A stretch of DNA of 64,000 bases from a virus. A program made the translations under genes and the position numbers. The stretch is taken from the IMG/VR virus record IMGVR_UViG_3300012204_000007, positions 56,831 through 120,830 of that record. One strand, written 5' to 3'. This document shows, one piece after another, positions 1 through 64,000 of the stretch (positions are counted from its first letter, which is position 1; every line of letters starts with the position of its first letter). Below the pieces are notes generated by a model, which ran no database searches, was not told the origin of the DNA, and saw only the letters and a program-made list of their open reading frames with translations.

Positions 1-126
1 GCGCTCATGTCACAGAACAAGTGCGACAGCACGGTGTGGGACATGCTCATGACCCTGTTCGATGCCGACGACCTGGCCCACCTAGTCAAGCAGCGTGACG
101 CATGGTCAAGCGTTAATGACTTCTAA
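1..126 (+). CDS. 3' end of a hypothetical protein entering from outside the window
   Basis: Frame 1 is open from base 1 (ALMSQNKCDSTVWDMLMTLFDADDLAHLVKQRDAWSSVNDF) to TAA at 124-126, followed directly by a terminator. Confidence 0.6.
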   Translation, partial: ALMSQNKCDSTVWDMLMTLFDADDLAHLVKQRDAWSSVNDF

Positions 127-130
127 TCCC

Positions 131-171
131 ACAGGAAGCCCTCAGATTGGCTCTGAGGGCTTCCTGTTTTA
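131..171 (+). terminator. Rho-independent terminator
   Basis: Perfect 16-bp stem ACAGGAAGCCCTCAGA / TCTGAGGGCTTCCTGT with a 5-nt loop, followed by a T run. Confidence 0.9.
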
Positions 172-501
172 TCTGTGGGTACCGACCCCATTGGGACCCC
201 CCGCACGTCTCCTAGGGCCCATTCTGTGCGTCTGAGACGCCTTCCCACGTGCGCACTATCCTGTGCTGCGCATAGCGCTCTCGGGGTAGTATCATACAAG
301 ATAGATATTTTTTAACATTTACAAATATTGATATAATAGTCTAGTCTTTTTGTAGACTTTCAGCGGGACTCCATGTCCATCCCCACCGCTTGTTACACGG
401 GGTATGATGTTTATGAATACCACACGGTGGAGAACCCACTGGGCAGTCCGGTGAATATTTCCAACAAACTTCTATAAGTTCATCGTTGTCATATATACAC
501 A

Positions 502-717
502 TTACTCTTCTACCGGCCCCGGTATAAAAATATCTGGGTTGTTGTGACCCTTGTTCTCATGATGTTCATATAGTTCGTTGGCGGTATCTTCATCAAGATG
601 AGTTAGTATAGCCATACCAATGTCATACAGTCTCATTAGTAGTGCTATTTGAACAAGGTCTTGTTCTGAGGGCTCACTTACTAATACCGGCGGTAGTTCT
701 TCGTTCCAGTCGTTCAC
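502..717 (-). CDS. hypothetical protein
   Basis: 71-aa ORF, last in a chain of overlapping leftward ORFs. Confidence 0.7.
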   Translation of the reverse strand: MNDWNEELPPVLVSEPSEQDLVQIALLMRLYDIGMAILTHLDEDTANELYEHHENKGHNNPDIFIPGPVEE

Positions 718-917
718 TCTTCATCGCTCCATTCAAATGTCATAGTACAATACATTGTAACATCTAAAGTAAATTGGTCTGTCCATGTTGTTTCTGAATC
801 TACGTCAACCGTAGTTAGAACAGCATTTTCAGGTAGTTTTAGTGCATTGAGGGCAGCAATAATCTCTGCCTTACCGCCGCTGCCTACATTTACCTTAACG
901 CTCTTGTGAACCCTCAC
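714..917 (-). CDS. hypothetical protein
   Basis: 67-aa ORF with 4-bp overlaps to both neighbours. Confidence 0.7.
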   Translation of the reverse strand: MRVHKSVKVNVGSGGKAEIIAALNALKLPENAVLTTVDVDSETTWTDQFTLDVTMYCTMTFEWSDEE

Positions 918-2074
918 AGTTCCTCTTTCTTGTAGTTAGAGATTTCCATGCGTGCTGCTTGAGCACTCTCTGGGTGAAGTTTCAAGATATTGACAAACTC
1001 CGCCATAGATGGGAACTTAGGTAGTTTTACTGCTACCGGCTCGTCATATACCCACAAGAACATCTCTTCTATCTGAGAATCTATTGGCGGTAGAAGATGA
1101 ATCTTCTTATCCATCCTACCGGCGCGGATAAGAGCATCGTCTAGGTTCTCAACATGATTTGTTGTCATAAATGTCATGAGGCCGTTAGGAGTTGCTACGC
1201 CATCTAGAGCGTTGAGAAGGCCAGCCAATGTTGGGCCTGGTCCTAAGTCAGAATCTCTAGTCACACTACTAGAGAAGATATCAACATCTTCCAATAGTAG
1301 AATAGAGTTGTCTTCAATTGTATTGATAGCACTCACCAACATATTGTCATCCTTAAGTGCAGCCAGGGAGAGTGAGTATAGACTCATCTTGTACCTATGC
1401 GCAATAGCCGCCACGAGAGAGGACTTACCATTGCCAGGTGGACCATAGAACAGATAGCCTCTGTGCCACGGTGCACCGATTCTTTCGTACTTCTTCTCAT
1501 TCTCAAAAAACCCGCTAATGTCATCTAGCAAAGAGTTTTTTACACCTTTCGGCAGAAAGATAGACTCAATATCGCGGTATGATAATGGAGACTGGCTCCA
1601 ATAACTACTGGTATAGGTAAGGATATTTACCGTCTTGGTCTCCATCTTGCGCGCTTCTGTAAGTTCTTCGAACTTCTCAAGTAGCATTTCGATACCGGCG
1701 CGGGTACGACATTTGAAAATCATCTCACCCTTTGGCTTGTTACCATCGTACGAGTCAATGATAACATTGGTCTCAGGCATCGCTACAGAAATCTTATATT
1801 CGTAACCTCTATAGTTGACCTTAGAAGTACCATTTTGGTTGTAGACCTTGTGCAAGCCTATTGAGTTAGACTCTACGCGAGTATGGTTCGTCTTGGTCTC
1901 ATCGACCAACCAGCGCAGCAGTGCTGGATAGATATACGCAGAGCCATCTACGGTCATTGTATATTGAAACCTCTCTTCGTATCTTGTTTTTAGGTCTCTA
2001 GAGAGAGACCACGCTGTGGTCGCCACACTGAGCGCAGTCGCGGCGGTAGCGAGTTTACTCTTCTTCTTCGTCAT
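914..2074 (-). CDS. BCS1-like AAA+ ATPase
   Basis: PWHRGYLFYGPPGNGKSS (Walker A), LLEDVD (Walker B), TLAGLLNALDG, MTTNH..LDDALIRAGRMD; hydrophobic N-terminus. Confidence 0.85.
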   Translation of the reverse strand: MTKKKSKLATAATALSVATTAWSLSRDLKTRYEERFQYTMTVDGSAYIYPALLRWLVDETKTNHTRVESNSIGLHKVYNQNGTSKVNYRGYEYKISVAMPETNVIIDSYDGNKPKGEMIFKCRTRAGIEMLLEKFEELTEARKMETKTVNILTYTSSYWSQSPLSYRDIESIFLPKGVKNSLLDDISGFFENEKKYERIGAPWHRGYLFYGPPGNGKSSLVAAIAHRYKMSLYSLSLAALKDDNMLVSAINTIEDNSILLLEDVDIFSSSVTRDSDLGPGPTLAGLLNALDGVATPNGLMTFMTTNHVENLDDALIRAGRMDKKIHLLPPIDSQIEEMFLWVYDEPVAVKLPKFPSMAEFVNILKLHPESAQAARMEISNYKKEEL

Positions 2075-2366
2075 CGCCTGTCTCTATCTCCCAAAAGTTT
2101 TCCATACGTAGCAAAGTGCCCCTGTCATCCATAGGGATAAGGTCCAACTTAATGGATGCATTTTCTCTTGTATAGTATGGTCTCGTTAGTACGTCCATCA
2201 TGTCATAATCATAATCTTGACCCAACTCAATCTCTATAATGCCTGTGCGACCACATATTACTCGCTCTCTCTTGTCGTCATCAATCTCGACAAGAAAGAC
2301 CTTGTATTGCTTGGTCTTAATATGCTGCAATCCATTATTCACTAATATTCTCCGAATATGTCTCAA
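2055..2366 (-). CDS. hypothetical protein (true start may be a little downstream)
   Basis: Fills the gap between ThyX and the AAA gene in the leftward operon. Confidence 0.6.
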   Translation of the reverse strand: MRHIRRILVNNGLQHIKTKQYKVFLVEIDDDKRERVICGRTGIIEIELGQDYDYDMMDVLTRPYYTRENASIKLDLIPMDDRGTLLRMENFWEIETGDDEEEE

Positions 2367-3108
2367 AAGCCTCTAATTGGGCAACACGCTTGCGCAGTTG
2401 CTCAAGTTCCTTGGCATCTTCGCGCCAATCGTACTTCTTGTAGGCGGCATATGTCAGGGGCATCTGCTTGGCAAATAACCTCTCGATTTCCTGAGCCACC
2501 ATACGAATTTCATACAGAGCATTAGGGTCATTGCGAAGTGTAAGGAACTGCATCACATTGCGAGGGTTGGCGGTAGCATAGAACTGGGTCATAATACCGA
2601 CCGGTAGCACATCTCTTGCTATCTCGCGTGCAATACCAAGCCCCAGCATCTTTTGATAAGCAAACCAAGACTCAGTATATGCATACCTAGTTTGATTAAA
2701 TACTTGTTTATATTGCTCATTATTACCAGGCTCAAATCGGTACGAACCAACTTTCCCAGTCTGGACTAGTGGTCTATCTGGTGCCGCTACATAGAATCTT
2801 GAGTCTAGTTCCTTATACCGGCCCGAGGTCTCGTTATACGACCATGTGCGGTGGCGCATAAACTCACGCGCCACAAAGATTGGAGTATCTATAAAAAAGG
2901 TGAGCGACCCGTGCTCGAATGGCGACATGTGTCGCTCGCGGTAGAGAAAGTTGATAAGCCCTTCTTGCTTACCAGACTCAGCCAACTTTTGCTGAGCATC
3001 ACTACCAAAGTTACTTACCCATGCCGCACGGCACACATCTTCGTCAGATGCATTGCTCTTTATAAGTTCTACTGTGCTGTTTGATACAAATTTAAGTTTA
3101 GTTGTCAT
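2335..3108 (-). CDS. thyX: flavin-dependent thymidylate synthase
   Basis: HMSPFEH and REFMRHRTWSYNETSGRY (RHRx7SxR motif), plus EIARDVLP and EIR motifs. Confidence 0.95.
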   Translation of the reverse strand: MTTKLKFVSNSTVELIKSNASDEDVCRAAWVSNFGSDAQQKLAESGKQEGLINFLYRERHMSPFEHGSLTFFIDTPIFVAREFMRHRTWSYNETSGRYKELDSRFYVAAPDRPLVQTGKVGSYRFEPGNNEQYKQVFNQTRYAYTESWFAYQKMLGLGIAREIARDVLPVGIMTQFYATANPRNVMQFLTLRNDPNALYEIRMVAQEIERLFAKQMPLTYAAYKKYDWREDAKELEQLRKRVAQLEAFETYSENISE

Positions 3109-3346
3109 TATTCCTTAGGTTTTCTACTATCTCGCCAATATTGGCTCTAATCTGGTCCCATGTATATATACTAATACCAAATACAGTTCGGCATGCAAAG
3201 CATTTGAGTTCTGGTTCTGAGTGCTGTCCGACTACGGGGACAAGTTCGCTCTGACAGTCTGGACATACTATCACGGGAGCATCGCCATTGGCTACCGCTG
3301 AGCGGTAGACATGAATTGCAGGCCATTTGTCTTCGTCCCTCACCAA
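3098..3346 (-). CDS. small zinc-ribbon protein
   Basis: CPDC...CFAC cysteine pairs. Confidence 0.7.
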   Translation of the reverse strand: MVRDEDKWPAIHVYRSAVANGDAPVIVCPDCQSELVPVVGQHSEPELKCFACRTVFGISIYTWDQIRANIGEIVENLRNNDN

Positions 3347-3549
3347 TAACCTCTTTTAATACGCTTACTAGACTTGAAATGGTACCATCGGATGGGAAAG
3401 AAATCCATCTCACCGTCAATGTTATTAGTCTTGCATATGTGCCATCTACCGCAATCAGAACATGGTATGAGAGTTCCTTTGACATAGTGTGATGGATGAC
3501 CATACATTCTGCATATATGCTTTTCCGAAGGTCCTATGATATCTCTCAT
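3340..3549 (-). CDS. hypothetical Cys/His-rich protein
   Basis: 69-aa ORF containing CSDCGRWHIC; overlaps its neighbours. Confidence 0.6.
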   Translation of the reverse strand: MRDIIGPSEKHICRMYGHPSHYVKGTLIPCSDCGRWHICKTNNIDGEMDFFPIRWYHFKSSKRIKRGYW

Positions 3550-3641
3550 AATTTAACCATAACTTCCATAAATATTAGAAAGATGCAAATGCCTACAAGC
3601 GATAATAATATTATCGCTGGCCAACTCCATCGTGTTCTCAT
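3546..3641 (-). CDS. small membrane peptide (not in ORF track)
   Basis: MRTRWSWPAIILLSLVGICIFLIFMEVMVKL, one hydrophobic helix; ATGA overlaps at both ends. Confidence 0.55.
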   Translation of the reverse strand: MRTRWSWPAIILLSLVGICIFLIFMEVMVKL

Positions 3642-3769
3642 CTTCGCCACTCTATCATCCACCATCTGTGACCAAACCATATTTCTACACTTCTATGAAA
3701 CCTGAAAACCCTAAACCAACCGTTATGATGGCTCTGTGGATACTTAAACCAAGCGGTATCAATCTTCAT
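3638..3769 (-). CDS. small Trp-rich hypothetical protein (not in ORF track)
   Basis: MKIDTAWFKYPQSHHNGWFRVFRFHRSVEIWFGHRWWMIEWRR; coupled to its neighbours. Confidence 0.5.
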   Translation of the reverse strand: MKIDTAWFKYPQSHHNGWFRVFRFHRSVEIWFGHRWWMIEWRR

Positions 3770-3935
3770 TAGGAAGCCTTTCAAGGAAATGGGTACCGGC
3801 TCCATCCTTCATCCATACATAGGACTTACCAAAGAGTTCGGTACGAAATAGAAACTTACATCCAGCATCAATTAGTAGTTGCAGATATGCTAACTGTGCT
3901 TCATCCAACTGCTCATTTATCTGATTACTCATCAT
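3759..3935 (-). CDS. small hypothetical protein (not in ORF track)
   Basis: MMSNQINEQLDEAQLAYLQLLIDAGCKFLFRTELFGKSYVWMKDGAGTHFLERLPNED; ATGA overlap with the upstream ORF. Confidence 0.6.
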   Translation of the reverse strand: MMSNQINEQLDEAQLAYLQLLIDAGCKFLFRTELFGKSYVWMKDGAGTHFLERLPNED

Positions 3936-4129
3936 GCACCATAGTTGTGTGGTGCGAAGTTCTTGTGGGGGGTAGTGGGACAGGTCTCATGAGTGAATGT
4001 TGCACCATCGTAGCGATGAACTAGACTGCCCTTTCGAATATATACGTTGCATTTGTAACAATACATTGCAAACGGAGCCGCGATTGTGGTGAAAGTGCTA
4101 TCTACGAGCGCCTGCTCTGCGAGAGTCAT
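3932..4129 (-). CDS. small CxxC...HxxC zinc-binding protein
   Basis: CYKC...HETC; upstream AAGGAAG SD-like sequence on the minus strand. Confidence 0.7.
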   Translation of the reverse strand: MTLAEQALVDSTFTTIAAPFAMYCYKCNVYIRKGSLVHRYDGATFTHETCPTTPHKNFAPHNYGA

Positions 4130-4167
4130 TGTCTTCCTTTCGGTAGGTGATGAACAACGGTACCATA

Positions 4168-4386
4168 CTAGAATGGGGGTGTCAACTCTTCTGTACTAAG
4201 GATTTCCTTGCCGGGCGTGGGGTGTCTATCACGGCTTGCACGGAGTTCATCATAACACTTCACATGTGCAAGATGTGAACCTTGCTTCTTGGTGCAGTCA
4301 AAGTAGACCAAAGTGCTGTGTGGGAACTCTTTTTTGCAGATTGCACACATTCCCGCTCTTATTGTTAATCCTGTCCATGCTGGCAA
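4168..4386 (-). CDS. small CxxC...HxxC zinc-binding protein
   Basis: CAIC...HVKC, the same pattern as the adjacent gene. Confidence 0.65.
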   Translation of the reverse strand: MPAWTGLTIRAGMCAICKKEFPHSTLVYFDCTKKQGSHLAHVKCYDELRASRDRHPTPGKEILSTEELTPPF

Positions 4387-4540
4387 AAGAAAATCCCCTA
4401 ATAACCCCTTAAGAAAAGTATTACTTCAAAGAAGTAATACTAGAACTTGTTTTATATTATATTAATATAATATGTAACTCTTAGTTACACTCTTGTTAGT
4501 ATACTTGTATTGGTGTTCTTCCTTAGGACCAATTATACAC

Positions 4541-4569
4541 AGCATATGTCAAGTTGGCACCATTGTCAA
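4541..4569 (-). promoter_or_regulatory. leftward sigma70-type promoter
   Basis: Minus strand TTGACA (4569-4564), 17 nt, TATGCT (4546-4541). Confidence 0.65.
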
Positions 4570-4582
4570 GTTACGATAGAAT
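4554..4582 (+). promoter_or_regulatory. rightward sigma70-type promoter
   Basis: TTGGCA, 17 nt, TAGAAT; overlaps the divergent promoter. Confidence 0.6.
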
Positions 4583-4608
4583 AGATGTATCTAGATAGGA
4601 TTTTATAA

Positions 4609-5544
4609 ATGAAGGTTTCTTTTAACCAAACTAGTTCCCCAAACGTCAGGGCTACTAATGGATATGGCTATGCTGCCAAGATGTGCAGGGAGTCTTTGAT
4701 AAGGCTTGGACATTCTGTAGATTGGCGTGACGATACCGCCGATGTTGAGATTAACTTCATTCAACCCGAGAACTGGCACTGGACGGGCCCATATCGTATA
4801 GCCTATCTTCCTTGGGAGTCTACAGGGCTGCGCGACGGCTGGTCCTCGCTGTTGAACGAGGTTGACGAGGTCTGGACGCCCTCACCAGTAATCGCACAGT
4901 GGTTTGCGGACGCTGGGGTCACCAAGAACATACGCATTTATGAGCATGGCGTAGAGAGGCTCTGGGAGCCCTATCTGAGACCGCTCGACGGCACTTTCCG
5001 CATTCTTCACCATGGCGGTGAGGCTTTGCGCAAGGGCGGTAACGAGACAATCCGCGCCTTCCTTACCAAGTTAGGCGACGAGGATGCTCAACTCGTGTTG
5101 AAGATGATTCTTCAACAGTTTAACCTCCACGACACAAAGCACATCCAACTTCTTCTAAAGAAGGTTGATATTGATGAACTTGTTGCAATCTATCACGGAT
5201 GTAGCATGTTTTGCTATCCTTCGTGGGGAGAAGGGTTTGGCCTAACTCCGTTACAGGCAATGGCGACCGGTATGCCTATTTTGATTACCGATGGCTGGGC
5301 ACCATATGCCAGATTCATTCCTGAGAATAGCTTAATAAAATCTGAGTTAGTTGAGTCTCCTTGGCAGTCACATCATCCTGGGATGATGTTCAAGCCAGAT
5401 GAAGACGACCTACGAGATAAACTGCGCTGGCACTTTGATAACCGTGAATCAGAACGAGACCGCGCATTCAATATTGCTGAAACAGTACGTTCTGAGTATG
5501 ATTGGGACACACTAACAGCCGCAGCATTCGCTCATCTTATCTAA
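4609..5544 (+). CDS. GT-B fold glycosyltransferase (GT4-like)
   Basis: YLPWES, DEVWTPS, RKGG, YPSWGEGFGLTPLQAMATGMP. Confidence 0.9.
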   Translation: MKVSFNQTSSPNVRATNGYGYAAKMCRESLIRLGHSVDWRDDTADVEINFIQPENWHWTGPYRIAYLPWESTGLRDGWSSLLNEVDEVWTPSPVIAQWFADAGVTKNIRIYEHGVERLWEPYLRPLDGTFRILHHGGEALRKGGNETIRAFLTKLGDEDAQLVLKMILQQFNLHDTKHIQLLLKKVDIDELVAIYHGCSMFCYPSWGEGFGLTPLQAMATGMPILITDGWAPYARFIPENSLIKSELVESPWQSHHPGMMFKPDEDDLRDKLRWHFDNRESERDRAFNIAETVRSEYDWDTLTAAAFAHLI

Positions 5545-5628
5545 GCAAAAATTTATCTGAGTGGGTCGCCTTAGAACCCATACGCTGCTATGCTTAGAGA
5601 ACCACATTTTTTACTAGGAGCGTTAAAA

Positions 5629-7578
5629 TTGAACACTATTTTGGATGAAAAGGGCATGATTAAAGACTCTTACAGGTCTTTCATTGCAGCAAGTCGTTAC
5701 AGTAGATGGCTCGATGACGAAGGTCGTCGTGAGTCATGGACAGAGACGGTAGATAGATATATTAACTATATGCATAACCATGTTAATACAAACTATACCG
5801 GCGCAATTTCTGACACATTTTGGTTAGAAGCCAGAGAGGCAATTCTTAATCATAAGGTTATGCCGTCTATGCGGGCGCTGATGACAGCCGGTAAAGCATT
5901 GGAGCGTGAGAACCTAGCATCCTATAACTGTTCATTTATTGCAATTGATGACCCGAGGTCATTTGATGAAGCGCTTTATATCCTGATGAATGGTGTTGGT
6001 TTAGGATTTTCTGTAGAAAAAGAGCATATTGCTAAACTACCACTCGTAGATGAGCATTTTGAGCAGTCTGGCTCAACCATCGTGGTTGCAGACTCTAAGG
6101 CAGGATGGGCGCGTGGTCTGCGTGAGTTGATTGCAATGCTTTACGCTGGTCAGATTCCCAGCATTGATATTACTAATGTTCGCCCAGCGGGAGCAAGATT
6201 GAAGACATTCGGTGGCCGCGCCAGCGGGCCACAGCCTCTAATCGACCTATTTGACTTTACTATTGATATCTTCAAGAATGCCGCCGGTAGGAAACTAACC
6301 CCAATCGAAGCACATGACATTATGTGTAAAATTGGAGAGGTGGTAGTTGTTGGTGGTGTTCGTCGCAGCGCACTTATCTCTTTGTCTGACCTATCCGACT
6401 ATGATATGGCTAAATCAAAGTCTGGCGCATGGTGGGAGTCAGAGCAACAGCGGGCATTGGCCAACAATTCTGTAGCCTATTACAAGAAGCCTTCTATTGG
6501 TGAGTTCTTAACAGAGTGGGGGCATCTATATGAATCTAAGTCGGGCGAGCGCGGTATTATCAATATGGATGGTCTTCGCAAGCACACAAATGCCCCACGT
6601 AGAGACTTATCTCAAATAATGGGCCTCAACCCTTGCGGAGAGATTCTACTACGCTCTAAGCAGTTGTGCAACCTTACAGAAGTGATTGTTGACTCTGAGG
6701 ATACACCCGCCGACCTCGTAAAGAAAATTGAAATTGCTACAACATTGGGTACCATCCAGTCTAGCCTTACAAATTTCAAATATCTTCGAAAGGTTTGGAA
6801 AGACAACTGTGAAGAAGAACGTCTATTGGGTGTTTCTCTTACCGGGCAACTTGGACACCAGACATTGTCTGGTGCGGCAGGTATAGACTCTTTGATACAT
6901 CTGCTTACACAGATGAAAGAGGTTGCTATTGACCAAAATAGAATAATTGCTGAGTCAATGGGAATTAACATTTCCACCGCGATTACTACAGTAAAGCCTT
7001 CTGGCACTGTATCTCAGTTAACAGCCTCATCTTCTGGAATGCATCCATGGCACAATGACTATTACATTCGTTCTGTTCGTGGTGATAACAAGGACCCAAT
7101 TACAAAGTTCTTAAAGGATATGGATATTCCTAACGAGCCGGATGTAACCAAACCAGGCTCAACAACTGTATTTTATTTCCCACAGAAGGCACCAGCACAT
7201 GCGCTAACACGTAATGACTTGACTGCCATTGAGCATTTGGAAATATGGAAAGCATACAAGCAACATTGGACAGAGCATAATCCATCAGTGACAATCAGCG
7301 TACGAGAGTCGGAATGGATTGGAGTAGCAAATTGGGTATATCTTAACTGGGATGTAGTCGGCGGTATCTCATTTTTGCCTTATAGCAACCATACCTACCG
7401 CCAGGCACCATATCAGGACTGTGACGAGTCAACATATAATCAGTTTATGGCTGACATGCCCAGCGAGATTGACTGGTCATTGCTTTCTGCATATGAATTG
7501 GAAGACACTACTACCGGCAGTCAGACTTTGGCCTGCACGTCATCGTCGTGTGAGATAGTAGACATATCATCTAAGTAG
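5629..7578 (+). CDS. nrdJ: class II (adenosylcobalamin-dependent) ribonucleotide reductase
   Basis: YNCSF, GGVRRSA, GLNPCGEI, TTVKPSGTVSQL and C-terminal ACTSSSCEI; no small-subunit gene adjacent. Probable TTG start at 5629 after AGGAG. Confidence 0.92.
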   Translation: MNTILDEKGMIKDSYRSFIAASRYSRWLDDEGRRESWTETVDRYINYMHNHVNTNYTGAISDTFWLEAREAILNHKVMPSMRALMTAGKALERENLASYNCSFIAIDDPRSFDEALYILMNGVGLGFSVEKEHIAKLPLVDEHFEQSGSTIVVADSKAGWARGLRELIAMLYAGQIPSIDITNVRPAGARLKTFGGRASGPQPLIDLFDFTIDIFKNAAGRKLTPIEAHDIMCKIGEVVVVGGVRRSALISLSDLSDYDMAKSKSGAWWESEQQRALANNSVAYYKKPSIGEFLTEWGHLYESKSGERGIINMDGLRKHTNAPRRDLSQIMGLNPCGEILLRSKQLCNLTEVIVDSEDTPADLVKKIEIATTLGTIQSSLTNFKYLRKVWKDNCEEERLLGVSLTGQLGHQTLSGAAGIDSLIHLLTQMKEVAIDQNRIIAESMGINISTAITTVKPSGTVSQLTASSSGMHPWHNDYYIRSVRGDNKDPITKFLKDMDIPNEPDVTKPGSTTVFYFPQKAPAHALTRNDLTAIEHLEIWKAYKQHWTEHNPSVTISVRESEWIGVANWVYLNWDVVGGISFLPYSNHTYRQAPYQDCDESTYNQFMADMPSEIDWSLLSAYELEDTTTGSQTLACTSSSCEIVDISSK

Positions 7579-7584
7579 CGCTGT

Positions 7585-7633
7585 TTGCTTTTTGAGGACA
7601 CCTCCCTTATACTTTGTATATAAAGGGAGGTGT
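7585..7633 (+). promoter_or_regulatory. promoter embedded in an RBS-sequestering hairpin upstream of the endolysin
   Basis: TTGCTT(7585)-17-TATACT(7608). 11-bp stem ACACCTCCCTT (7598-7608) / AAGGGAGGTGT (7623-7633) contains the GGAGGT SD. Confidence 0.7.
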
Positions 7634-7639
7634 TTATTT

Positions 7640-8368
7640 ATGATGAAGAGAACTACTATGGATGGTAAGACTGTGAACCAGCGTACTTACGACATGGTAA
7701 AATTATGGGAATTCAACTGTCTAGAAGACTTGTTTGTAATTCAAGGCTCTTACAATGCTGGTGGTGTTAGTGCATCTGCTGGCACGCACGACGGTGGAGG
7801 CGCGGTAGATATAAGTGTTAGAGACCTAGGCAGTCTAAGCGCAAAGAGATGGCGCGTAAAGCAGGGCCGTCTAGCGGGCTTCGCTGCATGGTACCGCCCA
7901 ACAATCTCAGGACTTTGGTCCGAGCACATTCACGCAATTGCTATCGGTGACCCAGAGATGTCTTCTGGTGCTAGAAATCAGGTAAGTGCATATTACGATG
8001 GTCGTGATGGCCTTGTTAGTAATCTAAGAGACCAAGACCCTCGTGTTAGCCCTATTCCTGTATTTCCTAAGGTCCCCTTGAAGAAGGTTTCTCTACTTAC
8101 TGCGTATTGGCAGTTCAAGACTAGTAAGCCGGTATCACGATATGCTGTAAAGCGTATTCAATGGGTGCTTAACGAGAAGTTGGATGCTGGACTAACCTGC
8201 GATGGTGTGGCTGGCCCAAAGACACGTAGCGCTTACAAGCACTGGGAGACAAGAATTGGTGCTCCTGCTGCTGATGGCGTCCCAGGCAAGTATTCCCTAT
8301 CTAAACTAGGTCAGGGACGTTTCAAGATGAGCGTTGTTGATTATGAAAAGTGGCTTGCAGGCAAGTAA
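7640..8368 (+). CDS. endolysin (zinc-peptidase-like catalytic domain plus peptidoglycan-binding domain)
   Basis: QGSYN..SAGTHDGGGAVD...EHIHA motif; C-terminal VKRIQ..L...DGVAGPKT and ADGVPGK PG-binding repeats. ATG at 7640 after GGAGGT. Confidence 0.85.
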   Translation: MMKRTTMDGKTVNQRTYDMVKLWEFNCLEDLFVIQGSYNAGGVSASAGTHDGGGAVDISVRDLGSLSAKRWRVKQGRLAGFAAWYRPTISGLWSEHIHAIAIGDPEMSSGARNQVSAYYDGRDGLVSNLRDQDPRVSPIPVFPKVPLKKVSLLTAYWQFKTSKPVSRYAVKRIQWVLNEKLDAGLTCDGVAGPKTRSAYKHWETRIGAPAADGVPGKYSLSKLGQGRFKMSVVDYEKWLAGK

Positions 8369-8386
8369 CTATGGTATAATAGAATT

Positions 8387-8528
8387 ATCCATAAGGATGG
8401 TTAGAGTCCCATAGAGACACGACCGGAGTATTACTCCAAAAGTGTAGGTGGATTTTGCTTACCGGAACTTTAGGATGGTTTATAATTACTGACAATACCC
8501 TCGCCTCGGCGGGGGTATTAGTCATTTT
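8387..8528 (+). ncRNA. candidate small non-coding RNA
   Basis: About 140 nt between an extended -10 TGGTATAAT (8372-8380) and a terminator-like hairpin; no credible protein ORF. Confidence 0.35.
8494..8528 (+). terminator. terminator-like hairpin
   Basis: AATACCCTCGC / GCGGGGGTATT stem, followed by AGTCATTTT. Confidence 0.75.
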
Positions 8529-8553
8529 AAGCACAAACTGCTATAATCAAACT

Positions 8554-10188
8554 ATGTACCGTTATTATATTCCTAAACGAGCACCGGTAGCATTTTGGAT
8601 GTGTGATGACACAGTTCCATTCCAAGAATATTCTGGTGTTAACGCTTCCGGCGGTAAGAAAGCAGGGACTACAGACCCAACCAAATCCGTACCGCTAGTG
8701 GCTGGTGCAGCATTCTCAAGCGTCTTCAAGTCAACGAGCATAGCACAGTTCGCTTGCAATATATTCAAGCAAGGGCTTGAGCAACGTCCGTTTGCTGTGG
8801 AGGCGTGGATTTTGCCTATTCCAAAGACCACTACTGGACCACAGCAGATTTTATCTCATGATGGTGTATTTGATGGGCTGAGTATCGACGGTAAAGTCAT
8901 TAAGTTCTCTACCAACTATCTGACACAAGGAAGCGCCGCGTGCGACTTCGACCTGCAAGAGTACAAACTAGCATATGTTGTTGGGTTACACAATGCAAAT
9001 CAGAATCAACTATGGGTTAATGGTGAACTGGTCGCGAGTGTCGATATTACTGACTTGCAGAAAGCAGATACATATATTGCTACAGACGCATATTTGTATA
9101 GCGGATACACAACATCTAATCAGGAACTGGCAATCAATGCGGTTGCATTTTATACCTCTCTTTCTGGTGAGCAAATTGTGCAGAATTATATGGCGGGTGT
9201 TGATTTTATTGGTCAGTCGCGCGTAGGTCCGCAATACGATGGAACAGAGTTCACCTTGGACGCTGCTGCTGGCGCGGTCTTTCTACGTAATGAATGGGTA
9301 GACGAGACAGATTTCAATACCGGTCTGAAAGTAAATGTTGAATATGCACCAGACCAGATAAACCCGGCATATGATGAGACCACAGGTCTTTCCCTCGCCG
9401 GTACTTGGACTGCTGCGACACCTTTAGATGCAGGTGGCGACACCAGTATATATGGGGTATTGCTTTCATGGTCCGGTAAGAATGTAACGGTAGAAACCTC
9501 TTTGGACGGAACAACATGGACCGCAGCGACGAATGGTCGCCTAATTAGTACAATTTCCAGCGGATACAATCCTACAAATATAGATTTACAGATTAGAGCG
9601 TCGTTTGCAGGAGGATTAGCGGTAGACCCAGCGTATTTAGAAAGTGTTACAGTTATAGGCTTCCGTAATAATACTATTAACTCAATCGCTAATAGAACTG
9701 TAACTGTATCCAGCCCCGGAGTAATGCGTGAAGATTATGAGACCAATCTTTATAGAGATGATAATGGTATCAGCATCAATGGTGGGACGCTGACGATTGG
9801 AACAGATACCGGTCCAGACCCCGATGTTGCGAGGACGCTTGAACTATGGATTAAACCTAAGGTCGGTACCCCAACCATCTCTGTCTCTGGAACAAAGTAT
9901 AGAAATGGTGCTGCTGACGCAACGTTGCCGGTAGGAGAATGGTCATTAATTCATTATGTAGCAGCAGCAGATATAGTGACCAATATAACTATTACAGGAG
10001 ATTGCATAGTCGGTCAAGCAACACTATACCCCACACCATTGAGTGCAACTGATGTTCTGAATATTTATAAGTCTTATACCGGTGCACAAGTTATACGATT
10101 TGTTGACACAAATACCGTTGGCATCTCAGAAGCAGCGACACCAACAGCCATTTATGCACATGATTGGTCAATAGACATGGCTGGATAG
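8554..10188 (+). CDS. LamG/concanavalin-like domain virion protein
   Basis: PVAFW, FAVEAWI, QLWVNGELV and TLELWIKP LamG-type motifs. ATG at 8554 lies 6 nt after TGCTATAAT. Confidence 0.75.
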   Translation: MYRYYIPKRAPVAFWMCDDTVPFQEYSGVNASGGKKAGTTDPTKSVPLVAGAAFSSVFKSTSIAQFACNIFKQGLEQRPFAVEAWILPIPKTTTGPQQILSHDGVFDGLSIDGKVIKFSTNYLTQGSAACDFDLQEYKLAYVVGLHNANQNQLWVNGELVASVDITDLQKADTYIATDAYLYSGYTTSNQELAINAVAFYTSLSGEQIVQNYMAGVDFIGQSRVGPQYDGTEFTLDAAAGAVFLRNEWVDETDFNTGLKVNVEYAPDQINPAYDETTGLSLAGTWTAATPLDAGGDTSIYGVLLSWSGKNVTVETSLDGTTWTAATNGRLISTISSGYNPTNIDLQIRASFAGGLAVDPAYLESVTVIGFRNNTINSIANRTVTVSSPGVMREDYETNLYRDDNGISINGGTLTIGTDTGPDPDVARTLELWIKPKVGTPTISVSGTKYRNGAADATLPVGEWSLIHYVAAADIVTNITITGDCIVGQATLYPTPLSATDVLNIYKSYTGAQVIRFVDTNTVGISEAATPTAIYAHDWSIDMAG

Positions 10189-10260
10189 ACCACAATGTGG
10201 ACAAATCGGTTACACGGATTCTCAATTTGCCTTTAACAAAATATGTAGTACAATCAAAAT

Positions 10261-10602
10261 ATGAAGATGAAAAGTTTAGGCAAACAAGAAGTAGCAGAGG
10301 TACCGTGGGGGACCTATCTATGGCAGATGCCCAATGGTAGTTTTATTGGCGATGGTGAGGGTCATTTCCTCATGATTGAGGCTATGGAAGGCGACCAGCA
10401 CCGAATGAAATTGCTAGCGGCAGCAGCACATGACTGCGGTGTTGACGAGGGTATGCCATGTTTCTTTCGTGGCAACAGAATTGTTAACGATGAAGAGTAT
10501 GAAGAACAGCAACTGCGACTTAAATTTGGCCTAACTCCGGATAAAATGGATGTGGCGTCTATTAATGAGGATAAGAGAAATGCACGCAACAGGCGTAGAT
10601 GA
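10261..10602 (+). CDS. hypothetical protein upstream of portal
   Basis: 113-aa ORF with its own promoter (TACAAT 6 nt before the ATG). Confidence 0.75.
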   Translation: MKMKSLGKQEVAEVPWGTYLWQMPNGSFIGDGEGHFLMIEAMEGDQHRMKLLAAAAHDCGVDEGMPCFFRGNRIVNDEEYEEQQLRLKFGLTPDKMDVASINEDKRNARNRRR

Positions 10603-12169
10603 TGACGATGAGCATTATGATATTGATGGCAAAGATGTAATAACACATACTGTCAACGATATCGTTGTAGAGTCAACCGACCCATTTGCTAAAGACTTTG
10701 ATTTTGTAAAGTCTCTTGCTGGCGTGCATCCGAACAAGAAGAGGTCGTTAACTGCATTTCAGAAGCGCCACGAGGGCGCGGATGGCACTTCTTCAAGCAA
10801 AATCGAAGATGACATCATCACTGGCTACAACGCCTTTGAGGTTGTGCTTCCACCATATAATCTAGACTATCTAGCCAAACTATACGAGTTGTCGACGCCA
10901 CACAAGGCGGCGGTAGATGCAAAGATGAGCAATATCGTCGGTTTAGGATATGATTTCATTCCAAGCCCACAAACGAAGTTAAAGATGGATGGATTTGACA
11001 GTGCTAAGTCTGAGAAGTTTCAGCAGAAACTATCTAGGTTCAAAATAGACCTTTCCGACCATCTGGACGACCTCAATGAAGAAGATACATTTACAGAAAC
11101 TCTACAAAAGGTCTGGAAAGACTACGAGTCAACTGGAAATGGGTATATTGAGATTGGCCGCTCGGACACAACCGGAGAAATCGGATATATTGGTCACATT
11201 CCATGTACGACGATGCGTATTCGCCGTCAGCGTGACGGGTTCGTTCAGATTATCGCTAATAAGGCAGTATTCTTTAGAAACTTTGGTAAGGATGACCCAG
11301 ACCCAATTGGGCACGATGCCAACCCTAACGAAATCATTCATATCAAGAAGTATGCCCCATCCAGTACATTTTATGGTGTACCGGATATTGTTGCGGCTAA
11401 GACCGCAGTCGCCGGTAATGATTTTAGTGCTAAGTTCAACCTAGACTACTTTGAGAACAAAGCCGTACCGCGCCACGTCATTATCTTGAAGGGTGCAACA
11501 ATCAATCCTCGCCTAGCCAAGAACATTCTAGAGTTCTTTGAGACAGGCTTGAAGGGTAAGAATCATCGCTCTCTATTTATCCCTCTTCCGGGTGACACAC
11601 CGGACAAGAAGATTGAACTTAAAATCGAGCCGGTAGAGGCTGGAATTCAAGATGCATCATTCAATAACTATCGTAAGGCAAATATATCAGAGATTCTAAT
11701 GGCTCACCGTGTTCCCGTGAACAAAGTTGGTTTGCCAGAAGGTGTATCTTTGGCGGTGGCGCGAGATGCAGATAAGACATTCAAAGAACAGGTTTGTGGT
11801 CCCGAACAAAAGACTCTTGAGAAGAAGTTAAAGAAGGTCTTTAAGGATATTCAGGGAGACCAGTTCCTGTTTGACTTCAAGTTGACTGAATTGACATTGA
11901 CCGACGAGGCAACTCAGTCTCAGATTGATGAGCGTCGTATTAAGACCGGTGCTGAGACTGCTAACGAACAGCGCGCACGTCGCGGTATGCCTGCACATCC
12001 AGATGGAGACGAACTTGTTGATTTGAATGCTAAGGCAAATACATTAGCAAGCGAGAATAAAGCAAGCGGTAACCGCAGTCGTGACTCACAGCGTAGCGCC
12101 GCTGCGACAGATTCCCAGGGCGAAGCACGCAGTCCGAAAGGTGAGGGTCGTACTAACAGTACGAAATAA
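10580..12169 (+). CDS. portal protein
   Basis: GNGYIEI, HIPCTTMR, EIIHIK, FYGVPD, YFENKAVP, EILMAHRVP, ETANEQR; position upstream of protease and capsid. Confidence 0.92.
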   Translation: MHATGVDDDDEHYDIDGKDVITHTVNDIVVESTDPFAKDFDFVKSLAGVHPNKKRSLTAFQKRHEGADGTSSSKIEDDIITGYNAFEVVLPPYNLDYLAKLYELSTPHKAAVDAKMSNIVGLGYDFIPSPQTKLKMDGFDSAKSEKFQQKLSRFKIDLSDHLDDLNEEDTFTETLQKVWKDYESTGNGYIEIGRSDTTGEIGYIGHIPCTTMRIRRQRDGFVQIIANKAVFFRNFGKDDPDPIGHDANPNEIIHIKKYAPSSTFYGVPDIVAAKTAVAGNDFSAKFNLDYFENKAVPRHVIILKGATINPRLAKNILEFFETGLKGKNHRSLFIPLPGDTPDKKIELKIEPVEAGIQDASFNNYRKANISEILMAHRVPVNKVGLPEGVSLAVARDADKTFKEQVCGPEQKTLEKKLKKVFKDIQGDQFLFDFKLTELTLTDEATQSQIDERRIKTGAETANEQRARRGMPAHPDGDELVDLNAKANTLASENKASGNRSRDSQRSAAATDSQGEARSPKGEGRTNSTK

Positions 12170-12591
12170 TGCATAGGTTAGAGCATATCGCACAGGGACT
12201 CTTAAAACCAATGAACCCATATGCTTCTCTATTACTTGGACTGCTGACACTGTCATGGGGAGTTTGGATTATTAATCCATTTTGGAGCGTATTCGGCACC
12301 GCTCAAGTCTATACTAGAGCCGCGCAGTTTGCTCCGGAGTGGGCGTGGGGAACATGGGCTACAATTTGTGGAATATCAATCTTATACGGAATTTACAAAG
12401 GCAGCGCGAGATGGCTGGCATCCTCACTAGGATTTGCTATGTGGCATTGGTTTACGGTCGCCGGTATGTTGTGGTGGGGTGACTGGCAGAACACGTCAGG
12501 CATCACATATACATTCATTGGTTGTTATACCATATTTGCATATTTGAATCTTAAGGTCAACTTCATTGGCCAGGGCATTAAGCACATATAG
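12169..12591 (+). CDS. multi-pass membrane protein
   Basis: About four hydrophobic Trp-rich segments; coupled to the portal stop codon. Confidence 0.7.
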   Translation: MHRLEHIAQGLLKPMNPYASLLLGLLTLSWGVWIINPFWSVFGTAQVYTRAAQFAPEWAWGTWATICGISILYGIYKGSARWLASSLGFAMWHWFTVAGMLWWGDWQNTSGITYTFIGCYTIFAYLNLKVNFIGQGIKHI

Positions 12592-12646
12592 TCTATTTGT
12601 TTGCTTAAATTTGGCGTTTAGAAAACTTTAATGATATGATACAAAC

Positions 12647-13876
12647 ATGGAATTAGTAAAGAGCCATTGGGAAGCGGATGACAACCGCATCCATCTGTCA
12701 ATGCCCATTTCAAAGGTGGACCGCCAGAACCGTTTGGTTTCCGGATTTGCAACCCTTGATAACATTGATACTTCTGATGAGATAGTTACCGCCGAGGCCA
12801 GCCGAGCAGCGTTCACACGTTTCCGTGGAAATGTTCGTGAAATGCATGAGCCGATAGCCGCCGGTAGAGTAGTTGATTTCAAAGAAGATTCCTTCTATGA
12901 CTCTAAAACTGAAAAATATTATAGTGGCATTTATGCAACAGCATATATTTCGCTAGGAGCCGAGTCAACCTGGCAGAAGGTCCTAGATGGAACCCTGTCC
13001 GGCTTTTCTATTGGTGGCAGCATCAAGGAGAAGCATGTAGAGTATATTTCAGAATTAAACAAAAGTGTTCGATTCATTACTGACTATGACCTGAGTGAAC
13101 TATCTCTGGTAGACAGTCCGGCCAACCAATTGGCAAATGTATTCTCAATCGTAAAGTCGGCAGATGGCGTACTTATGAAGGGTATGGCCTCAGAAGTTCA
13201 CCTAGTCAATGTTTTTTGGTGCGCAGCAGATGAAATCGCAAAGAACTCTTCGGGAGAATCAGAGACATGTCTGCACTGTGGAAAGACCATGGAGCAGATT
13301 GGTTGGTTTGAGAAGGGCAGCGACGAAGTGGTGAAGACCGCTAAGACCGTCGCAGACTTCCTTCGCAAGAGGGAGGACAATGTCGCAATAGACGTACCCG
13401 CACATGGCGAAGGGGGTGTAAAAATGACTGAAGATATTAAGAAGAATGCTGATGAAGAGGTAGTAGAAGTTGCTACCACCGAGGAAGTTGTTGAGGCAGA
13501 AACTGATGGCGTTGAAGCAGCAGCCGTAGAGGTTGTTGAAGAGGCAGCCGTAGAGCCTGACTTCGAGAAGATGTTTGATGATTTGAAGGGTTCTGTAACC
13601 GACAGCATCAACAAGACCGTTGAGGCGGTAGAGGCAAAGGTGAGTGCAGCAACAGCGGCATTTGATGAAAAGGCTTCTGAGTTTGAAAAGTCTCTTGGAG
13701 AACTCAGCGAAAAGTTGGAGTCCATCAGAGAGCAGCGTGAGAATGTTACAAAGCGTTTAGACGCGCTTGAGAAGGCTTCTGCTATTAAGAAGTCCGGTGA
13801 TGTTGAAACTACTGAGCCGGTAAAGAAAGCAAAGACAGGATTGTGGAGTGGCGCTTTCTTCGACGCTGGTGAATAA
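12647..13876 (+). CDS. prohead protease fused to scaffold
   Basis: VSGFAT..NID, REMH, GFSIGG, ELSLVDSPAN (HK97-type protease); acidic coiled-coil C-terminal third. Confidence 0.9.
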   Translation: MELVKSHWEADDNRIHLSMPISKVDRQNRLVSGFATLDNIDTSDEIVTAEASRAAFTRFRGNVREMHEPIAAGRVVDFKEDSFYDSKTEKYYSGIYATAYISLGAESTWQKVLDGTLSGFSIGGSIKEKHVEYISELNKSVRFITDYDLSELSLVDSPANQLANVFSIVKSADGVLMKGMASEVHLVNVFWCAADEIAKNSSGESETCLHCGKTMEQIGWFEKGSDEVVKTAKTVADFLRKREDNVAIDVPAHGEGGVKMTEDIKKNADEEVVEVATTEEVVEAETDGVEAAAVEVVEEAAVEPDFEKMFDDLKGSVTDSINKTVEAVEAKVSAATAAFDEKASEFEKSLGELSEKLESIREQRENVTKRLDALEKASAIKKSGDVETTEPVKKAKTGLWSGAFFDAGE

Positions 13877-13969
13877 TCAGCGAGCAAATTCTACAAGACT
13901 GACTGTACAAATGTAATACAAATACTTATAACTATGAAACACATGGTTCCCAGGAGGTGAAATAAACAA

Positions 13970-15004
13970 ATGAGTGATACTCTTATTGAAAAGGTTGTGA
14001 CAACCGGTGGTATGCAGGGTACAAACCCTGTCGGTACCGGCGCACTAACCTATGCACAGGCTGACAAGTTCATTGACTACATGTGGGACTCAACAGTACT
14101 AGGTTCCCTAGTTACTACACGTCGTATGAAGGCTGTCGAGGAAGAGATTGATACAGTTGCCGTTGGCGCGCGTCTTGTACGTGGTGCTACAGAGGCTGTT
14201 GACACTGGTGAGAACGCGCTTCCTACCTTCGGCAAGTTGTCGATTACCACCAAGAAGTACCGTCTAGACTGGGAACTTTCTAGTGAGTCTTTGGAGGACA
14301 ACATCGAGGGCGAAGCCTTCGAGGACCACCTTGCACGCCTTATGGCTACACAGTTGGGTAACGACCTAGAAGACATCGCCATCAATGGTGACACAACCTC
14401 TACCGTTCCCGGTATTAAGGTGGACGACGGTTGGAGGAAGCGCGCCGTTGCAGGTGCTCACGTTATCGACCACGCTGGTAACTTGCTTAACCGCGATGCA
14501 TTCAACAAGTCTCTTAAGGCTATGCCACGTAAGTACATGGCCAAGAGAAACGGGTTGAAGTTCTTCACTGGTACCAACGCAATTCAGGACTACATCTACT
14601 CTCTACAGCAGGTTGAAAGCAACTTCGTTAATCCGGAGGCGCTTGCTGCTGCTGGTATTAACCAGGCTGTACGTACTGAGGGTCCTGCTGGATTCATTAC
14701 TGGTAATGCGTTCGGGCAGAAGGTTCAGGAAGTTCCGCTATTCCTAGAGGACCGTGACGGAGACTATGACACCAACTCGTCTACTTCTGGTATTCAGTTG
14801 CCATCTGCGTCTATCAACCACACCGACCTATGGTTGACCTTCCCAGAGAACCTAATCTGGGGAATCAAGCGTGACGTAAAGGTTTTCCGTGAGTTCAAGA
14901 TTAAGAAGGACACCGTTGAGTACACAGTCTTCACCCGTCAGGGCGTACAGATTGAGAATCTCGATGCATTCGTTGTTCTAAAAAACGTCCGTCTGGCTGC
15001 TTGA
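13970..15004 (+). CDS. major capsid protein (HK97 fold)
   Basis: ELSSESLEDNIEG, LGNDLEDIAINGD; strong AGGAGGT SD; followed by a terminator-like palindrome. Confidence 0.92.
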   Translation: MSDTLIEKVVTTGGMQGTNPVGTGALTYAQADKFIDYMWDSTVLGSLVTTRRMKAVEEEIDTVAVGARLVRGATEAVDTGENALPTFGKLSITTKKYRLDWELSSESLEDNIEGEAFEDHLARLMATQLGNDLEDIAINGDTTSTVPGIKVDDGWRKRAVAGAHVIDHAGNLLNRDAFNKSLKAMPRKYMAKRNGLKFFTGTNAIQDYIYSLQQVESNFVNPEALAAAGINQAVRTEGPAGFITGNAFGQKVQEVPLFLEDRDGDYDTNSSTSGIQLPSASINHTDLWLTFPENLIWGIKRDVKVFREFKIKKDTVEYTVFTRQGVQIENLDAFVVLKNVRLAA

Positions 15005-15025
15005 TAGCAATTCTGATGTTTTACA

Positions 15026-15059
15026 CTACCGGCGGCTATCCTAGGATAGCCGCCGGTAG
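15026..15059. terminator. perfect 34-bp palindrome after the capsid gene (probable terminator)
   Basis: CTACCGGCGGCTATCCT AGGATAGCCGCCGGTAG. Confidence 0.8.
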
Positions 15060-15109
15060 CATTATTATGAAGCATATGATATACTCACAATAATAGAAAG
15101 AGGATAATT

Positions 15110-15556
15110 ATGAGTTTTCAGAGTTTAAAGGTCGCTGAGTTGAGAGGGGTCGCTGAATTTTTCAATATTGATGTTGTAACAGCAGACCCATCAACAGAGG
15201 CAACTAAGAAGGAGTTAATTGCGGCACTCGCCGCCGACGCCGAGCCGGTAACCTGGCAGCAGTACAATGATATTTATTTGCCAGCGAAGGAACTAGAGGC
15301 AGCAGCACAGGTAACAGAGAATGTAGAGCCTGATGTAGTTGTAGAGCAGCCGGAGCCAAAGGTAGTAGACCCTAACCAAAAGACTGTGCTTATTAAGTAC
15401 GGGCGACAGAACCCAACGTTTGAAGTTCTTGGGTTTACATTCAGCAAGCGCCACCCATTCGCTTCCGTTCCGGAAGACGTAGCAGAGCATCTAGTTAGAA
15501 ACGTTACCGGTTTTAGACTAGCACTACAATCAGAAATCACCGACTACTACGGCTGA
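15110..15556 (+). CDS. hypothetical protein with N-terminal Rho-N/HeH-like helical motif
   Basis: LKVAELRGVAE...ATKKELIAAL; own promoter TGATATACT and AGGA SD. Confidence 0.7.
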   Translation: MSFQSLKVAELRGVAEFFNIDVVTADPSTEATKKELIAALAADAEPVTWQQYNDIYLPAKELEAAAQVTENVEPDVVVEQPEPKVVDPNQKTVLIKYGRQNPTFEVLGFTFSKRHPFASVPEDVAEHLVRNVTGFRLALQSEITDYYG

Positions 15557-15595
15557 TATTTTGTATTAGAACCTAATAGGATATATACTGACAAT

Positions 15596-15820
15596 ATGGA
15601 AGACAATACTAAGATAGGCGTAGACGAACTTGTGGTACTAAGCAAGTTCGAAGGCGACCCTCTTCCAGAAAATGAGTTTGAAAGACTTACTATTCATAAT
15701 GGTATTGTTGAATCACATTGCCGCGTTGAAGGTGGCATGCTCGTCGGGCCGGTATTAGCAGATAACCTCGTAGGAAAAGATATTGGTACCCTTATGTCGC
15801 ACGATGGGGAGGTAAACTAA
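15596..15820 (+). CDS. hypothetical protein coupled to the putative fibre subunit
   Basis: 74-aa ORF; TTGTAT-17-TATACT promoter 6 nt before the ATG; TAATG overlap with the next gene. Confidence 0.7.
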   Translation: MEDNTKIGVDELVVLSKFEGDPLPENEFERLTIHNGIVESHCRVEGGMLVGPVLADNLVGKDIGTLMSHDGEVN

Positions 15821-16200
15821 TGCCTATTACAGACGCAGGAAGAAATCATCTATGCCAGGCTGGCATCGGCGCGGCGGTAACAGCATTTAACAATGCTAAT
15901 GCTTATATTGGTGTTGGAGACTCATCAACTGCATTTGCAGCAGCACAGACAGACCTACAGGCTGCATCTAACAAGTTGCGCAAGGCTATGGACGCAACAT
16001 ATCCATCCGGCGGAAGCAATGTGCTCACATTCAGGTCCACATTTGCTACCACAGACGCAAACTTTGCTTGGGCAGAATGGGGCGTGTTCAATGCTTCATC
16101 AGCCGGTACCATGCTTAGCCGTAAGGTTGAAGCACTAGGAACAAAGACATCAGCACAGACTTGGCAGTTCACTGTCGTTTTGACTGTCACGACCGCGTAA
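15820..16200 (+). CDS. small beta-sandwich virion fibre/collar-type protein
   Basis: ITDAGRN..YIGVGD..TDL..EWGVFNA..MLSRKV pattern typical of tail-collar-fibre-like domains; GGAGGT SD. Confidence 0.65.
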   Translation: MPITDAGRNHLCQAGIGAAVTAFNNANAYIGVGDSSTAFAAAQTDLQAASNKLRKAMDATYPSGGSNVLTFRSTFATTDANFAWAEWGVFNASSAGTMLSRKVEALGTKTSAQTWQFTVVLTVTTA

Positions 16201-16207
16201 TAGTAGA

Positions 16208-16447
16208 TTGCCAGAGCATCCAAATGCTCGTGGCAAAAAATATGTTTTAGAACATATTTATATAATGTCTGAAAGCCTAGGAAGGCCAATTGATACTAAA
16301 AATGAATCTGTACATCACATCAATGGCGACCATGGGGACAATAGATTAGAAAACCTACAATTGCGAAAGCGCTACCACGGCAAGGGCCAGAAATGGCAAT
16401 GCGGAGATTGTGGAAGCCATAACATTCTTGCATCAGAACTAGCATAA
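16208..16447 (+). CDS. HNH endonuclease (short, possibly truncated)
   Basis: EH.....LGRP....VHHINGDHGDNRLENLQL. Confidence 0.75.
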   Translation: MPEHPNARGKKYVLEHIYIMSESLGRPIDTKNESVHHINGDHGDNRLENLQLRKRYHGKGQKWQCGDCGSHNILASELA

Positions 16448-16497
16448 TGATATACTAAATAAAACATATCTTAGTTGAGGTAGGAGTTTAAAACCTA

Positions 16498-16547
16498 ACC
16501 GCCCCACGGGAACCGTCTTGGCGTTCCCGTGGGGCGGTATTTTGTTT
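16498..16547 (+). terminator. Rho-independent terminator immediately upstream of the repeat-protein gene
   Basis: 16-bp stem ACCGCCCCACGGGAAC / GTTCCCGTGGGGCGGT, followed by ATTTTGTTT. Confidence 0.85.
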
Positions 16548-16560
16548 AAAAGGAGTAATT

Positions 16561-18693
16561 ATGGCTATTGCACAGCGCGGTTCAACAACGACCGCCACGG
16601 GCACATCGACCGCGCCCGCTGCTGCCAAGCCGACTGGCACTATCTCCACCGATATCGTTATTTTCACTGTCGCCGCAGCGGGCGGCGGAACCTTCACGCC
16701 ACCGACTGGCTACACGTCGCTGTACGACACATCGGCTACAGTCACCAACCCCAAATTGCACGTCTGTTATCGAGTGTGTGACGGAGGGGCGAACGACACG
16801 CCATCTGGTGCCACCCTCACTACGTCTGTCGCGTGGAGTGCGCAGGCAACGGCGTTCTCAGGTGTCGACAACACTACTCCGTGGGAAACTGCGGTCTCGG
16901 CAATTGAGTATTCAGCGACTACGACTGCATGTATTGCTCCCAACGTTCCTGCGGGAGCAACCGGTAGATGGATTGTTGGCGGGGCGTCAGGAAATAGTTC
17001 GACAACAACATGGACTCCACCGACTAGCCCGAGCACATGGTCTGAGTTGTACGACCCAGGAGCAGGCAAGTCGCACACATTTGCTGTTCTTGCATCCAGT
17101 AGCGCTGCAACATCACCGACGTTTACGCAATCCGCTGCCAGAGCAGCGGCAGCATGGTCTGGTTCCCTATTGCCTGACGCTGGTGGCACTGTATCTAAGT
17201 CTGCATCCGATACATCAAGCATAACTATTACTGAGTCTAAATCACTAGACTCATCATCTACTAGTGCAGATACCGCTTCAATAGCGATATCTGATACATC
17301 GCAGTCACAAAGCACTTTGTCAGCGGCCGACACTGCTTCAGTAGCAGTCACAGATTCTTCATCGGTAGGCATTATAACTGATAAATCCGCTAATGATACA
17401 TCATCAATAGCAATAGCAGACTCTTCGGCGGTAGCCATACTAAATGTATTGTCTGCATCCGATACATCATCCATTAGTATTGCAGAAGCCAAGACATTAG
17501 CGTCGTCTAGCACGAGCACAGACACTGGCTCCTTGTCAATATCAGAATCATCAAGTGTATTTGTTGCTATCTCAGCCAGCGATACTAGTTCCATTTCTAT
17601 TGCAGAGTCTACTGATATTCAAACGGTCCTGTCAGCGAGCGATACAGCATCTTTATCTATTGCTGATACGTCATCGCCCGATGTTCTATTGTCTAGAACA
17701 GATACAGCCAGCGTCTCAATTGCTGAGTCTAACTCGATACTTACGACAATCTCTGTATCAGATTCGTTCGCCGTATCTATTGCCGAGGCAAAGTCGCTAG
17801 CAGGCTCAAGCACAAGCACAGATACAGCCTCTGTGTCTGTCTCTGAGACCGCTGCAATTACAGTGGCACTATCTGCCGCCGACACCAGCGCGATTACTGT
17901 GAGCGAAACCTCATCGGTCTCAGGCACCATGTCCGCCACAGACACAGCATCGATTGCGATTGCGGATGCCTCTGCTACTGCAATACCTCTATCAGCCACA
18001 GACACCAGTGCAATATCTATTGCCGAGACCACAGACACTGTTGTTGGCGGCGTGACTGATAAGGCTGGGACAGATACAGCATCGATTGCAGTTTCTGAGA
18101 CTACAAATGTAGTACAAATATTGTCCGCATCTGATACTAATGGGTTGCATGTCGATGAGACGGCGGCGGTAGTATCAACATCTGCAAGAACAGAATCCGC
18201 AGCAATATCAATTACTGAGTCTGTTGCGGTTCTAGTAACACTATCAGCAAGCGATACGTCTAGCATTGCTATATCAGAGTCAGCAACACAGACTATTCTT
18301 ACATCTAAGTCTGCTGTAGATATGGCATCAGTCTCTATCAACGAGGCCGTGGGAGTTACAGGAACCGTTTCTGCTTCTGATACCGGAGCAATCGCTGTAT
18401 CAGAAAATACTGAATCATTTGTTCAGAGCGGTTCTCAAGACACCTCTGCAATCTCTATATCAGAGCAGTCGAGCGTAGTAGATATTGATGCTCTCCCACA
18501 CGATGTTTTTGCATCTGATGAGAGTTCTATCAGTATCTCAGAGTTTAGAAAGTTGAATAACCTGAACGCTCCGGAGACAGAAGTACATATTGAAACCACT
18601 TCCGGTTCAAGTTCTGGTAGGTTTGCATCAAATACTGAAAGTGCTATAATGAGTCATATAGAAACTTCTATAAATACTAATGTTAGGTTGTAG
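16561..18693 (+). CDS. Ser/Thr-rich repeat virion protein (globular N-terminal domain plus about 22 repeats of 20 aa)
   Basis: Repeats of SASDTSSISIAE-x8; lies within the head/neck module; AAGGAG SD. Confidence 0.8.
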   Translation: MAIAQRGSTTTATGTSTAPAAAKPTGTISTDIVIFTVAAAGGGTFTPPTGYTSLYDTSATVTNPKLHVCYRVCDGGANDTPSGATLTTSVAWSAQATAFSGVDNTTPWETAVSAIEYSATTTACIAPNVPAGATGRWIVGGASGNSSTTTWTPPTSPSTWSELYDPGAGKSHTFAVLASSSAATSPTFTQSAARAAAAWSGSLLPDAGGTVSKSASDTSSITITESKSLDSSSTSADTASIAISDTSQSQSTLSAADTASVAVTDSSSVGIITDKSANDTSSIAIADSSAVAILNVLSASDTSSISIAEAKTLASSSTSTDTGSLSISESSSVFVAISASDTSSISIAESTDIQTVLSASDTASLSIADTSSPDVLLSRTDTASVSIAESNSILTTISVSDSFAVSIAEAKSLAGSSTSTDTASVSVSETAAITVALSAADTSAITVSETSSVSGTMSATDTASIAIADASATAIPLSATDTSAISIAETTDTVVGGVTDKAGTDTASIAVSETTNVVQILSASDTNGLHVDETAAVVSTSARTESAAISITESVAVLVTLSASDTSSIAISESATQTILTSKSAVDMASVSINEAVGVTGTVSASDTGAIAVSENTESFVQSGSQDTSAISISEQSSVVDIDALPHDVFASDESSISISEFRKLNNLNAPETEVHIETTSGSSSGRFASNTESAIMSHIETSINTNVRL

Positions 18694-18718
18694 GGCACCG
18701 ACTAGGTGCCGGTAGACA

Positions 18719-19684
18719 TTGAGCGAGATTAATATTGGAACCAGCCAGTTCGTATATCTTGATTTGTACGGCGGTACTGCCGACACGCTTCCAACCGCGA
18801 CGGTAACGAATGACCTTGGTGTATCTAGGTCATTGGTAGTTATACAGGACACCTTGGTCGGCACAATGACAGACCGCTATCGCGCAACCCTGAATATGGC
18901 TGACACCCAAAGAGAAGGCGAACTTCAAGTAGATTGGTCATTGACGGTAGATACCGTTCCGGTAACCAAGACTGACTATTTTGAAGTTATTACACCCTAT
19001 CTTACATATGGCGAAGTCAAGGAAATTTGGCCTAATGCTACTGATGCTGAAATAGCAGAGGTCGAGGCGGCGGTACGATTCGTTATTAATGCTCATACCG
19101 GCCAGACGTTCGGTTTTGCATCTAATAAGACCATTGTTGTTGAGGGGCACGGAGATAACTCTCTGCGTCTCCCATCTAGACTAGTAACATTGACAGGATG
19201 GTCGACACTTACAGCCAACCTTGACCCTAATGCCGTAATCATTGTAAGCGATGGATGGTATCTGAAAAAGGCTTGGGCAGACGAGTTATCCCAAATTACT
19301 AGTACATCAACCTATTGGACCGGATGGGATTCAGTTAATAGTGCTGCTCCTGGTGAGCCTGGATATGAGAAACCAAGCCATGGTCCAGTTATATCAGCAC
19401 CGGGAACTAGCGGTATATCCACACCCTGGCGTGCTGGTTATCCATTTACTATTGTTGGAGACTGGGGATATAAGACAGTACCAAATGTAGTTAGAGCAGC
19501 GGCTCGCCTATTGGTTAATGATTATGCATGTCAAGAGATTGCATATCGAGATAGATACCTAGAATCGGTTAAAGCCGCCGATTGGAGACTACAGTTCTCT
19601 TCCCGAGCATGGGAATACACCGGCAACGTTAGGGCAGACCAACTTCTATCTGAATTTGTATTGCTAGATTGGGCGGTAATCTAA
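18719..19684 (+). CDS. head-to-tail adaptor with extra N-terminal beta domain
   Basis: INAHTGQTF, GDWGYKTVPNVVRAAARLL, TGNVRADQLL; position after the capsid genes. Confidence 0.75.
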   Translation: MSEINIGTSQFVYLDLYGGTADTLPTATVTNDLGVSRSLVVIQDTLVGTMTDRYRATLNMADTQREGELQVDWSLTVDTVPVTKTDYFEVITPYLTYGEVKEIWPNATDAEIAEVEAAVRFVINAHTGQTFGFASNKTIVVEGHGDNSLRLPSRLVTLTGWSTLTANLDPNAVIIVSDGWYLKKAWADELSQITSTSTYWTGWDSVNSAAPGEPGYEKPSHGPVISAPGTSGISTPWRAGYPFTIVGDWGYKTVPNVVRAAARLLVNDYACQEIAYRDRYLESVKAADWRLQFSSRAWEYTGNVRADQLLSEFVLLDWAVI

Positions 19685-19685
19685 A

Positions 19686-20183
19686 ATGGTAGTATGCCTG
19701 ACAAGTATCCGTTTCAATATGAAGGCTGATATTCTTAGACAGTCTGTGGAAACAGAAGTATCACCGGGACAATGGATTTTAACATCGGACCCAGACTCTA
19801 ATGAAATCATTAGGGAATGGCAGTCTGGAACTACAGACCAGGGAACTCCTTCGAACATCACAGACGACCTAGAGTCATTTTCATGCATCGCTCGCAGCGT
19901 TGTTGGCAATGGTGCGCGTATCGCTGGCACGACCGAGCGTTTTGGCGAACTATACGAAGGTGTAGATTATGTATTAATTACATTCTCATCTAGTGTGAAA
20001 ATTAGTCGTAGAGACAGAATCACGAATATTAGAGATACCGCCGGTAATATTATTTGGAGAGAAGAAGAGCGTGTAGATGATGCCCCAACTGTATTCAATG
20101 TAAATGGTGTTAATCCTATCATCAGTCCTTTCGGTAAGCATATTGAGTCAATGGCACTTCTACAGAGGATAGAGGGACAGTAA
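19686..20183 (+). CDS. head-tail stopper/closure protein
   Basis: Synteny; ISRRDRITNIRD and VFNVNGV motifs. Confidence 0.6.
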   Translation: MVVCLTSIRFNMKADILRQSVETEVSPGQWILTSDPDSNEIIREWQSGTTDQGTPSNITDDLESFSCIARSVVGNGARIAGTTERFGELYEGVDYVLITFSSSVKISRRDRITNIRDTAGNIIWREEERVDDAPTVFNVNGVNPIISPFGKHIESMALLQRIEGQ

Positions 20184-21013
20184 TGTTTAATGTTAGCGCA
20201 GACCTATCTCCAATTGGCAATACTATTGCCGCTGTTCATGGCACATTGAACGCTGTAGAGGGCCAGCGGTTCAAGGGGCGTTTTGTCAACTCCACCATGA
20301 ACAGCCTTCGCAAGAAGTTCATGGCTGATGCTATCGCTGCCAATATCTCTGGTGCTGCCAGCCTACAGCATGTCTTTGAATGGCCAGACCAAGATGCTCG
20401 TGGTATTTCTACTGGTAGGCCAAGCAGCGTTCCACTTTTTATATTAACCAAGCAGGGCAGAGGCGGTAACAAGTCGTTATCATTTAGTTTCCTTCCATCA
20501 GAGAAACAAGTGCCTCTTCCCAATCCGGCCAGGTATGGATTCAAAGAGGAGAAACTTGCATTCATGCATCGCCATGTATTTCGCATGAAGGCACTAGTTA
20601 TGGAAACTCAGAGTAACGTACAAATTGCTCCGCGAAATGCAAACAAGTTGTTCATTCCTACGGCTGACAACAAGTATGGTTATGTAATGACTAAAAAGAG
20701 CACTCTGATTAATCCTGGCGGATTGCAGTCTACTGGTGGATTCTCAAAGTTCTGGACAGCGTGGTTCGAGACAAGAGCCCAAGAGATTCTTAATGAAAAG
20801 AGCGCAAAGGCTGCTAGCGTAATCGCAAAGACAGGTCAGAAGGTTGTTAGATATATGGCCGGTACAAAAATCGGTGGAGTAAGCGTCGGCGGTAGGTTCG
20901 CCAGCGGTAAAGGCGTAAGTATTGCATATATTAAAGCAGAAACACGTAGAGCAGAGATGCTTGCAGAAGCAGAACTATTTGCCTATTATCCTGATGAAGA
21001 CTGGGGGAACTAA
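20183..21013 (+). CDS. neck/tail-completion protein (putative)
   Basis: Basic 276-aa ORF in the neck position. Confidence 0.5.
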   Translation: MFNVSADLSPIGNTIAAVHGTLNAVEGQRFKGRFVNSTMNSLRKKFMADAIAANISGAASLQHVFEWPDQDARGISTGRPSSVPLFILTKQGRGGNKSLSFSFLPSEKQVPLPNPARYGFKEEKLAFMHRHVFRMKALVMETQSNVQIAPRNANKLFIPTADNKYGYVMTKKSTLINPGGLQSTGGFSKFWTAWFETRAQEILNEKSAKAASVIAKTGQKVVRYMAGTKIGGVSVGGRFASGKGVSIAYIKAETRRAEMLAEAELFAYYPDEDWGN

Positions 21014-21015
21014 TA

Positions 21016-21531
21016 ATGGTATATGAAGACACTAACGCGGTATACGCATTGAACTCATATGTTTGGAAACTTCTAGAGGCTAACCTTGAGTGGGTAAAGT
21101 ACCAGGGCATTCCTCCAATTATTCCTATTGCTCAGCAACCAGAATTCTTACAGTCTGCGAAGGCTTTCCTTATATATGGTAGTGCAAGGCACCCCTCAGA
21201 CCATCTATATGCTTTGGTGACGGAAAGCATTTCATACACTATCTATGCTACTACATCAACAGAAGTCAACAAAATAGCGAATCTGTTAGCAGATACTTTC
21301 GCTAGACAGGACGAAGCCGCAGCAGATGTGAACGAGTGGCTAGGTGTTGAAGCCATAGGACTAAGCAAGACGCGCGGTATATCATTTGGTACTGTTCGTT
21401 CCGTGATGGTAGAAAAGGCAACACCAGCAGATGAAGAGGGCGGGTACGTCTCTGGGCTGGTCATGTTAGAGGCTAAATATGTTGAAGATAATGACACAAT
21501 CCAGACTTCTGGATTCACATATACGGTATAA
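21016..21531 (+). CDS. tail terminator protein (putative)
   Basis: Directly precedes the major tail gene; size fits. Confidence 0.55.
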   Translation: MVYEDTNAVYALNSYVWKLLEANLEWVKYQGIPPIIPIAQQPEFLQSAKAFLIYGSARHPSDHLYALVTESISYTIYATTSTEVNKIANLLADTFARQDEAAADVNEWLGVEAIGLSKTRGISFGTVRSVMVEKATPADEEGGYVSGLVMLEAKYVEDNDTIQTSGFTYTV

Positions 21532-21617
21532 CAATTTTGCATTAGAATGTCAATGATGATAGTATGATTTTGAGGAAGTGCTAAATAAAATCATTACGGG
21601 AAGAGGTGACAAATTAA

Positions 21618-22286
21618 ATGGCAAACACACCAGCAGTTAATACACAGAATATCTTGGTTGGTGCTGCGTCTCTATACATTGCTAACGCTGGCGTAGTAGA
21701 CCCAACACTTAAGCCTGCATTCGCTGTAGCATCTTATCGTACTACTCTAGAGGCAACTCCATGGGTCCCAGCATCTACCGATGCTTCTAGCGCAGCCGCA
21801 TGGCAGGGCGTGGGATTCACACAGGAAGGCCTAGAGGTTTCATACGAGCCAAGTTATGGCGACGTTGAGGTTGACCAGTTACTAGACTCTGCTCTAGTTT
21901 TCAAGCAGAGCATGAAGGTTTCCCTAAATACCACATTGGCTGAGGCAACTCTATACAACCTAATGTTGGCATGGGGTCAGGCGGCTTCGACTTTGACTTC
22001 AACTGCATCTGATGCAGAACTAGACGTTCAGGGAGGTTCTTTGGGTGACGCTCCTATCGAGCGTGCATTCATCGCGGTCGGCAACGGCTCATACCTACGT
22101 AGTGGTCAGACCAACGTTTCACAATACGGTGAGCGTGTATATCACGTGTATCGTACTCTTAACGTGGAGGCTTCAACACACTCTATGAAGAGGAACGAAA
22201 GCACCGGTATTCCTGTTTCCTTCCGTGCGCTTCCGGCTTCGACTGGCTCGTACGGCAAGATTAAGGACCGTAAGAGGACTTGGTAA
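21618..22286 (+). CDS. major tail (tube) protein
   Basis: NILVGAASLY, VGFTQEGLEVSYEP, VDQLLD, LAEATLYNL. Confidence 0.88.
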   Translation: MANTPAVNTQNILVGAASLYIANAGVVDPTLKPAFAVASYRTTLEATPWVPASTDASSAAAWQGVGFTQEGLEVSYEPSYGDVEVDQLLDSALVFKQSMKVSLNTTLAEATLYNLMLAWGQAASTLTSTASDAELDVQGGSLGDAPIERAFIAVGNGSYLRSGQTNVSQYGERVYHVYRTLNVEASTHSMKRNESTGIPVSFRALPASTGSYGKIKDRKRTW

Positions 22287-22317
22287 TCATCAGGTAATCC
22301 CTAGGAATTATACAGAT

Positions 22318-22350
22318 AGGCCCCGGTACGAAAGTGTCGGGGCCTTACTG
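22318..22350 (+). terminator. terminator hairpin after the major tail gene
   Basis: AGGCCCCGGTAC-GAAA-GTGTCGGGGCCT. Confidence 0.8.
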
Positions 22351-22415
22351 TTGCTTAAAACTTGCGCTTTAATGGACTAACCTATATAATTACATTAAGA
22401 CAAACAGGAGGAACA

Positions 22416-22847
22416 TTGGCAACAGAAGTATACACCGTAGAGACCGTCATATTGCTGGACGATACGGAAGTAGAGTTAAGACCCCTTCCCATCGCTAAGT
22501 TGAGGAAGTTCACAAGATTGTGGTCAGACCATTTGAGTATGGTAAGAAAAGCCTTCGCGGCGGTAGAAGAGACAGAAGAGGAAGATGGCAAAGACAAGCC
22601 AGATGAAGACTTCTTGAATAATAAGATTACAGATGCACAGTTTGATGTTTTCATCAAGATGTGTGCGCTTGGGCTTGAGTCTCAGTTGAAGGGCGAGAAG
22701 ACTGAGAAGCAGTTTCTTTCACATCTAGAAGATATTCTTGACGAGCACACAATTTACCGTATTCTAGAACGTACTGGTGGATTGAATATGAGTGATAGCA
22801 TCCCAAATCAGAAGCCCCCAGTGAATCCGGGGGCTGGGACAATCTAG
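22416..22847 (+). CDS. tail assembly chaperone (short form)
   Basis: Between tail tube and tape measure; TTG start after AGGAGG; TTGCGC-17-TATAAT promoter. Confidence 0.85.
   Translation: MATEVYTVETVILLDDTEVELRPLPIAKLRKFTRLWSDHLSMVRKAFAAVEETEEEDGKDKPDEDFLNNKITDAQFDVFIKMCALGLESQLKGEKTEKQFLSHLEDILDEHTIYRILERTGGLNMSDSIPNQKPPVNPGAGTI
22802..22835 (+). other. programmed -1 frameshift signal
   Basis: In-frame C CCA AAT heptamer (22802-22808), then stem AGCCCCC / GGGGGCT. Confidence 0.85.
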
Positions 22848-23143
22848 ACCTTGCAGCCTTGCTAGCGGATGCATTTCCGTTAGGAAACTGGAAGAGCATT
22901 AAAGAGATGGAAGACGTACTAACAATAGAAGAACTTTATCTCTTGATTGAAGCACAGAACCGCGCAGAAGACAAAAGAAGACAGTTCGATGCAGCCATCC
23001 AAGGTATCGACATAAATGAGGGCAAGACAGACGAGAGTTTTGAAGCCATCAAGATGAAAGCAGAAGCCGCACTGGCTGGAAAGGATGAAGAAAAATACGC
23101 CTTCGATTTGATTGGAATTGAAATCGATAGCGATGATGACTAA
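22802..23143 (+). CDS. tail assembly chaperone, -1 frame extension (long form)
   Basis: The -1 frame is open from the heptamer (PKSEAPSESGGWDNLDLAALLADAFPLGNWK...) to TAA at 23143. Confidence 0.82.
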   Translation, partial: PKSEAPSESGGWDNLDLAALLADAFPLGNWKSIKEMEDVLTIEELYLLIEAQNRAEDKRRQFDAAIQGIDINEGKTDESFEAIKMKAEAALAGKDEEKYAFDLIGIEIDSDDD

Positions 23144-23145
23144 CT

Positions 23146-26100
23146 ATGCAAAATGTTGACATTCGATTTAGAGCATCGAGCAGTTTCTCCAAAGTACAGG
23201 CTGACCTAGCCGCCCTAGAGGCGCAGGCAGCCTCGCTTGGTGCTGTATTCGATAGGAACGCTAGAGTCAGAGCGCCAGCATTAGTAGACCCTCAATCATG
23301 GCAGCGCGCCACGACAGCCATTGATAGAGCCAGCAACGCATATCGTAATGCTATCTCATCTAGCGGTGTAATGACCACCCAGCAGATTCGTGCTACTTCT
23401 GAGACAGAACGCTATACAAAGGCGCTACAGAGTCAGAAACTATCCATGCAGGATATGTGGAAGCATCGCGGTATTATGAAAGAGGTCTACCGCGACCAGT
23501 TGCGCTATCAGCGTATGACTGCTCAGTATTGGGGCACAGATGTGCAGGGCCGTGCCATTACCGATATCGCTGTTCCTAAGAGTGTGCCTAAAGACCTTGA
23601 TACCATGCGTCGTAAATTGGGTATGTTCGGCAACGTCGTATCCAGCGCGAGCACCCAGGTAATTAACCTAGGTAAGAACATGCAGTGGGCCGGTAGACAG
23701 TTGACTGTTGGTTTCACATATCCCATGGTTCTGTTCGGCGCCGCCGCCGGTATGATGGCATATAAGGTTGAAGACTCTTTTGGTCAGATTAACAAAGTAT
23801 ATGACTATTCATCAGCAGCACTTAGAAACCAGAACGTTCTACTTAATGAACAAACCGCTCTGAGAGAAAAGTCAATGGCCATGGCAGAGACCATTGCTAA
23901 GCGCTATGGTCTGACGGTAGAGAAGACATTGGCTGTAGAGCAGGAACTTGCCGCGACCGGTCTAAAGAACCAGCAACTATTGGCTGCAACGGCAGAGGTT
24001 CAAAGAATCTCTGCTATTGGTGATATTGACCCAAGTCAAACCACCAAGATGATTATTGCATTGCAGACTGCATTCAAACTTAAGGGACAAGAACTTACAG
24101 ACACACTAAACTTTATGAACGCCGCATCTAACGCGACTTCTTTGAGCCTACAAGACATTGCCGAAGCAACACCGCGAGCAGCATCTGGTTTGGCTCAATT
24201 GGGTGTTAATGCACAACAAATGACAATCATGCTTGTCTCTATGCGTGAGGCTGGTGTTGATGCTGCACAGGGCGCTAACGCTCTAAAGTCAGCAACCACA
24301 CGTATCTTGAATCCAGCCATTGTGCAGAAAGCAACTGATGCATATAAAAAGTTTGGTGCTAGCATCGATGTTCAAAAAATTGTTGATAGGTCAAAGGGGA
24401 ATCTATTCGACTTCCTAAAAATACTGGGTCAGGCTGTAAATGCTCAAAAGGATTTGAACCAACAGCAGAAGGCTACGGCTATTGCTGCGCTCTTCGGTAC
24501 TTACCAGTTCAACCGTTTGAATGCGGCTCTTGTTGACATTGGTGATGCTTATAGTGGCGTTAACAACCAGTCTGCCAAGGCAATCGCATTGCAGAAGGAG
24601 TCAAGTGAATCGCTTGCGCACATGGCTGAGGTTTCTGAAAAGGCTATGACCGAGACACCGGCAGCCAGACTACGCAAGGCGTGGGCCGGTCTTCAAATTG
24701 AGTTGGCCGAACTAGGCAAGCCATTCCTAGCAGCAGGAGCAAGAATTCTAGAGGCTGCTTCAAAGTTCGCTGGATTCTTTAATCAAATGTCTGGATGGCA
24801 GAAGAAAGTCGCACTGGGCATTGCGGCGGTAATGGCTCTTGCTGGTCCAATAATCATGCTTGGTGGTCTATTCCTCAACTTGGCAGGACAGTTTGGTAAG
24901 GGTATTGGCGCAATTGCTAAGTTCATCGGTATCTCTAAGTTGTTTACCAAAGAAGAGAAAGCAGCAATTCTGACAGCAGAGGCGCAAAATGCTGCCATGC
25001 AAAAACAAGAATCTGTCACTGTGACCCTTGCAGAAGAAATTAAGATTCTGTCTGCTGCATACGAGCAGGCAACGTTGTCAATGCGTGAGTTTGCCGAGAT
25101 GCAAGGAATCACTGCAACGCGCACAGCAGCGACTACAGGTTTTATTGGCCCGCAGACACAAACAATCGCCGGTCGCCAATTGTCATCTCAAGAGCAAAGT
25201 TACTATGCAGCCACTTCATCTAGAAGCACCGTTGGACGTGGCGGTTCAATTTCTAATGAAAACCGCTTGATGATGGCTCGTAACAGATTAGCATATGACT
25301 ATATGCGCGCAAACAATCAAGTTGCCCGTGATGCCAGCGTAACTGAAAGACGCATAGCAAATGAGGCTCGAATTCGACAAGGCATGTCTAGAACAATTAG
25401 CGGCCAGAATATAATGATGGGCGCTATGGCTGTCTCAGCGGGTGCAATGATGATATCAGAGAATCAGACAGTTGACTCTATAGCCAAATGGACAATGATT
25501 GGTGCATTGGTTGTTCCGGCATTGATGGGCGCTGCTAAGTGGATGTCCGCAATCGCAGTGTCTGCAAGAGCCGCAGCGGCGGCTCAGTTGGTTAGTATGC
25601 GTGCTATGGCTGGTGGGTCAGCAGTATCAGCGCTTGGTACAGCAATGTCTGCTGCTAGGGCTGGTGCGATAGGTTTCGGGGCTGCACTTAATGCTGCTCT
25701 TGGGCCTATTGGCTGGATTGCTCTTGGTTTGACCGCTGTAGTTGGAACATTTATGGTTATTAAAGACCACAACGACAAGATTAAAGAGCAACAGGAAGAA
25801 CTTCTAAAAAAGCAGATTGCTGCTAATGAAGCAATTAGAACTTCAACCGCATCTATTGCTACGAATATGGGTAAGGCTGCTGGTTCATACCAGCAAATGG
25901 CTAATATTGGTGGTGCTTCTAGTGGTGTGACTGGACCACAGTCTCAGTTGCTACAGTCATATAATTACTATAAGAGTGAAGAGGGTCAAAAGGAAACAGC
26001 GGCACTTCAATCCAATGGTAAGTTAATTGATACTGACCAATTGATGGACAAAGTGCGCACCAAGTTCATTGACCTACAGGTGCTTGGTTCTGATACCGCA

Positions 26101-29100
26101 GAGCAAGCGAGGATTGATATTCAAGGAATGCTTACCGCCGCCGGTATGTCATCTATTGATGCAGCCAGAATTGCAGAAGAAACATATAAGCGTCTTGGAG
26201 ATATTGCGAAGATGGATTGGATTAAGCCGATTCAAGACCAAGTTATTGCACTTAACAATGTTCTTAGTAGTCCGCTATCAACAGTAGAGCATCGTAAGAC
26301 ACGCAGCCCTATAACTGCATTTGCTACTGAGATTGATTCTAATCAGGTTAAGTTGCTAGAACAGCAGGCAGATAAGTCTGCTGAAATCTTTAACCAGGCA
26401 ATTGCAAACGCAACCTCACCGCAGCAAGCAAGAAAGTACATAGACGAATACATGAATGCTGCGTTACAAGAGTGGGACAGAGGGTTCATTACTATCTCAC
26501 AATCTACTGAGACCGGAGCCGACAAAGCCCGTGAGATACTTAAGAAGTATGGTATCACTTCTGGCAAGGAGTTTGCTAAAGCATGGGCAGAGAATGCAGA
26601 CTTTAAGAGTGAATTATCTGGTTTGGCGGGCAACGTAAGTACAGCCGAAATTGGTGCACAGGTCGATGCGGCCACAAAGTCTGCCGAGGTATGGGAGCGC
26701 ACGGTTGTAGGAAGAATGACAAGTGCTAACGGAAACCTAGAAGATTCTATCTTGACTGTTGTCGGAGCGCTGGCTGGTTTCAATGAAGCGGCTATCGGCG
26801 TGACCTCAAAAGATGCCGCCAAGAACCTAATGGCAACCAATGCTGAATATCTAAAGTACGCAGACACGCTTGCGCAGATTAATCACCTTACTTCATTGGG
26901 CGTAGACCCAAATTCTAGCGCTATGCTTGAGTTGGAGAATCAACTAACCAGCGCCGGTAAGGCTGCCACCGAGCAGATTAATGAGTTGAATAGACGTTTT
27001 GGTTTTGTGGAAGGCAGAAACGCTACGGAGGCTCTAAATAACCTTATGAATCAGGTTACAAAGAGCACCAAGCATACCGATGATGAAGTAAAGAATGTCA
27101 ATAAGCATCTCAATGCAATGCCTACCCATATTAACGTGCAAATTAAAATTGACCAAATCGGCGGTATTGTACAGTCTGCCATGCAAGGGGTACAAGAAGA
27201 TATGGCTACATCCGCTATGGATAGTTTCAACAGCGGTTGGGACTCTCGCATGAATGCTATGCAAAGCGCACAGGACCGCGCATCCCAGGCTCTAGATAAC
27301 AGGCAGCAGTCGGCACAGGATGCATTTGATGCACGCTGGGAGAGGCGCAAGGAAATGATTGATAAGGCGTACCAGCAGCGTATCGATGCGGTACAGCGTG
27401 AAATCAATGCAGAGCAAAGAGCAGACGAGATTCGCCAGCGTATTTACGAGAAGGAAAAGGCTCGCCTACAGGCTATTGCTGATGCACAGAACACTAATAT
27501 TGACTTTAATACTGCTCTTACTGAGGGCCGTCTAGATGATGCTGCCAAGTTACTTAATAATGCTGGCGTCTCTGCCGCAAATGCGCAGATGGACGCCGAG
27601 GCCGAGGCAGCACAGAACCGTTCACAGGCTCGCATCAATGCTCTTGAGAAGAAGAACGATAGGCTTGAGAAGCAGCGTGATAAAGAAATCAAGCAATTGG
27701 AGAAGATGGAAGAGCGTATGCGCAAGCATCTTGAGCGCATTCAGAATGCGCGTTCCAATGCTTTACAAAAGCAGCAAGAGGACCAGATGGCTTCATTACA
27801 GCGCCAGAGAGACTTCGAAAAGGCTATGCTTGACCAGCGTCTAGAACTATTCAAGTCTTATACTGCACGCAACCAGAAAGACCTTAAGCGCTGGATGGAT
27901 GAGGTCGGACTTTCATATGATGACTTCGGTAAAGATGTTAAGGCAAAGGGCGAATCTTGGAGCACCTACTTCCAGAAGAGTTTGTCTGCACATATCCGTC
28001 AGGCTGGTACAGAAGTAATGAATGATAACATCTGGGAGAATGTTGGTAAGGGAATTGCTGCCAAGTTGCTTAAGGGCCTTGGTTTCACCGGTCTTGCAGA
28101 TTTCCGTAACTTTGTACGAACGGGAACGATGAAGGCCCCCGAGGATTTGGGCGGTAAGAAGCCACCAGAGGTTCGTCACACGGGTGGTATCGTTGGTGGC
28201 ATCGGCGGTCGTAATCGTGGTAATATTCCAAATACTTATAAGGGCATGCATCGCTCTGAGAGAATGGTTCGCGCACAAAAGGGTGAATATATTGTTAATA
28301 AGAACTCATCCGCCAAGCATGCAGAAATTCTAAAGTCTATTAACGATGGTTCGTTTGACCCATCACGAGGCATCCTAGGTGGTGCTATAGATTATGAATT
28401 TAATCCAAATGAAGGATTCGGTGGTCCAGGCGCATTGATTGCAGCAGCCGCAGCGGCCATGTTTGCAAAGGGTGTCGCTGGGGCTTTCCAAAATGCATAC
28501 GCAGTAGGTGCAGATAAAGCAGCCAAGAATGCTGTCGGCGGTATATTCTCCGGAGCGCCAGGAACCTATGCTGGTCTTACTCTTGACGCAGAGCAGATTA
28601 AGAATGCAGCCATAATTGCTAGCGTTGGTTCTGGGATGGGAATGAGCACGCGCGACCTAGAGATTGGTATTATGACTTCTATCACTGAGTCTATGCTTAG
28701 AAACCTATCTGGTGGAGACAGAGATTCAGCAGGTCTGTTCCAGCAACGACCTTCACAGGGATGGGGCTCGTTCGAGCAGGTTACAAATCCTAAGTATGCA
28801 GCCACTACATTCTTTAGTCGTCTAAGAAATCTTGATGGTCGCGGAGACATGTCTCCATGGATGGCTGCGCAGTCTGTACAGCGCTCTGCGTTTTCCGATG
28901 GGTCTAACTACGCCAAGTACTGGGCAGCAGCCCGCGCGATTTTCACAGGCGGTCTCACGAAGGCTCCTGGTGGTGGTAAGGGTTATGTCCCTGGTGGTGG
29001 TGGTAAGCATTGGCCAACCACACGTTCTCCATACGGAGCAATACACGATGCATATACAGGATTCCCCGCTGTAGACTTTAGTGTTGCAACAGGCAACCCA

Positions 29101-29622
29101 GCATATGCTGTTGCAGACGGTACTATTACGCGCTCACAAGACTTGGTCGGTAATGATGGTCGAGTTTCAAATGGAGGATACTATTCATATGGTCGTGTTA
29201 TTCAACTGCGTACCGACCAGGGGCCAGAAGTTCTTTATGCCCACCTTAACAGTCGCAGCGTTACCGCTGGTCAGCGAGTAAAGGGAGGTGCCATAATCGG
29301 TAGAACTGGTAACACAGGACACTCGTTTGGCTCACACCTTCACTTTGGAGCGACAAATGGACCGCTTGCATGGCTACGAAGGGGAGGCACAATTAGATAT
29401 GACAACACCCCAGCCATGCTTCACAAGGGAGAGACTGTATTAACTGACAATCTTACCAAGCAATTCAAGAACAATGTTGCATCAGGGGGCAATGACCGGT
29501 ATGATTTTACTATTGACCTTCGCGGAGCATATATCAAGGAAGATGTTGATATTGAGAAGGCCGTAGATGCCGCAATTGCTAAAAAAGAGAATAGACTTGG
29601 ACGAAAGAGGATTGTTAACTAA
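23146..29622 (+). CDS. tape measure protein with C-terminal lysozyme-like and M23 peptidase domains
   Basis: 2158 aa, Ala-rich helical; TESMLRNL..GDRDSAGLFQQRPSQGWG; YAHL and HLHF. Confidence 0.93.
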   Translation: MQNVDIRFRASSSFSKVQADLAALEAQAASLGAVFDRNARVRAPALVDPQSWQRATTAIDRASNAYRNAISSSGVMTTQQIRATSETERYTKALQSQKLSMQDMWKHRGIMKEVYRDQLRYQRMTAQYWGTDVQGRAITDIAVPKSVPKDLDTMRRKLGMFGNVVSSASTQVINLGKNMQWAGRQLTVGFTYPMVLFGAAAGMMAYKVEDSFGQINKVYDYSSAALRNQNVLLNEQTALREKSMAMAETIAKRYGLTVEKTLAVEQELAATGLKNQQLLAATAEVQRISAIGDIDPSQTTKMIIALQTAFKLKGQELTDTLNFMNAASNATSLSLQDIAEATPRAASGLAQLGVNAQQMTIMLVSMREAGVDAAQGANALKSATTRILNPAIVQKATDAYKKFGASIDVQKIVDRSKGNLFDFLKILGQAVNAQKDLNQQQKATAIAALFGTYQFNRLNAALVDIGDAYSGVNNQSAKAIALQKESSESLAHMAEVSEKAMTETPAARLRKAWAGLQIELAELGKPFLAAGARILEAASKFAGFFNQMSGWQKKVALGIAAVMALAGPIIMLGGLFLNLAGQFGKGIGAIAKFIGISKLFTKEEKAAILTAEAQNAAMQKQESVTVTLAEEIKILSAAYEQATLSMREFAEMQGITATRTAATTGFIGPQTQTIAGRQLSSQEQSYYAATSSRSTVGRGGSISNENRLMMARNRLAYDYMRANNQVARDASVTERRIANEARIRQGMSRTISGQNIMMGAMAVSAGAMMISENQTVDSIAKWTMIGALVVPALMGAAKWMSAIAVSARAAAAAQLVSMRAMAGGSAVSALGTAMSAARAGAIGFGAALNAALGPIGWIALGLTAVVGTFMVIKDHNDKIKEQQEELLKKQIAANEAIRTSTASIATNMGKAAGSYQQMANIGGASSGVTGPQSQLLQSYNYYKSEEGQKETAALQSNGKLIDTDQLMDKVRTKFIDLQVLGSDTAEQARIDIQGMLTAAGMSSIDAARIAEETYKRLGDIAKMDWIKPIQDQVIALNNVLSSPLSTVEHRKTRSPITAFATEIDSNQVKLLEQQADKSAEIFNQAIANATSPQQARKYIDEYMNAALQEWDRGFITISQSTETGADKAREILKKYGITSGKEFAKAWAENADFKSELSGLAGNVSTAEIGAQVDAATKSAEVWERTVVGRMTSANGNLEDSILTVVGALAGFNEAAIGVTSKDAAKNLMATNAEYLKYADTLAQINHLTSLGVDPNSSAMLELENQLTSAGKAATEQINELNRRFGFVEGRNATEALNNLMNQVTKSTKHTDDEVKNVNKHLNAMPTHINVQIKIDQIGGIVQSAMQGVQEDMATSAMDSFNSGWDSRMNAMQSAQDRASQALDNRQQSAQDAFDARWERRKEMIDKAYQQRIDAVQREINAEQRADEIRQRIYEKEKARLQAIADAQNTNIDFNTALTEGRLDDAAKLLNNAGVSAANAQMDAEAEAAQNRSQARINALEKKNDRLEKQRDKEIKQLEKMEERMRKHLERIQNARSNALQKQQEDQMASLQRQRDFEKAMLDQRLELFKSYTARNQKDLKRWMDEVGLSYDDFGKDVKAKGESWSTYFQKSLSAHIRQAGTEVMNDNIWENVGKGIAAKLLKGLGFTGLADFRNFVRTGTMKAPEDLGGKKPPEVRHTGGIVGGIGGRNRGNIPNTYKGMHRSERMVRAQKGEYIVNKNSSAKHAEILKSINDGSFDPSRGILGGAIDYEFNPNEGFGGPGALIAAAAAAMFAKGVAGAFQNAYAVGADKAAKNAVGGIFSGAPGTYAGLTLDAEQIKNAAIIASVGSGMGMSTRDLEIGIMTSITESMLRNLSGGDRDSAGLFQQRPSQGWGSFEQVTNPKYAATTFFSRLRNLDGRGDMSPWMAAQSVQRSAFSDGSNYAKYWAAARAIFTGGLTKAPGGGKGYVPGGGGKHWPTTRSPYGAIHDAYTGFPAVDFSVATGNPAYAVADGTITRSQDLVGNDGRVSNGGYYSYGRVIQLRTDQGPEVLYAHLNSRSVTAGQRVKGGAIIGRTGNTGHSFGSHLHFGATNGPLAWLRRGGTIRYDNTPAMLHKGETVLTDNLTKQFKNNVASGGNDRYDFTIDLRGAYIKEDVDIEKAVDAAIAKKENRLGRKRIVN

Positions 29623-30089
29623 TGGCTGGATGGAAAGATAACCCGATTATGACCTGGGCCGGTACAAAAGTGACCGAGCACGGTAGGGCTCCATTGTCAC
29701 AAAGTACAGAACGCATCGGTACTGATAAGCGTATGGCTGATGGTACCCTTCGTCGCCAATTTGTTTCAACTAAGCGCTCGTGGCAAGTTTCTTGGGAAAA
29801 CATTCCTAGCAGGAATAATATATCTGGTGCAATTACAACTGCCGATGGCGGTATGTCTGGTACAGACACTGAGGCATTCTACAATGCTAACCACGGTTCA
29901 TTTAGAATGATTCTAAGGCGCGGTAGCGCAATTAATATAGCAGACCCAAACCCAGCAGAGTCAGCGCTCCCATATGAAGATACTAACTTCTACGTTGTGA
30001 ATGTAATGATAACAGACTTTAGCAAGGAGGTTCGCAAGCGCGGCAAGGTGGACCTTTGGGGTATGTCTGTTACGCTTGAAGAGGTATAG
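29622..30089 (+). CDS. distal tail (Dit-like) minor tail protein
   Basis: Follows the TMP; RMADGTLRR and C-terminal SVTLEEV. Confidence 0.7.
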   Translation: MAGWKDNPIMTWAGTKVTEHGRAPLSQSTERIGTDKRMADGTLRRQFVSTKRSWQVSWENIPSRNNISGAITTADGGMSGTDTEAFYNANHGSFRMILRRGSAINIADPNPAESALPYEDTNFYVVNVMITDFSKEVRKRGKVDLWGMSVTLEEV

Positions 30090-33000
30090 TGAAAACTAAT
30101 AGCACAGTAAGAACCTCTATTACAAATAACTTAAGCGTTGATATTGGGACGGTCCTAAATGCCGAATGGCAGATGAACCGTTTCTATAGGACGGCGGTAG
30201 ACAATACTCCGACCGAGGATAGCGAGGGCTATGATATTGAGTACTTTCCAATTGAGTCTATTACAAAAGCGAACCGCCCCAAGGCCGGTATTATCAAGGC
30301 TGTTGTAGGACAGGCTGTTGTTGATACAGAATATCATGATGCCGTACCGCCAGCCCGCTACTATGTAGTAAGCCATAGCGACGTATACAAGTATTGGCAG
30401 TCACCCTACAGTGCAGCACCAAGCACATTCCTGCTTACTACCTGCAAGCCTCAGGTCACCTATGTTGAAGAGAACCAAGTTTCGGGAGCAGATGTACCTC
30501 GTACTGTAAACGCAAATAAGATTTACTTTACTATTGAAAATACGTATGCGTATCCAACTGAGATAGACGTTCAGATTAAGACAACTACAGGCGGAGCATG
30601 GACTACTGTCGCTAGTGAAGTAGATTTTACAATTGGTCCGGGCGGTAAAGTAGAACTATGGTACACGGGCTCAGGTTGGACAAGCACCAAGAACCTAGCC
30701 AACTCAACTACGATATCTGCCGTACGCCTGCTTGTTAATAAGATGAACAAGGAGGCTTACTTCAATCTTATTGAGTTGGGTGTGTCTTTAGAGTTGGACT
30801 TGTCACCTGACATGGTTTCTTGGAATGATACATTCTCTATGGGAGAGTCAGACTTCATTACTCCGCTTGGTCAGATTTCATCTAACTCTGGTCAAGTAGA
30901 GTTGTTCAACGATGCCGGTAAATACTCAAATACTAACTCTGGCAGCATCCTATATGGCTTACTAGACAAGGGAGTTATCTTCCGATGCTGGACCAAGTAC
31001 GGCGCGCAGTTAGTTCAGGAATTTGAAATGTTCTCAGATACTTGGGAGGGTACCGACGACTCGGCAACAGTTGTGCTGACAGATGGAACTAAGTTCTTTA
31101 TGGATGAAAAGCCTGGCGCGGTAATGTATACAAACATTTCAGTCCAAGAGGCGATTTGGCGTATATGTGACGTTATCGGTTTTAACAATTATAAAGTCAC
31201 AGCCATCGACTCGACGCCGCATTCTATGATAGATATTTTCTGGACTGACGAAGAGAAGACCGCATGGGAAATCTTTGGTGAACTAGCGAGAGCAACCCAA
31301 ACCGCTATCTACTTTGATTCGTTCGGGGTATTGCAGGTAAAGACTCGTGGCGTTGCATGGGATGATACCAGAACTGTAGATTATGATTTTATTAGAAACA
31401 GCGTGGCAGGCGGCCAGCCCTCAAATATTGTATCTCTAACAGAAGAAACACAATATGAAGCAAACAAGGTCACCATCAACTGGCAGCCAACAGGTTTCTC
31501 AGAAAGAGTAGATAATATTGTCCCGTTTGAGGTCGTATGGGAACCAGATAACGCTGTTGTATTGCGCGCGACCGAACTAGGAAAGAACTTCCTAATTGGA
31601 GATATGACTTTGAACCTTCCTCTCAAGGAGGGTTCTACCTGGCCATGGAACGGTTATGCAAATATTGAGGGTGAGTTCATACAGTTTGATGCCAAGCGAT
31701 ATATTTATTATAATGCATCAGGAGTTAGAACTTCGCAGTGGGTAGTAGATTATGAAACTCAAAAGAGATTTGATGAGACCACATCTGCATCAAACATACA
31801 TCTAAACCATTATACCGGTGAGTTACGTGTGAAAGAGCGCGGCCTGTGGAACACAGAAGAAAAGAACCACCGTGTCGATATGAATGGTTGGACCAGCCGT
31901 CGTAAAAGGAATTATGGAACGGCCAACTCACCATGCTCTGGTGTTCGACTACATGCTGCCGAGTCTCTAGTTAGAGTCTCTGGACCTAAAACCTTAGATA
32001 TGGATGATTACACATATCTAACACATGGCGCGGCGGTAGACCAAGGATATTACTACCTTGGAACGTCTATGCGTATTGATAAGACTGCTCATAAGGATAA
32101 ATGCGGCGGTATCTTTTTCCATGGCGCCGATGGTTACGGTACTGGATACTTCCTTGAAATTATGACTACCTCTCGCATGAGTGCAAAGATGCGTCAGTAC
32201 AGAAACGAAGTATTATTCTACTCAATGAAGTCAGACGGTACCAAGAAGCACTATGGTGGCATGGAGGTTGTTCTAAAGGACAAGTCGAAGACAAATAATA
32301 ATGGTGCTACTACCAATCTTGACGTTGGTGCGCGTATGGCTATTATCGAAGATAGATTCATAGATTTTGATATCTGGTTCGAAGTGCTTGGGAATAATGA
32401 CCATCGTATACAGATTTGGGCCAACGGACATTACTTGTTTGAGGCTATAGTTCCTTCTGGTTCTGGTTGGCAGCACGCGCGCTCCGGGTTGGTCGGGCTA
32501 TATGCACGTGGACAGTCAAGCCTTTCATTTGATTATTTTTATGGAATTAATAATCTTGGTGTCGACCCTATCGATGCTGAGCCATATTTTGACCGTATTG
32601 ATGGGGCATACCGTGGCGACCAATCTCTGGGAGATTGGGATTATGAAGTCCGAAAGGTACGTCGAAAGATTCGCAATAAATGGACTAAGGTCAAGTCTAA
32701 GTACAACCAGAGATTTATGGAAGAGTTCGGGCCGGTAGTTCATGAAATGCGTAGATTTGATGTTAAGTTTACTACAGAGACACCAGTTCTAGAATCTAAA
32801 CTATACTTCTCTAATACAACTCAGGCTCTATGTAGTGAGTTTAGTGGAAGCATTAGCGGCGCCGAGTTCGTCATGACAAACAAACACCGCCAGAATGCTA
32901 TTATATCCGGTGATGATGAACGCACTACTATGGGTAATGGAACTATTAATCATAAACTGTTTGTTTATGGTCGCCCAGTCATCCAGAAAGATGCTCGTCA

Positions 33001-33310
33001 GATTACAAAAACTGATGACTGGTCACAGCGTCGACGTGGTGTGATAGATATTGAATATAATTCACAGTGGATTCAGAACGAACAAGAGGCCAATAGATTC
33101 GCAGATTGGCTGACAACGCATTGGTCTCGTAGCGACACCACATTGAATGTTGAAGTATTTGGTAATCCTCTGATAGAGATTGCCGATGTAGTCAATGTTA
33201 CCTACCGCCACATTAACAGTAAGTTCTATGTGATTGGGATAAACAATACCTGGGACAATGGCCTACAGACCCAACTGACACTGCGTAAAGTATCTACAGC
33301 ACTAGTGTAG
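30089..33310 (+). CDS. tail tip/baseplate hub (Tal-like) protein
   Basis: 1073 aa; AIYFDSFGVL and C-terminal GNPLIEIADVV hub motif. Confidence 0.75.
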   Translation: MKTNSTVRTSITNNLSVDIGTVLNAEWQMNRFYRTAVDNTPTEDSEGYDIEYFPIESITKANRPKAGIIKAVVGQAVVDTEYHDAVPPARYYVVSHSDVYKYWQSPYSAAPSTFLLTTCKPQVTYVEENQVSGADVPRTVNANKIYFTIENTYAYPTEIDVQIKTTTGGAWTTVASEVDFTIGPGGKVELWYTGSGWTSTKNLANSTTISAVRLLVNKMNKEAYFNLIELGVSLELDLSPDMVSWNDTFSMGESDFITPLGQISSNSGQVELFNDAGKYSNTNSGSILYGLLDKGVIFRCWTKYGAQLVQEFEMFSDTWEGTDDSATVVLTDGTKFFMDEKPGAVMYTNISVQEAIWRICDVIGFNNYKVTAIDSTPHSMIDIFWTDEEKTAWEIFGELARATQTAIYFDSFGVLQVKTRGVAWDDTRTVDYDFIRNSVAGGQPSNIVSLTEETQYEANKVTINWQPTGFSERVDNIVPFEVVWEPDNAVVLRATELGKNFLIGDMTLNLPLKEGSTWPWNGYANIEGEFIQFDAKRYIYYNASGVRTSQWVVDYETQKRFDETTSASNIHLNHYTGELRVKERGLWNTEEKNHRVDMNGWTSRRKRNYGTANSPCSGVRLHAAESLVRVSGPKTLDMDDYTYLTHGAAVDQGYYYLGTSMRIDKTAHKDKCGGIFFHGADGYGTGYFLEIMTTSRMSAKMRQYRNEVLFYSMKSDGTKKHYGGMEVVLKDKSKTNNNGATTNLDVGARMAIIEDRFIDFDIWFEVLGNNDHRIQIWANGHYLFEAIVPSGSGWQHARSGLVGLYARGQSSLSFDYFYGINNLGVDPIDAEPYFDRIDGAYRGDQSLGDWDYEVRKVRRKIRNKWTKVKSKYNQRFMEEFGPVVHEMRRFDVKFTTETPVLESKLYFSNTTQALCSEFSGSISGAEFVMTNKHRQNAIISGDDERTTMGNGTINHKLFVYGRPVIQKDARQITKTDDWSQRRRGVIDIEYNSQWIQNEQEANRFADWLTTHWSRSDTTLNVEVFGNPLIEIADVVNVTYRHINSKFYVIGINNTWDNGLQTQLTLRKVSTALV

Positions 33311-33345
33311 TTTGCAATATAGCCCTATTGCGCTATAATTAAATC

Positions 33346-33675
33346 ATGGCCACTGATATTTATAGAGACTTCGACCCGAACTTAACAATTCCAATCGGAT
33401 TGAAAAACACTCGTATCTCAATGCTACCAGATGTTCAGCAAGACCTAGCGGAGCCAGATGCAGATATTGATATTCAGGAAGATACTCTATCAGATGATGA
33501 TAGCCAACTCGATGAAGACGAAGTCGGAGACGAGTTGGATGTTCCTGGGTCATTTACAATAATATCTCAAACTGTTCGCACTGCGCCAGACGGTAATCAA
33601 GTTGTTGATATTGTTATTGATGTTGAAGAGGTTACCGGTGCAGTTAAATACGAAATTAGGATAGTGCCAGCATGA
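33346..33675 (+). CDS. minor tail protein (putative)
   Basis: Acidic 109-aa ORF in the tail module with its own promoter. Confidence 0.6.
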   Translation: MATDIYRDFDPNLTIPIGLKNTRISMLPDVQQDLAEPDADIDIQEDTLSDDDSQLDEDEVGDELDVPGSFTIISQTVRTAPDGNQVVDIVIDVEEVTGAVKYEIRIVPA

Positions 33676-34508
33676 TTACAGCAGCAGGTAAGACATTTAT
33701 AAAAAGATACCTAGCCGGACAGGCTGGCACTATGGTTGGTGCTATGTCCGTTGGTATTGGCGATACCGCCGCGACTCTTAATGACACTCGCATGCAATTT
33801 GAGTTTGCGCGCGTACCTGTTGCTGTTATTGACTATGATTTTGTAAACGACCAGTTGATTTTCAAAGGCACTCTTGATGAAGAGATTGAAGGTAAAATCT
33901 ATGAGGTCGGCATCTGGACGGCAGAAGTAAACTCAGCGGCCGGTAACCAAGAATCTAAATTGCTTACATCCTTTGATTCAGCAACAGAAGACTGGGGCGT
34001 AGAGACATTTGCTTCAACTAATACTCGTATCGGTGTAGACTCTATGCGTCACACGCCAGTCTTGTCTACTACCTCATCCAATATTCTAACAGGAATCACT
34101 TTAGACCTGATTGACTATTCATCATTGGATACTTTCGTACTTGCTTATTATGTGGCGAACTCATTCACAGCCAATATCAAGGTGCGTATTCGCACCGACT
34201 CTAGCAACTACTATGAGTTTACTGTGACCTCTCCTACTACTGGTTACAAGTTCTCCACCTTCACAAAGGGCTCAGCCACCGTAGTTGGTGCCCCATCATG
34301 GGCCAATATCAATGAAATTGAGATTAGAACAACCGCTACCGCAGGCGGTACCGCATCTGTTGATTATGACGGACTACGTATAGAAGATGTAGACTCTGTA
34401 GCACCAGAGTATGGTCTTGTTGCTCATTACATTCCAAGCGTGCCGGTAGTCAAATTGGAAGGAATCGTGCAGGATTTTGAATATGCCCTGCCGGTAACTA
34501 TTAGTTAA
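33672..34508 (+). CDS. minor tail protein (collar-fibre-like N-terminus)
   Basis: MITAAGK...VGIGDT...DTRMQFEFARVP...IYEVGIW. Confidence 0.65.
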   Translation: MITAAGKTFIKRYLAGQAGTMVGAMSVGIGDTAATLNDTRMQFEFARVPVAVIDYDFVNDQLIFKGTLDEEIEGKIYEVGIWTAEVNSAAGNQESKLLTSFDSATEDWGVETFASTNTRIGVDSMRHTPVLSTTSSNILTGITLDLIDYSSLDTFVLAYYVANSFTANIKVRIRTDSSNYYEFTVTSPTTGYKFSTFTKGSATVVGAPSWANINEIEIRTTATAGGTASVDYDGLRIEDVDSVAPEYGLVAHYIPSVPVVKLEGIVQDFEYALPVTIS

Positions 34509-34509
34509 T

Positions 34510-37500
34510 ATGTCAAGATTATCTTTACTAGGTCTAACACCTGGCACTAACTATAAGATACAACTTCGCGCTGTAGAAGGCGACCAAGTTTCTGAGTGGA
34601 GTCGTAGATTTGACCTTGCTACTTCTATAGATGTTACACCACCAGACGTTCCCGCGTGGGCGGTAAGCAACGACTGGGTGGTCAATGGTGACACATTTGT
34701 TGCTACCTGGCAGCCGCTTAACTTCACACTTATTCAGAATAAGGACTTTGACCATTATGAGATTGAGTTTGATGATACTGTTTCACAGACGGTAATCCAC
34801 ACAAATAACATCTCAGAAACATTAGACTTTGAGCATAACCGTCAGTACTTCGGTACCGCTAAAGCCGTAGTGAAGGCTCGTGTTCGTTCTGTGGATGCCG
34901 TTGGAAACGCCTCTGCGTGGAGCGCACAGAAAACTGCTACAAACCCAGCACCGTCGGCGCCAGCCTCTATCACTGTCACGTCGCTTTATGATTCTATAAA
35001 GGTCAACTGGGCGACGGTATCAGATACTGACCTTATTGGATACAAGGTACAGGTATCGACAACCTCGTCATCTTCTGGATTCTCTGACATTTACAACGGT
35101 CCAGATAATATGTTCATTCACGATACTATTATGTTTGTGACTGACCATTGGTTTAGAGTATACGCAGTAGATAAGTTTGGCAGTCTTTCTACCGCCACAA
35201 CGTCTGGTAGCGTGCGCCCAAAGACCTCTTTCGCAATTGATGGGGTTCCGCCTGCAACTCCTGCAACACTTACCGCTACCGGCGGTTTTGATACAACTAA
35301 TCAGCAGTCATATTTTGACTTGTCGTGGTCGAGCGTTGCCGATTCAGACCTAGATGTATATATCATCAGATATGGAACAAACGGTACTAACTGGGAGTAT
35401 GTCACTGTACCTCGTGAGAACACAACATACAGGCTCTCTGTAGACCCATCAAAGAGTTATTATATTGCTGTTACCGCAAGAGACCTCTCTGGCAACCTAC
35501 AGACTACATATCGTAATGCTTCTGTATATCCAGTTACCTCTACTGCTGACACATCTGCGCCATCGCAACCAGCAGCACCGACAGTAGCATCTAATACACT
35601 ACAGGCTCAGATAGTGGTATCTGGAAACAAGCAGGCCGGTGGTGCTATGGAGCCTGATGTTTCATTCTATGAAATATATGCAGGAACTAGCGCCGGGTTC
35701 ACTGCCAATAATGCATCGATGCTCGGACAGATTGCGACAGGTCCAGCGATGGTATCAACATTTGATATTCCAGCATCAGGAGCATCGGGCTCAAACCAAA
35801 CATGGTACTTCAAAATTATTGCTGTTGACCGCGCCGGTAATAAGTCTTCTGCATCACCAGAAGTCACTAGCAGCGTCAACCTAGTAGCCACCACAAACAT
35901 CGGTGACCTTGTTGTTACCAATGCTAAAATCAACGACCTTGCTGTAAACAAGTTGACCGCTGGCTCCGGTATCATTAACAACCTTATTGTCAAGAGCACA
36001 TTGACGCTAGGAGATGCGAGCACAGACGGTATCATTCAGTCATATGACTATGTGGCTGCTACGACTGGATTTAAGTTACAGAAGAACGCGCTAGAAATTA
36101 ACTCTGGAACTATTAGAGCAGCGGCATTGGCACTGCAAATAGGGCACAACTTGATGCCGCCACTATATGCCGACTTTGAGGCTCCTGCTTCCGCATATCC
36201 AGCCAACCTGTCTACCGGTTCGCTGACTACATCTGCTTTTACCAGCGCTCAAGTAAAGTTTAACACTCAGTCTCTACTGATTACTAGCACCGCAGGCGCT
36301 GCACGTACATGGTATTTTGGTTCTAGCAGCACGGATTACAACATTCCATTGCAACCAACTACACGCTACATAATCTCTGGATATCTTTATAATGCTACCG
36401 GTTCGATTGTTAACGGATTCTTTAGTATAAAGCAGCAAGATGCGACAATCATAAATGGTGGTCTTAGTGCATATGCAAATACTGCGGGATGGGTTAGATA
36501 TCAGAATGTAATAACTACAAACTCTGCTGCAACATCTGGCGTTTTGTCATTTACGTTAAACAGCAATGCGACTTTCTATATAGATGGTATACAGATAGAA
36601 GAATCCACGAATGCAACTAACACTACGCCTTCGCCATGGTCGCCACCAGGCTCTACAACTATTAATGGTGCTCTTATTAAAACTGGTGCTATCCAGTCCA
36701 CCGCGCTGGCATTGGATGTTAACGGAGCGACTATCGCCGGTATTCCAGCATGGAAGATTGATACCTTAGGAAACGCTGTATTTGGTGATGCATTAATTCG
36801 CGGTAGACTAATCATGGGTATCACTGGTGACTATGAAAATTCTATCAGCCCAATATATGAGGCAGATGGTACAACCATTAAGGCTTATTACGAAGATAAT
36901 ACAAAATTATCTGGTATTGGCTCTATTCAGTCTTATAATTATTCACCTGGTGCTGCTGGTTGGGCTATTCGTTCAAATGGATTCGCTGAGTTTCTACAAC
37001 TAAAGGCCAATAGTATTTCAGCAGACGCTATCTATGCTGTATCCCCAGACAAATTAACTCCCGGTACGATGACGGCCGACCTCATCATTGGTACTAATAT
37101 TAGGGCAATTGAAAAAGATACGCTGTATATTACATCCAAGGCACGCACATCAAACGTCGCAACCTTGACGTTATCAACATCACATAGCCGATTGGTTGGC
37201 GACCAGATTCAGGTCAAACTAGACCAGACTGTGGCGGTCGATACCACATTCGATACGCCCGGTAGTACATTTGTTTCTATCACTGCGGTTACCGATACCA
37301 CAATCTCATATTCTAATACTGGCTCCAATGTTTCTGTGACAGCGCATGCAGGAGACTCTTATGTGTATGTAGAAGGACGCTCGGTTATAGTGTCACCAGA
37401 GGGAATCACACTATTCAATAATGATGGTGTCGGTAGAGTTGTTGACCTACCAACAGACCCATTATTACCAGCATATTTTGCTGGCGATGTAGATGCTAAC

Positions 37501-39438
37501 TCTCTAACTGTCCGCGATGACTTCTTGCTACAGGGAACTGGAAACGCTCTGGCTGCTGGTGGTATCTTTACTTTGAATGCAAGCATTGTCGCGCCGGTAG
37601 GCACACCAACATTAAGTTTCTCATATGACCAAGCACAGACATGGATGGATAATACTTTCTCCTCATGGAAGTCCGGATTATGGTATGACTCTGGTACATA
37701 TGTTACAACTAACGCATTCTTTGGTGGTCAGGCATTTGGCACGTCGGCGGGCGGTGCATTCCTGTTTAATAAAGCGATGGCAGACGATGCAATTCCTAAT
37801 GGTTACTCGCCCTATGGTCTTGTTAAAATTTCCGGTAAGTTCTTTGTACTCATTAATGACCAAACTGATGGTCTATGGAAGGTACGACGTTATGCCAGCA
37901 CGGGAACAGGCTTTGATACCCTAGAAACCACTCTGTTTACATATGATAGACACACGACCATGGGTTGTACCGCGACCGAATGGAAGATTGATGGATTCAA
38001 TGGTTCTGCTCTAAATGACCCAGTAATTGGTACCGATGGTACCGATATCTATATTGCTAGATGCGCCAAGGGCGGTAAGATTTGGGTAGCAAAGTATAAT
38101 GTTTCTGGTACATATCAGTCAGAAGTAACAACCAATATCACAGACAACCAAAATTTGAAATCATTGAATATTGGCACATTCGACTTTGCTGCCACCAGAT
38201 ATGTTATTTCTACTGAGGGAAATGCAACCAAGGTTGCTAAGAACTATGTTACCAACACTTCCGGCGCGCACCAAACAACAGAAACATGGGGAACGCCAGG
38301 CGACAGAAAGTTGTGGGGAACCTGTTATAATGGTACGCAGTTTGTAACGCTGACTCAGACCAATAGATTGTATTTCCACACAAGTGTTGCAAAGACCGGC
38401 ACGAATGTTTGGTATACAAAGGGTGCTTGGTATGACGGAAATAACAGTAGAACTGTAAACATCAGTGCTGTGTCTGGAAACGGTGTAACCACGACCGTCA
38501 CAACATCTACCGCTCATGGCTATGTTGCTGGCGATATTGTCTATATCGCATCATCGTTAGGTGCTGCACTTAACAGTATCTATCACACAATTGTTACCAC
38601 ACCGTTGACAACCACATTCACAGTTTCATCTAACTATTCTGGTTCTGCTGGTGCTGGTGGTACGGTTACCAATGAATGGGAAACCTCATTATCAAGTTAT
38701 GCGACCACTACGATTACACGTAGAGCCAAGATGACTGTGTCCGCAGGCACACTTCCTGCTGGAACTGGGTCTAACATTCCTGACCGTGCTAGATTCTACT
38801 TCTCTAATACCGCAGGCGGCGCTGGTTCGTATTATAGACAGGATAACACGAACGCCAGCAGCCAACAGACTTTCGCAACAGACCCTACCTTTTCTGGTTC
38901 TACTGGGCCACTAACCGCATTCCCAGCCGGTACGGCAGCCATCTTGCAGTCTAATAATGGAAAGATGAGCATTACTGCTGACGGATATGCACTGTTTGGG
39001 GCAAGTACAGATGTTACTGCATCTGCTGGAAACACACCACCTCTTAGGGTTGGTAATCCAGCAGGTTCACACTTCCGTATTGACGGAGATGAAATTCAAA
39101 GAATGCTAGATGATACCACAGTCGGGCCAATGAGCCTGAATGCAAACGGTGGCGGTATTCGTCTTGGCAGCACTTCTACCATTTTCAGTAAGATAAAAAT
39201 GGGAGTCGCAGATGTAAGTTCTAATGCTTCTAGCATTACCACTACCGCCCACGGACTGGGTGCCGCCCCGGATATCGTTATGATTCAACCAAAGAACGTA
39301 GGTGTGGCGAGGACTGCTCGTTGGGATGTCGCCGCCAGCGATTCAACAAACTTCCAACTTCTATGGAATAAAACTTCTGACGGAACACTACTTGCTTCCG
39401 CAGTGGTCAACTTTGTTTGGATTGCCATCTTGTTCTAA
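34510..39438 (+). CDS. large tail fibre / receptor-binding protein
   Basis: Several FN3-like repeats (VDAVGNASAWS, VDKFGSLS, RDLSGN, VDRAGNKS), a carbohydrate-binding-like module, and C-terminal AHGLGAAPD. Confidence 0.8.
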   Translation: MSRLSLLGLTPGTNYKIQLRAVEGDQVSEWSRRFDLATSIDVTPPDVPAWAVSNDWVVNGDTFVATWQPLNFTLIQNKDFDHYEIEFDDTVSQTVIHTNNISETLDFEHNRQYFGTAKAVVKARVRSVDAVGNASAWSAQKTATNPAPSAPASITVTSLYDSIKVNWATVSDTDLIGYKVQVSTTSSSSGFSDIYNGPDNMFIHDTIMFVTDHWFRVYAVDKFGSLSTATTSGSVRPKTSFAIDGVPPATPATLTATGGFDTTNQQSYFDLSWSSVADSDLDVYIIRYGTNGTNWEYVTVPRENTTYRLSVDPSKSYYIAVTARDLSGNLQTTYRNASVYPVTSTADTSAPSQPAAPTVASNTLQAQIVVSGNKQAGGAMEPDVSFYEIYAGTSAGFTANNASMLGQIATGPAMVSTFDIPASGASGSNQTWYFKIIAVDRAGNKSSASPEVTSSVNLVATTNIGDLVVTNAKINDLAVNKLTAGSGIINNLIVKSTLTLGDASTDGIIQSYDYVAATTGFKLQKNALEINSGTIRAAALALQIGHNLMPPLYADFEAPASAYPANLSTGSLTTSAFTSAQVKFNTQSLLITSTAGAARTWYFGSSSTDYNIPLQPTTRYIISGYLYNATGSIVNGFFSIKQQDATIINGGLSAYANTAGWVRYQNVITTNSAATSGVLSFTLNSNATFYIDGIQIEESTNATNTTPSPWSPPGSTTINGALIKTGAIQSTALALDVNGATIAGIPAWKIDTLGNAVFGDALIRGRLIMGITGDYENSISPIYEADGTTIKAYYEDNTKLSGIGSIQSYNYSPGAAGWAIRSNGFAEFLQLKANSISADAIYAVSPDKLTPGTMTADLIIGTNIRAIEKDTLYITSKARTSNVATLTLSTSHSRLVGDQIQVKLDQTVAVDTTFDTPGSTFVSITAVTDTTISYSNTGSNVSVTAHAGDSYVYVEGRSVIVSPEGITLFNNDGVGRVVDLPTDPLLPAYFAGDVDANSLTVRDDFLLQGTGNALAAGGIFTLNASIVAPVGTPTLSFSYDQAQTWMDNTFSSWKSGLWYDSGTYVTTNAFFGGQAFGTSAGGAFLFNKAMADDAIPNGYSPYGLVKISGKFFVLINDQTDGLWKVRRYASTGTGFDTLETTLFTYDRHTTMGCTATEWKIDGFNGSALNDPVIGTDGTDIYIARCAKGGKIWVAKYNVSGTYQSEVTTNITDNQNLKSLNIGTFDFAATRYVISTEGNATKVAKNYVTNTSGAHQTTETWGTPGDRKLWGTCYNGTQFVTLTQTNRLYFHTSVAKTGTNVWYTKGAWYDGNNSRTVNISAVSGNGVTTTVTTSTAHGYVAGDIVYIASSLGAALNSIYHTIVTTPLTTTFTVSSNYSGSAGAGGTVTNEWETSLSSYATTTITRRAKMTVSAGTLPAGTGSNIPDRARFYFSNTAGGAGSYYRQDNTNASSQQTFATDPTFSGSTGPLTAFPAGTAAILQSNNGKMSITADGYALFGASTDVTASAGNTPPLRVGNPAGSHFRIDGDEIQRMLDDTTVGPMSLNANGGGIRLGSTSTIFSKIKMGVADVSSNASSITTTAHGLGAAPDIVMIQPKNVGVARTARWDVAASDSTNFQLLWNKTSDGTLLASAVVNFVWIAILF

Positions 39439-39441
39439 GAC

Positions 39442-39470
39442 TTGACACGGGCCGGTAGGTCCGTTATAAT
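39442..39470 (+). promoter_or_regulatory. consensus sigma70 promoter
   Basis: TTGACA-17-TATAAT with GGCCGGTAGG in the spacer. Confidence 0.9.
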
Positions 39471-39494
39471 TACAACAACAAGAAAGAGAACTAT

Positions 39495-39725
39495 ATGTTA
39501 GAACAAGTAGCAGAACAAGTAACTAGAGGACAGAAAGACTCTCTTAAAGTACAAGCACTTACACAGCGTATTGCACAACTAGTTGCACAGTATGAAGAAC
39601 AACTTGCTGAACTGCGCGCAGATGCGACGGTACAAATTTCAATGTTGACCCAAACCACCCAGACGCTGCAAAAAGAACTAGATGCAACGAGGATTACAGA
39701 TGAGCCTCTGGTCGAAGAAGACTAA
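39495..39725 (+). CDS. coiled-coil hypothetical protein
   Basis: 76-aa helical ORF downstream of the promoter. Confidence 0.7.
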   Translation: MLEQVAEQVTRGQKDSLKVQALTQRIAQLVAQYEEQLAELRADATVQISMLTQTTQTLQKELDATRITDEPLVEED

Positions 39726-40104
39726 GCCTAATTTACCAACATCGTCTGTAACCTACCCGGTCGGTACTGCTGTCGTTACTGAGAGTAACAGATATTTCAT
39801 AAACAGAGATGGAAAGAAGTATCGAATCCAGTCTAACGCTATCTGGCAGTCGTGGGCGTTCCCGCTGGTAGTTCACACCAGCGAAGTTGCGGTGTCCAAG
39901 TATCCGACAGCGGTAACAAAACTTGCTTTCCGCGACGGCTCTTTGCTAAATAACATTGCAGATGGTAAACTGTATATAGTATCAGATGGTGTGCTAAGAC
40001 ATATCACCAGCCCCTCTCTCTTGGAGAGGCTTGGTAATCCAACCGCGACGTTGGTCTCCGATGCTGAGATTAAAATAATGAAGCAAGGAGAAGAAATCTA
40101 CTAA
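39700..40104 (+). CDS. hypothetical protein with internal duplication
   Basis: Two similar halves (YFINRDGKKYRIQS / YIVSDGVLRHITS). Confidence 0.7.
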   Translation: MSLWSKKTKPNLPTSSVTYPVGTAVVTESNRYFINRDGKKYRIQSNAIWQSWAFPLVVHTSEVAVSKYPTAVTKLAFRDGSLLNNIADGKLYIVSDGVLRHITSPSLLERLGNPTATLVSDAEIKIMKQGEEIY

Positions 40105-40541
40105 TGACAAATACCGCCTTCAAGGTAATCAGTTGGTCTAAGAACGACCCTGTTACCCTTGGCAAACTGCAAGCACTGGTCAATAATGACAATTACCTGC
40201 GTGACACCATGATGCGCGGTAGATATGGTGCGAACGGTGTCAATAGAGACACTGGTATTCGTATGGCGTCCGGCCTTGCACTTATAACATCTGGTAAGAC
40301 TGCTTGGAAGACAAAGTATGTATCATTTGGTAATTACTTTAGTGATTCTTGCAAACCAATAGTTACTACTGGAATCGTATCTGCATCGCAGAGACAGATT
40401 TTCTGTACTATAGACGGTCCAGGCTCTAAGCCACAGCCAACGCGAGATGGATTCCAAGTCCATGTATTTGTTGAGTCTAAGAACAAAAAGAAGAAGATTA
40501 GTAGAAACTTCTACGTAGCCTGGCACGCCCTAGGATATTAA
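40104..40541 (+). CDS. putative minor structural protein
   Basis: N-terminal W..NDPVT..KLQ; C-terminal VSFG.YF...PIV....VAWHALGY, as in fibre-tip domains. Confidence 0.55.
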   Translation: MTNTAFKVISWSKNDPVTLGKLQALVNNDNYLRDTMMRGRYGANGVNRDTGIRMASGLALITSGKTAWKTKYVSFGNYFSDSCKPIVTTGIVSASQRQIFCTIDGPGSKPQPTRDGFQVHVFVESKNKKKKISRNFYVAWHALGY

Positions 40542-40563
40542 ACCGCAAGGAGGGTGTTTTGTA

Positions 40564-40851
40564 TTGGCAAAGCGCCGGTATAAGGGTAAGTATTACTCAC
40601 CTAAGCGAAGAGCAATCTATGCTCAGGGTGACAAGATTGACCATCTTACCTTATTCAATATGCATAAATGGATATGTAACATCTGTAAAGAGCCAATAAA
40701 TCCTAAATTGAGGTTTCCAAACAACATGGCTGCAACAGTTGAACATGTCCGCCCACTTAAACTTCAAGGAACACACACTTGGGATAATGTGAGGCCAGCC
40801 CATGCAATATGTAATTTTAATAAGGGTGCATCAGAACCAGAGACATGCTAG
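40564..40851 (+). CDS. HNH endonuclease
   Basis: CNIC...TVEHVRPL..QGTHTWDNVRPAHAICN. Confidence 0.85.
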   Translation: MAKRRYKGKYYSPKRRAIYAQGDKIDHLTLFNMHKWICNICKEPINPKLRFPNNMAATVEHVRPLKLQGTHTWDNVRPAHAICNFNKGASEPETC

Positions 40852-40860
40852 AATATTTGT

Positions 40861-41532
40861 ATGGACCAAAGACTTCGGGCAGCCGTTATATCATTTTTGT
40901 CTGTGATACTTATAACATTGACGCCGGTAGGTCTCTTTGCCATCAAAGGTCAATCAACAGACTCTAATCTAGCAGAAGGTATACCAACGGTGACCCTTAC
41001 CCTGCCCAATAATACTGTGACAATCACCGGCCCACCAATTACCATTTCTGGCCCTCCTGTGACAATTACGGCACCGCCCGGACTAGCAACTCGCACAGTA
41101 ACGGTGCGAGTACATCCACACAGACCAAGGAAGACGGTCTATATACATGTTCCAGGTCCAGTCAGGACTGTGTACGTTATTCAGCCAGGGCACACTGTCA
41201 CTGTACGCCCTCATAATACTGTAGTGACGCACATGGTAACCATCACTTCCCATCCAACTAGACAGGCAGGGGATGTTCATGGTACAGTTAGCCCAGCACC
41301 AGAGCCCGAGGTAGTAACTCAGGTCAGGACTAAGACTCAAGTAATTGTTCGAAAGATTCTTCTGAGCGCGTTGGTGAGCATCGTGCTCACCATACTAGGC
41401 ATCCTTGCTCTCTATATTGGATATATATTAGGTCAGAGAGATGCCCAGAAGTATGATAATAGAATTCTTAAGGGTCTTATTAGTAGGGCTCGCGGGGAGC
41501 ATAAGCATTTTAGTGAGGAAGAAATTGAGTGA
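40861..41532 (+). CDS. membrane protein with Thr/Pro/Val-rich linker
   Basis: N- and C-terminal hydrophobic helices flank TVT/ITGPP repeats. Confidence 0.75.
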   Translation: MDQRLRAAVISFLSVILITLTPVGLFAIKGQSTDSNLAEGIPTVTLTLPNNTVTITGPPITISGPPVTITAPPGLATRTVTVRVHPHRPRKTVYIHVPGPVRTVYVIQPGHTVTVRPHNTVVTHMVTITSHPTRQAGDVHGTVSPAPEPEVVTQVRTKTQVIVRKILLSALVSIVLTILGILALYIGYILGQRDAQKYDNRILKGLISRARGEHKHFSEEEIE

Positions 41533-42376
41533 AGTATTAAAATGGTCGTTTGTCGGAGACTTACAAATGCCATATCATGATAGGCGCGCGGTAGCGCTGT
41601 TTATGAAGGCTATGAAGTCTTGGAAACCAGACATTATAGATGTGGTTGGTGATATTGATGACCAGTTGGAATATTCAACATTCAGCGATGGCACTACCGA
41701 CGACTTCTTCAATAAGTTGAAGAAGGAAAAGAAGTTGATGATAGAAGAAAGTAATGGCGAGGAACGCGAAGAGACAGATGAAGAGTTTCGCAAGCGCCTC
41801 TCTCCACTTCCCTTCATCACAAAGAACGCACTAGCCGCGCGGTCATTCTATTCAGACATACGCAAGCAGCATTCAAACGCTGAGATTCATGCAAGCCTAG
41901 GCAATCATGACATTCGTATATTTAAGTATATCGATAGAAAAGCCCCAGACTACATAGACCAGATTACACCTAATATGCTATGGGGGCTAGACGACTTAGG
42001 CATAACGTGGAGGCATTATGATGTACCGCCGCTGGAACGTTATGCTGGTATTCATGTGCATCATGGTGCCACGACTACGACCACAGGGCTCGCGGTAAGA
42101 ACTGATATTGAAACATACAATATTAGTCTGGTGCGTGGCCATGACCACAGAGGCGGCGTCGTATATAAATCGTACCCGATGACTAAGAGTAGTCTTGCCG
42201 GTATGGGAACAGGTCACCTATGTGACCCATCTGGATACGGCCTCAAATATGCTATCAACCCTTCATGGGAACAAGGATTCGGTATAGCACATATCGTAGA
42301 CGGCAAGGCGCATCTGAGTTTCATTCCCATGAGGGATTACGTTTGTGTGTTAGACGGAAAGGTGTTTAAAGGATGA
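41525..42376 (+). CDS. calcineurin-like metallophosphoesterase
   Basis: GDLQ, VGD..D, LGNHD, HHG, GHDHR. Confidence 0.88.
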   Translation: MSEVLKWSFVGDLQMPYHDRRAVALFMKAMKSWKPDIIDVVGDIDDQLEYSTFSDGTTDDFFNKLKKEKKLMIEESNGEEREETDEEFRKRLSPLPFITKNALAARSFYSDIRKQHSNAEIHASLGNHDIRIFKYIDRKAPDYIDQITPNMLWGLDDLGITWRHYDVPPLERYAGIHVHHGATTTTTGLAVRTDIETYNISLVRGHDHRGGVVYKSYPMTKSSLAGMGTGHLCDPSGYGLKYAINPSWEQGFGIAHIVDGKAHLSFIPMRDYVCVLDGKVFKG

Positions 42377-42519
42377 TTACTTGGAGAGATGTTGCCGCAA
42401 GGAGACCAGAGACAATTCAATTATATGTACAAGAGATGGGTCCGCTACCAGATGGAGAAGTGACCGAAGAATCTTGGAATTTGTTTTGGGAGTGGTTGAC
42501 TGGTGAATCTGAATTATAA
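42373..42519 (+). CDS. small hypothetical protein (not in ORF track)
   Basis: MITWRDVAARRPETIQLYVQEMGPLPDGEVTEESWNLFWEWLTGESEL; ATGA overlap. Confidence 0.55.
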   Translation: MITWRDVAARRPETIQLYVQEMGPLPDGEVTEESWNLFWEWLTGESEL

Positions 42520-42566
42520 TTCTTCATGTGCTACAATGAAAGTAATAAAGTGTGAAGGAGGTTCAC

Positions 42567-42890
42567 ATGACTCTTTATGCAAAGTCCGCAGTTATGGTTT
42601 TGATGACTGTTGTATCTGCTATTGTCGCCGCTCTGACTGACGATAAGGTATCAACCGCAGAGTGGATTAATGTTGCCATCATTGGCTTCGGTGCCGCTCA
42701 GGTATTTACAGCAGCCAACATTCCTGGCGCTAAATACACCAAGTTTAGTTTGGCGCTGCTTACAGCAGCCGCGACCGCGCTGGTATCATTCCTATCTAAT
42801 GGAGTAACTGTTGCAGAGTGGTTGCAGGTAGCAGTAGCAGCAGCCGCAGCGGTTGGTGTTGCAGCCGCCCCAAGAAGCGGCTCTTATTAA
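42567..42890 (+). CDS. holin-like membrane protein
   Basis: Small duplicated multi-TM protein (STAEWINVA / TVAEWLQVA); AAGGAGGT SD; TGCTACAAT promoter. Confidence 0.65.
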   Translation: MTLYAKSAVMVLMTVVSAIVAALTDDKVSTAEWINVAIIGFGAAQVFTAANIPGAKYTKFSLALLTAAATALVSFLSNGVTVAEWLQVAVAAAAAVGVAAAPRSGSY

Positions 42891-42902
42891 GATTGGAAAG
42901 AA

Positions 42903-43073
42903 ATGATTGTTTGTTCGAAATGTGGCGGTAAGGTTTTTGTAGACATGACATTTACTGATAATGTCAACTATGAAGCCTTCTGCCTCTGCTGTGGAAAGCG
43001 GACCTTTGTTGGACCAAGCCATCCGCTTTTCACAACATTTAAAAATTATGTAAAGTCAGTATTAGTATCATGA
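42903..43073 (+). CDS. zinc-ribbon protein (not in ORF track)
   Basis: MIVCSKCGGKVFVD...FCLCCGKR; ATGA overlap with the next gene. Confidence 0.7.
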   Translation: MIVCSKCGGKVFVDMTFTDNVNYEAFCLCCGKRTFVGPSHPLFTTFKNYVKSVLVS

Positions 43074-43579
43074 CAAACCAAAAGAAGCCAAAGATTCCCC
43101 CGTTAAGGTACTTCTTTTATCATGGTAAACTGCACAAAAAGATTCACATTAACAGGGGCGCTGACATTATCACAGCGTGGAACTATCCTGATGGTGTCTT
43201 AGAAAAGTATATCTATTCGGATGTGCGTAAGAATGGCGAGCAAGCGTTCTCTATGAGCCAAGTCGTCAAGATGATAAATCGCAAGCATTCGACTCTAAGA
43301 CAGGCCATCTATGCAGGTAATATTAGGACTCCACAGACCACTTATGGTATTGATGAGAACCGCAACAACTATGCATATTACTGGTCTGAAAAGGATATCA
43401 TGGAACTACATGCATATCTAAAGACGGTTCACAAAGGACACCCAAGGAAAGACGGTAGGATAACGCCACTTAAGTTGCCTACTGTCGCAGAGTTGCGCGC
43501 GATGATAAGACAGGGTACAGTATTCTATGTCAAGGTTGGCGACGAGTTCGTGCCAACCTGGCATGCTGAGAACATCTAA
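43070..43579 (+). CDS. putative DNA-binding (HTH) protein
   Basis: FSMSQVVKMINRKHSTLRQAI...YYWSEKDI resembles a MerR-like HTH. Confidence 0.55.
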   Translation: MTNQKKPKIPPLRYFFYHGKLHKKIHINRGADIITAWNYPDGVLEKYIYSDVRKNGEQAFSMSQVVKMINRKHSTLRQAIYAGNIRTPQTTYGIDENRNNYAYYWSEKDIMELHAYLKTVHKGHPRKDGRITPLKLPTVAELRAMIRQGTVFYVKVGDEFVPTWHAENI

Positions 43580-43588
43580 GGAGTAATA

Positions 43589-43795
43589 ATGGGAAGTGTT
43601 TCATACAGGGCTAGGTTTACCCGCAACATGGGTAACTTTGAGAGTCTTCAACTAGAGATTGGCGTAGAAGATGAGCCTCGCGGCGATGAGAAGTTCTCCG
43701 AGGCTTACAACCGGGTCAAGGATTTTGTTGAGTCGAAGTTGCTTGAAGAGGTTGAGTCTCTAGAAAATGACATCAAGAGGGTTCGTAACAAGTAA
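43589..43795 (+). CDS. hypothetical protein
   Basis: TRNMGNFESLQLEIG; AAGGAG SD. Confidence 0.75.
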   Translation: MGSVSYRARFTRNMGNFESLQLEIGVEDEPRGDEKFSEAYNRVKDFVESKLLEEVESLENDIKRVRNK

Positions 43796-44136
43796 TGGCG
43801 ACTCCCAAACAGGCTCACGCTCTTGTGTCTTACTTTGGGAAGAAGTATAAAGAGAAATACGGTTCAGACCCGAAGTCTAATCGCTATGCGGCCCGTTGGG
43901 GTTTTGACTCGATTCTTATGGATATCAATGAGTCAGAAATTAAAGACTTGATTGATTATTATTTTGAGACGATAGGCACCAATGGCCACACTCTCGACTG
44001 GTTCTTCTACAATTATGAGAAGTTAGTGGTAGCCAAAGAAAAAAGAGATGAAGACGTTGCTGCATTAGCGCGTATACGCGAGAAGACTCGTATTCGCACC
44101 GAGATGTGGAGGGCAAAACAGAATGATAACAACTGA
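43795..44136 (+). CDS. hypothetical protein (possible helicase partner)
   Basis: Coupled directly upstream of DnaB. Confidence 0.65.
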   Translation: MATPKQAHALVSYFGKKYKEKYGSDPKSNRYAARWGFDSILMDINESEIKDLIDYYFETIGTNGHTLDWFFYNYEKLVVAKEKRDEDVAALARIREKTRIRTEMWRAKQNDNN

Positions 44137-45376
44137 ACTGAAAGTTTTGAATTCAGTTTGTATTACCAAGAACATCCAGCCAGTAATGGCTGGTAATCAC
44201 ATTGATAAGATGTTCGTAGGATATCCTGACGTGTGGGCCTTCGTTAAGGACTACTATGCAAAGCATAGAACAATTCCAGATGTATCAATCCTTGAGGGCA
44301 AGTTCAATTATTTTGACAAGGTCGATGCACCCGGAGAGACTGATTACTATGTAGATATGCTTCGTGAGGAATATATCAACTCTGAACTAGAGGTTGTTAC
44401 GCTTAAATTGCGCGACAAGGTTGGTAAGATTGCATCTGGTAAGATTTTGCAGGGTGTCATCGGAGACCTTATGGAACTACAGAATGTCTCTGTAGAGTCG
44501 CAAGACCTAGACATTACAGACTTTGAAGCAGCACAGAAGGACTACGAGGCAACAAGGTTCCTTGCCGAGCAAATGGGCGGCGTGCCTGGAATTCCGACCG
44601 GTATCGGCTTCATTGATTCTGCATATACATCTGGTCTTGCCGGTGGCGATTTGATTGTCGTGCTAGGTTGGACCGGTAGAGCGAAATCACTATTGACAAC
44701 GCTTATCTGTGTCAACGCCTTCAATAAGGGCTTTAAGCCTATGATTGTCTCTTTGGAGATGAATAGTAAGAAGGTTCGAGACCGAGCATATACTATGATG
44801 GGTAATGGTCTATTCAAGAACAGCGACCTGGCCCTAGGTGATATTAGAGAAGATGATTTTAGGTCGTGGGCCGGTAAGATGAAGAAAGGCAAGGGGTTCA
44901 CTGTTGTAAGTCACGATGGAAATAATGAAATTACCCCGGCTGTTGTTCAATCCAAGATTGACCAGCACAAGCCAGATATCATCGTATTGGATTATGCTCA
45001 GTTGATGAGTGACAATAGCAACTCCAACGATATGACTTCACGTATGAGGAATATGTCAAAAGAGTTCAAGAGGTTGGCGACAGCCAACAATATTCCAATC
45101 ATTCTTATCTCATCAGCAACGCCTGAGTCTAGCGCGTCCATTAATACGCCGCCTATTATTGAACAAGTCGCATGGTCGAAGCAGTTGTCGTTCGATGCAG
45201 ACCTGGCATTCGCTGTTCACCGACACGATGCACAGATTGAGAACGGAATGGTAATTATTGAAATCGCCGGTAGGAAGAACCGTAATGGTGAACTATTCAG
45301 TGGATACTTCAAGGCAGATATTAACTCTGGAACATATGAAGAGTTCTTTGCCCTAGAGGAAATTGGTCAAATGTAG
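44123..45376 (+). CDS. dnaB: replicative DnaB-like helicase
   Basis: GIPTG, GWTGRAKS (variant Walker A), SLEM, IVLDYAQLM, KNRNG. Confidence 0.9.
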   Translation: MITTELKVLNSVCITKNIQPVMAGNHIDKMFVGYPDVWAFVKDYYAKHRTIPDVSILEGKFNYFDKVDAPGETDYYVDMLREEYINSELEVVTLKLRDKVGKIASGKILQGVIGDLMELQNVSVESQDLDITDFEAAQKDYEATRFLAEQMGGVPGIPTGIGFIDSAYTSGLAGGDLIVVLGWTGRAKSLLTTLICVNAFNKGFKPMIVSLEMNSKKVRDRAYTMMGNGLFKNSDLALGDIREDDFRSWAGKMKKGKGFTVVSHDGNNEITPAVVQSKIDQHKPDIIVLDYAQLMSDNSNSNDMTSRMRNMSKEFKRLATANNIPIILISSATPESSASINTPPIIEQVAWSKQLSFDADLAFAVHRHDAQIENGMVIIEIAGRKNRNGELFSGYFKADINSGTYEEFFALEEIGQM

Positions 45377-45413
45377 TAATCGTGATATAATTCTATTAAA
45401 TAGATAGGATTTC

Positions 45414-45707
45414 ATGATGCATAAAGATATTAAGCGCTTCGGCTTGACAGGACAGATTACATCTGATACATTCCTGTCAACAAGGGAAACGCTTATCAAG
45501 GAAGTAGAGGACGGCATGCGGGACGAAGGGTTCGTCCCGGTGCTGGACCTGATTCCACAATTTACTAGGGTGTACGACAATACCACAGAAACGTTCTCCT
45601 TTGAACTATCCATATATGGAATACATGTAGGAGAAGATAAAGCATGGCAAGTCGCCGGAATGATGAATGGAATTCTACAAGAGAGGTCTACTCGCCCGCA
45701 GAGGTAG
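45414..45707 (+). CDS. hypothetical protein
   Basis: 97-aa ORF after a TGATATAAT promoter. Confidence 0.7.
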   Translation: MMHKDIKRFGLTGQITSDTFLSTRETLIKEVEDGMRDEGFVPVLDLIPQFTRVYDNTTETFSFELSIYGIHVGEDKAWQVAGMMNGILQERSTRPQR

Positions 45708-46783
45708 AAGCCGTACTCAGAGCATTAAATATTGATGTGCGTGACGAGACAGAGAACGACTTCCTGTCATTCTGTCCATATCACGGCAACACAGATTCAC
45801 CAGCGTTCAGCACGTCCAAGCGACATGGATATTCTATCTGTTTTAATCCAGCCTGCGCAATCGGTACGGAGTACCGACTAACTTTAGAACGTCTTACTAA
45901 AGACCTAAAAGGTCTTGACAATATTAGTGCAAAGAGATTTGTTATACGCACCAAGGGAGAGTCTGGTGAGTCATTCCATAACAAGTTTGATTCTATCAAA
46001 CAAGAGGAAGTAGAACTAAAAGAATTTCCACATGCAGCCATCGACAAGATGCACGAGAGATTCATGGAGGCCCAAGATGCATTGAATTATATGAAAGGTC
46101 GTGGTTTCGAGTTAGACACTATGGAACATTTCAATGTGGGATTCACTCCTGCGTCAACCGCATACGGAGCAAATATATACCGCCCACATGATATGATTGT
46201 GGTACCAGCATACGACCATAAGTCCCGCCCGGTAGGATTAGTTGGCAGGAGTCTAGTAGGCAAAGAGTTTAAGAACTATGGAGCAGAGCCAAACGGTACC
46301 GGATTCCATAAGTCAAAAATTATCTGGAATCTACAGAATGCCCGTCGGTATGAAACCATAATCATAACAGAAGCAACCTTTGACTCTATGGCTATACATC
46401 AAGCAGGCTATCCTAATACCGGCGCGTTGCTCGGGGGTAGTCTAAGTACATATCAAAAAGACCTGTTGAATAGACACTTTAGTCATGTTATCATTATGAC
46501 TGACAATGAGAATAAAGGCAATGGAGAAATGACCTTCCCCGTTCGCTGCTCTAAGTGTTTGAAGCAGGGTTTTGATATGTGTCAAGGACACGCGCCAGGT
46601 AGAGAACTTGGTATGAAGATAGCACAAGAATTACCCAGAATGCGTATATCATGGGCTAATTATGATGACAAAGATATATATGCTAGGAACGTGAAAGATG
46701 CAAGAGCGATGACAGATGATGAGATTCGACAAAGCCTACGCAATGTTATCTCTCACTATGAATACATGGACTTGCTTGCTTAA
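45644..46783 (+). CDS. dnaG: DNA primase (zinc finger plus TOPRIM)
   Basis: CPYH..TDSPAF...C....C; TEATFD; MTDNE; KDA. Confidence 0.88.
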   Translation: MASRRNDEWNSTREVYSPAEVEAVLRALNIDVRDETENDFLSFCPYHGNTDSPAFSTSKRHGYSICFNPACAIGTEYRLTLERLTKDLKGLDNISAKRFVIRTKGESGESFHNKFDSIKQEEVELKEFPHAAIDKMHERFMEAQDALNYMKGRGFELDTMEHFNVGFTPASTAYGANIYRPHDMIVVPAYDHKSRPVGLVGRSLVGKEFKNYGAEPNGTGFHKSKIIWNLQNARRYETIIITEATFDSMAIHQAGYPNTGALLGGSLSTYQKDLLNRHFSHVIIMTDNENKGNGEMTFPVRCSKCLKQGFDMCQGHAPGRELGMKIAQELPRMRISWANYDDKDIYARNVKDARAMTDDEIRQSLRNVISHYEYMDLLA

Positions 46784-46860
46784 TGCAGCCGGTCGTGGTA
46801 TAATAGAGTGTCGGGTAAGTCGACTAATATAACACGGGTAATCCGTAGAAGAGGTATAAA

Positions 46861-47667
46861 ATGGCATTAGGATTAAAGGAATATCAGGAGCGCAAGGCAG
46901 CCGAAGAGACTCGCCGCGAAGAGGCAGCAAAGCCCCGCGTACAGCGCTTTGCTCTAGAAACAGATGGCGATTCTGCCGTAGTTCGTTTCGCTCAGGAAAT
47001 GGACGCAGACGCCGATGGCTACTCTACCGAAGTAGGTAAGGGTGTAGTCCATATCTTCCACAACAACGGCGACGACGTTAAGAATGGATTCATGAACGCA
47101 GCAACGTGCACCATAGATTCCCAGGGCGCGTGCTATGGTTGCGACAGAGTTCAAGAGTACGCAATCGACTGGGAAGAGCGTAAGGCTTGGAAGCAGAAGG
47201 AGAAGTTCACCATCAATGTAATTGCTGGTGAGCCTCGTGAAGTTACCGAGAAGGTTGCCGGTAAGGAGAAGAAGAAGTATTTCACTACCGACCTTCCGGA
47301 CGACGCTACTGGCGGTGTTGTGTACCTGCTAGAGCAGTCTACCTACAATGGTATCTATGACGCACTGTCCGCGTTCTTCTTGAATGCTAAGGCTTCTAAG
47401 AACACCATTCTTGGAAAGACATTCCAGATTACCCGTAAGGGTAAGGGGTTCAATGACACTTCTTACAACGTCATTCCGGTCGAAGACCTACCTAAGACTG
47501 CTACTCCGATTTCAGAGTATCAACTAGTAGACGTTTTGGAGGTTCTACCGGAGATTGACTATGCAGCACAGAACGCATTCTATCACAAGGGTTCCAGCGC
47601 TCCCGCTTCTGCTCCTGCGGTAAGCGAGAGCGCTAGTTCAGCCACCAGTACCACGGAATCTTGGTAA
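46861..47667 (+). CDS. single-stranded DNA-binding protein (gp32-like)
   Basis: VVRF, C...CYGC, QITRKGKGFNDTSY, low-complexity tail; located between primase and polymerase. Confidence 0.7.
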   Translation: MALGLKEYQERKAAEETRREEAAKPRVQRFALETDGDSAVVRFAQEMDADADGYSTEVGKGVVHIFHNNGDDVKNGFMNAATCTIDSQGACYGCDRVQEYAIDWEERKAWKQKEKFTINVIAGEPREVTEKVAGKEKKKYFTTDLPDDATGGVVYLLEQSTYNGIYDALSAFFLNAKASKNTILGKTFQITRKGKGFNDTSYNVIPVEDLPKTATPISEYQLVDVLEVLPEIDYAAQNAFYHKGSSAPASAPAVSESASSATSTTESW

Positions 47668-47975
47668 CTGAGCATTATCGCAAATATTTGAGAAGTAAGA
47701 CTTGGTCCCTGAAAAGGGACCAAGTCTTCTCTCGTTATGGTAAACGTTGTTATGTATGTAAGACATACCGTGGGCCAATTCAAGTACACCACTTAACATA
47801 CGCTAGGTTCGGCGGTAATGAGTTGATGAGTGACCTTAGGCCATTATGTCAAAAGTGTCATAGAGAAGTGACAGCGCTCCATTGGAAAATGGGCAAGCGC
47901 AGAGTAACGGGCGCGGTAGTATTCGCAGCCTTTATGAAGATGAAACAGGGCACTCGCCCTCCAAAGAGAAAGTAG
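47661..47975 (+). CDS. HNH endonuclease
   Basis: YLRSKTW..KR...CYVC....QVHHLTY......DLRPLCQKCH. Confidence 0.85.
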   Translation: MVTEHYRKYLRSKTWSLKRDQVFSRYGKRCYVCKTYRGPIQVHHLTYARFGGNELMSDLRPLCQKCHREVTALHWKMGKRRVTGAVVFAAFMKMKQGTRPPKRK

Positions 47976-47978
47976 AAA

Positions 47979-50900
47979 ATGCAATATTGTGAACTTCACT
48001 TGCACGACCACTATTCTGCTCTTGATGGTTTGAATACACCAGCAGAATATATGGTTAGAGCAAAAGAACTTGGTATGTCGCATCTTGCGCAGACCAACCA
48101 CGGTACACTGAGCGGCCACCGCGACTTCCAGGGCGCTGCTGCCGAAGCCGGTATTACACCCATTCTAGGCGTTGAGGCTTATATCTCCGCTACCGACCGT
48201 TTTGACCGACGCTCTAATAATAAGCGCGAAGACGGCACATCTACATTCAACCATATTGGTCTATTGGCTATGAATGGCAATGGACTTAAGAATATGAACA
48301 TTATGATGCGTGAGGCGTGGACCTCTGGCTTTTATTCTAAGCCACGTATCGATATGGACCTACTTGAAGAGTATAACGAGGATATCATTGTACTATCTGG
48401 TTGTCTTGGTGGGCTGCTTGCCTCGGCACTCACAACTGAAAATGACAATGTGCCAGACTACGACCGCGCGCTCAAGACAGCGACTCACTTGAAGAGCATT
48501 ATGGGAGACCGCTTCTTTATCGAGGTTCAGGGTCACAATCCTAAGTATATCAACGACGGACTGTACCGTTTGGCTGAAGAAACTAATACGCTACCGGTAA
48601 TTACTTCTGACTGTCACTATGCCAGAAAAGAAGACCTATGGATTGAAAACGCAATGCTTATCCTTTCTACTAAACCAAAGGTAAAGAGCGGGTTTGACTT
48701 CTCAAAATCACAGACTATGGACTACTTGGAGCGATTCAACTATCTATATCCAGATAGGAAGATGAACTTCGAGAAGATTGAAATTTATCTTCGTTCTGCT
48801 GCGGAGCAGATGGCAATGCTGGAAGCACAGTCGCGCGGTACAGAGGCTATTGCTAACACCAACGTAGTAGCAGAGATGATTGGTAACTATCCATATTACG
48901 AGGCTCTCGACCTACTGCCATCACCAGATGCAAGTATCAAGGATTTGGATGCCGAGTTGAGGCGTCTATCGATGAAGGGCTTAGCCGAGCGCGGCCTTGC
49001 TGATAATCCAGAATATATAGAGCGTCTTAAGCATGAGTTAGAGATTATCAAGAACAAGGGCTTCGCAGTATATTTTCTTATTCTAGCCGATGTTGTAAAC
49101 TGGGCTAGAGAACAGGGAATCTTCATTGGTCCCGGCAGAGGCTCTGGCGTATCATCTTTGGTGAACTACTCTCTGTTCATTACCAATATTGACCCAATTC
49201 CATACAAGTTGCTGTTCTTCCGGTTCCTTGACCCAGAGCGTGACGACTGGCCTGATATTGATGTTGACTTTGAAGTCAAGCGCCGGTATGAAGTCAAGGA
49301 ATATGTAAGCCGTAAGTATGGATATACTGCTAACATTATGACGTTCAACTACTTCCGTGGTAAAAGTGCTATTAAGGCCGCAGCCTCTGCATTCAAGATT
49401 CCTACTGGTGAAGTAAATCGCGCTACGAAGGGCCTAACAGAAGACCCAGATTTTCCTGTACTGGATATCTATGCGACTAGTGAGGGCACAGCAGAGTTCC
49501 GTAAGAAGTATCCAGAGGTTCTTGAGTTGGCACGCGCACTAGAGGGTCGTATCAAGGGCACAGGCATGCATGCTGGTGGCACTGTAATTAGCAAGGTGCC
49601 TATCGAGGACTATGTGCCGATGGAAACCAGAGTGGACCCTAGCGACGAAGCAAAGGGTCGTGTGCCCGTCGTCGCGGTAGACATGAACGAGGCAGCCGAC
49701 ATCGGGCTTATTAAGTATGACTTTCTTGGACTTAACAACCTGACAGTTATCTTGGAAACCATCGAAACGGTATATGAGAGAACCGGTAAAAAGATTGACC
49801 CATATGTGGACTTTGCTGGATTAGATGACCCAAAGGTATATGAGATGTTATCTCAAGGACACACCAAGGGTATATTCCAGTGTGAAGGTGGACCTTATAC
49901 CAATACCATTCTAGCAATGGGTGGCGTGTGGAACTTCGAAGACCTAGTTTCTTCTAACGCCCTGGTCCGACCCGGCGCCGCCGATTCAAGTGTTGGTGAG
50001 AATTATATGAAAGGTAAGAAGACTGGTAACTTCGACTATATCCATGCCGACACAAAGTACTTTACGGAAGAGACATTCGGACAGATTCTGTTTCAGGAGC
50101 AGCAGATGTTGTTGTGTACTGAACTTGCTGGTATATCAATGGGTGACGCCAACAAGGTGCGTAAGGCTATCTCTAAGAAGATTCTAAAGGATTTGCAGAT
50201 ATGGAAGCCAGCCTTTATCGAGGGAGCAAGCAAGAAGATTAGTGAGCGTAAGGCAGAGGCTGTGTGGGACGACCTAGAGAAGTCAGCAGCCTATGCGTTC
50301 AACCGCGCTCACTCTGTTGGATATTCTATGATTTCATATTGGACTGCATGGTTCAAGGTAAACTATCCGGTAGAATATATGTGTGCCCTTATGAATAACT
50401 TGTCTGGTACAGATGTAAAGGTCAAGGCTATGTTTGCATTGATGGAAGCAAAGAGACTAGGCGTACAGGTTAGACTACCACATGTCAATGCATCTGATAT
50501 CAATAATCGCGTGGAAGATGGCGCTATCCGAATGGGTCTGTCCTCTATTAAGTATATCAGCGGCAAGGTCGGTAACAAGATTATTGACAATGGCCCTTAC
50601 CCTTCATATGAAAGACTGTTAGAAATAAGCCAGACAAAGGGCTCCGGTATTAACTCTAGGGCTATCGACGCTATGAATAAGATAGGAGCGGCGGCTTTCG
50701 AGGATAATCCACGTACCGGCGATGAGCGTTCTAACTTTTATGAATATCTCAATATCCCTGCATTCGAGTCTAAAGACTTGGACCCACACGTTAAGTTGCA
50801 ATTCCGCAACCTAACAGAGTATACTGAGGATGAGGCATTCGTGGTATGCGCCATGGTTTATAATATCAAGGTAGGTCACGGCTGGGCTCTGGTTGAGATG

Positions 50901-51305
50901 GTGGATGAGTCTGGCAGCGCCGGTAGTTTTGCAAGTCAAAATATTCCCATTGAAAAGGGCAAGATGTATGTCATGCTCATTAGTAATAATCGCATCGCCA
51001 GGTACATTACTACAGATGACATTTTGAACGGCCAAGGTGGGTCTTTTGGTAAGTATCTTGAAAAAGAGACGCTTGACCTAAAAGATGGAGAATATCGTTG
51101 TATCTCTTTCAACACCAGGCATACGAAAAAGGGCGAGAAGATGGGCGAGGCTATATTCACAGATGCAGATAAGAATTTGACTTCTGCGATGGTCTTCGCA
51201 TCTATGATTGACAAAGCAATGATTCCATGTGCTACCGCAGCAAAGGTCAAGGTGCAGTTTGCAGAGACTCGTGGCGGCGCATACTGGGTAAAGGATATTA
51301 AATGA
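47979..51305 (+). CDS. dnaE: DNA polymerase III alpha subunit
   Basis: LHLHDHYSALDG, TNHG, GPGRGS, PDIDVDF, HAGG, KYDFLGL, YAFNRAHS. Confidence 0.96.
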   Translation: MQYCELHLHDHYSALDGLNTPAEYMVRAKELGMSHLAQTNHGTLSGHRDFQGAAAEAGITPILGVEAYISATDRFDRRSNNKREDGTSTFNHIGLLAMNGNGLKNMNIMMREAWTSGFYSKPRIDMDLLEEYNEDIIVLSGCLGGLLASALTTENDNVPDYDRALKTATHLKSIMGDRFFIEVQGHNPKYINDGLYRLAEETNTLPVITSDCHYARKEDLWIENAMLILSTKPKVKSGFDFSKSQTMDYLERFNYLYPDRKMNFEKIEIYLRSAAEQMAMLEAQSRGTEAIANTNVVAEMIGNYPYYEALDLLPSPDASIKDLDAELRRLSMKGLAERGLADNPEYIERLKHELEIIKNKGFAVYFLILADVVNWAREQGIFIGPGRGSGVSSLVNYSLFITNIDPIPYKLLFFRFLDPERDDWPDIDVDFEVKRRYEVKEYVSRKYGYTANIMTFNYFRGKSAIKAAASAFKIPTGEVNRATKGLTEDPDFPVLDIYATSEGTAEFRKKYPEVLELARALEGRIKGTGMHAGGTVISKVPIEDYVPMETRVDPSDEAKGRVPVVAVDMNEAADIGLIKYDFLGLNNLTVILETIETVYERTGKKIDPYVDFAGLDDPKVYEMLSQGHTKGIFQCEGGPYTNTILAMGGVWNFEDLVSSNALVRPGAADSSVGENYMKGKKTGNFDYIHADTKYFTEETFGQILFQEQQMLLCTELAGISMGDANKVRKAISKKILKDLQIWKPAFIEGASKKISERKAEAVWDDLEKSAAYAFNRAHSVGYSMISYWTAWFKVNYPVEYMCALMNNLSGTDVKVKAMFALMEAKRLGVQVRLPHVNASDINNRVEDGAIRMGLSSIKYISGKVGNKIIDNGPYPSYERLLEISQTKGSGINSRAIDAMNKIGAAAFEDNPRTGDERSNFYEYLNIPAFESKDLDPHVKLQFRNLTEYTEDEAFVVCAMVYNIKVGHGWALVEMVDESGSAGSFASQNIPIEKGKMYVMLISNNRIARYITTDDILNGQGGSFGKYLEKETLDLKDGEYRCISFNTRHTKKGEKMGEAIFTDADKNLTSAMVFASMIDKAMIPCATAAKVKVQFAETRGGAYWVKDIK

Positions 51306-51496
51306 GTACAAATATTAATGATGAGGGCATAGTGGCCCTCATAGGATTGATTCTATTAACACTACCAAATGAACAGGTTAGAATCTCTGATGAAATAGTC
51401 ACGCGCGGCCTACCAGATGGCGGCGCGGTACGTGTATATCACGATGACTTCACAGATGAGTTAGTCATTTCAATCCAGAGACAGGATGACGAGTGA
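51302..51496 (+). CDS. hypothetical protein
   Basis: 64-aa ORF overlapping both neighbours. Confidence 0.65.
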   Translation: MSTNINDEGIVALIGLILLTLPNEQVRISDEIVTRGLPDGGAVRVYHDDFTDELVISIQRQDDE

Positions 51497-51822
51497 CTGG
51501 CATTCTAAAGAAGATGGCTCAGAGAGCCCATGCAACTAGTAAGTTAAAAGGCTTCTGGAAAGAACCAGAGATGATGGATAAGTATGCCGCCAAACTCATG
51601 CTTATTGTTACAGAGGTAGCAGAGGTCACCGAGGCTCTTAGAAAGAGACAAGGAAAACAAAAGGTAACAGAGGAATTTGCAGATATCTATATCAGAGCAT
51701 TCTGTCTTCATGAGAAATTGGTTGCAGATGGAGAGGCAACAGACAATCTCGAAGAAACTATAAATTCTAAGATGCAAACGAACGAGGAAAGACCACCGCT
51801 TCACGGTCACAGATGGGGATAA
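51493..51822 (+). CDS. MazG-like nucleotide pyrophosphohydrolase
   Basis: LIVTEVAEVTEALRK...EEFADIYIR...KMQTNEERP. Confidence 0.85.
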   Translation: MTGILKKMAQRAHATSKLKGFWKEPEMMDKYAAKLMLIVTEVAEVTEALRKRQGKQKVTEEFADIYIRAFCLHEKLVADGEATDNLEETINSKMQTNEERPPLHGHRWG

Positions 51823-51827
51823 CAGCG

Positions 51828-51864
51828 ACGGCCGGTAGCAATACCGGCCGTTCTGTGGTATAAT
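51828..51864 (+). terminator. hairpin (probable terminator) abutting the recA promoter
   Basis: ACGGCCGGTA-GCAA-TACCGGCCGT, then TGGTATAAT. Confidence 0.7.
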
Positions 51865-51887
51865 TGTATGAGTAAAGAAAGGCTTAC

Positions 51888-52886
51888 ATGACTGATAATA
51901 TTGATGAGTTGCTAGCCAAATTGAATCCAAAGACAGCAGCAATGTTTCGCAGGGCTTCCGAAGTTAAGATTGAAACTCTCGCAACCCCAAGCCTAGGACT
52001 AAATAGAGCCATTGGTGGAATAGGTTACGGACGACAGACAACGCTTTGGGGCAACCGTTCAGGCGGTAAGACATTGATGGCGCTTGGGTTGGCAGCAAAT
52101 GCGCAGCGAGCCGGTAAGTCAGTGGCTTGGATTGATGCAGAAAGAAACTTTGACCCAGCATGGGCCACAAGACATAACGTTAATCCAGAGCAAATGTTAA
52201 TATCTCCAATTACTTCTATTGCAGATATGGCTGATGCAGGACACGATTTCATCAGGGCTGGTATCGATGTATTGGTCGTAGACTCTATCTCAGTATTACT
52301 TCCACAGTCGTACTTTGTAGATGGTGAGATGAAGGGTCTAGCCGATACCGGCCAGATTGGTACATTCTCTAAGAATATGGGAACTGCGGTAAACATGCTT
52401 AACAGCATTAACGAGCATACCGCCCTCATCTTAATCTCTCAGGTACGTAACCAGATTGGTTCATATGGCGCAAGCCTAACTCCTATGGGTGGTAAGGCTG
52501 TCGAGCACATGAACTCAACCACAATAAAACTATGGAGCAACCCTTCCGAGAAAGAAGCCATCAAGGGTAAGGTTACCGAAGGTGACCTTATCTTCGAGAA
52601 GCCTGTAGGACGCCCTGTGGTGTGGACTGTAGAAAAGAACAGAGGCCCCGGTATGAATGAGTCCAACAGATACGACATGTATTTTAAGGGCGACTTTGTG
52701 GGCGTTGACCGTGTCGGTGAGATAATTGACTTCGGTGTAGAGATGGGCATAGTTAAGAAGGGTGGCGCATGGTATACCATTGGAGACGAGCGCTTCCAAG
52801 GCAGAATCAAGGCGGTAGAATATCTACGCAGCAACCCAGATATTGAAGAAAAGATTTACGGAGAGATTCTTGCCAAATCCATTTAG
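51888..52886 (+). CDS. recA: RecA-like recombinase
   Basis: GNRSGGKT, WIDAE, VVDSI, ISQVR, GGKA, KKGGAWY. Confidence 0.93.
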   Translation: MTDNIDELLAKLNPKTAAMFRRASEVKIETLATPSLGLNRAIGGIGYGRQTTLWGNRSGGKTLMALGLAANAQRAGKSVAWIDAERNFDPAWATRHNVNPEQMLISPITSIADMADAGHDFIRAGIDVLVVDSISVLLPQSYFVDGEMKGLADTGQIGTFSKNMGTAVNMLNSINEHTALILISQVRNQIGSYGASLTPMGGKAVEHMNSTTIKLWSNPSEKEAIKGKVTEGDLIFEKPVGRPVVWTVEKNRGPGMNESNRYDMYFKGDFVGVDRVGEIIDFGVEMGIVKKGGAWYTIGDERFQGRIKAVEYLRSNPDIEEKIYGEILAKSI

Positions 52887-53079
52887 TAAGAAGAATAAAG
52901 CGGCTACTCCAAGCAACGATGATAGTAATGAGCCCATTGCGATATCCAATAGCACACTTGTATGTGAGTACTGTTTCTTTGTATCATCAGAAGGTACCTA
53001 TTATCCAGAAAAAGAATGGTTGATTTGGGACTGTGATGCATGTGGTTTTACAAACATTGTAAAGAATATTGAATTATGA
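52870..53079 (+). CDS. zinc-ribbon protein
   Basis: CEYC...CDAC. Confidence 0.65.
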   Translation: MPNPFSKKNKAATPSNDDSNEPIAISNSTLVCEYCFFVSSEGTYYPEKEWLIWDCDACGFTNIVKNIEL

Positions 53080-53393
53080 GCGAGGCAAACGAGGTTAAAC
53101 GCGACGGTGCCAGGGCTCAGAAGAACTCAGGTCGTGGTAATTACCAAAAGGGTGACGCTATCCTTGATATATTTACGGTTGATTATAAAGAGTATGAGAA
53201 ATCATTCTCAATCAGTAAAGATGTATGGGCTAAAATATGTACCGATGCAATACGCAACGGCCATACCGAGCCCACCATCAAAGTAATACTTGGCTCCGGT
53301 AACTCAAAGACACGCTTATGGATTGTAGCAGAGCATATTATTGAAGATTATATTAGACTTAGAAAAGCAGAGGAAGATGCACTACAGGATTAA
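53076..53393 (+). CDS. PD-(D/E)xK nuclease, Holliday-junction-resolvase-like
   Basis: E......NSGRG..KGDA.....VDYKE. Confidence 0.7.
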   Translation: MSEANEVKRDGARAQKNSGRGNYQKGDAILDIFTVDYKEYEKSFSISKDVWAKICTDAIRNGHTEPTIKVILGSGNSKTRLWIVAEHIIEDYIRLRKAEEDALQD

Positions 53394-53565
53394 TTTTTCA
53401 GGCGGTGTTAGGGACGGACAAAAAGACACACTGCTAAATAAGATTGGTGGATACATCAGATTTACCTATGCAGACGGCTCGGTAGAAGAGTATTACCGAA
53501 TCTCAGATGATGACGCCAACGGCACATATGAGTACCGTTCTCGCACGGGAGGACAGAATGGCTGA
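53377..53565 (+). CDS. hypothetical protein
   Basis: ATG after GAGGA; FSGGVRDG. Confidence 0.6.
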   Translation: MHYRINFSGGVRDGQKDTLLNKIGGYIRFTYADGSVEEYYRISDDDANGTYEYRSRTGGQNG

Positions 53566-53902
53566 GCAAGACCATCCGCTAGAGTATGTCTCTGGCATTC
53601 AAGACTTTATTGACCTACATGCGGCGGTAGGCGATGAGGAACTACAGTCTGCATTAGAACTAGCATTGAAATGTATTGCAAATCCTGATGTACCGGTCGC
53701 TATAGCCAAGAAAGCCATGATTCAGATGCAAGCATATGCATTCAAGTTTAAGATGCAAGCGCTGGTATATATGCAGATTCATACCGGTAAGGTTGGCAGT
53801 TCTGAGAACATTAAGAAAAACGCTTATATGTATGCTTCAGAGCAATGTAACCTTATGGCACAAACTTTAAAAATACTAGCAAGGGAGCATCAAACGTTTT
53901 GA
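53558..53902 (+). CDS. hypothetical helical protein
   Basis: ATG after GGAGG; located in the recombination operon. Confidence 0.7.
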   Translation: MAEQDHPLEYVSGIQDFIDLHAAVGDEELQSALELALKCIANPDVPVAIAKKAMIQMQAYAFKFKMQALVYMQIHTGKVGSSENIKKNAYMYASEQCNLMAQTLKILAREHQTF

Positions 53903-53909
53903 GACATGT

Positions 53910-54005
53910 ATGTGTGGAAATTGTAATCGCGCGATGGGCCAGATGAAAGATGATATTGAAAGCATTAAAAGAATGATTACTTATTTGGAGGATAGCATTG
54001 CGTGA
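53910..54005 (+). pseudogene. C-terminal remnant of an endonuclease VII-type nuclease
   Basis: MCGNCNRAMGQMKDDIESIKRMITYLE matches the CxxCNxxxG...DD....R...YL tail; the N-terminal portion is missing. Confidence 0.6.
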
Positions 54006-54786
54006 AATAGTAGATTTACAGAAGCCCACATTGGCATCGAAGAGATTCGATGCGCAAAGGCTAGCAGACTTGATTAACGACGCATATCTAAAGGGTAGGC
54101 GCGAGCCGAGCGACAGAGCAAAGAAGTCATTTGCACCGTCTGGGCTTGGCTATGGAAGTGGTACATGCCCTCGCCAATGGTTCTATGCATTTACTGGTGG
54201 TGTAATGCGCGAGGAAAATACAGACGCCGTAGGCGTTGCCGGTATGGCATATGGTACTGAGGCCCATGCTAGGATTCAGAAGGTATTCAGAGATACAGGT
54301 ATCTTGGTTGAGGAAGAGCGAAAGGTTGTTACCGACGACCAGCCAGATATGCCACCTATTTTTGGATATGCAGACCTCATTATTAAATGGCAGGGAGAAG
54401 AGGCGGTAGGAGAAATCAAAACTACCACCACTGAGTCCTATGTCTCTAAGAAGGCTAAGTCTACCCCAGCAGGATACCATTTGATACAACTCTTGATTTA
54501 TATGAAAGTCCTTGGATTGAACAAGGGCTTTTTCTTATATGAAAATAAGAACACTCAACAATTGCTTATTATGCCTGTCACATGGAACGTCGATAACAAG
54601 AAATTAGTTGAAGACACATTTGATTGGATGAATAAGGTATATGCAAACTGGCAAGAGGGAACTCTGCCTCAACGGCCTTTCAAGTCTGAGAAGTCAGTAG
54701 TATGCAAAACATGCCCATTCAAGAAGCATTGTTGGGAGGACGAAGAGGGCGCGGTAATGCTCCCGGTCTTGGAAGTACCAAAGTGA
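53998..54786 (+). CDS. Cas4-like PD-(D/E)xK exonuclease
   Basis: CPRQ, GTEAH, GYAD...GEIKT, QLLIY, CKTCPFKKHC (four Cys). Confidence 0.85.
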   Translation: MREIVDLQKPTLASKRFDAQRLADLINDAYLKGRREPSDRAKKSFAPSGLGYGSGTCPRQWFYAFTGGVMREENTDAVGVAGMAYGTEAHARIQKVFRDTGILVEEERKVVTDDQPDMPPIFGYADLIIKWQGEEAVGEIKTTTTESYVSKKAKSTPAGYHLIQLLIYMKVLGLNKGFFLYENKNTQQLLIMPVTWNVDNKKLVEDTFDWMNKVYANWQEGTLPQRPFKSEKSVVCKTCPFKKHCWEDEEGAVMLPVLEVPK

Positions 54787-54805
54787 CAAGACAGGGGGTG
54801 ATTCA

Positions 54806-55105
54806 ATGATTGGGCAAGTAATTAACTGCGCTAGAGAGTCTTGTAGACAACCTTTCTCGAAGGGCACACACAATCAAAAGTATTGCACTAACGAATGCTG
54901 CCGAATTGAGACTAATCGTAAGATTATGGAGAAGTATCACGAGCGCGCAGCAATTAGACGCGGTAAGAAGCGAGTATGTAATATATGCCAAACATCATTG
55001 TCTAGATATAATGAGTCCACTATCTGTGGAGCATGCGAAACAACTAAGCGCGGAGAGGCCGGTAGGTCAACAGCAGAATTAGTAGCATCAGTAATTTGGC
55101 TCTGA
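54806..55105 (+). CDS. Cys-rich zinc-binding protein
   Basis: C....C...F......QKYCTNEC, CNIC, CGAC. Confidence 0.75.
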   Translation: MIGQVINCARESCRQPFSKGTHNQKYCTNECCRIETNRKIMEKYHERAAIRRGKKRVCNICQTSLSRYNESTICGACETTKRGEAGRSTAELVASVIWL

Positions 55106-55130
55106 ACGTTTTCATGTATATACTTAGTAT

Positions 55131-55703
55131 ATGAACTTTACTGAACTTACCAAACGCAAAGCAGGTCGTGTAATTGGTATAGACTGTTCTACACACAGTT
55201 TAGCCTTCGCTATCTTTGATGATAGTAAACCTGCAACTTGTGGAGAGGTATTCTTTACTGGCTCTAATATCTACGAAAGATTGAACGACGCCAGGTTGAA
55301 AACACAGATGCTTGTAGACAATGGAGTTCTCGTTGGTGACTATGTTGGCATGGAAGCCGCCATTGCAGGCAAATCTAGCCAGGTTACCATTAAACTTAGT
55401 TACGTCTTCGGCGCGGTATTGTCTGTTTTGATGCAGAACAAAATGGAAGTATCTACCGTCGCTCCTATAACATGGCAGTCTTATATAGGGAATCCTAATC
55501 TTAAGAAAGATGAAAAAGAGCAGTTGCGCACGAATAGTCCGGGTCATAAAGACTCATGGTACCAGAACGAGGGACGTAAGATGCGAAAGCAGCGCACGTT
55601 GGAATTCGCTAGAAAGTACTTCAAAATTGAATCAGGTTCTGACAATGTTGGCGATGCTGTTGGAATTGCTTTTTACACTAATGAGCAGTTGACGAGGCGG
55701 TAG
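55131..55703 (+). CDS. RuvC-like resolvase
   Basis: VIGIDCST, GMEAA, PITWQ, DNVGDAVGI. Confidence 0.85.
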   Translation: MNFTELTKRKAGRVIGIDCSTHSLAFAIFDDSKPATCGEVFFTGSNIYERLNDARLKTQMLVDNGVLVGDYVGMEAAIAGKSSQVTIKLSYVFGAVLSVLMQNKMEVSTVAPITWQSYIGNPNLKKDEKEQLRTNSPGHKDSWYQNEGRKMRKQRTLEFARKYFKIESGSDNVGDAVGIAFYTNEQLTRR

Positions 55704-55704
55704 T

Positions 55705-55839
55705 ATGAAATTATATGAAAGTAAGAAATGGTTGCAGCGTCAGTTGTGGACGCTAAAGAAGACACCCGAACAGGTGGCAGAAGAACTAGGAATATCACAT
55801 ATGACGGTTAGGCGTTGGGCAAGGATACATAAACTATGA
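55705..55839 (+). CDS. small HTH protein (not in ORF track)
   Basis: MKLYESKKWLQRQLWTLKKTPEQVAEELGISHMTVRRWARIHKL; ATGA overlap with the GT25 gene. Confidence 0.75.
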   Translation: MKLYESKKWLQRQLWTLKKTPEQVAEELGISHMTVRRWARIHKL

Positions 55840-56543
55840 AATTTGGAATCATCTCGCTGCCAGACAGCGACAGGGTAGAATATAAGAAAGCCATACGCGA
55901 GCATGTTCATTATCCAGAACTGCCACTACCAGCATTCGATGCCCGTGCATACAATCCGGTAGATGCTATAGAGACAAAGGGTCTAGAGTTAAAACACTGG
56001 AACGCCAAACTTGGAGAATTGGGAGTCTGGCTTTCTAACTATGACCGCTGGCGTCAAGCAGCAGAACATGGTCCACTAATAGTGTTTGAAGATGACGCTA
56101 TAGTAGATGAGACTTTTACTAGTAAGTTTGAAGAGTTTATGTCAGAATTACCAGAACATTGGGACTTCGCAGCGTTGTGGGTTCCAGAGAATCAATTGCA
56201 AGACTATTTATATGATGCCGACCATACTGAGGACGGAGTGCTCAGGGTTAATGGATATAAGACCGCCGATGACTCAATTTACAAGATTCCTGGCAATCTG
56301 ATGGCCTCACTTGTCTATCAGGGCTATGGTATGGTATCATTGGTATACTCCCGTAAGGGTGGCCAGCGACTTGTAGAACTAGCGCACGAACGCGGCATTA
56401 ACGGCCCGGTAGACTGTTGGATTTATGAACAGGCTCACAGAGGCGCAGCAAAGGGTTATGCTCCATTACCGATTGCCGCAGATATCGTTGGATATGATTG
56501 GGCAGCACCATCACACGTACAATTAACAGAAAGAGCATTATGA
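55836..56543 (+). CDS. glycosyltransferase family 25-like
   Basis: IISL...DR, GELGVWLSN, IVFEDDA, YSRKGGQRL, PVD. Confidence 0.8.
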   Translation: MKFGIISLPDSDRVEYKKAIREHVHYPELPLPAFDARAYNPVDAIETKGLELKHWNAKLGELGVWLSNYDRWRQAAEHGPLIVFEDDAIVDETFTSKFEEFMSELPEHWDFAALWVPENQLQDYLYDADHTEDGVLRVNGYKTADDSIYKIPGNLMASLVYQGYGMVSLVYSRKGGQRLVELAHERGINGPVDCWIYEQAHRGAAKGYAPLPIAADIVGYDWAAPSHVQLTERAL

Positions 56544-57445
56544 AGGTAGTAGTTTCCGGTGGGCAAGGATTTATTGGCCAGTACACAGTAAGAGAACTAA
56601 TTAGTAGAGGCCACAAGGTCATTATCTTTGATACAAGGGACTTGAACGTCCGACCAGAAGGCTCCGAGTTCGCATTGGGCGACATTCGTGACGCTGTTTC
56701 TGTTACCGAAGCGTTTGCTCACGCAGATGCATTTATACACTTGGCCGGTGTGCTGGGCACGCAGGAGACTATTAAGAATCCTACACCCGCAGCCGAGACC
56801 AATATTCTAGGTGGCCTTAACATCTTGAAGGCCGCAGCGCAGTATGGTGTTCCCGGCGTTAATATTGCGGTAGGAAACTACTGGATGAACAATACATACT
56901 CCATTTCTAAGAACACTATCGAACGCTTTGTCGCTATGTTCAACAAGGAATGTGGCACGCAGATTAATATTGTGCGTCCCACCAACTGCTTCGGCCCTGG
57001 CCAGACTTCATTCCCTCCCTACGGGTCTTCTAAGGTAAAGAAGATTACCCCAGCATTTATCAACGCTGCTATTCGCAATGAGCCCATTGGTATCTATGGC
57101 GATGGCATGCAGATATCTGATATGATTTTTGTAGAGGATGTAGCAAAGGTTCTTGCCACCGCAATGGAGCACGCGGTAGATGGCAAGATTTATAGCACAC
57201 CGTTCGAAGTAGGATATGGTGAGCCCATCACTGTTAATGAGGTTGCTAAGACAGTCATCAGGGTTGCAGGTTCAAGTTCTGTTCTTGAGCATTCACCTAT
57301 GCGTCCGGGCGAGGAAGTGGGCGGTGTTGTGCTTGCTAATCCAAATACTTTGTCACCGCTAGGTATTTCCAAGGCTGACTTCGTCAGTTTAGAAGATGGA
57401 TTGAAGCGTACAGTTGCTTGGTTTAAGGAGACTCAGGGCGTATGA
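56540..57445 (+). CDS. NAD-dependent nucleotide-sugar epimerase/dehydratase
   Basis: VSGGQGFIG, HLAG, YSISK (YxxxK), NCFGPGQ, IYGDG.Q..DMIFVEDVA. Confidence 0.92.
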   Translation: MKVVVSGGQGFIGQYTVRELISRGHKVIIFDTRDLNVRPEGSEFALGDIRDAVSVTEAFAHADAFIHLAGVLGTQETIKNPTPAAETNILGGLNILKAAAQYGVPGVNIAVGNYWMNNTYSISKNTIERFVAMFNKECGTQINIVRPTNCFGPGQTSFPPYGSSKVKKITPAFINAAIRNEPIGIYGDGMQISDMIFVEDVAKVLATAMEHAVDGKIYSTPFEVGYGEPITVNEVAKTVIRVAGSSSVLEHSPMRPGEEVGGVVLANPNTLSPLGISKADFVSLEDGLKRTVAWFKETQGV

Positions 57446-58278
57446 TTGATGGAAAGAAAGTTATAGTATTCACACCGTGGGGTAGAGAACTTACTGCCTC
57501 TTTGCTTTTTAAGTATCTAGAGCGTGACTACGAGAATGGCGTAATAGACGAATGGCACCTTTGGATGAATACCGATGAGGACCAGCAGTCAGACCGTGAC
57601 TACGGTTATGGTCTTGCTAAGGAGCACGACTGGATTAAGACGTTTGAGCGTCCCGAGGGTCCGGTGCTTCATCCTAAACAAATGAATACTGGCAGGTTCT
57701 ATCAGTATTACAAAGATGATTCTGACGCGGTATTGGTACGTATGGATGATGACATTGTGTGGATTGAAAAGGATGCTATCGAGCGCCTAGTCACATACAG
57801 ATTGCAGAACAAGTTCCCATTCGCGGTGTTCCCGCTTATCTGGAACAATGCAGTATGTTCATTCTACTTACAGCAGGGAGAGCAGATGCCGTCTTGGTGG
57901 GGTATAGTTGGAAATCACTGTATGGACCCGGTTGGCTGGGCTGACGCTCAGTTTGCGGAGCACATCCATAGACACCTTCTCGACTGTATCGAACAGGACC
58001 TAGTAGACCATCTATATATGCACACCAGTGTTATGTTACCAGCAGGACACCAGTTCTCAGTGTCATGCTTTGCAACGCCGGTAGAGGCTTATGTAGATGG
58101 CGTCCCAGGTGAAGAAGAGGCGTGGCATACTATTGAGCAGCCATATAACCAGAATCGCCCAAACGTTATTGTGCCTAACTCTTTAATCTCTCACTTCTCA
58201 TTCTTCCCACAGCGCAACTACCTGTTGAACCACACAAATCTGTTGGAGCGATACAGGCAGTTGGCTGAGAATGTCTAA
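57442..58278 (+). CDS. putative GT-A fold glycosyltransferase
   Basis: FTPWGR, VRMDDDIVW (DxD-like), SHFSF; sits within the sugar cluster. Confidence 0.55.
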   Translation: MIDGKKVIVFTPWGRELTASLLFKYLERDYENGVIDEWHLWMNTDEDQQSDRDYGYGLAKEHDWIKTFERPEGPVLHPKQMNTGRFYQYYKDDSDAVLVRMDDDIVWIEKDAIERLVTYRLQNKFPFAVFPLIWNNAVCSFYLQQGEQMPSWWGIVGNHCMDPVGWADAQFAEHIHRHLLDCIEQDLVDHLYMHTSVMLPAGHQFSVSCFATPVEAYVDGVPGEEEAWHTIEQPYNQNRPNVIVPNSLISHFSFFPQRNYLLNHTNLLERYRQLAENV

Positions 58279-58948
58279 CCTTATACACAGAGTGTGGCTC
58301 GGCTCTACGATGCCGCAGCGATATGAAGAGTATGGGGATATGTGGAGAGAGTTGAATCCTGAGTTTGTTCTTCACGATTGGAACGAAGAGCAGATTATGG
58401 ATAGTGAATGGTGGAATACGCCTGTACTTCAAGACCTATACAATAAGTCTCAACAGCCTGGCGCAGACATGATAGCATATTATACACAAGTTGCTGATGT
58501 TATCGACTACGAACTGTGCTGGAAGTATGGCGGATGGTATTTTAATACAGACCTAAAGCCTTTAAAGCCGTTGGCGGTATTAAACCAAGATATGCATAGC
58601 GCAGCATTCGCTATGGAAGACGACGTACATGCTGTTAATATGGCTATGTACTGCCCACCGAATCATCCGCTGTTTGCTAAGATTGTAGATATTCTTCCGC
58701 GCCGGTACTTCAATATGCCAGGCGCTTTCATGAATGCTACTACAGGTGTACAACTCATCATGCAGGCCATTTCTGAGTATACCGGCGACGTAGTGCTTTA
58801 TCCCAGGAATGTATTCAATCCAATTCACTTTACAGACTTTGGATATGGTGAGTATCCAAATCTTGAGCGGGAGTATCCGGAAGAAACTATTGCGGTTCAT
58901 GAATGGTTGCATCGTACCAATCAGCGCGGACAGAGGGTTCTAGAGTGA
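58271..58948 (+). CDS. GT32 (OCH1-like) glycosyltransferase
   Basis: IHRVWLG, WRELNPEF, KYGGWYFNTD, PPNHP, TTG, FNP, AVHEW. Confidence 0.8.
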   Translation: MSNLIHRVWLGSTMPQRYEEYGDMWRELNPEFVLHDWNEEQIMDSEWWNTPVLQDLYNKSQQPGADMIAYYTQVADVIDYELCWKYGGWYFNTDLKPLKPLAVLNQDMHSAAFAMEDDVHAVNMAMYCPPNHPLFAKIVDILPRRYFNMPGAFMNATTGVQLIMQAISEYTGDVVLYPRNVFNPIHFTDFGYGEYPNLEREYPEETIAVHEWLHRTNQRGQRVLE

Positions 58949-59127
58949 AGGTTTATAAGATTGTGCACGAATTGCCTAATAGAAGGGCAATCATCAATGG
59001 TGAATTTAAAGACTTGCCAATTGATGCAAAGGTCGTCATCGAAGATGGCAGAGGAAATTTGTACGATGCTATTGTGCAGACTAGGTCTGGCTGCGGTGTC
59101 GTCGTAGGAGTAAGTGGTCTAGTATAA
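58945..59127 (+). CDS. hypothetical protein
   Basis: GTG start overlapping the upstream stop; TAATG overlap downstream. Confidence 0.55.
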   Translation: MKVYKIVHELPNRRAIINGEFKDLPIDAKVVIEDGRGNLYDAIVQTRSGCGVVVGVSGLV

Positions 59128-59738
59128 TGGAAATTATTGCATTGTCAGGGTTTGCGCGCGCCGGTAAAGATGAGGCTGCAAGCGTCTTAGTTAATGAGTT
59201 TGGCTTCGTACAGGTAGCATTTGCAGACAAGTTGCGAGATGTTCTATATGCTTTGAATCCATTAGTCATTGGTCGTGATGTCGATGGACATGGAAAAAAT
59301 AATAAATATTATTTACTTTTACAACAAGTAATTGATGCCTATGGTTGGCAGGGATATAAAGAAACTGTATATGGTCCAGAGATTAGAAGGCTACTTCAAA
59401 GGCTCGGTACGGAAGCCGGTAGACAGACATTATGGGATACTATTTGGATTGATGCTGCACTCGCTGGTCTCGATGACGATGCCAGAGTAGTAGTTTCTGA
59501 TGCTAGGTTCTTTAATGAGTTTGAGGCCGTCCGTTCTCGCGGTGGACACATTTGGAGAATTGACCGTATAGGTGTCAAGGCTCAATCAGACCATCCTAGT
59601 GAGACCGAGGCTTTGGATTATCCATATTTCAGTTTGTTCCTTAAAAACTATGGTACTCTAGAAGAGTGGAAAGCATTAATTATGAATGAATATGCTCTCG
59701 GACGGTACAAGGGGTGGGACTATGCAACAACAACTTAG
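59127..59738 (+). CDS. deoxynucleoside monophosphate kinase
   Basis: IALSGFARAGKD, AFADKLR, RRLLQRLGTE, SDARFFNE, HPSE. Confidence 0.92.
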   Translation: MEIIALSGFARAGKDEAASVLVNEFGFVQVAFADKLRDVLYALNPLVIGRDVDGHGKNNKYYLLLQQVIDAYGWQGYKETVYGPEIRRLLQRLGTEAGRQTLWDTIWIDAALAGLDDDARVVVSDARFFNEFEAVRSRGGHIWRIDRIGVKAQSDHPSETEALDYPYFSLFLKNYGTLEEWKALIMNEYALGRYKGWDYATTT

Positions 59739-60321
59739 AATAGGTATAGACTTAGATGGTGTCGGATACATCTTTGCAGAATCTGTAAGAGATTATCTAT
59801 GCTCAATTGGCATGCAGGTATCACCCATGCCAGACTCAGCATGCCTATCTTGGAACTTTCACGAACAATGGAATGGCATGGACAGAAAAGAGTTTAATAG
59901 CCACTGCGATGATGGTGTAGACGACGGTTTTGTATTCGGACCTGGTAGGCATCTGACTAGGCCCAACTTCTTTGAGTCATTGAGAATCATCAAGGAGATG
60001 GGTCATAAGATTATCATTATCACACATCGTTACCAGGGCTCGCCTGGCAATGCTGAGTTGAATACATATAAGTGGCTACATCCAGTAATAGATATAATTG
60101 ATGAAATTCACTTCTCTCATGATAAGACTAGTGTTCCTACAGATATGTTTGTAGAAGATAACTTACAAAACTACGATGCTTTAAAAGCGGCCGGTACGGA
60201 CGCTTATCTTATCAATAGACCATGGAATATGCCATACAATGACAAGCGTAATCGTATTAATGATATCGCTGACTACGCCGATGCAGTTGTCGCTCGCACA
60301 TTGCTGGCGGACGTGGTATAA
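59722..60321 (+). CDS. HAD-family 5'(3')-deoxyribonucleotidase
   Basis: IGIDLDGV, IITHR, FVEDN, RPWN. Confidence 0.88.
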   Translation: MQQQLRIGIDLDGVGYIFAESVRDYLCSIGMQVSPMPDSACLSWNFHEQWNGMDRKEFNSHCDDGVDDGFVFGPGRHLTRPNFFESLRIIKEMGHKIIIITHRYQGSPGNAELNTYKWLHPVIDIIDEIHFSHDKTSVPTDMFVEDNLQNYDALKAAGTDAYLINRPWNMPYNDKRNRINDIADYADAVVARTLLADVV

Positions 60322-60328
60322 TTGAAAC

Positions 60329-60502
60329 ATGCCAACCTATACATACAAATGTATTCAATGTGATACATCAGAAGAAAGAAACGTGAAAATAGCACATCGT
60401 GACATTCAGTCATGTAGAGAGTGCTGCACGCAACTCAAGCGCACCATATCATTCACTGGGCTTACTTGGGCACCGTCCTCAACAAATGGGTTGATGCGCT
60501 AA
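60329..60502 (+). CDS. FmdB-like zinc-ribbon protein (not in ORF track)
   Basis: MPTYTYKCIQC...CREC...LKR; ATG 6 nt after TGGTATAAT. Confidence 0.8.
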   Translation: MPTYTYKCIQCDTSEERNVKIAHRDIQSCRECCTQLKRTISFTGLTWAPSSTNGLMR

Positions 60503-60942
60503 TGGTTAGTCCCATTGACCTATCCTATACCGCAGGCCTCTTTGATGGAGAAGGGTGTATTTCATTTGCTAGGCGCTCTCGTCAGACTGGCGGATATCGT
60601 TATAGTCTCTCAGTTTCGGTAGAAATGTCTGATGAAGAGAGCATTGATTTTTTGCATGCCATTTTTGGTGGGAATAAGATGTTCTATGACCGATACGGCA
60701 AGAAGAGGCTTTACCGATGGTCTAAGGCGTCTCTACAAGACGTAAGAGACTTTCTTGTTTTGATTGAGCCGTACGTAAAGTATAAGCGCCCGCAGGTCAT
60801 GGCTGCCATTGGATACTGTGATTATATGATTTTAGGTCATGTATTCACAAACGCGGGATACCCAGATGATGTGGTGGCGGTTCAGGAAGAAATTTATGCA
60901 GATTTGCGCGCCATGAAGGCAGAAGCAGGTGGTATGCGATGA
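60502..60942 (+). CDS. free-standing LAGLIDADG endonuclease
   Basis: LSYTAGLFDGEGCI, FGG, FLVLIEPYVKYKRPQ; TAATG overlap with the upstream ORF. Confidence 0.85.
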   Translation: MVSPIDLSYTAGLFDGEGCISFARRSRQTGGYRYSLSVSVEMSDEESIDFLHAIFGGNKMFYDRYGKKRLYRWSKASLQDVRDFLVLIEPYVKYKRPQVMAAIGYCDYMILGHVFTNAGYPDDVVAVQEEIYADLRAMKAEAGGMR

Positions 60943-61490
60943 GTTTATTACCGGTAGAACAAGTGCGTTATGAAGAGATGAACGCTGTTGTAGAACTTTA
61001 TATTCAAAACATTAACCCTACGAAGATTGCCAGGCAACTAGGCATTCGTAGGGTTGACGTACTTAATCATATAGATGAATGGAAGGCGACGGCGGTAGGC
61101 TCAGAAGCGATGAAGGACCGTGTTGATGAACTCATAAGCACAATGGATGAACATTACTCAATGCTTATTCAGAAGGCTTATGAGATTATCGAAGAGGTTG
61201 ATGACCTAAAAGGCTCTAAAGAGACGATGACTCGCTCTCAGATGCTTTCTCAGAAGAAGGGCGCTATCGACCTAATTGCTAAGTTGGAAAAAGACCGTAT
61301 AGATATCCTACAGAAGTCTGGATTGCTAGACGCCGCAGATGTTGGCGACCAGTTGGTTGAGATGGAAGATAAGTATGACCGTGTTATGAATCTTCTAGAA
61401 GAGCATCTATGTAGCGCATGTACCGCAAAGATTCTTGGTCCTTTGCAACAAGAAATGTCCGGTAACGTAGTGGTTGTTCATGGCGAATGA
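60939..61490 (+). CDS. HTH protein, probable terminase small subunit
   Basis: N-terminal NPTKIARQLGIRRVDV HTH; directly upstream of the large terminase. Confidence 0.6.
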   Translation: MSLLPVEQVRYEEMNAVVELYIQNINPTKIARQLGIRRVDVLNHIDEWKATAVGSEAMKDRVDELISTMDEHYSMLIQKAYEIIEEVDDLKGSKETMTRSQMLSQKKGAIDLIAKLEKDRIDILQKSGLLDAADVGDQLVEMEDKYDRVMNLLEEHLCSACTAKILGPLQQEMSGNVVVVHGE

Positions 61491-63354
61491 TTTTGCACGT
61501 AGGCTTTTTAAGAAACTGTCAGGGGATGTATTCGATGAAGATATGGTCGATGAGTCTACCGGAAAGCCTGTAGACCTTAAAACATTTGTTACCTCACCGG
61601 ACTTTCTTAACCTAAAAGGTCTCAGCGACCCACAGTATTCTCTAGCAAATGCTATGACTCAGATTTACCGCAAAGAAACCCTACTTGCACTTTATGATGG
61701 CGATGAGGCGGCAGCAGAAAAGCGCTGGCGTCACACTTGTAAAGAAATCATCATGCAGATTGGTAAGGGCGGCGGTAAGGACTTTACGTCGACAATCGCT
61801 GTGGCCTATGTTGTGTATCTTCTGCTTTGTCTTAAAGACCCTGCTGAATATTATGGCAAGGGCAGCGGTGACTCTATCGATATTATTAACATTGCTATCA
61901 ACGCAGACCAGGCACAACGAGTATTCTTCGAGAACTTCATGAACAAGATTGAAAAGTGTAAGTGGTTTGAAGGTAAGTATGTCGACAAGGCCGGTAGCGT
62001 CAAGTTTGATAAGAACATTAATGTCTATTCTGGTCACTCTGAGAGAGAGGCGTTTGAGGGATATAACACCTTGATGGTAATACTCGATGAGATTGCCGGT
62101 TTCGCAGAGGCACCGGATGATGCTGAGGAAGGCGACGAACTACAAAAGACTTCTAGGGCTATCTATAAGATGTATCGCGCTTCGGTTTCATCGCGTTTTC
62201 CAGATTTTGGTAAATTGGTTCTTCTGTCATTTCCTAGACACGAGGATGACTTTATTCAAAAGAAGTATAACGATGTCATTGCTGAGAAGGAAACGGAGAT
62301 TATTACACAGCGCTTGAAGCGCGATGCTGATTTGCCAGATGGCACGCCCGGTAATGAAATTGATGTAACTTATGAAGTAGACCATATCATCAAATACTCA
62401 CGTCCTAGAGTATTCGCATTGAGGCTACCATCGTGGCTGATGAATCCAGCACGTACTATAGAAGACCTTACAGATGACTTCTTTGATGATTTAGGTGACG
62501 CACTTGGGCGTTTCGCATGTATGCCAAGTAATGTTACACGAGGCTTCTTCCGTAATATGGAGGCAGCAGAGAATGCGTTCTCTAGGTTGAACGGCGTTGA
62601 TGGCGACGGTATCTTTCACCCTCAGTTCACACCAAAAGCAGATACAACGTACTTTATTCATGTTGACCTAGCCCAGAAGCATGATAAGTGTGCGGTAGCA
62701 ATGGGCCATGTTGAGAAATGGATTTCTTATAAAATTCCCGCTAGTGAACTAGTTGAATATCTACCATTAGTTGTTGTAGACGCTATCAGATGGTGGACAC
62801 CTACCAAACAAAAGACTGTTGACTTCTCATCTGTAGTAGAGTATATTAAGGCCGTTCGTCGTAGAGGGTTTGATATCAAACTTGTCACCTTCGACCGTTG
62901 GAACTCACACGACACTATGATGGACCTAGAACGAAATGGTATGAAGACAGACCTTCTGTCGGTAGCAAAGAAGCACTACGACGACTGGCTTGTAACGATG
63001 TATGACGGTAGACTTTTTGGTCCACACGAAGAGACTTTGTTAAAAGAGATGAGAGAACTTCGTGAGAAAAAGGGAAAGGTTGACCATCCGAGAAAAGGTA
63101 ACAAGGATTTGGCTGATGCTGTATGCGGTGCTATTTATAATGCAGTTGCTAATACTCCCAAACAAGAATCTCTCATGGCAGATGCGCTCACATTGGCTGA
63201 TTTGAAAAAACAAGTCAGAGAGTTGGACAAGGAAGAGCGAGAAGAAAAAGCAAAATGGGACCGCCCAAATGTGACAGTTGTTCCAAAGGCCAAACTTGCT
63301 GAGGCTCCGCAACACGTACAGGACATGGTTGCAGAACTCATGCGTATCATCTGA
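61480..63354 (+). CDS. terminase large subunit
   Basis: QIGKGGGKD Walker A, VILDE Walker B, HVDLA..HD, FDRWNS, VDHP..GNKDLADA. Confidence 0.92.
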   Translation: MANDFARRLFKKLSGDVFDEDMVDESTGKPVDLKTFVTSPDFLNLKGLSDPQYSLANAMTQIYRKETLLALYDGDEAAAEKRWRHTCKEIIMQIGKGGGKDFTSTIAVAYVVYLLLCLKDPAEYYGKGSGDSIDIINIAINADQAQRVFFENFMNKIEKCKWFEGKYVDKAGSVKFDKNINVYSGHSEREAFEGYNTLMVILDEIAGFAEAPDDAEEGDELQKTSRAIYKMYRASVSSRFPDFGKLVLLSFPRHEDDFIQKKYNDVIAEKETEIITQRLKRDADLPDGTPGNEIDVTYEVDHIIKYSRPRVFALRLPSWLMNPARTIEDLTDDFFDDLGDALGRFACMPSNVTRGFFRNMEAAENAFSRLNGVDGDGIFHPQFTPKADTTYFIHVDLAQKHDKCAVAMGHVEKWISYKIPASELVEYLPLVVVDAIRWWTPTKQKTVDFSSVVEYIKAVRRRGFDIKLVTFDRWNSHDTMMDLERNGMKTDLLSVAKKHYDDWLVTMYDGRLFGPHEETLLKEMRELREKKGKVDHPRKGNKDLADAVCGAIYNAVANTPKQESLMADALTLADLKKQVRELDKEEREEKAKWDRPNVTVVPKAKLAEAPQHVQDMVAELMRII

Positions 63355-63383
63355 TTGACACCCGGCCGGTAGGATGGTAGAAT
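63355..63383 (+). promoter_or_regulatory. sigma70 promoter
   Basis: TTGACA-17-TAGAAT with GGCCGGTAGG in the spacer. Confidence 0.85.
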
Positions 63384-63403
63384 GAAGACGAAAGGAGGCA
63401 GTA

Positions 63404-63997
63404 ATGACAGAACTAATCTCAGAAGAAAGTCAGAGCGATAGAGCGGAGGCAGAACGCCACCACAGACCGTCGCGCTCCGAACTTGTGCTCGTGCTTATTG
63501 ATAGAGATGGTGATGAATGTCGCTACTGTCAACGAGACTTCTCCAAGCGAGAGCGCACCATAGACCACGTATATCCACAAAGTCGAGGCAAGGCTGATGG
63601 CTGGACATACGAAGAAATTTGGCATATTGACAATCTAGTTTTGAGTTGTAAGCCTTGTAATGCCAAAAAGTCAGACCTTCTTCTAGATGAAGATGGTAAT
63701 ATTCCTAATAGGAACACTCGCACGTTTCGGTACCGTCGCGACAAGAGGGCTCAACGTGCAGAGATATGCACTTCGTGTAATGTTGGCCGCGACCTTGGAC
63801 CAGACGAGGTCTGTGCGGGATGTGGTTCTGGTCCTATGCCTGAGCGGTGGCCGAGGTGGGCAAAGGTCAAAAGCACCGAGTGCCTACATGATGGTGTATT
63901 TTGGTGCTGGGCTTGTGCTATCGGAATTGTAGAAATACGCGGCGCGACCGAAACTATTTTTTATGGAGTCGAAGGTGAAGAAGAAGGATTGCTATAA
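63404..63997 (+). CDS. HNH endonuclease with Cys-rich C-terminus
   Basis: RDGDECRYC...TIDHVYPQS....NLVLSCKPCNAKK. Confidence 0.85.
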   Translation: MTELISEESQSDRAEAERHHRPSRSELVLVLIDRDGDECRYCQRDFSKRERTIDHVYPQSRGKADGWTYEEIWHIDNLVLSCKPCNAKKSDLLLDEDGNIPNRNTRTFRYRRDKRAQRAEICTSCNVGRDLGPDEVCAGCGSGPMPERWPRWAKVKSTECLHDGVFWCWACAIGIVEIRGATETIFYGVEGEEEGLL

Positions 63998-64000
63998 ATG

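What the first reader, a model, noticed from the sequence alone, without database searches (positions are those of the whole stretch)
1..64000. Genome-wide over-represented (G/C)(C/G)CGGTA(G) motif: a possible Chi-like or protein-binding self-signature
Seen: GCCGGTA recurs far more than chance. My by-eye tally is about 50 copies on the + strand (e.g. 6283, 11629, 12860, 18708, 23689, 32731, 34442, 37593, 40923, 45266, 50919, 55058, 59415, 61990), against roughly 3 per strand expected from base composition. GGCGGTA and CGCGGTA are also frequent. It occurs in all three frames: GCC GGT, CCG/GCG GTA, and CGC CGG TA(Y) at 40574, 49282 and 58701. It also occurs intergenically, so codon bias alone is unlikely. 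GCCGGTA favours the coding strand: in the leftward block it appears as TACCGGC at 511, 685, 1034, 1117, 1693, 2816 and 3794. The GCGGTA variant does not flip as cleanly. Known: E. coli Chi is GCTGGTGG (6/8 identical to GCCGGTAG), and polarised short motifs control RecBCD/AddAB and FtsK. Inference: this could be a selected cis-signal, for example one that attenuates host end-resection or loads the phage RecA/Cas4-like recombination system, or a site for a phage DNA-binding or modifying enzyme. I know of no description of it in these phages.
Basis: partly seen in the sequence, partly recalled or inferred. Interest (0 to 1): 0.8.

Follow-up and report, generated by a model that had tools for sequence, protein, structure and literature searches.

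The report
Phage genome saturated with one heptamer
An uncultured soil phage related to the large Streptomyces phages has written the short DNA word (G/C)(G/C)CGGTA into its genes far more often than codon use allows, its relatives carry related versions of the word, and the pattern points to a signal read along one DNA strand by a phage enzyme.

Summary
Observation confirmed. The window holds 53 GCCGGTA on + and 18 on - against 3.0 expected per strand. The core is CGGTA (211/113). Enrichment survives codon- and dinucleotide-preserving shuffles: in the window's genes SSCGGTA is 112 vs 22.6 sense and 36 vs 14.8 antisense, in all three frames. No single-base variant of CGGTA is enriched. 46% of synonymously possible sense GCCGGTA sites are occupied.

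The word is kept in two diverged IMG/VR relatives. Cultured Streptomyces phages of the family carry sense-strand "dialects": BE GGCCGGT(A), BK GGCGGGT(A), Coruscant GSCCGGTG. Dialects follow phage cluster, not host species. 301 Actinomycetes genomes show no comparable enrichment. Plus-strand copies are more evenly spaced than chance; minus-strand copies are not.

Best reading: a selected cis-word read by a phage-encoded enzyme, most likely start sites of the phage's DnaG-type primase (about 0.35). A host Chi is not supported. Rivals: a dsDNA-binding half-site, a Chi-like attenuator, a neutral drive. No paper found describes it. This scan noted the same phenomenon on other DNA (e1-6055999).

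The parts
1..64000 (.). Field of the word (G/C)(G/C)CGGTA. GCCGGTA occurs 53 times on + and 18 on -. The core CGGTA occurs 211 times on + and 113 on -.
1..4500 (-). Leftward gene block (AAA ATPase, ThyX and small ORFs) in which the heptamer lies only on the - strand: 7 TACCGGC and 0 GCCGGTA.
45644..46783 (+). DnaG-type primase, the leading candidate reader. It has the DnaG_N catalytic core and a Toprim domain. The N-terminus carries CPYH...CFNPAC, a zinc-ribbon-like motif seen in the sequence.
   Evidence: The homologue is annotated as DNA primase in Coruscant, BillNye, NootNoot and others.
44123..45376 (+). DnaB-like replicative helicase, expected partner of the primase.
   Evidence: DnaB_C.
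47979..51305 (+). DnaE-like DNA polymerase III alpha.
51888..52886 (+). RecA/UvsX-like recombinase, part of the phage's own recombination module.
53998..54786 (+). PD-(D/E)XK / Cas4-like exonuclease, part of the recombination module.
53076..53393 (+). Holliday-junction resolvase (phrog_2002).
55131..55703 (+). RuvC-like Holliday-junction resolvase.
39442..39470 (+). Promoter-like site TTGACA-N17-TATAAT with GCCGGTA (39451) in the spacer.
63355..63383 (+). Promoter-like site TTGACA-N17-TAGAAT with GCCGGTA (63365) in the spacer.
15027..15058 (.). Perfect hairpin whose two arms begin and end with the word: TACCGGC at 15027 and GCCGGTA at 15052.
51830..51849 (.). Hairpin GGCCGGTA-GCAA-TACCGGCC. 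Both arms of the stem are made of the word.

Best explanation
(G/C)(G/C)CGGTA is a cis-acting DNA word kept by selection at every place the proteins and RNAs tolerate it. It is the local dialect of a GC-rich ...GGT(A/G) word carried by the whole family of large, low-GC Streptomyces-type siphophages. It is read on one strand by a phage-encoded enzyme.

Template 5'-SSCGGTA-3' would give a primer pppACCGSS, with the 3' A not copied. On this view, a primase that needs a 7-nt word would find only about 3-6 sites per strand by chance. The genome has therefore been seeded to one site per about 0.5 kb, evenly spaced, on the + strand.

Shown here: the enrichment, its specificity, its conservation, phage-linked dialects, and even spacing on the + strand only. 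Inferred: that a protein reads the word. Guessed by analogy: that this protein is the primase. I put about 0.65 on 'read by a phage-encoded factor' and about 0.35 on the primase.
For: 1. DNA-level signal. All three frames, the antisense strand, promoter spacers and hairpin stems are enriched.
2. Sharp specificity. CGGTA is 2.7x sense and 1.6x antisense, while all 15 single-base variants are 1.1x or less. 93 of 201 synonymously possible sense GCCGGTA sites are occupied.
3. Actively maintained. In 21 shared core genes CGGTA occupancy is 0.25/0.29/0.21 in G000/G001/G002 against 0.02/0.016/0.073 in G003/G004/Coruscant. Individual sites turn over: 33 of 71 same-residue sites are kept in G001 and 7 of 21 in G002. 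The three word-rich genomes lie on one side of a 100/100 branch.
   - BE phages from three hosts share CGGCCGG/GGCCGGT/GCCGGTA.
   - BK phages from two of those same host species share CGGCGGG/GGCGGGT. Sense vs null is, for example, 18/1 and 17/3, and the antisense is not enriched.
   - Coruscant has GSCCGGTG: 29 vs 5.8 sense and 2 vs 2.6 antisense, with all frames enriched ([37,10,16] vs [6.9,0.5,3.6]).
5. Strand reading. In Jay2Jay the word flips at the divergent junction: GCCGGTR is 2 on + and 8 on - in the leftward block, and 14 on + and 2 on - in the rightward block.
6. Spacing.
   - Plus-strand SSCGGTA gaps have CV 0.82/0.83/0.74 against 0.99 for uniform placement.
   - They are also below a random thinning of the synonymous opportunities: fraction of simulations at or below the observed value 0.054, 0.004 and 0.0003.
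   - Minus-strand copies show no such evenness.
   - Mean gaps are 460-660 nt.
7. A DnaG-type primase with a zinc-ribbon-like N-terminus, a DnaB helicase and a DnaE polymerase are encoded in the window and across the family.
8. From my own knowledge, not a call: T7 primase reads 5'-(G/T)GGTC-3' and T4 primase reads 5'-GTT-3', each making pppAC... primers with an uncopied 3' base. That is the same ...GGT+N shape.
Against: - Known DnaG-type primases read 3 nt (5 in T7). A 7-nt requirement is unprecedented (my own knowledge).
- In the T7 control the known primase pentamers are barely enriched: TGGTC 64 vs 50.3, GTGTC 31 vs 22.7, GGGTC 29 vs 27.8.
- In this clade the antisense strand is also enriched (SSCGGTA 77 vs 23.9).
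- Close inverted pairs TACCG-N4-CGGTA number 19 against about 2.4 expected over three genomes. Some sit in promoter spacers. This looks like a dimeric dsDNA-binding site.
- In leftward genes, pooled over three genomes, both orientations are about equal (2.19x sense, 2.57x antisense). Polarity therefore follows neither transcription nor the genome strand cleanly.
- The direction of replication is unknown.
- No read-level data could be had; only contigs were available.
- Gene-content comparison found no gene private to the word-rich genomes that would name a reader.
Confidence: 0.35

Rival explanations
1. Half-site of a phage-encoded sequence-specific dsDNA-binding protein, either a regulator or a nucleoid-associated type. 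Full sites would be the palindromes TACCG-N2-6-CGGTA, some of them in promoter spacers. Single half-sites scattered through the genome would mark or coat the phage DNA.
For: - Both orientations are enriched. CGGTA occupancy is 0.22 sense and 0.20 antisense.
- In leftward genes both orientations are about equal.
- Inverted pairs with N4 number 19 against about 2.4 expected. Summed over k=1-6, G000 has 16 against 4.5 and G001 has 32 (by the printed row; 31 by my tally in session) against 7.2.
- 7 of 32, 9 of 34 and 4 of 35 promoter-like spacers hold the word in G000, G001 and G002, against 1 of 37 in Coruscant and 1 of 16 in G004.
- The overlapping palindrome CGGTACCG is frequent.
Against: - In cultured relatives only the sense strand is enriched.
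- Only + strand copies are evenly spaced.
- There is no 10-11 bp phasing.
- Most copies lie inside genes.
- No candidate binding protein is specific to the word-rich genomes.
- The GC-rich centre of the palindromes may partly reflect the SS flank preference of each copy.
Confidence: 0.2
2. Chi-like word that attenuates or redirects a helicase-nuclease on the phage's linear or concatemeric DNA. The enzyme could be host AdnAB or RecBCD, or a phage-encoded one.
For: - It is short, sharply specific, strand-biased and the most frequent heptamer.
- It resembles the cases of phages LLS and P1, where Chi is the most frequent octamer, at one per 1.9 kb, with 20 of 23 copies in one orientation in LLS (PMC12315714, section 15 read).
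- Even spacing on one strand would suit a protective checkpoint.
Against: - 301 Actinomycetes-class genomes show no such enrichment. By my reading of the table 8 exceed the reversed control, the maximum being 2.8x. That genome's 200 kb gives a Markov z of 2.0 for CGGTA.
- Dialects follow phage cluster, not host.
- The phage has RecA-like, Cas4-like and two resolvase genes. In lambdoid phages that class mostly lacks Chi (PMC12315714, abstract).
- There is no clustering toward the ends (by bins).
- No RecBCD- or AddAB-like gene turned up among the roughly 90 proteins scanned against Pfam.
Confidence: 0.12
3. No function. The word would be a molecular drive or context-specific mutation/repair bias, analogous to the uptake-sequence drive or very-short-patch repair, that keeps creating it.
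For: - Occupancy is high wherever sequence is free.
- Individual sites turn over.
- The trait is lineage-specific.
Against: - No single neighbouring word is strongly depleted. Donors are spread over positions 1-4.
- A neutral drive does not predict even spacing on one strand only.
- It does not predict sense-only enrichment in relatives.
- No repair enzyme specific to the word-rich genomes was found.
Confidence: 0.1
4. Target of a sequence-specific DNA modification made by a phage enzyme, with site density selected to shield the DNA.
For: - It is a non-palindromic word on both strands.
- Several glycosyltransferases and a T4-gp1-type dNMP kinase are encoded.
Against: - No DNA methyltransferase or base-modifying enzyme appeared in about 90 G000 proteins scanned against Pfam.
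- The genome avoids GATC, AGCT and many 6-bp palindromes completely. That argues the DNA is not generally protected.
- The dNMP kinase is also present in BK phages.
Confidence: 0.08
5. RNA- or translation-level signal: a codon-pair preference, or an mRNA motif bound by a protein or RNase.
For: - In cultured relatives only the sense strand is enriched.
- In Coruscant GCCGGTG is almost only GCC GGT G (28 of 29).
Against: - All three frames are enriched here, and for the degenerate Coruscant word too.
- CGG, otherwise 4% of Arg codons, is followed by TA in 14 of 64 cases.
- In this clade the antisense strand, promoter spacers and both arms of hairpins are enriched.
Confidence: 0.05

Closest known systems
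Primase recognition sequences of T7 gp4 (5'-(G/T)GGTC-3', 5'-GTGTC-3') and T4 gp61 (5'-GTT-3'). These are recalled, not taken from a call.
   Same: - A short template word ending ...GGT+N, read on one strand.
- A primer that would start pppACC.
- The phage encodes a DnaG/Toprim primase with a zinc-ribbon-like N-terminus.
- Site spacing is on the scale of Okazaki fragments.
   Different: - The word is 7 nt, not 3-5.
- It is enriched 5-7-fold, whereas T7's sites are at most 1.3-fold.
- Both strands are enriched in this clade.
- No biochemical evidence exists.
Chi sites, and Chi-rich phages such as LLS and P1 (PMC12315714).
   Same: - It is the most frequent k-mer of the phage genome.
- It is strand-biased.
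- It has single-base specificity.
- It appears to be selected.
   Different: - There is no enrichment in genomes of the host class.
- The word varies with phage cluster on the same host.
- The phage has its own recombination module.
- Density is one per 0.7 kb here, against one per 1.9 kb in LLS and P1.
DNA uptake sequences (DUS/USS) of Neisseriaceae and Pasteurellaceae (PMC2397512: search listing and start of the abstract seen; properties otherwise recalled).
   Same: - It is hyper-abundant, in all frames and on both strands.
- Inverted pairs form hairpins.
- There are lineage 'dialects'.
- Sites turn over while density is kept.
   Different: - This is a phage, not a competent bacterium.
- The word is 7 nt.
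- It has strand bias and even spacing on one strand.
HIP1 (GCGATCGC) of cyanobacteria (PMC5861425, abstract read).
   Same: - It is a hyper-abundant short word kept by selection.
- It is independent of frame.
- Its function is still unknown.
   Different: - HIP1 is a palindrome and chromosomal.
- This word is asymmetric and strand-biased.
Stoperators of cluster A mycobacteriophages (recalled).
   Same: An asymmetric phage-specific word, dispersed through the genome, oriented with transcription and read by a phage protein.
   Different: Stoperators are 13-14 bp, number about 25-35 per genome and are mostly intergenic. Here there are hundreds of copies, mostly inside genes.

Membership tests
Chi (host helicase-nuclease hotspot) | Over-represented in the host's own genome. 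| tested here: not met
   One search covered 301 Actinomycetes-class genomes. By my reading, GCCGGTA exceeds its reversed control in about 8, with a maximum of 2.8x; that genome has a Markov z of 2.0 for CGGTA. Caveats: the true host is unknown, and the taxonomy of the sampled genomes is hidden.
Chi (host helicase-nuclease hotspot) | The same word in unrelated or differently clustered phages of one host. | tested here: not met
   On S. griseus the BE phage NootNoot has GGCCGGT/CGGCCGG and the BK phage Blueeyedbeauty has GGCGGGT/CGGCGGG. The same split holds on S. viridochromogenes (LilMartin vs BillNye).
Chi (host helicase-nuclease hotspot) | Chi-rich phages lack their own recombination module (rule taken from PMC12315714). 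| tested here: not met
   RecA-like, Cas4-like nuclease and two resolvases are present.
Chi (host helicase-nuclease hotspot) | Attenuates RecBCD, AddAB or AdnAB. | not testable with these tools
   Needs enzyme assays.
Primase start sites | The phage encodes a primase with a zinc-binding domain. | tested here: met
   DnaG_N and Toprim domains; the N-terminus carries CPYH...CFNPAC.
Primase start sites | Sites lie on the lagging-strand template. | tested here: inconclusive
   There is + strand excess in rightward blocks (2-4:1) and a flip in Jay2Jay. The replication direction is unknown, and leftward genes of this clade show no clear bias.
Primase start sites | Spacing fits Okazaki-fragment scale and is more regular than chance. 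| tested here: met
   Mean gaps are 460-660 nt. CV is 0.74-0.83 against 0.99. Fractions of simulations at or below the observed value, against thinning of opportunities, are 0.054, 0.004 and 0.0003. This holds for the + strand only.
Primase start sites | Primers begin at the word. | not testable with these tools
   Needs in-vitro priming or mapping of RNA-DNA junctions.
Restriction-modification / methylation motif | A cognate methyltransferase or modifying enzyme is encoded. | tested here: inconclusive
   None appeared among about 90 proteins scanned. Many small ORFs were not scanned.
HIP1-like hyperabundant palindromes | The word is its own reverse complement. | tested here: not met
   GCCGGTA and TACCGGC differ. 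The counts are 123 vs 47.
Stoperator-type repressor sites | 13-14 bp sites, tens per genome, mainly intergenic. | tested here: not met
   The core is 5-7 bp. The genome holds 621 CGGTA/TACCG copies, and most lie in genes.

The most novel reading that the evidence does not exclude
A DnaG-type phage primase has evolved a 7-8-nt template specificity. Its start-site word has been written into the genome at an even spacing of about 0.5 kb. Each clade of the family (BE, BK, Coruscant-like and this clade) has co-evolved its own dialect of the word. This would be a genome-wide enzyme/cis-site co-evolution not described for any replication system.
Probability: 0.3. Interest if true: 0.8.

Novelty: new variant of a known kind. 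Interest (0 to 1): 0.68.

Why it matters
If the word is read by a phage replication or recombination enzyme, sequence alone gives a handle on how these abundant soil phages copy an AT-rich genome inside a 72% G+C host. It would also show that a phage can reshape a quarter to a half of all synonymous opportunities for one DNA word, which bears on how phage codon usage is interpreted. The cluster-specific dialects in cultured, tractable Streptomyces phages (BE: Jay2Jay, NootNoot; BK: BillNye, Blueeyedbeauty; Coruscant) make the question directly testable. The dialects might also serve as lineage markers in soil viromes.

Tried and rejected
- **By-product of site avoidance.** GATC, AGCT and SD-like words are avoided, and this does create compensating words such as GAACT. 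CGGTA's neighbours lose too little for that explanation, and T before GGTA does not rise.
- **"Cultured relatives lack the motif."** This was my reading, which used zero-order and Markov tests on CGGTA. I withdrew it when the codon-aware null showed related words.
- **Gene private to the word-rich genomes.** I ran tblastn of 587 G000 ORFs against five genomes. That left a CCA-adding enzyme, a dNMP kinase, an HNH endonuclease, an Lsr2-like protein and two tiny ORFs. The last three named proteins also occur in BK phages.
- **Host look-alike.** The one genome with 2.8x (G250) was fetched (200 kb) and is ordinary.
- **Other phage families with the same word.** Among the 80 of 118 stretches I could read, only G001's own contig was word-rich. 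Two 70% G+C contigs reach about 2x. This is not informative.
- **Helical phasing.** None found.
- **tRNA genes.** No clear excess.
- **Sequencing runs.** No RNA holder is listed. All four runs laid are contigs identical to the window or nearly so, so there is no information on nicks, ends, modification or microdiversity.
- **Literature.**
  - The words GCCGGTA/TACCGGC appear in 3 unrelated papers.
  - 'Stanwilliamsviridae' appears in 13 papers, none on motifs by title or abstract.
  - The Ankus/Naboo preprint has no 'motif', 'restriction', 'modification' or 'methyl'.
  - A four-term search was unrelated.
  - Supplementary files were not opened.
- **Genome-contig scan with the RNR protein.** It gave no Streptomyces genome, only MAG contigs.

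Full report
**What the window is.** It is the right 64 kb of a 120,830-bp, 46% G+C virus record (G000:C1:56831-120830). IMG/VR classes the record as linear and about 94% complete. Gene order and proteins match the large, low-GC Streptomyces siphophages of Stanwilliamsviridae. Portal identity is about 60%, DnaE about 52% and class II RNR about 60% to BE/BK-cluster phages and Coruscant. Genes identified:
- Glycosyltransferase, RNR, portal, protease and capsid.
- DnaB, DnaG-type primase, DnaE, RecA-like recombinase and a Cas4-like nuclease.
- Two resolvases.
- Tape measure and terminase, named only by synteny with Coruscant's annotation. Pfam found no family for the terminase-sized ORF.

- The window has GCCGGTA 53 times on + and 18 on - against 3.0 expected per strand. 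GGCGGTA is 43/16 and CGCGGTA 23/3. The genome has 123/47.
- The core is the pentamer CGGTA. It is the top 5-mer by maximal-order Markov z in the window (211 vs 124.7) and in the genome (389 vs 238).
- The two bases 5' of the core are mostly G/C. The 3' neighbour is weakly G/T here.

**It is not codon or dinucleotide bias.** I called 146 genes by ORF scoring. I shuffled synonymous codons, and in a second null I also preserved every dinucleotide.
- SSCGGTA is 188 vs 36.0 sense and 77 vs 23.9 antisense.
- CGGTA by frame is [14,118,177] vs [4.8,27.4,81.0].
- For the window's 56 genes GCCGGTA is 51 vs 8.7, with a maximum of 13 in 40 shuffles.
- CGG is 4% of Arg codons, yet 14 of 64 CGG codons are followed by TA.
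- All 15 single-base variants of CGGTA are at 1.1x or less. GCCGGTA is 6.7x, while GCCGGTC, GCCGGTG and GCCGGTT are 0.7-1.2x.
- Where the protein sequence allows GCCGGTA it is present in 93 of 201 places on the sense strand and 29 of 179 on the antisense strand.
- The word also sits in promoter-like spacers (7 of 32), in both arms of hairpins, and forms the acceptor stem of a tRNA-Thr.

**Relatives.**
- 4 of 45 IMG/VR loci found with the portal protein are rich in CGGTA.
- Whole contigs give 94/43 GCCGGTA for G001 (114.8 kb) and 81/32 for G002 (126 kb). G003 and G004 give 0/0 and Coruscant 13/5.
- In 21 shared core genes CGGTA occupancy is 0.25/0.29/0.21 in G000/G001/G002 against 0.02/0.016/0.073 in G003/G004/Coruscant.
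- A tree of 14 concatenated core proteins puts G000, G001 and G002 on one side of a 100/100 branch. One origin is therefore enough.
- G002 is very distant (branch 0.78), so the density must be actively maintained.
- Sites themselves are only weakly conserved: 33 of 71 same-residue sites are kept in G001 and 7 of 21 in G002.

**Dialects.** Simple tests for CGGTA had shown nothing there. These phages nevertheless have their own GC-rich words, on the sense strand only.
- Coruscant: GGCCGGT 29 vs 4, and GCCGGTG 29 vs 5.8 sense against 2 vs 2.6 antisense.
- Jay2Jay: GGCCGGT 13 vs 2, GCCGGTA 12 vs 1.8.
- Naboo: CCCGGTG 9 vs 1.
- BillNye: GGCGGGT 17 vs 3.
- Ankus: CGGCGGG 10 vs 1.
- BE phages NootNoot (S. 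griseus) and LilMartin (S. viridochromogenes) share CGGCCGG, GGCCGGT and GCCGGTA.
- BK phages Blueeyedbeauty (S. griseus) and BillNye (S. viridochromogenes) share CGGCGGG and GGCGGGT.

So the word follows the phage cluster, not the host species. In Jay2Jay the word flips strand at the divergent gene junction.

**Host.** By my reading of the table, GCCGGTA is at or below its reversed control in 293 of 301 genomes of the class Actinomycetes. The eight exceptions reach 1.1-2.8x. The highest, G250, has Markov z 2.0 for CGGTA in 200 kb. Two caveats apply. The host of this uncultured phage is unknown, and the taxonomy of the sampled genomes is hidden.

**Strand and spacing.**
- In rightward genes pooled over the three word-rich genomes, the sense copy is 2.50x and the antisense copy 1.47x.
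- In leftward genes the figures are 2.19x and 2.57x, from 45 and 53 sites. Polarity follows neither rule cleanly.
- All CGGTA/TACCG sites together look Poisson-distributed (CV 0.94-0.97) and show no helical phasing.
- Plus-strand SSCGGTA sites are more evenly spaced than chance in all three genomes. CV is 0.82, 0.83 and 0.74 against 0.99 +/- 0.06.
- They are also below a null that thins the synonymous opportunities at random: fractions of simulations at or below the observed value are 0.054, 0.004 and 0.0003.
- Minus-strand sites are not evenly spaced.
- Close inverted pairs TACCG-N4-CGGTA are in excess, 19 against about 2.4.

**Reading.** A sharply specific word with these properties is most simply a cis-signal read along one strand by a phage enzyme:
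- It is independent of frame.
- It is maintained over deep divergence.
- Its dialects are inherited with the phage.
- It is sense/+ biased and evenly spaced on that strand at about 0.5 kb.

The family-wide DnaG-type primase is my first candidate. The shape ...GGT+purine with a GC-rich 5' flank recalls the T7 and T4 primase sites (my own knowledge) and would give GC-rich primers pppACCGSS.

Several results weigh against this:
- T7's own sites are hardly enriched.
- A 7-nt primase specificity is unknown.
- The antisense enrichment and the palindromic pairs of this clade fit a dsDNA-binding protein better.

A host Chi is disfavoured and by the presence of a phage recombination module (PMC12315714, abstract and section 15 read). 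No DNA-modifying enzyme was found. No read-level data were available.

**Novelty.** I found no paper describing the word. The scan itself noted the same phenomenon in another window of this genome (e1-6161038) and in another genome (e1-6055999).

Noticed in passing
Whole genome, including window 1-64000: GATC occurs 0 times and AGCT once, against about 463 expected each. Many 6-bp palindromes are nearly absent: CTCGAG 0, GCCGGC 0, CTGCAG 1, CCGCGG 1, GACGTC 1, AGGCCT 2, ACGCGT 2, TCGCGA 3. Relatives avoid overlapping but different sets. G002 keeps GATC, and G003/G004 avoid CCGG (4 and 27 against about 145 expected)..
   Followed up: partly
Genes of the whole genome: Shine-Dalgarno-like and other asymmetric words are depleted in coding sequence: GAGGAG 3 vs 36, AGGAG 54 vs 120, CTGAAG 2 vs 36.
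   Followed up: no
G000 11030, 17223, 24150, 30477 (outside the window); promoter-like sites at window 39442 and 63355: There are about 30 promoter-like sites TTGACA-N17-TA(G/T)RRT, often with GTG just before the -10 element. Four in the left arm are followed by the same AGTACTTGTTGG-like box.
   Followed up: no
G000 48699-49121 and 49267-49635, - strand (outside the window): Two adjacent Lsr2-like DNA-binding proteins. One has a Cys-rich C-terminal half. Homologues are annotated as Lsr2-like DNA bridging protein in BK and BE phages.
   Followed up: partly
G000 230-30049 (outside the window): A large RNA-repair and tRNA set in the left arm: two RNA ligase families, PNK phosphatase and kinase pieces, a CCA-adding enzyme, RlaP, cREC_REC, a Macro domain, a weak Acb1-like hit and 34 tRNA genes.
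   Followed up: no
window 60421-60942 (+): An ORF with a weak LAGLIDADG endonuclease match lies just upstream of the ORF at 60939-61490, whose Coruscant counterpart by position is annotated as a putative sigma factor, and of the terminase-sized ORF (named by synteny). It has a tblastn match in Coruscant but not in G001-G004.
   Followed up: no
window 914-2074 (-): An AAA+ ATPase (RuvB-like P-loop) has no tblastn match in any of the five compared relatives.
   Followed up: no
Whether they act on virion proteins or on DNA is open.
   Followed up: no
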